Below are positions 1 through 32,000 of a stretch of 32,000 bases of DNA, piece after piece. Source of the DNA: Candidatus Iainarchaeum sp. (lineage in GTDB: Archaea; Iainarchaeota; Iainarchaeia; Iainarchaeales; 0-14-0-20-34-12); assembly GCA_030649345.1 (NCBI GenBank), contig JAUSKK010000038.1, positions 30,001 to 62,000 of the forward strand, in the 5' to 3' direction. The position numbers and the translations under genes are program-made. Numbering within the stretch: the stretch's first letter is position 1; each line of letters begins with the position of its first letter. The notes beneath the pieces were generated by a model. It did not search any database and was not told where the DNA came from. It was given only the letters and a program-made list of their open reading frames with translations.

Positions 1-507
1 TCGTATGGTGTGGATCAATTCACTAATTTTTCAGGAACTTTTATTAAACCCAGTTTGCCAGTGCTTTCAGTTAATTATGTTGTTTCAGAAGAACTGGTTG
101 TAGGTCAGGATAATTTATTGGAATTAAAGTTTCAAAATTTATCCGATCAATATTTGGCGAATTTAGACTTTCAATTGGTTTCATTTAAAGAAGTGGATTT
201 GAATGTAAATTCTGGTTTTTTGACAACTGTGCTGCCTTTGAGTACAAACAGTGTGCATGTTTCTGTGAATCCAGCGCCTTCGATTGAACGAGGCTTGCAT
301 ACTTTGTTGGCTCGTGTTTCGTTTTCAGACAGCTTAGGTTTGCATGTTTTGGAAAAAACCATTTCATTTACTGTAAAAGACAAACTCACGAATTGGATTT
401 ATTTGCCGGCCATTGGTTTGATTTTAGTTTTGATTGCTTTTGTTTTAAAGAAAAAGTTTTCTAAAAAAGAAACACTTTCTGAAGCAAGTTCTAACCAGCA
501 TGAATAA
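1..507 (+). CDS. C-terminal part of a membrane-anchored surface protein (5' end outside window)
   Basis: Frame 1 is open from base 1, with no stop before the GTG listed at 10, so the gene probably starts upstream of the window. A beta-rich Ser/Val/Asn-rich region is followed by the hydrophobic helix 'YLPAIGLILVLIAFVL' and then 'KKKFSKK', a C-terminal anchor. Confidence 0.6.
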   Translation, partial: SYGVDQFTNFSGTFIKPSLPVLSVNYVVSEELVVGQDNLLELKFQNLSDQYLANLDFQLVSFKEVDLNVNSGFLTTVLPLSTNSVHVSVNPAPSIERGLHTLLARVSFSDSLGLHVLEKTISFTVKDKLTNWIYLPAIGLILVLIAFVLKKKFSKKETLSEASSNQHE

Positions 508-522
508 GGTTCTGAATGGATA

Positions 523-1665
523 TTAAAAGTATAGTTCAATAATGTCTTTATTTTGCAAAACATATTCTTTTCCAACTTTTTGTCCTTCGAATTTAGCACT
601 GCCCCAGACTTTGGCAAATTTTAAGTTTTGTGCAATTTCTTTGTGGACAACTTTGGCCGCATATTCGACTGTACTTCCAATAGGCACTGCCAATGGAAGT
701 TTGGCTGCATCGTCCCCTGGTCTTTTGGTGTAAATTAATATTTTTTCCAGTAATTCAAATAATTGATCTCCGAGTTTTATTTTGGTTTCAGAATCAAATT
801 GAGTTAATTCAATAACTTGTGTTTTTTTCCGCAATTTTTGTAATTCTTCCAGATTGGTTGTTTTATGCGTTAAAACAAAAATGCCTGCTTTTTTGTAAAC
901 AAGTTTTTCATTCAAGACTTCCAATACTTGTTCTTTTCCAATTTTTTCTTCAATTATGACTGTACAGTTTTGATACCCGTTTTGTTTAAGCAATACTTGG
1001 AATTCTTCTAAAGGCAAGCGCAAGTTTTCTTTTCCGGAAATAACCATTCCTTTAAATTCTGATTTTTGGAGTTTAAGTTTTGGTTTTATGGAATTAATTT
1101 TAATGTCAGAGTTTTCTAGTTCACTTTTTAATAATTCATATTCTCGCAATGGGCTTTCTGAATTTAGAATTATGGCCAAGGCGTCTGAGTTTCGTACAAT
1201 GCTTAACAATTCATTTCCTTGAAATTTTCCAGTACTGCTGCCTTTGACTATGGGCGGAACTTCTACCAATTGAATTAATGCTTCATGGTAGTTTAACATT
1301 CCAATTTCAGGCTTAGTGGTTGTGTAAGGATAGCTGGCAATTTCTACATTGGCATTGGTTAATTCTTTTAAGAAAGTGCTTTTTCCTGAATTCGGCAAGC
1401 CAATAATGGTGATTTGTCCGGAGCCTTCTTTTTTGACAGATAATGACTGAGAACTTGTTTTTTTGTTTTGTTCTTGCCGTTTGTCAATTTCTTCTTTGGT
1501 TTTTTTAATTCTTTTATTGAGTTCTGAAGTTAGTGTTTCAGTTCCTTTGTGTTTAGGCACAGCTTTCAGCATTTCATACAATGCAGCTAAACGTTCGTCT
1601 GCGCTTTTGGCTATGCCGAATTTTCTTTCTGCTTCAAAATATTCGTGTCCTGCATTAACTGGCAT
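523..1665 (-). CDS. DRG/Rbg-family (Obg-like) GTP-binding protein with C-terminal TGS domain
   Basis: 380-aa ORF with P-loop 'GLPNSGKST', G2 region 'YPYTTT' and a C-terminal TGS-like segment 'ILIYTKRPG...KVWG...GQKVGKEYVLQNKDIIEL'. It is colinear with archaeal/eukaryal DRG proteins. The G3 and G4 motifs are non-canonical (see findings). Confidence 0.85.
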   Translation of the reverse strand: MPVNAGHEYFEAERKFGIAKSADERLAALYEMLKAVPKHKGTETLTSELNKRIKKTKEEIDKRQEQNKKTSSQSLSVKKEGSGQITIIGLPNSGKSTFLKELTNANVEIASYPYTTTKPEIGMLNYHEALIQLVEVPPIVKGSSTGKFQGNELLSIVRNSDALAIILNSESPLREYELLKSELENSDIKINSIKPKLKLQKSEFKGMVISGKENLRLPLEEFQVLLKQNGYQNCTVIIEEKIGKEQVLEVLNEKLVYKKAGIFVLTHKTTNLEELQKLRKKTQVIELTQFDSETKIKLGDQLFELLEKILIYTKRPGDDAAKLPLAVPIGSTVEYAAKVVHKEIAQNLKFAKVWGSAKFEGQKVGKEYVLQNKDIIELYF

Positions 1666-1686
1666 ACTCTAGAATTAGAATGAAAA

Positions 1687-1697
1687 CAATTTTAAAC
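1687..1697 (-). promoter_or_regulatory. TATA-like A/T box for the DRG gene
   Basis: Minus-strand 'gtttaaaattg' is centred about 27 nt upstream of the start codon at 1665. Many genes in this window show the same spacing. Confidence 0.45.
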
Positions 1698-2440
1698 TAG
1701 ATTTTTCCGTTTTTTATTTTTTCCTGGGTTTCTGTGCTGGTTAATATTTCGTCTAATTCTTGTGCTAAACTGGCTCCGCCAAAAAGTACATATGGGTCTT
1801 TGCTGAGTTCTTGGATTTGGCGGCGGGCATTTTCTCGAAATTGAGCAATGGCTGTTTTGGATAATTGAGTTGAAGAAAGCAAACTAAGCACTGCATAGGT
1901 TTTTCCTAAATTGTATCTTGTGTGCACGCTTACTTCAAATGCTGGGCCCTTGGTTAATCCGGATCGTTCGGCTGCTTGAATTTGTGTTTTTTGTTCATTT
2001 AGCCAGGGTTGCATGCCTTGAATTAATTTTGCTACTGTTTTAGGGTGTTCTGATTGAATTGCCAATGCAGCTCGTGCTAAAAATAATCCCCGTTTTCCAG
2101 CGATAATAGGTTCTGGAACTTTTGAAATATATTGTGTTCCAATTAGTTCGTTTGCAAATCGTAAAATTTCAGAAACATCGCCTTGCTTGCCTAACCAATG
2201 TCCTGCTAAATCTGCATTTCCTTGGGTTAACAAACTCATAGCTCGTACTGTAAAGCCCCGCATGCTTCGAACAGTGCCAGTAGATTTTCGTGCAGGCAAA
2301 CCGTGTTTGGGAGTTTTTCCTTTTTGTCCTCCGCCTTCAGGTCCAAATTTTGTTTTTTTAAAATGTTTTAACAATCTTCGTTTTCGTCCAGTGGCCAGTG
2401 CTGCGCGAATTCTTCTAGCCATTCTTAACTTGAACACCAT
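1697..2440 (-). CDS. orphan protein with Arg/Lys-rich N-terminal tail (all-alpha body)
   Basis: 247-aa ORF with an ATG start. N-terminus is 'MVFKLRMARRIRAALATGRKRRLLKHFKKTKFGPEGGGQKGKTPKHGLPARK'. I recognise no family. It has its own A/T box about 26 nt upstream. Confidence 0.6.
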   Translation of the reverse strand: MVFKLRMARRIRAALATGRKRRLLKHFKKTKFGPEGGGQKGKTPKHGLPARKSTGTVRSMRGFTVRAMSLLTQGNADLAGHWLGKQGDVSEILRFANELIGTQYISKVPEPIIAGKRGLFLARAALAIQSEHPKTVAKLIQGMQPWLNEQKTQIQAAERSGLTKGPAFEVSVHTRYNLGKTYAVLSLLSSTQLSKTAIAQFRENARRQIQELSKDPYVLFGGASLAQELDEILTSTETQEKIKNGKI

Positions 2441-2462
2441 ACACTAGAAGGTATTCAATCAA

Positions 2463-2470
2463 CTATATTA
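2463..2470 (-). promoter_or_regulatory. TATA-like A/T box for ORF 1697-2440
   Basis: Minus-strand 'taatatag' is centred about 26.5 nt upstream of the ATG at 2440. Confidence 0.4.
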
Positions 2471-2514
2471 GCTTTGCGTTAAACTATTTTAAAATTAGTT
2501 TTTTTATGAATTTA

Positions 2515-3105
2515 TTATTTGTTTGCTGAAATTTTCCATACTTGTAATTCCTCAAACCAAATTTTTTCTTTGGCAATAATTTGAAACGAAAAATTCAGTT
2601 GAGCTAATTTTTTTTCAGTTTCTTTAACTCCATTTAAATTGGATTGCAAAAAATAGCACGATCCTTTTGGGTTTAAATAATTCGGTACTTGTTTTAAGAA
2701 TTTGTCTAAAATTTGTCTTCCTTTTTTTCCGCCGTCAATTTCCGGGATGGCTAAAGAATGACTTTCTACGTAAGGCGGGTTGAATACAATAGTGTCAAAT
2801 TTTTCTGTGATTGAAATTTTTTCAAATAAATTCGAATGAATCAATTTTAGGTTTTTTTTAAACCCTAAAGCATAAGCACATAATTCTGTATTTTTTAATG
2901 CAACTTCATTTACGTCTGCAGCTGTAGCTTGAGCTCCTTGCAGTAAAACATTGATGGTTTGAATGCCTGAACCACAGCCCATGTCTAAGGTTGTTTCTCC
3001 TTTTTGAATTTTTACTGTCTTGGCTAGCAAATATGAGTCTTCTCTGGGTTCGTATAAGGAATCCAGTAAAGGTAATTGTTTGTCTTTGAAAAAATAGTAT
3101 TTCAT
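2515..3105 (-). CDS. HemK-related / Mtq2-like SAM-dependent (glutamine-N5) methyltransferase
   Basis: 196 aa. N-terminal 'LYEPREDSYLL', SAM-binding 'LDMGCGSGIQ' and catalytic 'FNPPYV' (NPPY) motif, typical of the short archaeal HemK-like methylases. Confidence 0.85.
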   Translation of the reverse strand: MKYYFFKDKQLPLLDSLYEPREDSYLLAKTVKIQKGETTLDMGCGSGIQTINVLLQGAQATAADVNEVALKNTELCAYALGFKKNLKLIHSNLFEKISITEKFDTIVFNPPYVESHSLAIPEIDGGKKGRQILDKFLKQVPNYLNPKGSCYFLQSNLNGVKETEKKLAQLNFSFQIIAKEKIWFEELQVWKISANK

Positions 3106-3208
3106 ATATTCACTGTTTAATTAATTGTTAATAAAAAACAAATTTAAATATGTGTTTTTTCAAAGCTATTTAATTTAGTTTTTGAAACTGCCAATCATGT
3201 TGTAGAAA

Positions 3209-4141
3209 TTAAATTCGAAATGCAGAACGAACCAACTCAGGCAGGATATTGCGCATTCTATTCATTAATTCTTCAGTTTCAGGTACTGTCTTTCCAATGA
3301 TTCCAGCTGTTTGTATTGCGGTTCTTTTTTTAAGCACACATCGCAGTATTAGAGTGCCAGTAGATCCTAACTTTTTTGGAATTAATGCGTTTACTTGTTT
3401 AAAGGTTTTTTCTGTTAATGGTACAGGCCGTCGTTTTTTAGCCCAATATTTTTTGGCACGCGAAAGCAATCGTGCATATTCGCCGGTCTTTAATACTTCC
3501 GAGTAATCAAAACCCAGTGAAGTTAATGCTGTTTTATAATTAGGGTATCTTAATTTCAATCGAGCCCATAATTGCGGGTGAAATTTTTGTATGCGCTGGC
3601 CATAAATTGTTCCTTCTTGTTCGCGGATATGCTGAAGTAAAGTTCGATCTCGTTCATCCCTGTTTTTTTTGGCTTGTGTGCGGATTTCAGAATACGCGCG
3701 TTCCAATTCTAAATTACGTGCCAGTCGTTTTAAGGGTGCGCGTGCATCCACTCTGTTTTTTTTATATTTTTCGGGAAAAATTGCATGTGCAATAATGCTC
3801 CAGCCATCTTCTTTGGTTATATTTTCTTGTATTAATTTTTCCAATGACTCTGCAGAGACGGCTAACTTGTGTGTTCGAATAAATCGGTTAAGAAAATATT
3901 GCCGTTTTTGATCTGCAGTTAAATGAGTTCGGAATATTTTACGCAGTGTTTCCGGCCGCAGTCCTTTAGAAATTCGAGTGCTGATTTCATGTTCTGTTAA
4001 TCCTTGAGCACGCAATTCACAAGCTTCTGCAGCTGCTTGTTGAATGCGCTTCAGTCGTGCCTGCAGATTGGCTTGAAATCCAGCAGGAATTGTTCCTTTT
4101 TTACTGACAATCCAGGTTGCACGGTTTCCGAATTTTCGCAT
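3209..4141 (-). CDS. orphan Arg-rich protein with HTH-like segments
   Basis: 310-aa ORF with an ATG start. It is rich in Arg. HTH-like stretches include 'GLTEHEISTRISKGLRPETLRKIF' and 'RTAIQTAGIIGKTVPETEELMNRM'. No family recognised. Confidence 0.6.
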   Translation of the reverse strand: MRKFGNRATWIVSKKGTIPAGFQANLQARLKRIQQAAAEACELRAQGLTEHEISTRISKGLRPETLRKIFRTHLTADQKRQYFLNRFIRTHKLAVSAESLEKLIQENITKEDGWSIIAHAIFPEKYKKNRVDARAPLKRLARNLELERAYSEIRTQAKKNRDERDRTLLQHIREQEGTIYGQRIQKFHPQLWARLKLRYPNYKTALTSLGFDYSEVLKTGEYARLLSRAKKYWAKKRRPVPLTEKTFKQVNALIPKKLGSTGTLILRCVLKKRTAIQTAGIIGKTVPETEELMNRMRNILPELVRSAFRI

Positions 4142-4167
4142 AGGTATGCTAATTTTACGAACGAATG

Positions 4168-4177
4168 TATATAAATT
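4168..4177 (+). promoter_or_regulatory. TATA-like box upstream of glyA (possibly shared with divergent ORF 3209-4141)
   Basis: 'tatataaatt' is centred about 26 nt upstream of the ATG at 4198 and lies in the 56-nt divergent intergenic region. Confidence 0.45.
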
Positions 4178-4197
4178 ATTTGGAGTTCAATTTTTGC

Positions 4198-5460
4198 ATG
4201 TCTTCTAAATTATATGAAACTCATTTGAATGCCATTCAATCTTTTGATCCTGTATTGTCTGATTTGTTGGTGAAAGAAAAACAACGTCAAATGAATGGCT
4301 TGGAATTAATTCCTTCCGAAAATTTAGTTTCACAGGCAGTATTGGAAGCCATGGGTTCTGTTGCAACCAACAAATATGCAGAAGGTTATCCTGGTAAACG
4401 TTATTATGGTGGCAATGAATTTATTGATCAAATTGAACAATTAGCTATTGATCGAGCCAAGCAATTGTTTGGTGCAGAGCATGTAAATGTACAGCCCAAT
4501 TCAGGTAGTCCAGCCAATATGGCGGTATATTTTGCTTTAATGCAGCCTGGCGATACTTTTATGGGAATGCGTTTAGACATGGGCGGCCATTTAACGCATG
4601 GACATCCAGTTAATTTTTCTGGAAAATTATACAAATGCATTCAATATCCTGTAGATCCAAAAACAGAATTATTGGATTATGACTTAATTCGAAAAATGGC
4701 TTTAGAACATAAACCTAAAATTTTACTTTCTGGTTTTACTGCTTATCCCCGTGTCATTGATTTTAAAATTTTTCGTGAAATTGCAGACGAAGTTGGTGCA
4801 ATTTGTATGGCGGATATTGCACATATTGCTGGCTTGTGTGCTGTAAATGTTCATGAAAATCCTGTGCCTTATTTTGATGTAGTTACCACCACAACGCATA
4901 AAACATTAAGAGGCCCGAGAAGTGCCATTATTATGTGCAAAGAAAAATTTGGGGCAGCAATTGACAAGGCAATTTTTCCAGGATTGCAAGGCGGACCACA
5001 TGAACACATTATTGCAGGAAAAGCAGTTGCTTTCAAAGAAGCATTGCAGCCTGAATTCAAAAATTATGCTCAGCAAATTGTAAAAAATGCCAAAACTTTA
5101 GCCGATGAATTAACCAGTTTAGGTTTGCGTTTAGTTACTGGCGGAACAGACAATCATTTATTGTTGGTTGATTTAACTTCGAAAGGAATTTCTGGAAAAG
5201 AAGCAGAACATGCTTTGGATTCGATTGGAATTTATGTTAATAAAAATGCAATTCCTTATGATTCCAGAAAACCATTTGATCCTTCCGGTATTCGTTTAGG
5301 CACTCCAGTTTTAACCACTCGAGGCATGAAAGAATCAGAAATGAAAGAAGTTGCACGCTTGATTGTAAAAGCATTGGATTTGCATAAAGATTCTGAAAAA
5401 TTAAAAACTGTTCAATCTGAAGTTTTAGAATTATGCCAGCAATTTCCATTCTATAAATAA
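4198..5460 (+). CDS. glyA: serine hydroxymethyltransferase
   Basis: Full-length colinear SHMT with '[11 protein letters not shown]', '[10 protein letters not shown]' and the PLP-lysine motif '[12 protein letters not shown]'. I prefer the ATG at 4198 ('[10 protein letters not shown]') over the ATG at 4165 that opens the track ORF. The extra 11 residues '[11 protein letters not shown]' have no counterpart in SHMTs, and the A/T box spacing fits 4198. Confidence 0.95.
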
Positions 5461-5470
5461 TTAATTTTTT

Positions 5471-6328
5471 TTATTCTATTACGCTGGCCACAATTTTTTT
5501 GAATACTTCCCAAGGTCTTTTGTCTGGGCCTAAATAGGTTGCTCGTTTTAATTCAGTTTCTGCTTGCAGGACTGCACTTAATGCATGGGCATGCATTTCA
5601 CGGTATCTATACAATGTTCGTGCATTGTGTTCTGTTTCCGGTAAACTGGCATTAATTAATGCTCGGGTTGTTTTGTAAATTTCTGCATGAATAATTCCAG
5701 CGCCTTGCATGATTCGCATTCGATCTAGTCTATCTGGGCCTAAATTTACGACTGAAACAAACATGGCTTTGTCGGCAACAGCTTTGGCTTTCTGCAATAA
5801 TTTTTCAGTAATTTCATTGGCATGTTGTCGATCTAAAAAATGATTTTGAATGGTTCCTCTGGCTGCGTCATTGAATAAAACTCCTAAATGAATTACATGT
5901 GAACCTGTAAATGTTTCCCGTGTTTTTTCAGTTTGTTCTCGTAAAATTCGTTTAATCTCTTTCCATTCTCCGGCTTTTGCAAAATGAAAAATAGCATCTC
6001 TGGGTTGTCCTGTGTGTTCAGCTTTTTTGGCTTCTGTGATGGCAGTTCGAATTTGGTCTTTTTTTTCTTTTTGCTTTCTTTGTTCGGTTTCATTTAATTT
6101 TTCTTTTCCTAGCAATCCAACTTCACTGGTTTCTACGCGTGTGAACTGTTTTCGTAGTTCTGGAGGTGTTCGTTCCCAGGATCCAATGGCTCCTAAAATT
6201 GTTTCTCGAATTTCTCTGCGTTCTCCTGGCTTAGGTGTAGGAGTTCGAAATAATCCAGTGGTTTTTCGAACTCGTTCAAATGTTTTTGCCAACAAACGAG
6301 TTTTTGCAGGTCTGGGTGTTTTGGGCAT
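5471..6328 (-). CDS. orphan protein with basic Pro/Arg-rich N-terminal tail
   Basis: 285-aa ORF opening 'MPKTPRPAKTRLLAKTFERVRKTTGLFRTPTPKPGERRE'. It starts 3 nt after the stop of ORF 6332-7024, so the two are probably an operon. It shares a motif with ORF 8702-9439 (see findings). Confidence 0.6.
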   Translation of the reverse strand: MPKTPRPAKTRLLAKTFERVRKTTGLFRTPTPKPGERREIRETILGAIGSWERTPPELRKQFTRVETSEVGLLGKEKLNETEQRKQKEKKDQIRTAITEAKKAEHTGQPRDAIFHFAKAGEWKEIKRILREQTEKTRETFTGSHVIHLGVLFNDAARGTIQNHFLDRQHANEITEKLLQKAKAVADKAMFVSVVNLGPDRLDRMRIMQGAGIIHAEIYKTTRALINASLPETEHNARTLYRYREMHAHALSAVLQAETELKRATYLGPDKRPWEVFKKIVASVIE

Positions 6329-6331
6329 TTT

Positions 6332-7024
6332 TTATTCTCCGTGAAATCTTTGCAATGCTTCATCTACAGCATCGGCTAAATTGTCTGCGCGCAAAATTAT
6401 TGAAATTGCTCTTCCTTCTTCCATTCCTGCAATTTTAATTAGTTCTCGATTTATGGTTAAGGCTGTTTGTTCATAGGATTTTATTTCCGGAAATGCTCTG
6501 GCTAAAGTTGCATACATAATAGCAGTTCCATAAATTTCATTGGTTGTTGCTTGCCGTGCTCTGACTTTTCTGTACAAAGTTCCTGCAATGGTTCCAGCTG
6601 TGTCTTGGAGTCTTCGAATTTTTTCTAGTTTAGTTGCAGCAGCTGCTTCGTTTTCTGGAAACCATTCTTTTAATCCGATTGCAGCTACTGCAGTAAAGCA
6701 GCCACGCATAATATTCAAGCCTTCTGGTTTAGCGTGCGGAAAAATAGTTTGAAGATGATGGTCTTTGAGTCTTTCTTCAATTAAATCTGGTTCTCCTAAA
6801 CTGCCCATTAATCGCATGGCTTTTCCTACTTTTCTTTGTCGAATGTGAATTTCAGCACTGTCAATAATATTGCCTAAAGTTCTTGTTCCAATTCCTATTC
6901 CAGCTGCCCGCATAGTAGTTGTTCCAGTTCCTGGCTTGTAAGCAGGTTCAATTGGTTTTCCAGCTGGTTTTCTTTTGGGTAAAAATCTTTCCAGAAATCC
7001 TGGTCTTCTAGGCGGTTTAAGCAT
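6332..7024 (-). CDS. orphan protein with basic Pro/Arg-rich N-terminal tail
   Basis: 230-aa ORF opening 'MLKPPRRPGFLERFLPKRKPAGKPIEPAYKPGTGTTTMR'. The body is helical and Ala-rich. An A/T box lies about 26 nt upstream. Confidence 0.6.
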   Translation of the reverse strand: MLKPPRRPGFLERFLPKRKPAGKPIEPAYKPGTGTTTMRAAGIGIGTRTLGNIIDSAEIHIRQRKVGKAMRLMGSLGEPDLIEERLKDHHLQTIFPHAKPEGLNIMRGCFTAVAAIGLKEWFPENEAAAATKLEKIRRLQDTAGTIAGTLYRKVRARQATTNEIYGTAIMYATLARAFPEIKSYEQTALTINRELIKIAGMEEGRAISIILRADNLADAVDEALQRFHGE

Positions 7025-7045
7025 AGTTTCACGTGTTTTTTTGTA

Positions 7046-7055
7046 CTATATATAG
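7046..7055 (-). promoter_or_regulatory. TATA-like box for the 6332-7024 / 5471-6328 operon
   Basis: 'ctatatatag' is centred about 26.5 nt from the start codon at 7024. Confidence 0.45.
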
Positions 7056-7071
7056 TTTACTGCATTCCTTG

Positions 7072-7081
7072 TTTAAAATTA
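7072..7081 (+). promoter_or_regulatory. TATA-like box for the membrane-protein/folD unit
   Basis: 'tttaaaatta' is centred about 26.5 nt upstream of the ATG at 7103. Confidence 0.45.
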
Positions 7082-7102
7082 ACTCTTTACAGGTAATTAT
7101 AT

Positions 7103-7837
7103 ATGACTCATTTTTCTGCTTTTATTTTAACTGTATTGAACATACTTAGTTCTCTTTTTTTAGTAGTTGGATTTTTGTATCTTCGCCAAGTTTTTGCTAA
7201 AGCATATCAAGTAACCAAGCAAAAATCGCATGCCAACTGGCTGTATTTGTTTATGGTTTTGTTTTTGATTCGTCCTTTGGCTGATTTATACTTTCTAATC
7301 ACTGTAGATACTACTGTAACTGGCTCTATAGATATTTTCACTCGTTTTACAACCATTGCAGCTGCAGGTATTTTGGCTTTGATTTGTTTAGAGTTTAAAG
7401 ATTTAATTCAATTAAAATTAGCTAACTTGCAGTCCATTAAATTAACTGTTTTCTTTTTTGTTTTGATTTATTTGTCGGTTGGTTTTTTGTTTTTGCCAGT
7501 AGACATTTTTTTCACTGAATTGTTATTTTTGGTTTTGTATGGTTTGTTCTTTTTTTCAGCTTGGGTTGTGGCATCGTATGCTTCTTTGTTTGCCAGTGTC
7601 TTTCCTTTAAGCCAGACTTTGTATGGAATTGCAGTGATTTTATTGCTGGCTCCCATTATTCGAATGATTTTATTTTTAACCCATCCTTTGGATTCGTTTG
7701 CTACTTTTTCTTTTTTAGAATTCACCCGCTTGATTAGTTTGTTATTGACTTTAGCGATCTCTTTTTTATTGGTTGTATCCATGTATGTATTTAAGAAAGT
7801 CGTAATCGAACGAAGGCTTTCAAGTTCTTCTCAGTGA
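7103..7837 (+). CDS. polytopic (about 7-TM) membrane protein, function unknown
   Basis: 244 aa with about seven hydrophobic segments, for example 'FILTVLNILSSLFLVVGFLYL', 'WLYLFMVLFLIRPLADLYFLI' and 'LISLLLTLAISFLLVVSMYVF'. Its stop is 5 nt before the folD start. Confidence 0.65.
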   Translation: MTHFSAFILTVLNILSSLFLVVGFLYLRQVFAKAYQVTKQKSHANWLYLFMVLFLIRPLADLYFLITVDTTVTGSIDIFTRFTTIAAAGILALICLEFKDLIQLKLANLQSIKLTVFFFVLIYLSVGFLFLPVDIFFTELLFLVLYGLFFFSAWVVASYASLFASVFPLSQTLYGIAVILLLAPIIRMILFLTHPLDSFATFSFLEFTRLISLLLTLAISFLLVVSMYVFKKVVIERRLSSSSQ

Positions 7838-7842
7838 ATTGA

Positions 7843-8691
7843 ATGACTGCACATATTTTGGATGGAAAAAAACTTGCTTTAGAAATTGAACAACAAATTG
7901 CTTGTGAAGTTAATGAATCGAATTTTTCAATTAAACCTAAACTAGCCGTTATTTTGGTTGGAGAAAATTCAGCCAGCCAATTGTATGTTGAAAAAAAACA
8001 ATTGGCTTGTGTTCGTGTTGGTTTTGAAACCCAAAAGTTTGAATTGCCTTCAAGTATTTCAGAGCAAGAAGTTCTTGTTTTAATTCAAAAATTAAACCAA
8101 GATTCAAGTATTCATGGAATTTTGGTTCAATTGCCTTTGCCGGCTCAATTAAGCACAGAGCATGTCATGAATGCAATTTTGCCGATTAAAGATGTGGATG
8201 GTTTTAGTTCACACAATATTGGTCTGTTGGCGCATGGAAACGAATTTTTATTATCCGCAACAGCTCGTTCTGTTTTGCGTTTATTGGAAACCATTCCTTT
8301 GGATTTTAAAGGAAAACATTTTGTTATCGTAGGCCATACTTTGGTTGTTGCACGTCCTTTGGGTTTTGCTTTGGTGGCTAGAGATGCTACTGTAACGATT
8401 ACCAATAAGTTTACTCAAAATCTTTCAGACTTAACTCAAAAAGCAGATGTAATTGTTTCGGCTGTAGGAAAACCAAGTTTGATTACAAACGAAATGGTTA
8501 AAGAAAATGTAATTGCTGTAGATGTAGGCATTTCGAGAGTGAATAATAAAGTAGTGGGCGATTTAGATTTTGAAAATTTGAAAGAAAAAGCTTCGTATAT
8601 TACTCCAGTTCCAGGCGGTGTTGGGCCAGTGACTGTTTCGTGTTTATTGGAAAATACCTGGAATTCATTTAAAGTTCAAATGCAATTATAA
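7843..8691 (+). CDS. folD: bifunctional 5,10-methylene-THF dehydrogenase / 5,10-methenyl-THF cyclohydrolase
   Basis: 282 aa with 'ILDGKKLA', 'LAVILVGENSASQLYV', 'GILVQLPLP', 'KDVDGF' and 'ITPVPGGVGPVTV'. Classic FolD layout. Confidence 0.95.
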   Translation: MTAHILDGKKLALEIEQQIACEVNESNFSIKPKLAVILVGENSASQLYVEKKQLACVRVGFETQKFELPSSISEQEVLVLIQKLNQDSSIHGILVQLPLPAQLSTEHVMNAILPIKDVDGFSSHNIGLLAHGNEFLLSATARSVLRLLETIPLDFKGKHFVIVGHTLVVARPLGFALVARDATVTITNKFTQNLSDLTQKADVIVSAVGKPSLITNEMVKENVIAVDVGISRVNNKVVGDLDFENLKEKASYITPVPGGVGPVTVSCLLENTWNSFKVQMQL

Positions 8692-8701
8692 AAATAATTT
8701 T

Positions 8702-9439
8702 TTATTTAACTCTTGTATGTCTTCTGCTAATGGGGATCACAGGCGCATAGGCTCTAGGTTTGAGTTCTTGCCGGTTTGCTCGTCCTATTAATTCTTGGGA
8801 GGATACACCCAGCAATGTTGCAATTTCAATGGCTTCAATTCCTTTGTTTGCTTGATTTAATTCAATTGCGATTTCTTTGGCTCGTGCAAAATATTTGCTT
8901 TCGGATCTCCCTTTTCCCAATTCAGCATAGGTTACGGCCAGTTCTTTTTTCAAAATTGTTTTGTATTCAGTTTCAGGCATTGCATCAATGGCTTTTCTTA
9001 AACGTTTAGTCATTAATCCGAATTCGTTTATTAATTCCCGGTAAGCTGTGTGTTGTTCAAGAGAATGAACTTCAGCAATTCGTTCCAATCCTTTAATGGC
9101 TTTCATTTGAATTCGAGCAAAACTCAATATTGTTTTAGCTGAAGCAGTTTTGTCTATTTTTTGAATTTCTTGTTTTTTTAAAAAATTTTCAAAAACGCGT
9201 TTTATTTTGTCTAAGGACCCTGCTTCACCGAAATGTTCTGCGGCTTTTTCAAAATTTTTGCCAGCCAATTGCCGTTCTCCTAATTGAATCAATTCAAGTG
9301 AACGTTGTTTGTGTTTGCGTACTTTTTTTGCCTTGGCCAAACGTTCTTTTGCATTAGTCCATTTAGTTTGAACTTGTTTCCATTTTTCTTTAGTCCAAAC
9401 TTTTACGATTCGTGAAGTAGGAATTCGATAGGATTTCAT
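8702..9439 (-). CDS. orphan Lys/Arg-rich helical protein with C-terminal HTH-like segment and basic C-terminal tail
   Basis: 245-aa ORF. It has the HTH-like stretch 'GIEAIEIATLLGVSSQELIGRAN' and ends 'PRAYAPVIPISRRHTRVK'. It shares the motif 'HFGEAGSLDKIKRVF' with ORF 5471-6328. Confidence 0.6.
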   Translation of the reverse strand: MKSYRIPTSRIVKVWTKEKWKQVQTKWTNAKERLAKAKKVRKHKQRSLELIQLGERQLAGKNFEKAAEHFGEAGSLDKIKRVFENFLKKQEIQKIDKTASAKTILSFARIQMKAIKGLERIAEVHSLEQHTAYRELINEFGLMTKRLRKAIDAMPETEYKTILKKELAVTYAELGKGRSESKYFARAKEIAIELNQANKGIEAIEIATLLGVSSQELIGRANRQELKPRAYAPVIPISRRHTRVK

Positions 9440-9458
9440 ATAGTAAACCTTGTTTTTG

Positions 9459-9470
9459 TATTTAAAAATA
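9459..9470. promoter_or_regulatory. single central A/T box in a 51-nt divergent intergenic region (ORF 8702-9439 and purN)
   Basis: 'tatttaaaaata' is centred about 25.5 nt from the start at 9439 and about 26.5 nt from the purN ATG at 9491. Confidence 0.45.
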
Positions 9471-9490
9471 CTTTCTTTTTTAGTTAGTTT

Positions 9491-10123
9491 ATGAAATTGC
9501 CTGTTTTACGTTTAGCTGTTTTGGGAAGCACAAAAGGCACAGATTTAGACGCAGTTATTCAAGCAATTAAATCTAACCAATTAAATGCAAGTATTGAATT
9601 TGTTTTATCCGATAAATCGGATGCGTTTATTTTAACTCGAGCTAAAAATCATGGATTGAAAACTATTTTTTTGGATTTTAAAAATAAAACCAGAGAACAA
9701 TTTTGTCAAGAATTAATGGACTTATTGGATTCAAGCAAAATTGATTTGATTGTATTGATTGGGTTTATGCGAATTTTAACTTCAGATTATGTTGAAAAAT
9801 TTGGTTTGAAAACTATGAATATTCATCCTTCGCTGCTGCCTGCATTTGCCGGTGGAATGGACAAAAATGTGCATCAAGCAGTCTTGGATTCAGGAATAAA
9901 AGAAACTGGCTGTACTTTGCATTTTGTTTCCGAGCAAGCAGATCAAGGTCCGATTATTTTGCAAAAAAAAGTTTCAGTGAGTGCAGGAGAAACTGTTGAT
10001 AGTTTAAAAGAAAAAGTTCAGCAAGCAGAACAAGTAATTATTGTGCAAGGAATTCGATTGTTTTCTGAAAGAAAGATAAAGCTTGTGAATACTAAAGTAG
10101 TTATCGAGGAATACTTGTGTTGA
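9491..10123 (+). CDS. purN: phosphoribosylglycinamide formyltransferase (GAR transformylase)
   Basis: 210 aa with 'LAVLGSTKGTDL', 'IDLIVLIGFMRIL', 'NIHPSLLPAFAG' and 'TGCTLHFVSEQADQGPIILQ'. Canonical PurN motifs. Confidence 0.92.
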   Translation: MKLPVLRLAVLGSTKGTDLDAVIQAIKSNQLNASIEFVLSDKSDAFILTRAKNHGLKTIFLDFKNKTREQFCQELMDLLDSSKIDLIVLIGFMRILTSDYVEKFGLKTMNIHPSLLPAFAGGMDKNVHQAVLDSGIKETGCTLHFVSEQADQGPIILQKKVSVSAGETVDSLKEKVQQAEQVIIVQGIRLFSERKIKLVNTKVVIEEYLC

Positions 10124-10674
10124 AACGAAAATTGTTTAAAGTTAGACCAATCGCAGTTCAGTCTGCGCGGCATAATACTCGCAGGCTTGGTTTAAATCCA
10201 AAATTGCGAGGCAACAGCCGGGGTACTTTAAGTTTTGATGAAGCTATTTTACGAGATATTTCATTGCGCCGCTTGGCTACTGCTGGTCAGCATTCTCTTT
10301 CTGGTTTAGTGAATCAATTTGGTTTAACTGCCGGCGGAGTATTATCTCGAATAGAATTAAGCCAGCGAACTGAACTATTGCGTGCTACTGCTAGACTTGA
10401 AAAAATAAGTGTTCCTAAATTAGCCAAATTATTTCGATTATCGCCTAAACATGTACGAGAACTTCTGAATCCAAGTACTGCTAAAAAAAATAGTAAAAAG
10501 AAATCTGCTAACCTTAATGGGCGTCATAATTTTAAAGGCCGGATTGTCCGAGCATTTTTGAATGATTTGCATTCAGGAAATTTTTCAGATGCTGAGTTGA
10601 TGACAAAATACGAAAATGCAGGCTTGACTTCCAATAAATTTGAAGAACTAACTGGGAGGCGTGTTAATTTATGA
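10117..10674 (+). CDS. orphan basic-tail HTH-like protein embedded between purN and purH
   Basis: 185-aa ORF. It has no ATG near the start, so it begins at GTG 10117 (or TTG 10120), preceded by 'gagga' at 10106-10110. It overlaps the purN stop by 7 nt and the purH ATG by 4 nt (ATGA). N-terminus is 'MLKRKLFKVRPIAVQSARHNTRRLG'. HTH-like segments are 'SLSGLVNQFGLTAGGVLSRI' and 'VPKLAKLFRLSPKHVRELL'. Confidence 0.65.
   Translation: MLKRKLFKVRPIAVQSARHNTRRLGLNPKLRGNSRGTLSFDEAILRDISLRRLATAGQHSLSGLVNQFGLTAGGVLSRIELSQRTELLRATARLEKISVPKLAKLFRLSPKHVRELLNPSTAKKNSKKKSANLNGRHNFKGRIVRAFLNDLHSGNFSDAELMTKYENAGLTSNKFEELTGRRVNL
10654..10659 (+). promoter_or_regulatory. Shine-Dalgarno-like site for purH
   Basis: 'gggagg' lies 11 nt upstream of the purH ATG (10671), inside the preceding ORF. 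Confidence 0.5.
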
Positions 10675-12161
10675 CTCAAAAATTAGCCTTAATTTCAGTT
10701 ACTGATAAAACCGGTTTGCCTGAATTATGCCAAGCTTTGCAAAAACAAAATTTTTCTTTTATCGGAACTACAGGCACTCAAAAATTTTTAGAAGAGAATA
10801 AACTTGTATGTAACGCTTTAGATTCATTAACTGGTTTTCCTGAATTATTGGATGGCCGGGTTAAAACTTTGAATGAAAAAATTCATGCAGGAATTTTAGC
10901 CAATCGTTCAAATCCAAAACATTTAGAGCAGTTAAAAAAAATGAATATTTTGCCCATTGATTGTGTGATTGTAAATTTATACGACTTCAAAAACAATCCA
11001 GATATTGAGCATATTGATATTGGCGGAATTACTTTAATGCGGGCTGCGGCTAAAAATTTTGAACACGTGCTTGTATTGGTAGACCCTCAAGATTATTCTA
11101 AAGTTATTCAAGAATTAACTGAAAAAAAAGAAGTTTCATTTGAAATTCGAAAAAATCTTGCTTGGAAAGCATTTGCTTTAGCAACAGAATACGATTCTTT
11201 GATTGCAGGCCATTTTTCAAATCAATTATTTCCTGAAAAACTTTCAATTACTTTGTCTAAAAAAATGGATTTACGTTACGGAGAAAATGCACATCAAAAA
11301 GCTGCCTTTTATTCTTGGAATGAACAAGTGTTTCCAGCAATTGAAGTCTTGGGCGGAAAACCATTATCTTTCAATAATATTTCGGATATGAGTGCTGCTA
11401 TTTTGTTAGCGTGTGAATTTTCTGAGCCAACAGCTGTTATTGTCAAGCATGAAAATCCATGCGGTGTGTCTTCTCATATAAATTTAGCTCAGGCCTTTCA
11501 GCAAGCATTGGATTGTGATTCTTTAAGTGCTTTTGGCGGAGTAATTGCATTAAATCAAAAATGTGATTTTGAAACAGCTCAAAAAATTGCTGGTTTTTTT
11601 AATGAAGTAGTGATTGCTCCAGAATTTGAAGAAAAAGCAATTCAAGAATTGAAAAAAAATCCAAACAGACGAATTGTTTGCTTGAAATCTAAACCAGTTT
11701 ATCCTGTAAGAAGTTTTAAACCAGTGTTTAATGGCTTGTTGGTTCAAGAACCAGATTCAGTACAAGAACTTGAACAAGATTTTTCAGTAGCCAGTGAAAT
11801 TCAACCCAGTAAAGCGCAACTGATTGATTTAATGTTTGCTTGGAAGATTGCCAAACATTGCAAAAGCAATGCGATTGTGATTGCTAAAAACAAAACTGCT
11901 TTTGGAATTGGCTGCGGCCAGCAATCACGGGTTCATTCAACTCAAATTGCTATTCAAAAAGCAGGCAATCATGTTCAAGATTCTGTTTTGGCTGGAGATG
12001 CATTTTTTCCTTTTCCGGATTCAGTTGAACTTGCAATAACTGCTGGCGTACAAGCAATCATTGCTCCGAAAGGCAGTGTGAATGATTCCAAAGTTATAAA
12101 TACTTGCAATGAACATAAGATTTCTTTAGTGTTTGCTCAGAATAGGCATTTTAAACACTAA
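10671..12161 (+). CDS. purH: bifunctional AICAR transformylase / IMP cyclohydrolase
   Basis: 496 aa. N-terminal MGS-like domain 'ALISVTDKTGL...GTTGTQKFL...GRVKTLNEKIHAGIL', then the AICARFT domain 'LRYGENAHQ', 'SFNNISD', 'VKHENPCG'. Confidence 0.93.
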   Translation: MTQKLALISVTDKTGLPELCQALQKQNFSFIGTTGTQKFLEENKLVCNALDSLTGFPELLDGRVKTLNEKIHAGILANRSNPKHLEQLKKMNILPIDCVIVNLYDFKNNPDIEHIDIGGITLMRAAAKNFEHVLVLVDPQDYSKVIQELTEKKEVSFEIRKNLAWKAFALATEYDSLIAGHFSNQLFPEKLSITLSKKMDLRYGENAHQKAAFYSWNEQVFPAIEVLGGKPLSFNNISDMSAAILLACEFSEPTAVIVKHENPCGVSSHINLAQAFQQALDCDSLSAFGGVIALNQKCDFETAQKIAGFFNEVVIAPEFEEKAIQELKKNPNRRIVCLKSKPVYPVRSFKPVFNGLLVQEPDSVQELEQDFSVASEIQPSKAQLIDLMFAWKIAKHCKSNAIVIAKNKTAFGIGCGQQSRVHSTQIAIQKAGNHVQDSVLAGDAFFPFPDSVELAITAGVQAIIAPKGSVNDSKVINTCNEHKISLVFAQNRHFKH

Positions 12162-12173
12162 GAGTTTATATGT

Positions 12174-13043
12174 ATGCAGCGAAGACAGGTTCCTTTTAGA
12201 ACACGAAGATTTATTGTGCGTGCGCTTCGAGCAGCTAAAAATACGCCCATGTGGAAAATTGCAGATCACGCTCAAGTCTCTGAATCTTTGGTTGGAAAAA
12301 TTCGGGCACAAACTCATGCAAGGCCTACACGAGTTCGATTATTGCGAAATCGGAGAACTGTTTTAGAACAAAAAATTAGAGCTGTTATTGCAAAAAATGG
12401 TCCTCAGACAGCTCATGGTTTAGTTAAACAATTTCGTTCAGCCAATCCTGCAATTTCGTATAAGGTTGTGAACGATATTTTGTTAAAATTGGAACAAGAA
12501 CAAGTGCAAGTTCCTCCAAGGCAAAGAAAACGTGAATTGAGTAAACGGAATAAAAATCCCAATACTTGGGCTAGACGAAAAGCATTAATTATTGGTTTGC
12601 GTCAAGGAAAAACTTTTCAAGAACTAGCGCGTGACTTGAGGGTGAACATAAAATATTTGTACCGTGATTTGTATGATATGCATGCACATGGATTATCCAT
12701 TCCTTCAACTGTTCCTTTGACTGCAAGAAGACAACGTATGATTGAAATTGATGCTTTGCTGGATTTGAATCCCAATATTTCTGCAAAATCTCTTGCTGAC
12801 TTATATGGTGTCAAAAAAAGAACTGCTCAATCGTATTTGAATGAAGCTTTACGTTTTCAAAAAGAGCTCAAAAAATTACGAAAACCTGCTAAAAGTAATT
12901 ATACTCGGGCTGAAATCGAACAACAAAACATTGATCTCTTGAATTTATTTAAGGAAAAGTTTACTATTGAAGAAGCTGCTTTTTTGGTTGGCATTCCGGT
13001 TTCAACTGCGCGTTCTCGCTCTCGAGTGATTCGAAAAAAATAA
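12174..13043 (+). CDS. orphan Arg-rich protein built from about five HTH-like modules
   Basis: 289-aa ORF starting 12 nt after the purH stop. N-terminus is 'MQRRQVPFRTRRFIVRALR'. Repeated modules include 'TPMWKIADHAQVSESLVGKIR', 'KTFQELARDLRVNIKYLYRDL', 'SAKSLADLYGVKKRTAQSYLNEAL' and 'FTIEEAAFLVGIPVSTARSRS'. Confidence 0.65.
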   Translation: MQRRQVPFRTRRFIVRALRAAKNTPMWKIADHAQVSESLVGKIRAQTHARPTRVRLLRNRRTVLEQKIRAVIAKNGPQTAHGLVKQFRSANPAISYKVVNDILLKLEQEQVQVPPRQRKRELSKRNKNPNTWARRKALIIGLRQGKTFQELARDLRVNIKYLYRDLYDMHAHGLSIPSTVPLTARRQRMIEIDALLDLNPNISAKSLADLYGVKKRTAQSYLNEALRFQKELKKLRKPAKSNYTRAEIEQQNIDLLNLFKEKFTIEEAAFLVGIPVSTARSRSRVIRKK

Positions 13044-13056
13044 TTAACAGCTTAAT

Positions 13057-13620
13057 TTATTCAATCATTCTTTTTTCAGTGATAATTTTTTGAACTTTTT
13101 GGTCGTGTTTTTCTTTCGGAAGTTTTTGCACAATTTGAAAATCAAAACACAAGCCAATGGTTTTCGTTTTTTTGTTCAATTTTTTTAGAGTGCGGTCATA
13201 GAAGCCTTTTCCAAAGCCTAATCTTTGTTTGAATACATCAAATCCAAGCCCTGGAATAATTAATAGATCTATTTTGTTCAAACGAACTTTCCGTATAAAT
13301 TCTTTTTTGGGTTCCATTAATTGAAATTGTTTTTCTTCCAGTTCTTTAAAATTTTTAATTGTACTGAACTGAAGTGTTTTTGTTTTAAAGTTAGTAATAG
13401 GAATGCATACTGTTTTTCCAAGCTTTAGTGTTTTTTCAATCCCTTTTTTGGTTTCAACTTCGTTGGTTCGTCCCACAAAAAATGCAATGATTTTGGCTTG
13501 TTGAAATTCATGTGTTTTGAAAAGTTTTTCCATAATTTTTGTGCTTTTTTTGAGTTTTTGTTTTTCGTGCTCAATTTTTTGTTTCATTTTTTTCCGAATT
13601 GTTGGTTTGGATTCTTTCAC
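13057..13620 (-). CDS. 5-formyltetrahydrofolate cyclo-ligase (MTHFS family)
   Basis: 187 aa with 'IRKKMKQKIEHEKQKL...STKIMEKLF', 'IIAFFVGRTNEVET', 'IDLLIIPGLGFDVFKQRLGFGKGFYDR' and 'LPKEKHDQKV'. It starts with GTG at 13620. An ATG alternative at 13587 would remove the conserved N-terminal helix. Confidence 0.85.
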   Translation of the reverse strand: MKESKPTIRKKMKQKIEHEKQKLKKSTKIMEKLFKTHEFQQAKIIAFFVGRTNEVETKKGIEKTLKLGKTVCIPITNFKTKTLQFSTIKNFKELEEKQFQLMEPKKEFIRKVRLNKIDLLIIPGLGFDVFKQRLGFGKGFYDRTLKKLNKKTKTIGLCFDFQIVQKLPKEKHDQKVQKIITEKRMIE

Positions 13621-13642
13621 AATATTCTTTTGGGTTAGAAAA

Positions 13643-13652
13643 CCTTAAATAC
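13643..13652. promoter_or_regulatory. single central A/T box in a 53-nt divergent intergenic region (MTHFS gene and ORF 13674-14018)
   Basis: 'ccttaaatac' is centred about 27.5 nt from 13620 and about 26.5 nt from the ATG at 13674. Confidence 0.45.
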
Positions 13653-13673
13653 TTCTTTGAATTCATTTGATTT

Positions 13674-14018
13674 ATGCATCCTGTGAAACCCAAGCCTGCT
13701 CGCAGAGTTAGATTGCCTCGAAAAGTTTTAAGGCCTAAACCAGTTGCATTAACTCCTGAATTGCGTTCAAGTGTTTTGGCTGGACTTGAACAAGCAGTTG
13801 ATTTGCATGGATTGCTTCAAAGAACTCGTTTGCCTTCGAATGTTGTTCGCGTTGTGATTGCTGAACAGATTTCTAGTTTAACTGCTGAAAAACAAAAATT
13901 AAATGACGCTTTGGGTAAAGTTTCTTTAGGTTCTGTTGAATTGCATGGAATTATTCGAAAAATGGGTGACTTGAATTCTAGATTAATGCATTTAGAGCGA
14001 TTGCTGGATTCACAGTAA
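13674..14018 (+). CDS. small orphan protein with basic Pro/Arg tail and HTH-like core
   Basis: 114-aa ORF opening 'MHPVKPKPARRVRLPRKVLRPKPVALTPE', followed by 'DLHGLLQRTRLPSNVVRVVIAEQI' and a coiled-coil-like C-terminus. Confidence 0.6.
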   Translation: MHPVKPKPARRVRLPRKVLRPKPVALTPELRSSVLAGLEQAVDLHGLLQRTRLPSNVVRVVIAEQISSLTAEKQKLNDALGKVSLGSVELHGIIRKMGDLNSRLMHLERLLDSQ

Positions 14019-14030
14019 TCCAAGCGAAAG

Positions 14031-14040
14031 AATTTAATAA
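14031..14040 (+). promoter_or_regulatory. TATA-like box for the surface-protein gene
   Basis: 'aatttaataa' is centred about 26.5 nt upstream of the ATG at 14062. Confidence 0.4.
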
Positions 14041-14061
14041 TTGAATTCTCTTAATCAGTAC

Positions 14062-16650
14062 ATGAAGTTTTTTCGATTGCTGGGCTTTTTCTTAATTCTA
14101 TTTACTATTTTTGCAGTGAATGGATTTGCTGCAAATTGTTCAGCTATGCCTGCATCCATTGATGGTGTTCCTACTCCGCCTGCAGTTACTTTTTCGGATA
14201 ACTATCATTTAACTCGTGCTGGTCCAGGAATTATTTTCAAACTTACAGACCATTGTACTGGTGCAGATCCAGCCAACGATGGTTTTTTGCAAGTTTTAGG
14301 CCAAGATAATGTCACTTTAGATTGTGATGGACATACTTTAAAAATTACAGGAACTTCTGGAACCGCTGTTCAAATTTCTGATTCTGCCAATAAACCTTCT
14401 CAAAATATTACCGTGATTGGATGCACTATTTTTGCCCCCAGCAATGCAATTTCCATTAAAGGTTCCAATAAAATTTTTGTGGAAGGAAATGATAAATTAG
14501 TTGGCGGTATTGTTGGTGTAAAAATCTTGGATTCCTCAGAAGTTAGTGTAAGTGAAAATACACAGATTAATAGTACTGAAGCTGAATATTATTTTGAATA
14601 TCCTACGTTTCCAGATCCGCATATTATTCCAAAGACTGGAATTCAATCTACGGGTACCAGTGATTTGAATGTTAAACAAAATACTATTATTTTTGCCGGA
14701 GAATATGGAATTGATGTGGTAAGCGGAGACCGGATTAATATTCGTTCCAATTCAAGAATTGAAGGGCAATATGCAAACAATGCTTCCAATCGAACTTTGT
14801 TTGGAATACACGTAAATGATTCTGCAAGCTCAGAGATTTTTAATAATCGTGTTTTAAAATTCAAGAATGCTGGAATGTATTTGCAAAATCTTTCAGATAG
14901 TTTAATTGCAAAAAATAGAATTTCAGACATTGGTGTTTCTGGACAACCCAACGGTCATGGTATTGAAATTAGTTATTCTGGTTTTTTGGATTTGAATGAA
15001 AATACTATTGAACTTTCTTTGCTGGATGGAATTCGCTTGATTGAATCGGATGGTGTGCTTATTCAAAATAATTTAATTAAATTAAATAATGGTTCTGGAA
15101 TTCGAAGTTTGGGTTTATCGGATGGAATTACTGTTTTACGAAATCAACTATTGGACAATCAAGACGGAGCAGTTTTGAGTACAACCAAAAACAATGCTAT
15201 TTTTACTTTTTCTGAAAATACAGTTTCAAATAATATTTCAGGTTTGTCTGTAAATGCTTTAGCGCCTTTAACTCCAACCAGTTCAGTGGATGCAGTTATT
15301 CAAAATAATGTATTTACTTCCACTAGTGGAATTATGCAAATTGCAACCAATTTAGTAAATGCCGGAAATATTACAGTCCAAGGAAATACGTATAAGAATT
15401 CAACTACTGTTGCATTGCAGGCTTGGGGTGTAAATAATTTGCAAGTCATTTCAGACAATATTTTTGAAGATAATGCTATTGGAATTGTTGCTAAGCCTAG
15501 TTCAGCTCCAGGCGGGCGAAATTGCGGAATAGTTGAAATTGGTTCTCCTGTGGATATACCTATGCAAGATATTGGAACCATTGCTAATACGTTTAGAGGA
15601 AATACTCAAATTGGAATTTCACTTACTCGCTGTTCCAATGTTGACCTGTTTCATTCATTGATTGATTTGTCTGCTGTGGGAATTTATGCAAACGGAAATT
15701 CTGCAATTGAAATTGCAGGCAATCAAATTCAAAATGGAATGTTTGGAATTATATTATCTGGTCAAGGAAAAGGAAATTATAATGGAGCAAATTTGAATGC
15801 ACCGTTTTCAATTTATACTAATAAAATTTTGCAAAACCAAGTCGGGTTAGTTTTATTGAATAGTTTGCCTTTAGCTCAAGCCAATGGCTTTGAAGATGCT
15901 GTGTTCAATAATGAATTTCAAAGCACTGTAAAGGATTTAAATTTTTTAACCGATGCTCCGGTGAATATTCTATGGAAAATGAGTCCAGGAATTCAATGCG
16001 GTATGGGTCCCAATTTAGTGGGCGGGCGTTGTGTGGGTGGAAATTATTGGAAAAATTATTCTGGAACAGACTCCGATAGTCCTGCAGATGGAATTGGAGA
16101 CCAAGGAATAGGTGTCAAAGATCCGTATACTGCTTCTACTATTACTGCTGGCGGAATTACTCAAACTGCTATGGATGAATATCCTTTGACTTCAATTGCA
16201 AGACCTGAGCCAGTGTTTGAATGCAGGCTTGATTTAGATTGTGTAAATGTTCCTGACGCATGTACTTTAGGAAGGTGTAATATTCAACCAGGTGATGCTG
16301 GCGGTTCATGTGTTTACGATCAACCAATAGTTTGTCCTGCTGGAACTGGTGTATGCAATCCAGTCAATGGGCAATGTGAATTAGCTCAAATTCAAGTGCA
16401 AGCTTGCACCAATGATTTAGAGTGCTTGAATGCAGATGGATTAACATGTACTTTAGAAACATGTGATCTAGGCGCAGGTCAATGTGTTTCTGCTGTAAAA
16501 GTTTGTGATCAAGGCTTGGTTTGTGCTGAACCTTCCGGTGAATGTAAACCTCTTGCAGCTGGTCCGCCGATTGGAGTGAATGAAAGCAATCCAATTATTG
16601 TTTTATTAATTTTAGGAATTGTTTTAGTTTTAGTATTTAAGAAAAAGTAA
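14062..16650 (+). CDS. large secreted NosD-like right-handed beta-helix surface protein with Cys-rich stalk and C-terminal TM anchor
   Basis: The signal peptide 'MKFFRLLGFFLILFTIFAVNGFA' supports ATG 14062 over the TTG at 14041. There are many repeats of about 22 aa of the type 'GI.v..S.....v..N.I', for example 'GIDVVSGDRINIRSNSRIEG' and 'GIRLIESDGVLIQNNLIK'. A NosD-type 'GGNYWKNYSGTDSDSPADGIGDQ' is present. Two Cys-rich modules follow, and the protein ends 'NPIIVLLILGIVLVLVFKKK'. Confidence 0.8.
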   Translation: MKFFRLLGFFLILFTIFAVNGFAANCSAMPASIDGVPTPPAVTFSDNYHLTRAGPGIIFKLTDHCTGADPANDGFLQVLGQDNVTLDCDGHTLKITGTSGTAVQISDSANKPSQNITVIGCTIFAPSNAISIKGSNKIFVEGNDKLVGGIVGVKILDSSEVSVSENTQINSTEAEYYFEYPTFPDPHIIPKTGIQSTGTSDLNVKQNTIIFAGEYGIDVVSGDRINIRSNSRIEGQYANNASNRTLFGIHVNDSASSEIFNNRVLKFKNAGMYLQNLSDSLIAKNRISDIGVSGQPNGHGIEISYSGFLDLNENTIELSLLDGIRLIESDGVLIQNNLIKLNNGSGIRSLGLSDGITVLRNQLLDNQDGAVLSTTKNNAIFTFSENTVSNNISGLSVNALAPLTPTSSVDAVIQNNVFTSTSGIMQIATNLVNAGNITVQGNTYKNSTTVALQAWGVNNLQVISDNIFEDNAIGIVAKPSSAPGGRNCGIVEIGSPVDIPMQDIGTIANTFRGNTQIGISLTRCSNVDLFHSLIDLSAVGIYANGNSAIEIAGNQIQNGMFGIILSGQGKGNYNGANLNAPFSIYTNKILQNQVGLVLLNSLPLAQANGFEDAVFNNEFQSTVKDLNFLTDAPVNILWKMSPGIQCGMGPNLVGGRCVGGNYWKNYSGTDSDSPADGIGDQGIGVKDPYTASTITAGGITQTAMDEYPLTSIARPEPVFECRLDLDCVNVPDACTLGRCNIQPGDAGGSCVYDQPIVCPAGTGVCNPVNGQCELAQIQVQACTNDLECLNADGLTCTLETCDLGAGQCVSAVKVCDQGLVCAEPSGECKPLAAGPPIGVNESNPIIVLLILGIVLVLVFKKK
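16219..16551 (+). repeat. tandem duplicated Cys-rich module (protein-level repeat) within the surface protein
   Basis: 'ECRLDLDCVNVPDACTLGRCNIQPGDAGGSCVYDQPIVCPAGTGVCNPVNGQCE' and 'ACTNDLECLNADGLTCTLETCDLGAGQCVSAVKVCDQGLVCAEPSGECK' have the same Cys spacing and both contain the core 'DL(D/E)C(V/L)N...CTL..C'. Confidence 0.7.
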
Positions 16651-16663
16651 TTAAATCAATTTT

Positions 16664-17404
16664 TTAGAAACTAATTGTAGAATAAACGTTTCCTACAAAG
16701 CTCATTATGAATAAGACCAGCACTAGCAAAACTAAATTTCCAATGATTCCAAATTTTCCTGCTTGGCTGATTATTTTGTAGGGAATTAAAAGCAATGCAA
16801 AAAATATTCCAAGCAATAGTTGTAATAGTGAAAGAATGCTTAACAAATATCCATTAATCACTGGCTGATTTTGGTTCACAATGTCTTCCAATACTTGTCT
16901 GGATTCAGTGGTTAACAAATTGTCTGAAATAAATTGCTGAAGTTTAACTGAATTTTTTTGTTCTAAAATTAACAATAAATCGGCTGTTTGAAATTCAGAT
17001 AATTTTTCATTCAAACTAACTTTCATTACACTCAAATAAGCAGGCGGTGTAAAAAACATTGTTGAAATAATTAAAATTAAAGAAAATAAAGAAAAATAAA
17101 CAAATGAAATAGAAACAGCTGAAGCAATCGACGAAAAGCCTTTGGGCATTCCTGTTTTTCCTTTTAGTAAAAGAATAGCAAAATATAAAATAGCACTTGC
17201 GATTAACCAGCCGATAATTCCTTTTAATAATCCAAATCCAATATTGGTTGGATTTAATGAAATGCCAACTTGAACTGCATAAATTAATCCCAAGATGCTG
17301 GAAATGATTATGAAAAAAATTCCCAAACCTAGATTGGGTGTTTCTAAAGCAGACTTTACATTTTCTCCTGGTTTAAATAAAAGTGATTTAAAATGAACAA
17401 ACAT
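16664..17404 (-). CDS. Yip1-like polytopic membrane protein
   Basis: The N-terminus 'MFVHFKSLLFKPGENVKSAL' followed by 5 or more hydrophobic helices fits the Yip1-domain layout. I start it at ATG 17404. The longer track ORF (to 17491) would overlap the upstream gene by 53 nt. Confidence 0.55.
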   Translation of the reverse strand: MFVHFKSLLFKPGENVKSALETPNLGLGIFFIIISSILGLIYAVQVGISLNPTNIGFGLLKGIIGWLIASAILYFAILLLKGKTGMPKGFSSIASAVSISFVYFSLFSLILIISTMFFTPPAYLSVMKVSLNEKLSEFQTADLLLILEQKNSVKLQQFISDNLLTTESRQVLEDIVNQNQPVINGYLLSILSLLQLLLGIFFALLLIPYKIISQAGKFGIIGNLVLLVLVLFIMSFVGNVYSTISF

Positions 17405-17438
17405 CAAGAAAATATAGGTGTTTAAGTTATTTAAATGT

Positions 17439-17837
17439 TTACTCTGAAATTGTTTCAAGCCTAAATTCCAATTTAGCTGGATTTTCTGCAATATACTCTT
17501 GTACGCCGACAGAAGAATACTCTTGGTTTACGTAAAAAGCCCAATATTCTTTCGAAGAATCTGCCTGCAGGCCATTAATGCTGGTAATGAATTTTCCAAA
17601 TGAAAAATCTTGAAATTCAATAACTGTATTTTCTTGCATTATTTGAAATGCAGTCTTTCCTTTTTGAATTTGAATATTTTTGTCTAAAACCAGCTCATTT
17701 TCGGAATTGTATGCCTGCAATTCAATGGAAACAGTTCCAATTTGTGCTGAAACAAACTGTTCCTTAACTTGAGTTTGAACAAAAATACTTGCAGAAATTA
17801 AAGCCAATACAAATGCAATAAAAATAAAACGATTCAT
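17439..17837 (-). CDS. secreted DUF4430-like (transcobalamin-fold) small binding protein
   Basis: 132 aa. The signal or anchor 'MNRFIFIAFVLALISASIFV' is followed by 'GKTAFQIMQEN...FGKFITSINGLQADSSKEYWAFYVNQEYSSVGVQEYI', which matches the usual DUF4430 pattern (G.fv.sI.G......yW.y.vN). Confidence 0.6.
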   Translation of the reverse strand: MNRFIFIAFVLALISASIFVQTQVKEQFVSAQIGTVSIELQAYNSENELVLDKNIQIQKGKTAFQIMQENTVIEFQDFSFGKFITSINGLQADSSKEYWAFYVNQEYSSVGVQEYIAENPAKLEFRLETISE

Positions 17838-17847
17838 TTTTTCTCCT

Positions 17848-18393
17848 TTATTTTATGAAAAAATTAAACACATTAGATTGTACGTGCATTCGTGCTGAAT
17901 AAATTTGTTCAGCTAATTGTTTGCCTAGAACTGGGTCCAGTATTGGGGCCAATATCCAAGTGTAAGTCAAACCACTGGAGATATGCATTAAAGTAAATGG
18001 AATTTGACCCATGAATGCAAGCTGGAATGAAATTTTGAAAACAACAGAGCTCATAATAGGGCCTGTAACTAAATCAAATAAAAGAATTCCAAAAATGGCT
18101 GTAAAAGTATATGTGCGCAAACTACTTTTTTTGTTTTTTAAATATTTAGAAAATCCAATGGCAATCAATCCATATACAACTGCTGTAATCCAAGTCCAAA
18201 TTCCTATTTTATTGGTAATGAAATCAAATGCAACCATTGTGCTGAAAGCAAACAATCCGACTTTCCAGGCCTTGTCTTGTTTTCCGTAAGGTAAAATGAA
18301 TCCCATAATGGGATCGTTGTTGGGGAAAAGTTTTAATAATCTGTAAAAATTGCAGGCCATTAAGCTGAACGAATATTTGAGAAAAGAATTCAT
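17848..18393 (-). CDS. small 5-6 TM membrane protein (unknown; possible uptake partner of the adjacent DUF4430 protein)
   Basis: 181-aa hydrophobic ORF 10 nt upstream of the DUF4430 gene on the same strand. The functional suggestion rests on gene context only. Confidence 0.5.
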   Translation of the reverse strand: MNSFLKYSFSLMACNFYRLLKLFPNNDPIMGFILPYGKQDKAWKVGLFAFSTMVAFDFITNKIGIWTWITAVVYGLIAIGFSKYLKNKKSSLRTYTFTAIFGILLFDLVTGPIMSSVVFKISFQLAFMGQIPFTLMHISSGLTYTWILAPILDPVLGKQLAEQIYSARMHVQSNVFNFFIK

Positions 18394-18521
18394 GCAAAAC
18401 TAAAAGAACTTTCAAATTAAAAAGCTGTGCTTTTTTCTAAAAATCGAAACGCAAAAAGTTGGACAAACGGAATGTTTTTATTAAAAAGAATAGTATTGAA
18501 TTAACGGAGTGTGAATAAATT

Positions 18522-18689
18522 ATGGCTTCAAGAGATTCAAGTGAAGGTGTAGGTATTCGAACAAAGCGTGGAAGAATTATTGTAGCTCCTGTAAAAGGTC
18601 CATCCAAGCAAGGAGTATTTCGTTTGGCTCAAGCGCCTAAAACAGTTAGTCGCAGAAAACGAACAGCTATGCGTCATGCATTAAGATAA
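18522..18689 (+). CDS. small (55 aa) highly basic protein, below the ORF-track length cutoff
   Basis: My own translation is 'MASRDSSEGVGIRTKRGRIIVAPVKGPSKQGVFRLAQAPKTVSRRKRTAMRHALR'. 'ggag' at 18506-18509 lies 12 nt upstream of the ATG. The ORF fills an otherwise empty gap 20 nt before ORF 18710-19156. Its composition matches the basic tails of the orphan set. Confidence 0.45.
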   Translation: MASRDSSEGVGIRTKRGRIIVAPVKGPSKQGVFRLAQAPKTVSRRKRTAMRHALR

Positions 18690-18709
18690 TTTGATTTTAT
18701 GGGCTAAAT

Positions 18710-19156
18710 ATGGTGAGTCGTTTTTCAAAATTTTCAAGAAAACCTAGGTCGCATGCATTTACTAAAAACTTTGCTCCAACTTTGGTTGCAATGGATGCTG
18801 TAGTTTCTGCTCGAATTCGTGCCAATATTTTCAAATTTGCCGGCAATCCAAGAGTAAGCAAAAGTCAATTGTATGCGCGATTTCCCAGTTATTCAACACA
18901 CTTTTTGGATAGGGTTACAAAAAGTATTGATTGGCGGGCGAGAACGAAAAGCATTTTTGGACTTAAGAAAAAGCCTGCATATAAAAAAAGAAAACCGAAA
19001 AAGAAAAAAGTAAATTCATCTTTTCATAGAAATCAGGCAGGTTTATTTATGGCAGACTTTCAATCTAGAAAATTTACAGATACGCAATTAATGAAAACGT
19101 ATGGAATTTCTTTTGCAAAATTTCAAGAATTAACCGGTCGCTTACCTAGAAATTAG
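18710..19156 (+). CDS. orphan basic-tail protein, paralogue of ORF 10117-10674 in its C-terminal domain
   Basis: 148 aa. N-terminus 'MVSRFSKFSRKPRSHAF', Lys-rich linker 'KKKPAYKKRKPKKKK', and C-terminus 'FMADFQSRKFTDTQLMKTYGISFAKFQELTGR', which aligns with 'FLNDLHSGNFSDAELMTKYENAGLTSNKFEELTGR' of ORF 10117-10674. Confidence 0.65.
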   Translation: MVSRFSKFSRKPRSHAFTKNFAPTLVAMDAVVSARIRANIFKFAGNPRVSKSQLYARFPSYSTHFLDRVTKSIDWRARTKSIFGLKKKPAYKKRKPKKKKVNSSFHRNQAGLFMADFQSRKFTDTQLMKTYGISFAKFQELTGRLPRN

Positions 19157-19157
19157 T

Positions 19158-20225
19158 TTATCGTGTAACTTTGGCTTGCAAAAGTTTTTCGTATAATTCT
19201 TTTGCTTTTTTATTTTTTTCAAAATGTTCCCGAATGGGTTGAATTAATTCATTTAAATAAAATCCTGTGCTTTTCTTTAAATCCATGGGGTGCAGTTTTC
19301 CTTCTCGGAACAAGATTTCTAACTCTAAATAAGACTGAATTTCTAAATTTCCTCCGAATTTTTCAGGTCTTTGAATTTTCATTTCAGAAAATTTTTCAAA
19401 CACCATATGTTTGCAGTAATCTAAAACTGGATTGTTTTCGGTTATTTTTTCTGGGCAATATGCTTTGTTGATTTTTTGCTGAATGACTTCAACTGAATCG
19501 TGTACAAAGATTGCACTTTCGGGTTTGCTTTTGCTCATTTTGCTTTCAAGGGGATCAGCTTCTTTGACTCCCTGCAAACTATGCAGCATATGGTGGTGGA
19601 CTGCCACTGGTTTTTTCCAGCCTGTTTTGTCTGCAACTTCTCTGGCCAATATGTTGGCTCTTCTTTGATCCAATCCAAGCTGGCATATGTCTACATCTAA
19701 TTCAAAAATATCTGCAACTTGCATGCATGGATAATACAATTGGGCTGCGTGCAAGTTTTCGGATTCTTTTCGTCCCATAATACTTAGAGCTCGAGTTAAT
19801 CTAGGCAAAGTAATATTTCTTCCTACTTCTAATACACGGTGCCAATAATCTAAGGAATCCATTTTTTGAGAAGCCCATTCTATTTGAATTTTCTTTTTGT
19901 CTTCTACTGGCACTCCTGCAGCTTTCCATACTTCAATAAAATAATTTCCACAAGTCTGAATCATTTCCAGATTTCCTTCAAATTTATTGTTGGCCATGGC
20001 ATGATAATCAGCAATCCATAATTTGAATACTGCTCCAGCTTCCACCATTTTTTGAATATTGATGGCTCGATAAATAGCAAACGGCAAATGTGCAAAGCCG
20101 GATGGTTCGAATCCATCGTAGGCAATAAAAGATTTTTTTTGATTCAATAATTGAATTAATTCTTCTTCTGTGACAATTTCTTCTCCGACTTGTTTTATTA
20201 ATTCCAATCTTTTTTGTGTATCCAT
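19158..20225 (-). CDS. tyrS: tyrosyl-tRNA synthetase, archaeal/eukaryal type
   Basis: 355 aa with 'AYDGFEPSG', 'YPCMQVADI', 'QLGLDQRR', 'KMSKSKP' and 'RPEKFGGNLEIQSYLELEILFREGKLHPMDLK'. The last closely matches the archaeal TyrRS C-terminal region as I remember it. Confidence 0.9.
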   Translation of the reverse strand: MDTQKRLELIKQVGEEIVTEEELIQLLNQKKSFIAYDGFEPSGFAHLPFAIYRAINIQKMVEAGAVFKLWIADYHAMANNKFEGNLEMIQTCGNYFIEVWKAAGVPVEDKKKIQIEWASQKMDSLDYWHRVLEVGRNITLPRLTRALSIMGRKESENLHAAQLYYPCMQVADIFELDVDICQLGLDQRRANILAREVADKTGWKKPVAVHHHMLHSLQGVKEADPLESKMSKSKPESAIFVHDSVEVIQQKINKAYCPEKITENNPVLDYCKHMVFEKFSEMKIQRPEKFGGNLEIQSYLELEILFREGKLHPMDLKKSTGFYLNELIQPIREHFEKNKKAKELYEKLLQAKVTR

Positions 20226-20234
20226 GGCAATCCC

Positions 20235-20915
20235 TTATTTTTCAAATCTAGTTAATAATTCTTTTTCTCCAATTAAGCTAAAAACAAATACATTGTCTTT
20301 TTCAGGTTCAAATTGATGTCGTCCGCGTACTGGTTTTGGTTTTAAGCTGACCATGATGTGGTCTGCAATGTGTTTGTTGACTTCTACTGCAAAAGCATCA
20401 ATGCCGATTGAATGATTAATGGACGAAATTAATTCTGTTTTTTCTAAGTTTGTTCGCAATTCGCGTACTGCCTGTATTAATTGGGCATGAAATGCTCTTT
20501 GATCTTTTATTTTGTTTTTGGCTAAAAATTGTTCAATCAATGCTTTTCTTTTTTTAGGTAAATTGATTCCGCTTAAATGGATTTCAAGTTCTTGTAAAGT
20601 AGGATTTTTGGAAAAAACATAAATTCTTTGTCTCGGAGTTTCTTGGGTAATTCGCAAAGAACGTAGTTCGTATCTTTTGGGTTTAATGACTCCTTCTTGA
20701 ATTAATTGACTGTGCGCATTTGTTAAAGGCTGCCTTCTTTGAATGTTTTGAGTTTGTTCATGTTCTGAGATAGTTTGAACAATTCTGCGTGTTCTTCTAG
20801 CTTTAACAATTTGTTTGTTGGAAACAACAAGACCTGCAGTTCCTTCAATATTGGTTGCATATTTTGGAAACATTTTTGCGCGCGTTCTAGGCCTTCTTGA
20901 AAAAACAGGTTTCAT
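20235..20915 (-). CDS. orphan basic-tail protein directly upstream of tyrS
   Basis: 226-aa ORF opening 'MKPVFSRRPRTRAKMF'. Its stop is 9 nt before the tyrS start, so co-transcription is likely. It has the HTH-like segment 'PTLQELEIHLSGINLPKKRKALIEQFL'. Confidence 0.6.
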   Translation of the reverse strand: MKPVFSRRPRTRAKMFPKYATNIEGTAGLVVSNKQIVKARRTRRIVQTISEHEQTQNIQRRQPLTNAHSQLIQEGVIKPKRYELRSLRITQETPRQRIYVFSKNPTLQELEIHLSGINLPKKRKALIEQFLAKNKIKDQRAFHAQLIQAVRELRTNLEKTELISSINHSIGIDAFAVEVNKHIADHIMVSLKPKPVRGRHQFEPEKDNVFVFSLIGEKELLTRFEK

Positions 20916-20953
20916 ATAGTATATATTTTTTAAAAGTTTTTAATTCTGTCGTT

Positions 20954-21514
20954 TTATTTGAAAATGCAATCCTGCCATTTTTGGCCTTCTGATTTCAGCC
21001 ATTCTTCATACAATTGCCTGTAATTTTTTGTACTGCTTTCCGACCAAGCTAAATTTAGCAATTCGGCTGTTTTTTGGATGTTTTTTTCAGTTCCTTCGAT
21101 TTCCAATACTTGAATAAATGGCAAAGTATCTAAATCCAACAAACAACCATTGAGTTTCCATGTCTCAAATTTGATTTCGTACTTCCAGTATTTTTGAAAG
21201 CCTAATTCTGGCAAAATTTTTTCCAGTTTGTGTACGTGTTTTTCGTTTAATTCAAATTCGATTTCTTGTTCTTGTTTAAATTCTTGATTTCCTTGAATTT
21301 TTTTCTTGTATCCAATAATAAATTTTTTTCCATGTTTTCGAATTCTCAATAGTTTTTTTTCATTTCTTAGTTTTTGATCTATTGTATCATACAATTGTGT
21401 GTATTCAAATCCTTTTTCCAAAAGTTTTCCTTTGAGTTTTTTTAGTTTTTTCCGAATTGAATTAAAGTCGTTTACAATGAATTTGATTTCGGTTTCAATT
21501 TCAGAAGAATGCAT
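20954..21514 (-). CDS. CYTH-domain protein (class IV adenylate cyclase / triphosphate tunnel metalloenzyme family)
   Basis: 186 aa. It has the N-terminal ExExK signature 'EIETEIKF', then 'LRIRKHGKKFIIGYKK' and the 'LDLD...VLEIEG' acidic strands typical of CyaB/CYTH. Confidence 0.75.
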   Translation of the reverse strand: MHSSEIETEIKFIVNDFNSIRKKLKKLKGKLLEKGFEYTQLYDTIDQKLRNEKKLLRIRKHGKKFIIGYKKKIQGNQEFKQEQEIEFELNEKHVHKLEKILPELGFQKYWKYEIKFETWKLNGCLLDLDTLPFIQVLEIEGTEKNIQKTAELLNLAWSESSTKNYRQLYEEWLKSEGQKWQDCIFK

Positions 21515-21566
21515 TTTGGATTTTTGTATAAAACCATTTATTAATATATTGAATCCAGTTAAGCAT

Positions 21567-21992
21567 ATGGATTTGCGTGTTTTGGTTTTTGGTACATTTG
21601 ATGGTTTGCATGCTGGTCATTTGGTATTTTTAATGCAAGCCAAGAAATTGGGAAACAAACTAATTGTGGTTTTGGCGCGGGATTTAACTGTGGTTAAATT
21701 AAAAAAAATGAAGCCTTTGCGTTCAGAAAAAGTGCGTGCTTTGTTTTTGAAAAACTTGCCTTTTGTGGACCAAGTTGTTTTAGGCAAAGATTTTTTTAAA
21801 GACAAACTTAAAATTGTTAAAGAAATTAATCCTTCCATAATTGCTTTAGGGTATGATCAAAACGTAAATATGTCTGACCTGAAAAAAGAATTGAATTTGC
21901 GCAGTATGTTTCCTAAACTGGTCCGGTTGAAACCGTTTAAGAACAAAATTTTTAAAACCAGAAAACTCAGAAAAATTTTATTTCAAAATTAG
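21567..21992 (+). CDS. ribL: RibL-type FMN adenylyltransferase (archaeal FAD synthetase; cytidylyltransferase fold)
   Basis: Starts at ATG 21567 ('MDLRVLVFGTFDGLHAGH...'). The nucleotidyltransferase motif 'GTFDGLHAGH' is followed by 'VVLARDLTVVKLKKMKPL', 'VDQVVLG' and 'IIALGYDQ', which match the RibL layout as I recall it. The 56 upstream codons of the track ORF overlap the divergent CYTH gene and have no counterpart in the RibL fold. Confidence 0.75.
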   Translation: MDLRVLVFGTFDGLHAGHLVFLMQAKKLGNKLIVVLARDLTVVKLKKMKPLRSEKVRALFLKNLPFVDQVVLGKDFFKDKLKIVKEINPSIIALGYDQNVNMSDLKKELNLRSMFPKLVRLKPFKNKIFKTRKLRKILFQN

Positions 21993-21994
21993 TT

Positions 21995-22414
21995 TTATTT
22001 TTTGCGTTTTCTCATTTCTTTGGGTTTGTGTTTTGCGTGTGTTTGTTGTAAGTCAATTACAAATGCATGTTGTAAAGCTTCTCGTCCTAAAAGTACGGGG
22101 TATCTAAACTTGCTTCGGTCACTGACTGTCATTTCTACTGCTTCTTTTTTGCCTTTGATTTCCAGCCAGCCTTGGACTACAATTCGTTTAAGTCTTTTGT
22201 AAGCGCCCTCACTTTTTTTGACATGAATTACTTTTACAATTGGCCCCAATCCTGCTTTGGCGGCAATTTCCATATCTACAGTTGTTCGCGAGCTTCCAGT
22301 ATCTACTAAAGCATAGGTTTTAATGGTTTTAATTTGTCCAGTGATTTTTACGGGTTCAATTAATCCAATCACTGGCTTGTTTAAAATTTGTTTAGACTGT
22401 GTTTTCTTGGACAT
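21995..22414 (-). CDS. retropepsin-like aspartic protease of the RimK-associated type (Pfam 'Zn_protease'/RimB-like)
   Basis: 139 aa with 'VIGLIEPVKI', the catalytic-type 'ALVDTGSSRTTVD' (D-T-G) and the C-terminal 'RYPVLLGREAL'. It is divergent from the ATP-grasp pair. Confidence 0.7.
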   Translation of the reverse strand: MSKKTQSKQILNKPVIGLIEPVKITGQIKTIKTYALVDTGSSRTTVDMEIAAKAGLGPIVKVIHVKKSEGAYKRLKRIVVQGWLEIKGKKEAVEMTVSDRSKFRYPVLLGREALQHAFVIDLQQTHAKHKPKEMRKRKK

Positions 22415-22504
22415 ATCCTAGTTTTTAAGCTATCAAACTGTTTTTAAACTAGTTATTGGAAATTAGAAGTATACTTATTTGGGTAATTTTTTGAGGTTTT
22501 ATTT

Positions 22505-23365
22505 TTGAAAGTTTTAATTTTAATGACTGAAAAAGACTTCCATTTCAAAGCATTCAAGCAAGCTTTTCATGAACAAGGATTCAAAGTAGGTTATGCCAAT
22601 ATTAAACGTGTCAGTTTGTTTTCGAAAACTGGAAAGACAGAAATTCGGCATCCAGTCATTCATTTTGATTCCTACGATGCCGTGTATTTAACTCCGGCTT
22701 TGCAGTTAAAACAATTTATTGAACCTTTGCTTTTAGAACTGCAGGATTTAGGTATTTATGCACAATTTAATCCAAATTCTTTTTACATTAATGACAATGA
22801 AGCTTTGCAGGCTGTATTATTAAATTCGTTTAATGTTAAATTGGGAAAAACTATTTTGGTAGGCCAGCCAACCAAAATTATTCCAGCCACCCGTCATATG
22901 TCGTATCCTGTTTTGTTGAAATTGTTTAAGAATCAAAAAAAGAATTTTAGTTTATTGGTTGAATCTCAGCGTTCCCTGCAGTCCTTAAGCAAAAGTTTAG
23001 ATCCTGATTTGGATGCTGTTTTTGTAAAAGAATTTATTGAAGGTGACATTGATCATTGTTTAGTAATTGGCGAAAAAGTATACGCCATTCGCCGAAAATG
23101 GGACGGCGAGCAAGTGGTTCATTTAAACAAAGGACAAATGACCAAACTTTCCAAAATTGATTCCGATACAGCCATTCAAGCAGCCCAAATTTGCGGATGC
23201 GATATTGCTACTGTAAAATTATGCAAAGGGTATGTGATTAAAGTAGACTCGCACGTGGATATTCAGGCATTTAATAAAAAAATTGGATTAAATTTTTACG
23301 CTGAAGTTGCTAAATTGTATTTTGAAAAAATTAAAAATCAAAAACCCAGAGGGAAAAAAGAATGA
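22505..23365 (+). CDS. RimK-like ATP-grasp paralogue, apparently catalytically degenerate
   Basis: 286 aa. It starts at TTG 22505, with 'gagg' 8 nt upstream. The ATP-grasp scaffold is retained ('YPVLLKL', 'VKEFIEGDIDHCLVIGEKVYAIRRK'). The Gly-rich loop is 'FKNQKKNF', and the Mg/ATP D..E.N positions read 'KLCKGYVIKVDSH'. Confidence 0.6.
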   Translation: MKVLILMTEKDFHFKAFKQAFHEQGFKVGYANIKRVSLFSKTGKTEIRHPVIHFDSYDAVYLTPALQLKQFIEPLLLELQDLGIYAQFNPNSFYINDNEALQAVLLNSFNVKLGKTILVGQPTKIIPATRHMSYPVLLKLFKNQKKNFSLLVESQRSLQSLSKSLDPDLDAVFVKEFIEGDIDHCLVIGEKVYAIRRKWDGEQVVHLNKGQMTKLSKIDSDTAIQAAQICGCDIATVKLCKGYVIKVDSHVDIQAFNKKIGLNFYAEVAKLYFEKIKNQKPRGKKE

Positions 23366-24300
23366 ATTCTGCGGATATTTTGAAAAAGCCTGTGAAAAAA
23401 ACCAAGCTATTGATTATTGGTTCTCGGAGATACAAAAAATCTACTGTAAAGTCTTTGATTGAAGAAGGGAAAAAAGTATTTGATGCAGTGTTGTTTGTTC
23501 CAGTTCATAAAATTAAATTAATTATTGAAAAAAATGAAGTCAAACTTTTTTATAAAGAAAAAAATTTACTGGAATTTGCTGCCTGCTATCCTCGATTGAG
23601 TTCCAAAGATTATTATTCTGCTTTGCCGGTGCTGAAAGTCTTGGAAAATTCTAAAGTATATTGCCCAGTGAATATGCAAAACTTCATTGTTTCCAATCAC
23701 AAATATTTTACCATTCGCGAACTGGCTAAAGCCAATATTCCGGTAGTGGAAAGTTCTTTGTTTATTTCTCCAGACTCCGTGAAAGAAGCTGTAGATGTTT
23801 TAGGTTATCCTGTGGTCATTAAATTGATCAGCGGATTTGCCGGAAAAGGAGTTATGTTAATTAAAGATCAAAAACAACTGGAATCTATTTTGGATACTGT
23901 TCATTTGTTTGAAGATTATGTGTCTGCCCAAAAATTTATTGCAGACAAACAAGGCGATGTTCGTTGTTATGTGATTGGAGAAAAAGTAATTGCTGTTGCA
24001 CGGCAAGGAAAAGCTTCGGATTGGAGAGCTAATGTCAGCAGAGGCGGAACTGCGCATATCATTGAACCTTCGCTGGAATTAACTGAAATGGTTTTAACGG
24101 CAGCCAAGCTTTTTGCATTCGATATTTGTTCTGTAGACGTTATTGAAGATCCGTCTTCGCCAACCCATTATTCTGTTTTGGAAGTCAATTTTATGCCTGG
24201 CCCATTTACTTTGTTTTTAGGAAATATTATTCCCAAAGAAGTGGTTCAGTTTATGTATTCAAAAACCAGTGCTGGGAAACAAAAACTAAAACAGACATAA
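23362..24300 (+). CDS. RimK-family ATP-grasp alpha-L-glutamate ligase (intact motifs)
   Basis: 312 aa with an ATGA overlap onto the previous gene. Motifs are 'GYPVVIKLISGFAGKGVMLI', 'VSAQKFI', 'DVRCYVIGEKVIAV', 'DWRANVSRGG' and 'ICSVDVIED...LEVNFMPG'. Confidence 0.8.
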   Translation: MNSADILKKPVKKTKLLIIGSRRYKKSTVKSLIEEGKKVFDAVLFVPVHKIKLIIEKNEVKLFYKEKNLLEFAACYPRLSSKDYYSALPVLKVLENSKVYCPVNMQNFIVSNHKYFTIRELAKANIPVVESSLFISPDSVKEAVDVLGYPVVIKLISGFAGKGVMLIKDQKQLESILDTVHLFEDYVSAQKFIADKQGDVRCYVIGEKVIAVARQGKASDWRANVSRGGTAHIIEPSLELTEMVLTAAKLFAFDICSVDVIEDPSSPTHYSVLEVNFMPGPFTLFLGNIIPKEVVQFMYSKTSAGKQKLKQT

Positions 24301-24400
24301 CTTGGTTTTTTTTGCAAAAATAAAAACAAACCTGAAATAGGCTTTTTCTTGCATTTGCATAGTTTTTTAAATTAATTTAGTATCAATTAACTAATCATTT

Positions 24401-24405
24401 GGAGG
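24401..24405 (+). promoter_or_regulatory. strong Shine-Dalgarno site (GGAGG) for ORF 24412-25110
   Basis: 'ggagg' lies 6 nt upstream of the ATG. The A/T box 'ttttttaaatta' (24364-24375) lies further upstream, which implies a leadered mRNA. Confidence 0.55.
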
Positions 24406-24411
24406 CTTTAT

Positions 24412-25110
24412 ATGAATAAATCTTTTTTAACCGTTGGCTTATTGTTGGTCATAGCTTTGTTGGTATTTGGTTGCACGAATTCAACTACTTCAACTACTGG
24501 TTCTACTGGAACTGGTGTAAGCAATCCTTTGACTGCGTTTGCTCAAACATTTAGTAATCAAGCACCGGCTGGTTTTTCAATTACGTATAATATGAATTTA
24601 ACTGGAACTCAAACAAGCAATTCTGTGTATGTTAGTCAAAATAAATTCAGAACAGACAGTACCTTTAATGGTGTTCAAACTCGAGTCATTGTCACGGATG
24701 CTATTGCTGCTGTATGCAATCAAGAAAATAGTGTATGGCAATGTGTTGAAACTCCTGCTACTCCAGAAGAAAAACTGCAAGTCTATAATTCAACTTCTTT
24801 AAATCAAGCACAATTGGATGAATTGAATAAATTCCAAATTACGGAAGCTCCTTCTAGAACTGTTTTAGGAATTGCTGCAAAATGTTTCAATATGTCTAGG
24901 ACAGACGACAATGATACACCGGAAACAACCGATGACGAAACTGTTACAGGTTTAACGTGTTATCATCCGAATGCATTTGTAACCTTGTATTCTGAATTGA
25001 ATACTTCACAAGGCAATTTAGTTCAGGAAGCAACTGCTGTAAGCTTAACTGCTCCAGCAGATTCAGAATTTGCTTTGCCAGCTGCATTAACCAGCCAGCC
25101 AACGGAATAG
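24412..25110 (+). CDS. secreted lipoprotein-like protein (paralogue of 26684-27460)
   Basis: The signal peptide and Cys 'LLLVIALLVFGC' are followed by the Thr/Ser/Gly linker 'TNSTTSTTGSTGTG' and a globular domain with conserved Cys ('AAKCFNMS', 'LTCYHPNAF'). It ends 'APADSEFALPAAL'. Confidence 0.7.
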   Translation: MNKSFLTVGLLLVIALLVFGCTNSTTSTTGSTGTGVSNPLTAFAQTFSNQAPAGFSITYNMNLTGTQTSNSVYVSQNKFRTDSTFNGVQTRVIVTDAIAAVCNQENSVWQCVETPATPEEKLQVYNSTSLNQAQLDELNKFQITEAPSRTVLGIAAKCFNMSRTDDNDTPETTDDETVTGLTCYHPNAFVTLYSELNTSQGNLVQEATAVSLTAPADSEFALPAALTSQPTE

Positions 25111-25140
25111 AATTAACTATTCAATAGAATTATTTGCAGT

Positions 25141-25186
25141 GGAACAGAATAAACTGTTCCTAGTTTTCTTTTTTTATTTTTTTAAT
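25141..25186 (+). terminator. hairpin plus oligo-T terminator after ORF 24412-25110
   Basis: A perfect 7-bp stem 'ggaacag'-aataaa-'ctgttcc' (25141-25160) is followed by 'tagttttctttttttattttttt'. Confidence 0.55.
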
Positions 25187-25292
25187 TAATTTTTTGTTTT
25201 TTTAAAATTAGATTTTTGTTAATTGGAATTTGTTTTTATTTTTTAAGTTCTATTTTAAAAATTAGTTTTTTGAATTTTTAGTTTTTTGCGAA

Positions 25293-26564
25293 TTAAACTT
25301 TTTTAATTAATTGCATTCGTTCTGCTCCAATTCCAATTAATTTAATGGGAACATTTAATTCGTGTTCAATGAATTCAACATATTTGCGTGCACTTTGCGG
25401 TAATTCGTAATAGTTTTTGATTTCATTTGCATTAAAGTCAAATCCAGGCAAAGTCAAATAATCGGGTTCGCATTTTCCTAATTCTTGAATGGTTGCAGGC
25501 AAATCATGCAGACAAGTTTCTCCTTTATGATAACCTGTGCAAATTTTAATTTCCTTTAATCCAGACAATACATCTAATTTGGTTAAAGCAATTTCGCTGA
25601 CATTGTTTAATCTTCTGGCAGTTCTTAATTGCACTAAATCTAACCATCCCACTCGTCTAGGTCTTCCAGTGGTTGTTCCAAATTCGTTTCCTTTGGTTCT
25701 AAGTTCTTCTTCTAAAGATCCGTTCATTTCTGTAATAAATGGTCCAGAACCAACTCGGGTTGTATAGGCTTTAGCTATTCCAATTACTTTATCAATTACA
25801 TTCGGGCCTAAACCTACTCCGACCAATGCATGCGCTGCCAAAGGATGAGAACTGGTCACAAACGGATAAGTTCCAAAGTCATTGTCTAAAAAAGTTCCTT
25901 GAGCGCCTTCAAATAAAATTTTTTTATTATTTCGCAAAGCATTATCTAACAATAAAGAAACATCTCCCATAAAAGGCTTGATTTTTTTTCCATATTCGAC
26001 ATATTCTTTGAGTAAATCTTCTAATTTGAGTGTATCTTGGACACCATATACTTTTTCTAAAATTGCTTTTTTGGTTGGCAGAATTTCTTTTAATTTTTCT
26101 TCCAATCTTTTTTCGTCAATAATATCTTCAATTCGAATTCCTGTACGAGAAGCTTTGTCTGCATAACAAGGGCCAATGCCTCGTTTGGTGGTTCCAATAT
26201 TTCCAACACCGCTTTTGGTTTCCACAACTTCATCTAAAAGAATATGGTACGGCATGATGACTTGCGCGCGAGGATCAATGACTGCATTGATTGAATCGAA
26301 ATTTTTTTGAGCAGTTTCAATTTCTTGAATTAGTCCTTGCGGATTAATGACCATGCCGGCTCCCAGCATGACTTGTTTTTTTTGAAGAATTCCAGAAGGA
26401 AGTAAATGAAACTTGTATACTTTGTCTCCAACCACTACAGTATGCCCTGCATTGTTTCCGCCTTGATAGCGTACCACAATATCGGCATCTTTAGCAATAT
26501 GGTCGGCAATTTTTCCTTTGCCTTCATCGCCCCATTGCAGGCCTACAATAATCCAAGCTGACAA
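25293..26564 (-). CDS. purA: adenylosuccinate synthetase
   Basis: 423 aa with 'GLQWGDEGKGKI', 'GGNNAGHT', 'IGTTKRGIGP' and 'GTTTGRPRRVGWLD'. It starts at TTG 26564. There is no in-frame ATG before the upstream stop. Confidence 0.93.
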   Translation of the reverse strand: MSAWIIVGLQWGDEGKGKIADHIAKDADIVVRYQGGNNAGHTVVVGDKVYKFHLLPSGILQKKQVMLGAGMVINPQGLIQEIETAQKNFDSINAVIDPRAQVIMPYHILLDEVVETKSGVGNIGTTKRGIGPCYADKASRTGIRIEDIIDEKRLEEKLKEILPTKKAILEKVYGVQDTLKLEDLLKEYVEYGKKIKPFMGDVSLLLDNALRNNKKILFEGAQGTFLDNDFGTYPFVTSSHPLAAHALVGVGLGPNVIDKVIGIAKAYTTRVGSGPFITEMNGSLEEELRTKGNEFGTTTGRPRRVGWLDLVQLRTARRLNNVSEIALTKLDVLSGLKEIKICTGYHKGETCLHDLPATIQELGKCEPDYLTLPGFDFNANEIKNYYELPQSARKYVEFIEHELNVPIKLIGIGAERMQLIKKV

Positions 26565-26671
26565 ACAGGTTCCCTTCAGAATTTTAGTTCCAACTGGCTT
26601 TTAAAGCAAAGCGTTTTTTGTAAAGAAATCTTTTTAAAGAACAAATTCCTATATTTTGTATACTTTTTAAT

Positions 26672-26676
26672 GGAGG
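26672..26676 (+). promoter_or_regulatory. strong Shine-Dalgarno site (GGAGG) for ORF 26684-27460
   Basis: 'ggagg' lies 7 nt upstream of the ATG at 26684. Confidence 0.55.
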
Positions 26677-26683
26677 TAATTCA

Positions 26684-27460
26684 ATGAATTTTAAATCAAT
26701 TCTAATCATGGCTTTTGTTGCCTTGATTATTGCAGGATGTACTCAACCGCCTGCCAATGGTGGAACTGGAGCTAATGCAGGAACTGCAGGCAATGGTGCT
26801 GGTGCAGCCGGCGGAGCTAATGGAAATGGAGTAGCTCAAGAAATTAGTCAATTGGGAAGTGCTCCAACAGATTATTGTATAACGTATACTACTGGAACAA
26901 ATACTGAAGCCTATGGTGGCGGATCATTTGATGCAGTTGTTGAATATTGTTTAAAAGGAACTGACAAAGTTACCAATATAAGCTTTGGCGGCGGAACTCC
27001 TGGAACACCCGGTGCAGCTCCTGAAATTGTAATGACAAATTATTGTTTGCAAAATGGAACTGTAGCTAAGACTTGCGGTTCAGGTTATTGTTCGGATGAT
27101 TCAAGCGGTTGTAGTGGAATGGAAGAACCTTTTGCTACTGCAAACTGGAATGAATCTGACTTAATGTATTACAAGAAAACAGCAGACCGAACTGTTGCAG
27201 GTGTTCAAGCTAAATGTTATTCTGTGAATTTGAATGAATTAGCTCAACAAGCAGGAGCCAATATTGGCGGAGAAACATTGCCTGCTGGATCGGATCGAGT
27301 GGAATTTTGTTTCCATCCGCAATACAAACAATTTTTGTATTATGCTTTTGGTCCAACAACAGTACAAGTTACTAATTATGTAACTCCTGCGCCGGCCAGC
27401 AAATTTGTTTTGCCTGCAGATACTGGTGCAGTTGATCCGTACGGAACTCAAACAGGTTAA
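26684..27460 (+). CDS. secreted lipoprotein-like protein (paralogue of 24412-25110)
   Basis: The signal peptide and Cys 'FVALIIAGC' are followed by a Gly/Ala/Asn linker and a Cys-containing globular domain ('VQAKCYSVN', 'VEFCFHPQY'). It ends 'APASKFVLPADTG', which parallels the other copy. Confidence 0.7.
   Translation: MNFKSILIMAFVALIIAGCTQPPANGGTGANAGTAGNGAGAAGGANGNGVAQEISQLGSAPTDYCITYTTGTNTEAYGGGSFDAVVEYCLKGTDKVTNISFGGGTPGTPGAAPEIVMTNYCLQNGTVAKTCGSGYCSDDSSGCSGMEEPFATANWNESDLMYYKKTADRTVAGVQAKCYSVNLNELAQQAGANIGGETLPAGSDRVEFCFHPQYKQFLYYAFGPTTVQVTNYVTPAPASKFVLPADTGAVDPYGTQTG
26747..26833 (+). repeat. low-complexity Gly/Ala/Asn linker coding region
   Basis: It encodes 'PANGGTGANAGTAGNGAGAAGGANGNGV' directly after the lipobox-like Cys. 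The DNA is made of reiterated gga/ggt/gct/aat units. Confidence 0.7.
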
Positions 27461-27469
27461 ATAGTTTAG

Positions 27470-27510
27470 AGAAAAGAGCTTTGGCTCTTTTCTTTCTCTT
27501 TTATTTTTTT
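27470..27510 (+). terminator. hairpin plus oligo-T terminator after ORF 26684-27460
   Basis: A perfect 10-bp stem 'agaaaagagc'-tttg-'gctcttttct' (27470-27493) is followed by 'ttctcttttattttttt'. Confidence 0.6.
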
Positions 27511-27547
27511 AAATACTCTTTTAAATTCTTCTATTCCCTAAGGTTTT

Positions 27548-28975
27548 ATGTTGCGTGCCTTAACTTTTGATGATGTTCTTCTTCTGCCGCAAAAATCTGA
27601 TATTTTACCCAAAGATGTTTCTTTGCGCACTAAATTAACGAATAATCTTGAACTCAATATTCCATTAATTACTGCTGCCATGGATACTGTGACTGAAGCC
27701 AAGACTGCGATTGCGATCGCCAAGCAAGGTGGAATTGGAATTATTCACAAAAATATGAGCATTGAAGCTCAAGCTGAACAAGTGGCTAAAGTAAAAAGGT
27801 CCGAAGCATTGATTGTAGAAAATCCAGTGACTGTTGCTCCCAATCAAACTTTGGCTGATTTATGGTTTATTAAAAAATCTCAAGGAATTTCTAGTTTTCC
27901 GGTAGTTCAAAATGGAAAATTAGTTGGCTTGGTTACCAATCGAGATATTCGTTTTGAAAGCAATGGTTTGAAAAAAGTTTCTGAAATGATGACTAAAGAT
28001 TTAGTTACTGTAAATAAAAAAGTTGGAGCCAGTGAAGCGATTGAAATTTTACGCAAAAATAAAGTAGAAAAATTGCCCATTGTAGACAAGCAAGGAAAAT
28101 TGCAGGGATTAATTACCAGTACAGATATTTTAAAGAAACAAAAATATCCAAATACTTTGACAGACCATCAAGGAAAATTACGCGTTGGAGCTGCCATTGG
28201 TCCAAAGGATTTTGACAGAATTGAAAAACTAATTTCTGCTGGAGTAGATGTAATTGTTTTAGACACTGCGCATGGTCATTCTTTGAATGTGATTAATGGA
28301 ATTAAAAAAATTAAAAAAGAATTTCAAATTGAATTAATTGCAGGAAATGTTGGAACTGCTCAAGGGGCTAAAGATTTATTGAATGCTGGCGCGGATGCTA
28401 TTAAGGTAGGAATTGGCCCGGGCGTAATTTGCACTACTAGAATTATTACTGGCTGTGGTGTTCCGCAGTTAAGTGCAGTGCAGGCTTGTGTGAAAGCTGT
28501 AGGTGAAGATATTCCTGTTATTTCAGACGGTGGAATTCGTTATTCGGGTGATATTGTAAAAGCTTTGGCTGCTGGTGCTTCGAGTGTAATGATTGGTTCT
28601 TTGTTTGCTGGCTGTGATGAAACTCCAGGTAAACTAATTTATTTAAACAATCGAAAATTCAAACAATACAGGGGCATGGGTTCCCTGGGGGCAATGATCG
28701 AAGGTTCCAAGGATAGGTATATGCAAGCTGATGTTATGGATAAAGACAAATTAGTTCCAGAAGGAGTAGAAGGAATTGTTCCATTTAAGGGAACTGTGGC
28801 TGAAGTATGTTTTCAGTTATTGGGCGGCTTAAAAGCCGGAATGGGAATGCAGGGTGCCAAAAATATTGCAGTATTGCAAAAAAATGCAGAATTTATAGAA
28901 TTAACTTTTGCCGGATTAAAAGAAAGCCATCCGCATGATATCAAAATCACAGAAGAAGCACCGAATTACTCGTAA
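27548..28975 (+). CDS. guaB: IMP dehydrogenase (with CBS pair)
   Basis: 475 aa with '[10 protein letters not shown]', '[12 protein letters not shown]', a CBS-pair insert, 'VLDTAHGHS', the catalytic loop '[11 protein letters not shown]' and 'YRGMGS'. Confidence 0.95.
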
Positions 28976-28983
28976 ATTTTTTA

Positions 28984-30183
28984 ATGTTTATGTCTTTTTC
29001 AAAAATTGAGTCTGCAGTCAAAGATTTGAAAGTTGGAAAAATTATTATTGTTGTAGACGACAAAAATAGAGAAAACGAAGGAGACTTTGTTTGCTCGGGC
29101 CAGAAAATTTCTCATCAAAAAATTAATTTCATGATCCAGCATGGCCGCGGTTTGGTGTGTGCTCCAGTTTCTGAACAAATTGCTTCTCAGTTTAATTTAT
29201 TTTTAATGACCAATCCAAGAGATTCCATGCATACCCGTTTTACAGTTTCCATTGATTTAAAACAAGGCACCAGTACAGGAATTTCTGCAGATGATAGATC
29301 TAAAACCATTCAAGCTTTATGCAATACTTCCTTAAATGAGCAGGCTTTTTCTAAACCAGGCCATGTGTTTCCTTTAATCGCACGACCTGGAGGAGTACTT
29401 CAACGAGCCGGTCATACTGAAGCTTCGATTGATTTATTAAAATTAGCTGGCTTGAAAGAGGTTGGAGTTATTTGTGAAATTATTAAAGATGACGGAAAGA
29501 TGGCCCGCTTGCCTTTTTTGAAAAAATTTGCATTAAAACATAAACTGAAAATTATTTCCATTGAAGACTTAATTCAATACAGGCTGTCTCAAGAACGTTT
29601 AGTGGAAAAAGTGATTACGACTACTTTGCCAACTGAATTCGGCGAATTTCGAGCCATTGGTTTTCGAGACACTGTCATGAACGGACAATATTTGGTTTTA
29701 GCTAAAGGCAGTCCAGAAAATAAAAAAAATGTATTGGTTCGCGTTCATTCAGGCTGCATGACTGGTGATGTTTTTTTTTCCAAGAAATGCGATTGCCGGG
29801 AACAATTAACTGAAGCCATGAAACGAATTCAAAAAGAAGGTCAAGGAATTATTTTATATATTGCTCAACACGAAGGCCGAGGAATTGGTTTATTGAATAA
29901 ATTAAAAGCCTATTCTTTGCAAGAACAAGGCTATGATACTGTGGAAGCCAATCAAGAATTGGGATTCAAAGCAGATATGCGGGAATATGGAATTGGAGCC
30001 CAGATTTTACGTGAGCTAGGCTTAACGTCCATTCGTTTGCTTTCGAATAATCCGAAGAAAATCATTGGCTTGAATGCCTATGGTTTAAAGATTGTAAAAC
30101 AAATTCCATTAACCATTAAGCCCAATAAATACAATGCCAATTATTTGAAAACCAAGAAAACCAAATTAGGGCATTTGATGTAA
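28984..30183 (+). CDS. ribBA: bifunctional 3,4-dihydroxy-2-butanone-4-phosphate synthase / GTP cyclohydrolase II
   Basis: 399 aa. RibB half: 'VVDDKNRENEGDFV' and 'RAGHTEASIDL'. RibA half: 'VRVHSGCMTGDVF...CDCREQL' and 'HEGRGIGLLNKL'. It begins 8 nt after guaB. The ATG at 28990 is an alternative start. Confidence 0.93.
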   Translation: MFMSFSKIESAVKDLKVGKIIIVVDDKNRENEGDFVCSGQKISHQKINFMIQHGRGLVCAPVSEQIASQFNLFLMTNPRDSMHTRFTVSIDLKQGTSTGISADDRSKTIQALCNTSLNEQAFSKPGHVFPLIARPGGVLQRAGHTEASIDLLKLAGLKEVGVICEIIKDDGKMARLPFLKKFALKHKLKIISIEDLIQYRLSQERLVEKVITTTLPTEFGEFRAIGFRDTVMNGQYLVLAKGSPENKKNVLVRVHSGCMTGDVFFSKKCDCREQLTEAMKRIQKEGQGIILYIAQHEGRGIGLLNKLKAYSLQEQGYDTVEANQELGFKADMREYGIGAQILRELGLTSIRLLSNNPKKIIGLNAYGLKIVKQIPLTIKPNKYNANYLKTKKTKLGHLM

Positions 30184-30269
30184 TGCTTTTTTTTTAAATA
30201 ACCTAATTTTAGATATATTTATATATTTAGGTGACGTAAATATGTAATTAAGTGGTGTAAGGTGGTTTT

Positions 30270-30515
30270 ATGAAAGGCAGTGTGATTACTATTGCAATTA
30301 GCAAAGAGAGTGAGAAATTGTTGAGAACATTGGCCAGTGAAGAATTTGGCCATGAAAAAGGTGCATTGGGTAAAACAGTAAGTATGGCTATTCATTCTTT
30401 GATGGAAAAGAAAAAAAGAAAAATTGCTTCGGATGCACTTTTGGCTGATATGGCAAAAGGTTTTCATGGCGGTGGATTTAATGGGTGGAAAAATCGAAAT
30501 GAAATTTACGACTAA
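30270..30515 (+). CDS. vapB: VapB-like antitoxin (ribbon-helix-helix-like N-terminus)
   Basis: 81 aa beginning 'GSVITIAISKESEKLLRTLA...GALGKTVSMAIHSLME' (strand-helix-helix pattern). 'aaggtgg' lies 4 nt upstream. The 3' end overlaps the PIN gene. Confidence 0.65.
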   Translation: MKGSVITIAISKESEKLLRTLASEEFGHEKGALGKTVSMAIHSLMEKKKRKIASDALLADMAKGFHGGGFNGWKNRNEIYD

Positions 30516-30933
30516 AGTTTTGTTAGATACCAATATTTTGATATATGCTTACGAACAAGATAACCTGGTAAAATGTTCAATTGCCCGCAAGTGTATTGAA
30601 GAAATATCCAGCACAAATGAAATGATTTTATCTATTCAAAATTTGGCTGAGTTTTCCCGGGTTGCTAAAGAAAAACTTAAAAGTCCTCTTTCTTCTTCTG
30701 AAATAAAGTCTCATTTAAAGATCTTTGAAAAAAGTTTTACAATTATTTATTATTCGTCCAGTTCTATTGAAGTTGCGCTTGAACTCGTGGACAAGTACGG
30801 AATCCATTTTTTTGATGCTTTATTAACTGCAACGATGAAAGAAAATGGAATTAACACAATCTTAACTGAAAATGAAAAAGATTTTAACAAAATTCCTTGG
30901 CTGAACGTAGTTAATCCGTTTAAGCGTGCATAG
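30499..30933 (+). CDS. vapC: PIN-domain ribonuclease toxin (VapC)
   Basis: 'MKFTTKVLLDTNILIYAY' is followed by the conserved acidic positions 'LAEF', 'FFDALL' and 'TENEKDF'. I chose the start at ATG 30499, with 30481 as an alternative. It overlaps vapB by 17 nt. Confidence 0.85.
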   Translation: MKFTTKVLLDTNILIYAYEQDNLVKCSIARKCIEEISSTNEMILSIQNLAEFSRVAKEKLKSPLSSSEIKSHLKIFEKSFTIIYYSSSSIEVALELVDKYGIHFFDALLTATMKENGINTILTENEKDFNKIPWLNVVNPFKRA

Positions 30934-30964
30934 TCTTTTTATAGTTCAAATTCATTCTTTTATT

Positions 30965-31570
30965 ATGCCTATTCCATCTAAGCGAATTCAAATATTGCTA
31001 GCTACTCCAGATTCTAAGCTTTCTGAATTTGAATTAAAAGTAAAAAAAGCGCAATTGGATGCTTTAACTCGTTTGGCCGAACATCGCATTCATAAACGGC
31101 CTTTTTTTCAAGGAAAGTCTCTTGCAGATTTTTCAGTAATGCATACGCCTGAATTTGAGAAAGATTCTTTACTATTTTTTTCTGCCCAAATAGCTATGGT
31201 TCATGCAATGCATTGGTATTCGGATAACGGAAAAAAGCTTTTGACTATGGATCATTTTCGCGATTTATTTGCTTTTGCAGCTCACGCCTATCATCCTGCT
31301 TTGGTGGAAGTTTTTCCGCGAAGATTTTTACGGTATGCTGAAGAGAATAATTTAAAGGTTCTTCCGTTGAAGCGTTTGCAAATCATGGCTGCGCGAGGTT
31401 TAACGCGAGAACTTTCCGGACTATTAGCTCATGCTGCTGGATTAAATCCACGAGATGTTTTATTTAGGTTTACTGGGTTTCCTTCAATTATTCATTCTCC
31501 GGGCACGCGTAAGTCTAGAGTAAAACTTAAACCTAGAATAAATTTACGGAAAAAGCCTAAGCCAAAATAA
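30965..31570 (+). CDS. orphan helical protein with basic C-terminal tail (tandem paralogue 1)
   Basis: I prefer the ATG at 30965 ('MPIPSKRIQILLATPDSKL'). The GTG at 30926 would overlap the vapC stop. It ends 'TRKSRVKLKPRINLRKKPKPK' and shares motifs with the next ORF. Confidence 0.6.
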   Translation: MPIPSKRIQILLATPDSKLSEFELKVKKAQLDALTRLAEHRIHKRPFFQGKSLADFSVMHTPEFEKDSLLFFSAQIAMVHAMHWYSDNGKKLLTMDHFRDLFAFAAHAYHPALVEVFPRRFLRYAEENNLKVLPLKRLQIMAARGLTRELSGLLAHAAGLNPRDVLFRFTGFPSIIHSPGTRKSRVKLKPRINLRKKPKPK

Positions 31571-31610
31571 TTTCAGAAGATTTAAATTGAAGTTTGATGT
31601 ATTCTTTTAA

Positions 31611-32000
31611 ATGCCGGATTCTTTTATTCCTTTAGCTCAGTTGTTGAAAACGCCTGATCGTGATTTGGAGCCTTTGGCTGTTGTAGCCAAGCATTCTCAA
31701 TTTCAATTATTCACTGCTTTGAAGTTATTTCGCACAGGTAACTTGAACGGAAGTATTGGAAAAGGAAAGCAAAGAATTCCTTCCAATGCTGAATTATTTG
31801 TTTTAGAAAGCAGATTAAACATAATTGCTGAAGATGCTTTGGCTTCTGTTTTATTGTGGCGAACCAATAATGGAAGAAAAGTTTTGGAAACACGAGTAGC
31901 TCAAGATTTAATTTTGTTTGCAAAATCCAAATATCCTTTGGGTTTTGTTCAAAAACTAGCCAGGCATTTTGAGCATGCAATTGAAAAACACGAAATTGCT
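31611..32000 (+). CDS. orphan protein, tandem paralogue 2 (3' end outside window; not in ORF track)
   Basis: My own translation from ATG 31611 is open for 130 codons to the window end: 'MPDSFIPLAQLLKTPDRDLEPLAVVAKHSQFQLF...LLWRTNNGRKVLETRVAQDLILFAKSKYPLGFVQKLARHFEHAIEKHEIA'. It aligns with ORF 30965-31570 ('LLATPD', 'WYSDNGKKLLT'). Confidence 0.6.
   Translation, partial: MPDSFIPLAQLLKTPDRDLEPLAVVAKHSQFQLFTALKLFRTGNLNGSIGKGKQRIPSNAELFVLESRLNIIAEDALASVLLWRTNNGRKVLETRVAQDLILFAKSKYPLGFVQKLARHFEHAIEKHEIA

Follow-up and report, generated by a model that had tools for sequence, protein, structure and literature searches.

Arginine-rich orphan genes interspersed among the housekeeping genes of a Candidatus Diapherotrites genome

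The 32 kb of genome analysed here (the window) raises the question of what the Arg-rich, basic orphan proteins encoded between its conserved housekeeping genes are, where they came from and what they might do. They account for 13 of the 38 genes (34%), close to the third announced in the original prediction, and each ORF is present at the position and on the strand given there, every N- or C-terminal peptide that it quoted being exact; the remaining 25 genes of the window constituted our comparison set. In the NCBI PGAP annotation of this Candidatus Diapherotrites MAG, 12 of the 13 are labelled 'hypothetical protein' (tags Q7S92_04840 to _05015). All 13 had been described as belonging to no family, which holds for 12 of them, but not for 12174-13043(+), which Pfam places in HTH families.

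The most distinctive property of the orphans is their heavy use of Arg, noticed from the outset and now seen over full-length sequences: Arg makes up 9.9% of their residues versus 2.6% in the other genes, and the per-gene ranges, 6.2-18.2% versus 0.4-5.8%, do not overlap (Mann-Whitney p = 6e-7), while Lys stands at 9.5% in both sets. The orphan proteins have a pI of 9.7-12 and a net charge of +5 to +40 (+0.11 per residue versus +0.02), contain hardly any Cys (0.1% versus 1.4%) and are enriched in Ala, Pro and His as well as Arg, and depleted in Asn, Tyr, Ile, Phe and Gly. The mean charge of the first 25 residues is +5.8 versus +1.0 (p = 4e-4), and the motifs [RK]P[RK], PRP/PKP and R.R are 5- to 25-fold enriched and concentrated in the tails. 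Secreted proteins and lipoproteins encoded in the window contain little Arg and are acidic. Like Arg, full-length GC is enriched relative to the other genes (0.379 versus 0.340, p = 4e-4), and exact values for the four short samples originally counted by hand agree with those counts (0.45 and 0.408 for orphans, 0.28 and 0.317 for enzymes). The GC excess is restricted to the first two codon positions (0.487/0.416 versus 0.436/0.321); GC3 is not raised (0.233 versus 0.263). RSCU correlates between orphans and other genes with r = 0.96, compared with r = 0.94 between two halves of the other genes, and Arg codon preferences are the same. By their RSCU, Arg codons and GC3, the orphans are thus native to the host genome and not recent imports; by their amino-acid content, they form a class of orphan genes of unusual composition.

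The claim that each orphan has either its own A/T box or a tightly coupled neighbour proved sound. In nine, such a box starts 26 to 40 nt before the ATG (26 to 31 nt in eight of them), placed like those of the leaderless housekeeping genes. An example is provided by 1697-2440(-), a protein of 247 aa (Arg 7.7%, pI 10.7, net charge +24) with its box at -30 and a basic N-terminal tail of ~60 aa ahead of a helical body, which has no family match in Pfam, PHROGs, PADLOC or NCBIfam; 20235-20915(-) (226 aa; Arg 9.7%) also has its own box at -30, and tyrS follows 9 nt downstream on the same strand. Four box-bearing orphans face another gene across a short divergent spacer: 3209-4141(-) (310 aa; Arg 11.3%, net charge +37; all-alpha), with its box at -40, is separated from SHMT by 56 nt (4142-4197) containing one A/T box; 6332-7024(-) (230 aa; Arg 9.1%), whose N-terminal tail is rich in Pro, Arg and Lys (R, K or P at 14 of the first 25 positions), lies 78 nt (7025-7102) from a membrane-protein gene (7103-7837); 8702-9439(-) (245 aa; Arg 8.2%, Lys 13.9%), with the C-terminal basic tail ISRRHTRVK, lies 51 nt (9440-9490) from purN, this promoter spacer holding a single palindromic A/T box, TATTTTTAAATA; and 13674-14018(+) (114 aa; Arg 10.5%), with the N-terminal tail MHPVKPKPARRVRLPRKVLRPKP, has an A/T box in common with the MTHFS gene within 53 nt (13621-13673). 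The remaining four orphans lie closely behind a neighbour. Among them, 5471-6328(-) (285 aa; Arg 9.8%) is the second gene of a two-orphan operon, with a spacer of 3 nt and GGAG at -12, and 10117-10674(+) (185 aa; Arg 11.4%, pI 11.6) sits inside the purN-purH operon, where it shares 7 nt with the end of purN and 4 nt with the beginning of purH and is preceded by GAGGA at -11. The two others are 18522-18689(+) (55 aa; Arg 18.2%, pI 12; Q7S92_04935), which is preceded by a Shine-Dalgarno-like motif, with an A/T box at -47, and 18710-19156(+) (148 aa; Arg 10.1%, pI 11.6; spacer 20 nt), with the stretch KKKPAYKKRKPKKKK inside the protein. The orphans rely on host promoters: the nine with TATA-like boxes would give leaderless or short-leader mRNAs, four of these nine have a bidirectional spacer (~50 nt) in common with a housekeeping gene, and others are translationally coupled within host operons, as in purN-10117-purH.

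Seven related Diapherotrites loci have the common order RibBA-IMPDH-PurA-RimK-RimK-RimB-GNAT-NMNAT-TyrRS-Yip1-...-MTHFS-SHMT, with orphan-free gene junctions of 50-110 nt. The window keeps the order of this conserved block and has the orphans at its junctions; against the seven loci, its housekeeping proteins give matches of 37-69% identity and its orphans none in any frame. Judged from this comparison, the orphans were gained by insertion at junctions of a conserved housekeeping block. Scans of NCBIfam, PHROGs, PADLOC, PDB, phages, plasmids and viral and metagenomic sequences (IMG/VR, JGI) returned no homologue, in keeping with the statement that the set resembles no defence or mobile-element system, and an exhaustive search of 1.84 billion cluster representatives with 3209-4141 recovered only the protein itself and two weak repeat matches. 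The sole orthologue, P0011, matches 5471-6328 (68% identical, 80% positives) and comes from a closely related metagenomic organism. The two proteins are conserved over their whole length, the tail motif TGLFRTPTPKPGE included, and their genes have the same neighbours in conserved synteny. With a single homologue and absence from the seven syntenic loci, the orphans are, as predicted, lineage-specific, apparently restricted to their own Diapherotrites lineage.

As to function, nucleic-acid binding had been proposed for the whole set, and this is supported for 12174-13043 (289 aa; Arg 12.8%, net charge +40), whose five tandem HTH modules (HTH_23, 28.4 bits against a Pfam cut-off of 24.6; HTH_11, E = 2.6e-5) argue for DNA binding. 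There is a hint of the same for 3209-4141, in which residues ~165-219 resemble one HEAR (homing-endonuclease-associated repeat) when aligned to a PF18780 repeat protein, the PF18780 profile itself giving no match to it at E <= 1. For the remaining orphans, we infer DNA binding from charge and Arg/Pro-rich tails. The HTH-like segments said to occur in many of them were not confirmed, segment-wise Pfam scans of these stretches outside 12174-13043 giving sub-threshold matches only (E = 0.017-0.16). AF2 models of two orphans are all-helical at low confidence (pLDDT 43 and 56), and with them Foldseek found no match at E < 3. Taken together, the orphans are probably lineage-specific DNA-binding proteins.

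Several other explanations have to be considered. One is that the ORFs are mis-called, being non-coding or open in another frame, the Arg richness then reflecting wrong-frame translation. This would suit 18522-18689, the weakest call because chance alone is expected to yield ORFs so short, and 30965-31570(+) (201 aa; Arg 8.5%; C-terminal basic tail TRKSRVKLKPRINLRKKPKPK), for which one antisense frame is marginally better by host codon usage; moreover, comparative support comes from a single orthologue. However, 11 of the 13 ORFs extend over 114-310 codons, while a random codon is a stop ~7% of the time at 35% GC, and no rival long ORF occurs at their positions; a twelfth, 31611-32000(+), is cut by the window end (130 of 202 codons inside) and is complete on a Logan contig (L040), at 202 aa followed by a V4R-domain gene. 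The GC1 > GC2 > GC3 periodicity holds, host RSCU points to the annotated frame for 12 of the 13 ORFs, promoter and Shine-Dalgarno signals do not differ from those of housekeeping genes and are correctly spaced, the orphan-housekeeping adjacencies recur on independent Logan contigs, and the orphan regions have neither Rfam or tRNA matches nor remnants of the relatives' genes in any frame. We consider mis-calling highly improbable; for most ORFs, it is effectively refuted by length, frame, signals and the orthologue. As far as sequence can tell, length, periodicity, promoter and Shine-Dalgarno signals and the one orthologue make the orphans genuine protein-coding genes. Another possibility, implied by the words 'expanded set', is that all 13 are paralogues of a single ancient, fast-evolving basic helical protein that spread through the genome. 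The orphans share an architecture, a basic tail with a ~200-aa helical body, and a weak motif, G...A..HF..AG....I.R, can be discerned by eye in 1697-2440, 5471-6328, 6332-7024 and 8702-9439 (hhalign E = 0.04). But all-against-all BLASTP, hhalign and HMM comparisons of the 13 revealed two paralogue pairs only: 10117~18710, homologous in the C-terminal domain (last ~57 aa of 10117-10674), and the tandem 30965~31611 (27% identity, E = 5e-8). Furthermore, a profile built from 5471-6328 and P0011 picks up none of the other orphans at E < 0.4, lengths vary from 55 to 310 aa, and architectures are unlike, the five HTH modules of 12174-13043 being detectable in no other orphan. A paralogous expansion is therefore hardly probable: the orphans are neither one family nor a defined system, and have in common a composition and a build (strongly basic, ~4 times the Arg at equal Lys, nearly Cys-free and, in most, an R/K/P-rich terminal tail).

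The composition itself might be a relic of old horizontal transfer from an unsampled, GC-richer source (DPANN mobilome, viruses or GC-richer relatives), synonymous sites having come to match the host completely and the constrained codon positions 1 and 2 still keeping the donor's Arg/Ala/Pro signature. The restriction of the GC excess to these positions and the status of the orphans as insertions relative to the seven loci suit this idea, as do the 6-13% Arg in housekeeping proteins of relatives with 39-48% GC and the classical attribution of orphans to phage or mobile sources, mentioned in a passage of PMC11293555. Since Ala, Pro and His are raised and Asn, Tyr, Ile and Phe lowered, as from a GC-richer source, the Arg excess could be partly historical rather than functional. 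Against this, no donor or relative appears in phages, plasmids, IMG/VR, JGI metagenomes or the 1.84 billion protein clusters; RSCU cannot be told apart from that of the host and GC3 is, if anything, lower; Gly, also a GC-codon residue, is depleted and Lys is not; and the orphans are scattered singly, with no repeats, integrases or islands at their flanks. In addition, 22 of 28 Arg are invariant between 5471-6328 and P0011, against 68% overall identity, which suggests selection on Arg. We therefore regard a relic origin as a minority possibility, to be taken seriously but doubtful. Host dependence is thought to be common among DPANN archaea, and the orphans might accordingly carry Arg-rich tails as delivery or cell-penetrating signals of host-cell effectors, the 'tail-targeted' idea of the original prediction, or else bind RNA (ribosomal or other), like the lineage-specific proteins associated with ribosomes in reduced genomes. 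Arg-rich motifs and basic termini suit RNA as well as DNA, and the same composition would equally be expected from binding of RNA or another polyanion. But no RNA-binding domain was found in Pfam or NCBIfam, the assigned domains are all of DNA-binding type, no hydrophobic signal-peptide core is seen by inspection after the tails, and the Arg-poor, acidic secreted proteins of the window are a poor precedent for export. RNA binding or export is, to our mind, distinctly unlikely. The best explanation as a whole remains that of native, lineage-restricted genes inserted at junctions and acting through putative DNA binding, and we hold it with about even confidence.

If the orphans do bind DNA, they could regulate transcription locally or be associated with the nucleoid. 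Sequence or shape recognition would come from HTH-type helical modules, and the genome being AT-rich (35% GC), the R/K/P tails may dock into its narrow minor groove in the manner of AT-hook or histone-H1-type tails. Affinity for AT-rich DNA is a property of AT-hook and H1/SPKK-type tails, and narrow AT-rich minor grooves reportedly take Arg preferentially (Rohs et al. 2009, Nature); such docking would explain the retention of Arg over the mutationally favoured Lys. The short, Pro-punctuated Arg/Lys runs of the orphan tails, e.g. KPKPARRVRLPRKVLRPKP, KPPRRPG...PKRKPAGKP and KLKPRINLRKKPKPK, recall AT-hook, histone-H1/SPKK and HupB/Hc1-type tails, a likeness of composition only; binding by the orphan tails is putative. 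The canonical RGRP core of AT-hooks is absent, RGR motifs total two in all the orphans, and none is homologous to known nucleoid proteins. With its five modules, 12174-13043 is similar to multi-HTH proteins (HTH_23, HTH_11, sigma-70 region 4-like), and the segment of 3209-4141 described above aligns with units of HEAR proteins. In contrast to these systems, one orphan only exceeds a curated threshold, 11 others are without significant match, and neither a nuclease nor a transposase or sigma core domain is attached.

The orphans share with prokaryotic ORFans the lack of detectable homologues outside a narrow lineage, the 'hypothetical' annotation, the insertion between conserved genes and an evolution faster than that of their neighbours. 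Typical prokaryotic orphans have about one third of the length of conserved genes, a GC content equal to or below that of the genome and rarer optimal codons (PMC11293555, a passage of which quotes Daubin and Ochman 2004 on such genes and recalls their classical ascription to phages or mobile elements). Those of the window, however, are long, have a raised GC content at the first two codon positions and do not differ from core genes in synonymous usage, and they form a sharply separate Arg-rich class.

Thirteen ORFs of the window, named here by their starts (1697, 3209, 5471, 6332, 8702, 10117, 12174, 13674, 18522, 18710, 20235, 30965 and 31611) and called orphans, are native-looking, lineage-restricted and heterogeneous, are inserted in a conserved block of genes, and have a strongly basic character in which Arg is selectively in excess. 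The ORFs and every peptide quoted from them in the original prediction were recovered exactly. The window lies within an 86,314-bp contig of a MAG labelled 'Candidatus Diapherotrites archaeon' at NCBI, has a G+C content of 34.8%, and carries 38 tightly packed genes (locus tags Q7S92_04840 to _05015); no tRNA or Rfam family was found in it. Pfam bore out the housekeeping gene names proposed by eye and supplied additional ones: a DRG-type GTPase (523-1665), a small methyltransferase, SHMT, FolD, PurN, PurH, 5-formyl-THF cyclo-ligase (MTHFS), a beta-helix surface protein, Yip1 and DUF4430 membrane proteins, TyrRS, a CYTH protein, an NMNAT-like protein, a RimB-like protease, two RimK ligases, PurA, IMPDH, RibBA and a PIN toxin. 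Independent Logan contigs (run SRR13727527) carry the same sequence and show the same adjacencies between orphans and housekeeping genes, so that assembly cannot have created the arrangement.

At full length the Arg enrichment claimed from the sequence alone holds, and is stronger than could have been known from short samples. Arg constitutes 9.9% of orphan residues versus 2.6% in the other genes of the window, with disjoint per-gene ranges (6.2-18.2% and 0.4-5.8%; Mann-Whitney p = 6e-7), while Lys stands at 9.5% in both groups and Cys at 0.1% versus 1.4%. Orphan pI values range from 9.7 to 12.0 and net charges from +5 to +40; the first 25 residues have a mean charge of +5.8, as compared to +1.0 in the other genes, and contain 9.3 R, K or P residues instead of 4.0. 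The four G+C counts made by hand were exact, and the enrichment extends to whole genes (0.379 versus 0.340). It comes solely from codon positions 1 and 2, GC3 being 0.233 in orphans and 0.263 elsewhere. The mix of Arg codons is the same in both groups, and RSCU values correlate at r = 0.96, the correlation between two halves of the housekeeping genes being 0.94. The GC excess thus results from amino-acid content and not from a foreign nucleotide composition, and, with host-like RSCU, GC3 and Arg codon choice, the orphans do not look like recently transferred foreign genes.

The orphans are very probably genuine genes, with a reservation about 18522-18689, which at 55 aa is doubtful even though it was called by PGAP. 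At the base composition of the window about 7% of random codons are stops, so that ORFs of 114-310 codons without any rival long ORF are not chance events. In 12 of the 13 cases the annotated frame is the one favoured by GC periodicity over the codon positions and by host codon usage, and coding is likewise supported for 12 of the 13 by their length, periodicity, RSCU and signals for expression. 5471-6328 has an orthologue, P0011 (294 aa, ENA ERZ27297570), with which it shares 68% identity and 80% similarity from end to end, N-terminal tail included; 22 of 28 Arg are invariant in this pair, and the neighbours on the orthologue's contig match the window: upstream a gene like 6332, downstream a convergent one. 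Mis-annotation is effectively excluded, the 55-aa ORF excepted. The idea that the orphans are frame-shifted or antisense remnants of genes present in the relatives' block (GNAT, HSP20, FolC and others) was rejected after tblastn in all frames.

The claim that the orphans fit no known family stands for all of them except 12174-13043. Pfam, searched at E <= 1 (with three orphans at E <= 0.1), places this one alone; NCBIfam, PHROGs and PADLOC gave, for the larger orphans, nothing beyond helix-turn-helix (HTH) pieces of 12174, and phmmer searches of PDB sequences with three orphans gave no match. Searches of full databases concerned two orphans: an exhaustive phmmer run of 3209-4141 against 1.84 billion cluster representatives returned itself and two weak repeat matches only, and the sole relative of 5471 among 5.8 billion proteins is the above orthologue. 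The twelve orphans looked up, all but 31611-32000 (cut by the window end, 202 aa in full on a Logan contig), are singletons at 90% identity, alternative-start duplicates aside. Neither the conserved motifs of 5471 and its orthologue nor a C-terminal motif common to 10117 and 18710 matched anything in JGI metagenomes. Despite sensitive search, no homologue was found beyond a narrow lineage. A viral or plasmid origin is without support, since relatives turned up neither in scans of IMG/VR nor by tblastn of the full set of 13 against phage (50,697 records) and plasmids (72,556 records). Neither meaningful direct or inverted repeats nor a recombinase was found in the window, and the orphans are scattered singly or in pairs. 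The hallmarks of cargo of a mobile element, a provirus or a defence island are thus missing from the window. This agrees with the original prediction, which saw no likeness to defence or mobile systems: there are no repeats, recombinase or island, and no matches to defence or viral families beyond the HTH pieces of 12174.

The predicted expanded set, in the sense of one family, was not borne out. BLASTP, hhalign and HMM comparisons link two pairs only. The first, 10117 and 18710 (hhalign 92%, E = 6e-7), shares a C-terminal domain of about 57 aa with the motif F[ST]D..LM..Y...KF.ELTGR. The second is the tandem pair 30965 and 31611 (27% identity; hhalign 89%, E = 2.5e-6; BLASTP E = 5e-8). All remaining pairs of the all-against-all comparison have E > 0.01. 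The orphans are thus a compositional and architectural class, not the expansion of one gene.

Their restriction to one lineage is also seen against the genomic neighbourhood of related archaea. By TyrRS, the nearest sequenced relatives are 60-65% identical, and several are labelled Diapherotrites. Seven syntenic loci (L031, L033, L034, L037-L039 and L041) have in common the block RibBA-IMPDH-PurA-RimK-RimK-RimB-GNAT-NMNAT-TyrRS-Yip1-(HSP20)-161aa-MTHFS-SHMT-membrane protein-FolC-PurB-CysRS. That so long a block (13057-30183 in the window) is kept across Diapherotrites-like genomes at this modest TyrRS identity is an observation in its own right. The window retains the backbone order (RibBA, IMPDH, PurA, RimK twice, RimB, NMNAT, TyrRS, Yip1, MTHFS, SHMT) and has extra genes at the junctions: the Arg-rich orphans, two lipoproteins, the beta-helix protein, the CYTH gene and the purN-purH-folD group. 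Housekeeping proteins of the window match three loci tested at 37-69% identity, whereas the orphans have no match in the same three; proteins of six loci gave no match to the orphan regions in any frame. The orphans are absent from the orthologous region in all seven loci, tblastn being empty in both directions, and must then be gains specific to the lineage of the window and a close sister, where the 5471 orthologue resides. The original prediction was right in calling them lineage-specific. L031, similar to the window in base composition (GC 34%), has no comparable Arg-rich class; in relatives with 39-48% GC, housekeeping proteins are generally richer in Arg, as expected from GC. In L034 (locus GC 48%), a gene upstream of TyrRS (4587-5360) encodes a basic 257-aa protein of no family (Arg 8.9%, pI 10.1); as a positional orthologue of 20235-20915 it was rejected, there being no sequence similarity.

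The orphans appear to be well wired into the host genome. As predicted, an A/T box lies upstream; relative to the ATG its first position is -26 to -32 for eight of them and -40 for 3209; leaderless housekeeping genes have theirs at the same -26 to -32 distance. The remaining orphans each closely follow a neighbour, in line with the tight coupling that had been proposed. Two of the orphans, 5471 and 10117, have Shine-Dalgarno-like motifs (spacers 3 and -7 nt): the former starts 3 nt after 6332, with GGAG, and the latter sits inside the purN-purH operon, sharing 7 nt with purN at the stop and 4 nt with purH at the start, with GAGGA ahead. Orphan 20235 is 9 nt upstream of tyrS. Four orphans are divergent from a housekeeping gene, with spacers of 51-78 nt: 3209 and SHMT (4142-4197, provided that SHMT starts at 4198), 6332 and 7103 (7025-7102), 8702 and purN (9440-9490), and 13674 and the MTHFS gene (13621-13673). 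In three of these spacers (51-56 nt) both starts are about 30 nt away from one common A/T box, which is often a palindrome (e.g. TATTTTTAAATA); the 78-nt spacer 7025-7102 has two separate boxes. The divergent spacers are bidirectional archaeal promoters in compact form, suited to leaderless mRNAs, and each serves one housekeeping gene and one orphan. Shared promoters and operon positions argue that expression is real and integrated with that of the host. Regarding the SHMT ORF (4165-5460), its start is probably ATG 4198 and not 4165, because relatives align from residue 13-20 onward; the shared A/T box is then at -30.

What the orphans do is a more speculative matter. The original prediction saw HTH-like segments in many of them. 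This is confirmed for 12174-13043, which scores 28.4 bits with HTH_23 against a Pfam cut-off of 24.6, also matches HTH_11 and other HTH models, and contains five tandem HTH modules according to an HMM built from its own repeats. That HMM detected no modules in the other orphans, and these have either no curated HTH match or sub-threshold ones (E = 0.017-0.16), so that the stretches recognized by eye elsewhere amount to hints and HTH segments stay putative for 11 of the 13. Since 12174-13043 alone reaches a gathering score, the set as a whole is not assignable to the HTH clan. One of the two weak matches of 3209, P0013, is a protein with the Pfam HNH_repeat (homing-endonuclease-associated repeat), and over residues ~165-219 orphan 3209 is similar to a single unit of this DNA-binding module. 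AlphaFold2 gave all-helical models of low confidence for 5471 with its orthologue (pLDDT 43) and for 3209 alone (pLDDT 56), and Foldseek found nothing with E < 3 in the PDB for either. The motifs [RK]P[RK], PRP/PKP and R.R are 5- to 25-fold enriched in orphans, whose tails, runs of Arg/Lys punctuated by Pro, are like AT-hook or H1-type tails. The predicted role in nucleic-acid binding is plausible, with direct support from the tools for one protein (12174) and a hint for a second (3209). Because the only assignable modules are of DNA-binding types and the tails are Pro-punctuated Arg/Lys runs, the orphans would bind nucleic acid, most likely DNA; RNA binding or export may be their function instead.

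Arg is reportedly inserted preferentially into narrow, AT-rich minor grooves. The orphan composition runs counter to the mutational bias of the genome: Arg is near 10% at unchanged Lys in a host whose bias has lowered housekeeping Arg to 2.6%, and selection for Arg itself is then needed, which would point to a testable function, the binding of AT-rich DNA. The main rival explanation is that the Arg-rich composition is the relic of an unsampled, GC-richer donor, the synonymous sites having since been ameliorated. Confinement of the GC excess to GC1 and GC2 would fit such a history, as would the raised levels of Ala, Pro and His. But codon usage is identical to that of the host and no donor was found; furthermore, Lys is undiminished, Gly is depleted, and Arg is conserved above average in the single orthologue pair. 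De novo birth from intergenic DNA is an unlikely source, given that junctions in the relatives are short (about 50-110 nt for NMNAT-TyrRS and TyrRS-Yip1) and that the orphans, besides being long, have a higher GC content than the AT-rich spacers.

Typical prokaryotic orphan genes are about one third the length of conserved genes, have an equal or lower GC content and are more poorly adapted in codon usage (PMC11293555). By contrast, those of the window are long, with GC raised at non-synonymous positions and a synonymous codon usage that cannot be told apart from that of core genes; they represent an atypical form of prokaryotic taxonomically restricted genes, not a new system. Full-text literature searches (DPANN with arginine-rich proteins; Diapherotrites with orphan properties) returned no description of the pattern. 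A broader reading, which we hold to be rather improbable, is that of a second proteome compartment, in which fast-evolving, basic helical proteins, rich in Arg, free of Cys and of many unrelated origins, would have been recruited into host operons and bidirectional promoters, as a lineage-specific layer of chromatin, nucleoid or regulation or as host-cell effectors, with no counterpart even in sister genomes with an identical gene order; its 'third of the genes' assumes that the window is representative of the genome. If the pattern is genome-wide, this would be an unusually clean natural case of orphan genes arising and being wired into a minimal archaeal genome, with insertion points that can be read against seven syntenic relatives, and with new genes borrowing bidirectional TATA boxes or entering operons through overlapping stop and start codons. 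If it is not, we are dealing with an ordinary patch of fast-evolving DNA-binding orphans.

The neighbouring genes call for some further remarks. The best matches of PurH (purN-purH region, 9491-12161) among GTDB species genomes are bacterial (Sutterellaceae, Chlorobi, Bacteroidota; loci L002-L030; 39-45% identity) and the purN-purH-folD group is missing from the conserved block of the seven Diapherotrites loci, which suggests acquired, bacterial-type purine/folate genes. Two tandem RimK-type ATP-grasp ligases adjoin a RimB-like aspartyl or zinc protease (22505-24300 and 21995-22414); this trio is kept in six of the seven related loci, there with a GNAT acetyltransferase that the window does not have. 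The NMNAT-like ORF, if begun at GTG 21399, shares 116 nt with the CYTH gene (region 20954-21992); the gene probably starts near 21510 instead, because residue 60 is the first to be matched by Pfam. Ahead of the PIN-domain gene (region 30270-30933), and overlapping it, is an 81-aa ORF (30270-30515, +) that was also annotated on the Logan contig, the two being likely a toxin-antitoxin pair; the 104-aa ORF 30219-30533 (-) is probably spurious. Finally, two genes flanking purA, 24412-25110 and 26684-27460, which are also inserted in the conserved block, encode acidic (pI 4.3-4.4), Thr/Gly/Ala-rich, low-complexity proteins with lipobox-like N-termini (LLVFGC, LIIAGC) and constitute a second, Arg-poor class of lineage-specific genes. 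The 'hypothetical proteins' of DPANN are thus heterogeneous, here with acidic secreted or membrane proteins on one side and, sharply separate, the basic Arg-rich class on the other.

Follow-up and report, generated by a model that had tools for sequence, protein, structure and literature searches.

A lineage-specific basic orphan gene with predicted helix-turn-helix-like units at the purN–purH junction of a DPANN archaeon

We find that the junction between purN and purH in a 'Candidatus Diapherotrites' MAG, from an uncultured DPANN archaeon, contains an orphan gene, ORF185, that is probably a lineage-specific, fast-evolving accessory gene for a basic nucleic-acid-binding protein, situated at a permissive junction within the operon and relying on ordinary translational coupling for its expression, rather than a purine-specific regulator or enzyme partner. 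In the 32,000-nucleotide stretch of DNA that we analysed (the window), ORF185 spans positions 10117..10674 of the + strand and specifies 185 aa between a GTG start and a TGA stop (10672-10674). Upstream of it lies purN (phosphoribosylglycinamide formyltransferase; 9491..10123, +; 210 aa; TGA stop at 10121-10123), which matches Pfam Formyl_trans_N (2.3e-45) and, above the cut-off, TIGR00639 PurN (2.1e-53); downstream lies purH (bifunctional AICAR transformylase/IMP cyclohydrolase; 10671..12161, +; 496 aa), which matches Pfam AICARFT_IMPCHas (1e-109) and MGS as well as PRK00881 (6.8e-184). The wider neighborhood is one of folate and purine metabolism (glyA, folD, purN, purH, MTHFS and purA). Because the only Met codon of ORF185 is residue 162, its start must be GTG or TTG; the GTG at 10117 is preceded by a GAGGA Shine-Dalgarno-like (SD) motif 6 nt to its 5' side (10106..10110, +), and a TTG at 10120 is an in-frame alternative. 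The last codons of purN (…IEEYLC) hold both this SD motif and the start codon of ORF185, with a 7-nt overlap (GTGTTGA) between the stop of purN and that start, and the C-terminus of PurN is ~4 aa longer than in relatives. At the other end, the stop of ORF185 and the start of purH overlap as ATGA (10671-10674), and a GGGAGG SD-like motif for purH (10654..10659, +) lies within the 3' end of ORF185, 11 nt 5' of the purH ATG. A second orphan, ORF289, begins 12 nt past the purH stop. The first-pass annotation had described this arrangement from the letters of the window, and its coordinates for ORF185, the GTG start, both overlaps, the SD motifs and the position of the second orphan all proved correct.

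The gene had also been called an orphan, and our database searches agree. Neither a word-indexed set of 5.8 billion proteins nor 1.84 billion representatives scanned in full with phmmer yielded anything but ORF185 itself; the closest purN in the databases is 67% identical. An hmmscan against Pfam-A gave no family at E <= 1, and thus no HTH family, including HTH_23, HTH_11, HTH_3, Sigma70_r4, MarR and TrmB. There were no matches in NCBIfam or PHROGs, the best PADLOC match (E 0.0097, 13 bits) was below significance, and nothing significant was found among PDB sequences. (The best PDB sequence match, to ribosomal S4e with an E of 1.5, was dismissed as chance.) The family-library searches found no transposase, nuclease or integrase domain in ORF185, and a repeat scan found no flanking terminal repeats, only short repeats at chance level. 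Nor did ORF185 show any Pfam or NCBIfam similarity to purine regulators of the Bacillus or LacI type. Bacillus PurR consists of PuR_N and a PRTase fold, and E. coli PurR is a member of the LacI family, with an HTH and a periplasmic-binding-protein-like domain. The role of these proteins, HTH-mediated control of pur genes, is the one that the first-pass annotation had proposed for ORF185; PurR regulators, however, show conservation between lineages, whereas ORF185 is limited to a single MAG. None of the databases searched contained a second copy of it, and its sole detectable relative is ORF148 (18710..19156, +; 148 aa, pI 11.6). In particular, the C-terminal unit of ORF185, the only part of the protein with a detectable relative, is 46% identical to the C-terminus of ORF148 over 35 aa (BLASTP, pairwise E 7e-8), a link also made by phmmer in a search among the window's orphans (E 5e-7). 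ORF148 adjoins a tRNA-synthetase gene, not purine genes, and is likewise an orphan, since its database search returned only a self-hit.

AlphaFold models of ORF185, made from the single sequence without an alignment, suggest that the protein consists of three HTH-like three-helix units that follow a disordered basic tail. ORF185 has a pI of 11.6 and contains 11.4% Arg and 8.6% Lys. Its N-terminal tail (residues 1-38; 10117..10230, +) is rich in Arg, Lys and Pro, is predicted to be disordered (pLDDT ~46-54), and contains nine K/R and no D/E in its first 30 residues. In the full model the mean pLDDT is 75, rising to 82-92 in the three units. The first unit (residues 40-77, …HSLSGLVNQFGLTAGGVLSRIE; 10234..10347, +) has predicted helices at 40-56, 61-68 and 72-77 (pLDDT 82-89) and is HTH-like, as is the second (residues 81-117, …ISVPKLAKLFRLSPKHVRELL; 10357..10467, +), with helices at 81-95, 99-105 and 110-117 (pLDDT 89-92); a model of the fragment spanning residues 38-124 has a pLDDT of 85. 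A Lys-rich linker (residues 124-136, KKNSKKKSANLNG; 10486..10524, +), predicted to be disordered (pLDDT <50), leads to the third unit (residues 142-179, …FSDAELMTKYENAGLTSNKFEELTGR; 10540..10653, +), with helices at 142-153, 158-164 and 172-179 (pLDDT 88-90). A three-helix bundle whose second and third helices are separated by a sharp turn defines the HTH fold. The earlier description of ORF185 as HTH-like finds a counterpart in the predicted structure, in the form of three helix-turn-helix-type units. Foldseek searches gave no match at E <= 0.001, whether with the full model against the PDB or BFVD or with the two-unit fragment against the PDB; the best scores (E 0.3 for the PDB and E 7e-3 for BFVD) are not significant. 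The weak top matches consist almost entirely of HTH DNA-binding domains (ArdK, the bipartite DNA-binding domain of Tc3 transposase, the Pax paired domain, sigma region 4, and the DNA-binding domains of DeoR and DnaA), aligned over 36-49 columns with an rmsd of 2.4-3.8 Å and an E of 0.3 or worse. Because no fold search reached significance, we claim no HTH family membership for ORF185.

In its build ORF185 most resembles, at non-significant scores, the tandem or bipartite HTH modules that are its top structural neighbors (the Pax paired domain, the N-terminal DNA-binding domain of Tc3/IS630-type transposases, HTH_23/HTH_28-like domains and plasmid ArdK), in that it is a basic protein predicted to consist of several small three-helix units with linkers between them; the neighboring ORF289 passes the HTH_23 threshold. 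Unlike these modules, ORF185 has no family sequence match, a structural E of 0.3 or worse, three units together with a disordered Arg-rich tail, and no catalytic domain. It shares its size, its helical units of DNA-binding type and its place within an operon with the small archaeal HTH and winged-HTH transcription factors (Lrp/AsnC, MarR, TrmB and DeoR-type DNA-binding domains), but differs from them in having no sequence match and no orthologues found, and neither a wing nor a ligand-binding domain is predicted in its 185 aa. The predicted fold suggests nucleic-acid binding, and the function of the protein is most likely general binding of DNA (or RNA), of a transcription-factor-like or nucleoid-associated kind.

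ORF185 has no TATA-like box of its own. A candidate archaeal TATA-like element, GTATTTAAAAATAC, a 6-2-6 palindrome read from the sequence at 9458..9471 (no strand assigned), lies in the 51-bp divergent intergenic region upstream of purN, with ~26 nt between its center and the purN ATG and ~25 nt between its center and the start of a minus-strand 245-aa ORF, and may be the promoter of a leaderless purN–ORF185–purH transcript. In bacteria the ZTP riboswitch is found alongside purH and folate genes; an Rfam scan of the window detected neither this riboswitch nor any other RNA element. A survey of upstream regions indicated that A/T boxes near -25, unaccompanied by an SD, precede the first cistrons in the window, whereas internal cistrons (ORF185, purH, and those at 23362 and 5471) have GGAGG-like motifs. 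Archaeal precedents have been documented both for this pattern and for strict termination-reinitiation coupling at ATGA overlaps, with Haloferax volcanii as the organism tested (PMC6728339). Like the archaeal pairs coupled by -4/ATGA termination-reinitiation described there, ORF185 and purH share an ATGA overlap and an intragenic SD upstream of the downstream start, and indeed ORF185 displays the sequence features of coupled overlapping pairs, a short stop/start overlap and an intragenic SD, at both of its junctions. The mechanism would be no different from that of such pairs; what is unusual is that an orphan sits in the middle, with overlaps on both sides and an upstream overlap of 7 nt with a GTG start. 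Gene overlaps as such are ordinary here, occurring in 5 of the window's 20 same-strand neighbor pairs, and purN and purH themselves overlap directly in relatives. Given the lack of a box of its own and an SD of the kind found mainly at internal cistrons, ORF185 is very probably co-expressed with purN and purH, which supports that part of the earlier reading, and these signals suggest a single purN–ORF185–purH transcript with translational coupling.

The first-pass annotation had proposed comparing purN–purH loci in relatives for presence or absence of the insert, and had named relatives with purN placed right against purH as evidence that would refute its reading; such relatives exist, and they go against the idea of a dedicated regulator or partner. 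Relatives were collected through purN homologues (purN 50-67% identical). (A search of genome contigs with purH peptide patterns retrieved only bacterial purH, at ~45% identity or less, and gave no archaeal context because the patterns were too specific.) In 14 related loci (L031, L036-L038, L040, L044, L045, L047-L051, L053 and L054) there is no ORF between purN and purH, which lie end to end or overlap. The junction is occupied in L032/33, L034/35, L039, L041/42 and L057 by genes that are related neither to ORF185 nor to one another: those for a 301-aa basic protein and a 258-aa basic protein from a different family, SAM_HAT, NUDIX and an ankyrin-repeat protein. No link of ORF185 to these inserts or to the local orphan families emerged from BLASTP, phmmer, small HMMs or hhalign, the hhalign probabilities for the other basic junction inserts being 2% and 0.2%; a very diverged positional orthologue in L032 or L034 is conceivable. 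In the relatives examined, no conserved partner homologous to ORF185 was found between or next to purN and purH, within what is otherwise a conserved DPANN folate/purine cluster of the order glyA–folD–purN–purH–MTHFS. Because the junction in relatives is usually empty or filled by unrelated genes, ORF185 looks to us like an addition peculiar to its lineage rather than a dedicated partner in purine synthesis. Phage 'morons', free-standing homing-endonuclease genes and toxin-antitoxin cassettes are likewise patchily distributed between syntenic genes, in the same orientation and with tight or overlapping junctions, and, as with such accessory insertions, the purN–purH junction holds different genes in different relatives. 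Unlike them, ORF185 carries neither a nuclease nor a toxin or mobility domain, and it lacks flanking repeats and a promoter or terminator of its own.

ORF185 is one of many such genes in the window, where 11 of 35 genes are Pfam-less and Arg-rich, with a pI of 9.8-11.6 and 8-13% Arg, compared with 1-4% Arg in 12 Pfam-assigned reference genes. This weakens the earlier premise that a basic protein of this kind would be unusual at this position, since almost a third of the genes are Arg-rich basic orphans. The 11 orphans have the same GC3 and Arg codon choice as the reference genes, and we therefore take them to be native and not recent imports. Strongly basic, Pro-containing N-termini are common among the window's orphans, but apart from the C-terminal match between ORF185 and ORF148 their families are not detectably related to each other. 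Within the otherwise conserved cluster of relatives, the basic orphans vary in number, position and identity. In particular, housekeeping proteins of L032 and L036 are 85-96% identical, whereas three of four basic orphan pairs compared between these loci are only 33-38% identical (the fourth, of 264/260 aa, is 90% identical), and one basic orphan occupies different slots in the two. ORF289 (12174..13043, +; 289 aa) is a second Arg-rich basic multi-HTH protein; it matches HTH_23 (1.4e-6; 28.4 bits, cut-off 24.6) and HTH_11 (2.6e-5) in Pfam, and its alignment by hhalign to the L032/L036 profile (Prob 63%, E 7e-5 over 165 columns) makes it a probable diverged positional orthologue of the 325-/336-aa proteins in the purH–MTHFS slot of relatives. 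(Paralogy between ORF185 and ORF289 on the basis of a 23-nt match, 10302-10324 with 12416-12438, 87% identical and encoding GLVNQF and GLVKQF, was rejected: many comparable repeats turned up in that scan, which places the match at chance level.) We found nothing relevant in the literature on Arg-rich basic DPANN orphans as a described class. It is conceivable, if unlikely, that they form a previously undescribed class specific to this clade of Diapherotrites-related DPANN: Arg-rich, helical, often multi-HTH proteins of pI 10-12 with a shared basic Pro/Arg tail, making up ~30% of genes locally, diverging fast in most pairs compared, and moving in and out of housekeeping-operon junctions. If so, such a class could represent a hypervariable DNA/RNA-binding repertoire for host, virus or symbiont interaction, or a new selfish operon-junction cassette.

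ORF185 is a real gene and more than a chance ORF. A stop-free stretch of at least 185 codons was absent from all of 200 shuffles of the AT-rich window (maximum 179), and per 32 kb of random sequence with the composition of ORF185 such stretches numbered 0.045; only the annotated frame (frame 0) has a positive codon-usage log-likelihood; GC3 (0.24) is the same as in known genes; and an identical sequence occurs in the independent Logan assembly of run SRR13727527. All of these observations agree with the earlier view that the gene is genuine. That ORF185 is instead a spurious or decaying, non-functional frame filling the 547-bp purN–purH spacer would fit with its want of homologues and family matches, its dependence on a non-ATG start and a codon log-likelihood (0.21) below that of housekeeping genes (0.44-0.60), but we consider this highly improbable: besides the shuffles and the frame-specific signal, ORF185 occupies the whole junction and no more, with an SD motif at either end, its single-sequence fold is confident and helical, its C-terminal unit is kept in a paralogue, and the window is 92% coding. 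A dedicated regulator or physical partner of PurN and PurH, co-translated with them at fixed stoichiometry and controlling the purN promoter or binding both transformylases, might be expected from the two overlaps with their internal SD motifs, the HTH-like predicted fold and the folate/purine character of the whole neighborhood. Moreover, overlapping unidirectional gene pairs often encode subunits of heteromeric complexes, as one report states in its title (PMC10666635), which leaves some room for a physical link to PurN or PurH. Against this stand the 14 related loci in which purN abuts purH and the unrelated genes that fill the other occupied junctions, the lack of any homologue in the databases searched, a sole paralogue that lies beside a tRNA-synthetase gene, the abundance of the same type of basic orphan irrespective of neighbors, and the lack of resemblance to known purine regulators in Pfam and NCBIfam. 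The idea as advanced in the first-pass annotation is therefore unsupported, and we judge it quite improbable; its alternative suggestion, a domesticated insertion, is the reading that the evidence favors.

A further explanation is that ORF185, ORF148, ORF289 and the other Arg-rich orphans are selfish or fast-turnover cassettes that colonize housekeeping-gene junctions in this DPANN clade, either as DNA-binding remnants of mobile elements or as diversifying proteins of host or virus interaction. The shifting number, position and identity of the orphans within a conserved cluster, the divergence of three of the four pairs, the change of slot by one orphan, the shared basic, Pro-containing N-termini, and the presence of transposase and paired-type bipartite HTH domains among the weak structural neighbors all lean this way. 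We nonetheless find it doubtful, as the orphans are native in codon usage and GC3 and fall into families that are not detectably related to one another, and as ORF185 has no transposase, nuclease or integrase domain, no flanking terminal repeats and no further copy in any database. Returning to the reading we favor, that of a lineage-specific accessory gene, ORF185 would have been inserted into an ancestrally contiguous purN–purH junction of the glyA–folD–purN–purH–MTHFS cluster and would be one of a large class of Arg-rich basic orphans spread throughout the genome. With no promoter of its own, it would ride on a purN transcript, probably leaderless, initiated from the TATA-like box upstream of purN, and be translated through its SD motif and the start/stop overlap with purN. 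The SD motif and ATGA overlap at its 3' end would in turn pass ribosomes to purH, and the insertion would thereby leave purH expression unbroken.

Taken alone ORF185 is of small import: it adds another hypothetical protein restricted to one lineage, which probably binds DNA and would be expressed through a well-known coupling mechanism, to those of DPANN MAGs. On comparative grounds we set aside the notion of a regulator or partner specific to the purine operon. The purN–purH junction in this archaeal clade appears to be a permissive site that has taken up at least six unrelated genes without breaking the operon, and as such it offers a natural experiment, on a small scale, in the tolerance of operons for inserted genes that re-create SD and overlap signals. 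More broadly, the locus hints that these reduced genomes harbor a large number of Arg-rich basic orphan proteins that evolve fast, with candidate roles in chromatin, regulation and host interaction.

Four open reading frames follow one another in the same direction and without spacers in the window sequence, namely purN (9491–10123, +; TIGR00639 match, 2e-53), ORF185 (10117–10674, +), purH (10671–12161, +; PRK00881 match, 7e-184) and ORF289 (12174–13043, +), a second orphan of 289 codons. The sequence matches identify purN and purH securely. ORF185 is a basic ORF of 185 codons with a GTG start and a TGA stop; its sole methionine is residue 162, no ATG lies near its 5' end, and it begins at GTG 10117, with TTG 10120 as an in-frame alternative. 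A GAGGA motif (10106–10110) lies 6 nt 5' of the GTG, the start overlaps the purN stop in GTGTTGA, the TGA stop overlaps the purH start in ATGA, and GGGAGG (10654–10659) stands near the 3' end of ORF185, before the purH ATG. All elements described in the first-pass annotation are found where it had placed them. Several genes seem to start at TTG or GTG, including purA (25293–26564, −), in which a TTG precedes the conserved GDEGKGK motif by about 10 residues, 22505–23365 (+) and 14041–16650 (+), so that the non-ATG initiation proposed for ORF185 is not exceptional in this genome.

Because the window is AT-rich (GC ~35%), long stop-free stretches are rare in it; a stretch of at least 185 codons occurred in none of 200 window shuffles, and sequence randomised at the composition of ORF185 yielded them at a rate of 0.045 per 32 kb. 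With the 12 Pfam-assigned window genes as training set, a codon model gave +0.21 bits per codon for the annotated frame but negative values (−0.73 and −1.00) for the two alternatives, and the GC3 of ORF185 (0.24) is like that of housekeeping genes. In addition, an identical stretch is present in an independent Logan assembly (run SRR13727527), and ORF185 exactly fills the gap between purN and purH in a genome whose coding density is 92%. From these sequence-based findings we conclude that ORF185 is a genuine protein-coding gene.

An upstream A/T box without a Shine-Dalgarno-like motif (SD) is typical of leaderless archaeal mRNAs. In a survey of upstream regions, window genes heading transcription units carried an A/T-rich box ~25 nt before the start and no SD, and GGAGG-like motifs occurred mainly at internal cistrons (ORF185, purH, 23362 and 5471). 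The purN box, GTATTTAAAAATAC, is centred 26.5 nt before the purN ATG. The palindromic A/T box GTATTT-AA-AAATAC (9458–9471) sits in a 51-bp divergent intergenic region, ~26 nt from the purN start and ~25 nt from that of a divergent 245-aa ORF, and might act as one symmetric TATA element for two leaderless divergent genes. ORF185 has no A/T box like that of purN in the survey, only an SD. In Haloferax volcanii, overlapping gene pairs are strictly coupled by termination-reinitiation, and SD motifs in archaea with leaderless first cistrons serve chiefly reinitiation (Huber et al., PMC6728339). The simplest model is a single purN–ORF185–purH transcript along which ribosomes would be passed on from gene to gene, the SD and ATGA for purH being supplied by the 3' end of ORF185 or, in insert-free relatives, by that of purN. 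The co-expression with purN and purH implied by the first-pass annotation is probable, given the SD and the lack of an A/T box of its own. Since overlaps are common in the window (5 of 20 same-strand neighbour pairs), the coupling says little about the function of ORF185.

The product of ORF185, listed at NCBI as hypothetical protein Q7S92_04890 from the MAG of a 'Candidatus Diapherotrites archaeon' (DPANN), has a pI of 11.6; Arg makes up 11.4% and Lys 8.6% of its residues. It had no family match in Pfam, NCBIfam, PHROGs or PADLOC, no match among PDB sequences, no homologue among 5.8 billion clustered proteins and none when 1.84 billion representatives were scanned in full with phmmer. The sole detectable relative is ORF148 (18710–19156, +), likewise an orphan in database searches, which resembles it over 35–60 C-terminal residues (BLASTP, 46% identity over 35 aa, E 7e-8; aligned stretches FSDAELMTKYENAGLTSNKFEELTGR and FTDTQLMKTYGISFAKFQELTGR). 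The coding signal and these empty searches bear out the description of ORF185 as a real but orphan gene. A single-sequence AlphaFold2 model (mean pLDDT 75) predicted a disordered basic tail (residues 1–38), three units (40–77, 81–117 and 142–179; pLDDT 82–92), in each of which a long helix precedes a helix-turn-helix (HTH), and a disordered Lys-rich linker (124–136); fragment 38–124 modelled alone reached a pLDDT of 85. By eye, LSGLVNQFGLTAGGVLSRIE, VPKLAKLFRLSPKHVRELLN and, in ORF148, DTQLMKTYGISFAKFQELTG match the classical HTH hydrophobic/Gly pattern. Foldseek searches with the ORF185 models returned nothing significant (best E 0.3 in PDB and 7e-3 in BFVD), the top ranks being mostly HTH DBDs, namely those of ArdK, the Tc3 transposase (bipartite) and Pax paired domains, together with sigma region 4, DeoR, DnaA and KorA. 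Because HTH DBDs dominate these non-significant ranks, the label 'HTH-like' of the earlier annotation, which also agrees with the predicted three-unit model, is reasonable as a structural description, not as demonstrated family membership. A 23-nt stretch (10302–10324 and 12416–12438, 87% identical), encoding GLVNQF in ORF185 and GLVKQF in ORF289 within HTH-like units, was rejected as a sign of paralogy, since many repeats of like quality in the same scan place it at chance level.

ORF185 is surrounded by a folate/one-carbon/purine cluster, with glyA (4165–5460), folD (7843–8691), the 5-formyl-THF cyclo-ligase gene (MTHFS; 13057–13620, −) and purA. The window purH is a bacterial-type bifunctional enzyme whose best matches in a pattern-limited scan of GTDB representative genomes are bacterial (Burkholderiales, Bacteroidota, Chlorobiota; at most ~45% identity), which would be consistent with DPANN purH having come from bacteria long ago. 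The closest purN proteins are 57–67% identical and all come from DPANN MAGs or metagenomes. We compared the contigs of the nearest purN relatives and 25 JGI metagenome loci, placing purN, purH, folD and MTHFS in every locus by tblastn. A folD–purN–purH–MTHFS(−) backbone recurs in the closest relatives (loci L031–L038), and in 14 loci purN abuts or overlaps purH with nothing between (L031, L036, L037, L038, L040, L044, L045, L047–L051, L053 and L054), the overlap being 8 nt each in L031, the closest relative, and L036. At occupied junctions the occupant changes from locus to locus: a 301-aa basic protein (L032/L033), a 258-aa basic protein of another family (L034/L035), a SAM hydroxide adenosyltransferase (SAM_HAT; L039), a NUDIX hydrolase (L041/L042), a 791-aa ankyrin-repeat protein (L057) and, in the window, ORF185. 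BLASTP and HMM searches of ORF185 against the 301-aa and 258-aa inserts were negative, with hhalign probabilities of 2% and 0.2%. Judged from gene order, purN–purH adjacency is the ancestral state, and the junction has been invaded several times, independently.

A basic, Pfam-less family of 258–309 aa with repeated Y-x-x-[ST]-P-x-G-[KR]-like motifs occurs as three (near-)tandem paralogues between folD and purN in L032 (2811–3635, 3653–4447 and 5180–5965), as one copy between purN and purH in L034 (2928–3704), and in L036 (4892–5821). Also between folD and purN, L032 carries an overlapping pair of small ORFs (4582–5102; 83 and 90 aa) that by eye resembles a ribbon-helix-helix antitoxin and a RelE/ParE-like toxin, with no Pfam match recorded, a further sign of accessory cassettes accumulating in the cluster.

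ORF289 matches Pfam HTH_23 over threshold (1.4e-6) and HTH_11 just under it. In L032 and L036 the purH–MTHFS slot holds proteins of 325 and 336 aa; ORF289 aligns colinearly with their profile over 165 columns (hhalign probability 63%, E 7e-5) and is therefore probably their diverged positional orthologue; position is conserved more for ORF289 than for ORF185. With no SD and a TTTTAAA box ~24 nt before its ATG, inside the purH 3' end (region 12140–12173), ORF289 may be transcribed from a leaderless promoter of its own and be uncoupled from purH.

The properties of ORF185 are shared by 11 of 35 window genes, which are Pfam-less, with pI 9.8–11.6, raised GC2 and 8–13% Arg (versus 1–4% in the 12 Pfam-assigned reference genes): 1697–2440 (−), 3209–4141 (−), 5471–6328 (−), 6332–7024 (−), 8702–9439 (−), ORF185, ORF289, 13674–14018 (+), ORF148, 20235–20915 (−) and 30926–31570 (+). 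In most of them the N-terminus is strongly basic and contains Pro (MPxxRxPxR-like; for example MPKTPRPAKTR…, MLKPPRRPGF…, MHPVKPKPARR… and MLKRKLFKVRP…), with hardly any D/E but 6–12 K/R among the first 30 residues. In GC3 and in the choice of Arg codons the 11 genes agree with the reference genes, so they are native rather than recently imported. Like genes occur in the same cluster of L031, L032, L034 and L036 in differing numbers and positions. Housekeeping proteins of the related DPANN contigs L032 and L036 share 85–96% identity, whereas three of four compared orphan pairs are 33–38% identical, the 264/260-aa pair being 90% identical. One orphan (301/322 aa) stands in different slots of the two genomes, separating purN from purH in L032 but folD from its neighbouring gene in L036; it has a possible Rossmann/SAM-MTase-like GxG motif and a C-terminal HTH. 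As window housekeeping proteins are at most 44–65% identical to those of any relative, orthologues of fast-evolving orphans would escape detection, and the orphan status of ORF185 stems partly from sparse sampling and rapid divergence.

The first-pass annotation had suggested a dedicated regulator or partner of the purine genes or, alternatively, an insertion. The overlaps at both junctions would suit a dedicated role; however, the comparison of purN–purH loci that it had called for found what it had named as contrary evidence, with purN and purH adjacent and no conserved ORF between them in 14 related loci and unrelated inserts in others, which leaves the dedicated-partner proposal unsupported and, in our view, improbable. 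Insertion is probable, given this adjacency and the varied occupants. With some reserve, we favour reading ORF185 as the gene of a lineage-specific accessory protein, fast-evolving, basic and tri-HTH-like, that would bind nucleic acids, the gene having entered a permissive operon junction. Membership in a mobile or hypervariable gene class, to which the changing occupants would point and the native codon usage would not, is rather unlikely, though less so than a dedicated role. A non-functional ORF might be supposed from the empty searches; set beside the coding signal, it is very improbable.

ORF185, a new protein family known from a single genome, is of a general kind already known and, taken by itself, unremarkable among DPANN genes. 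The part worth pursuing is the genome-wide class of rapidly diverging Arg-rich orphans, rather than ORF185 itself.
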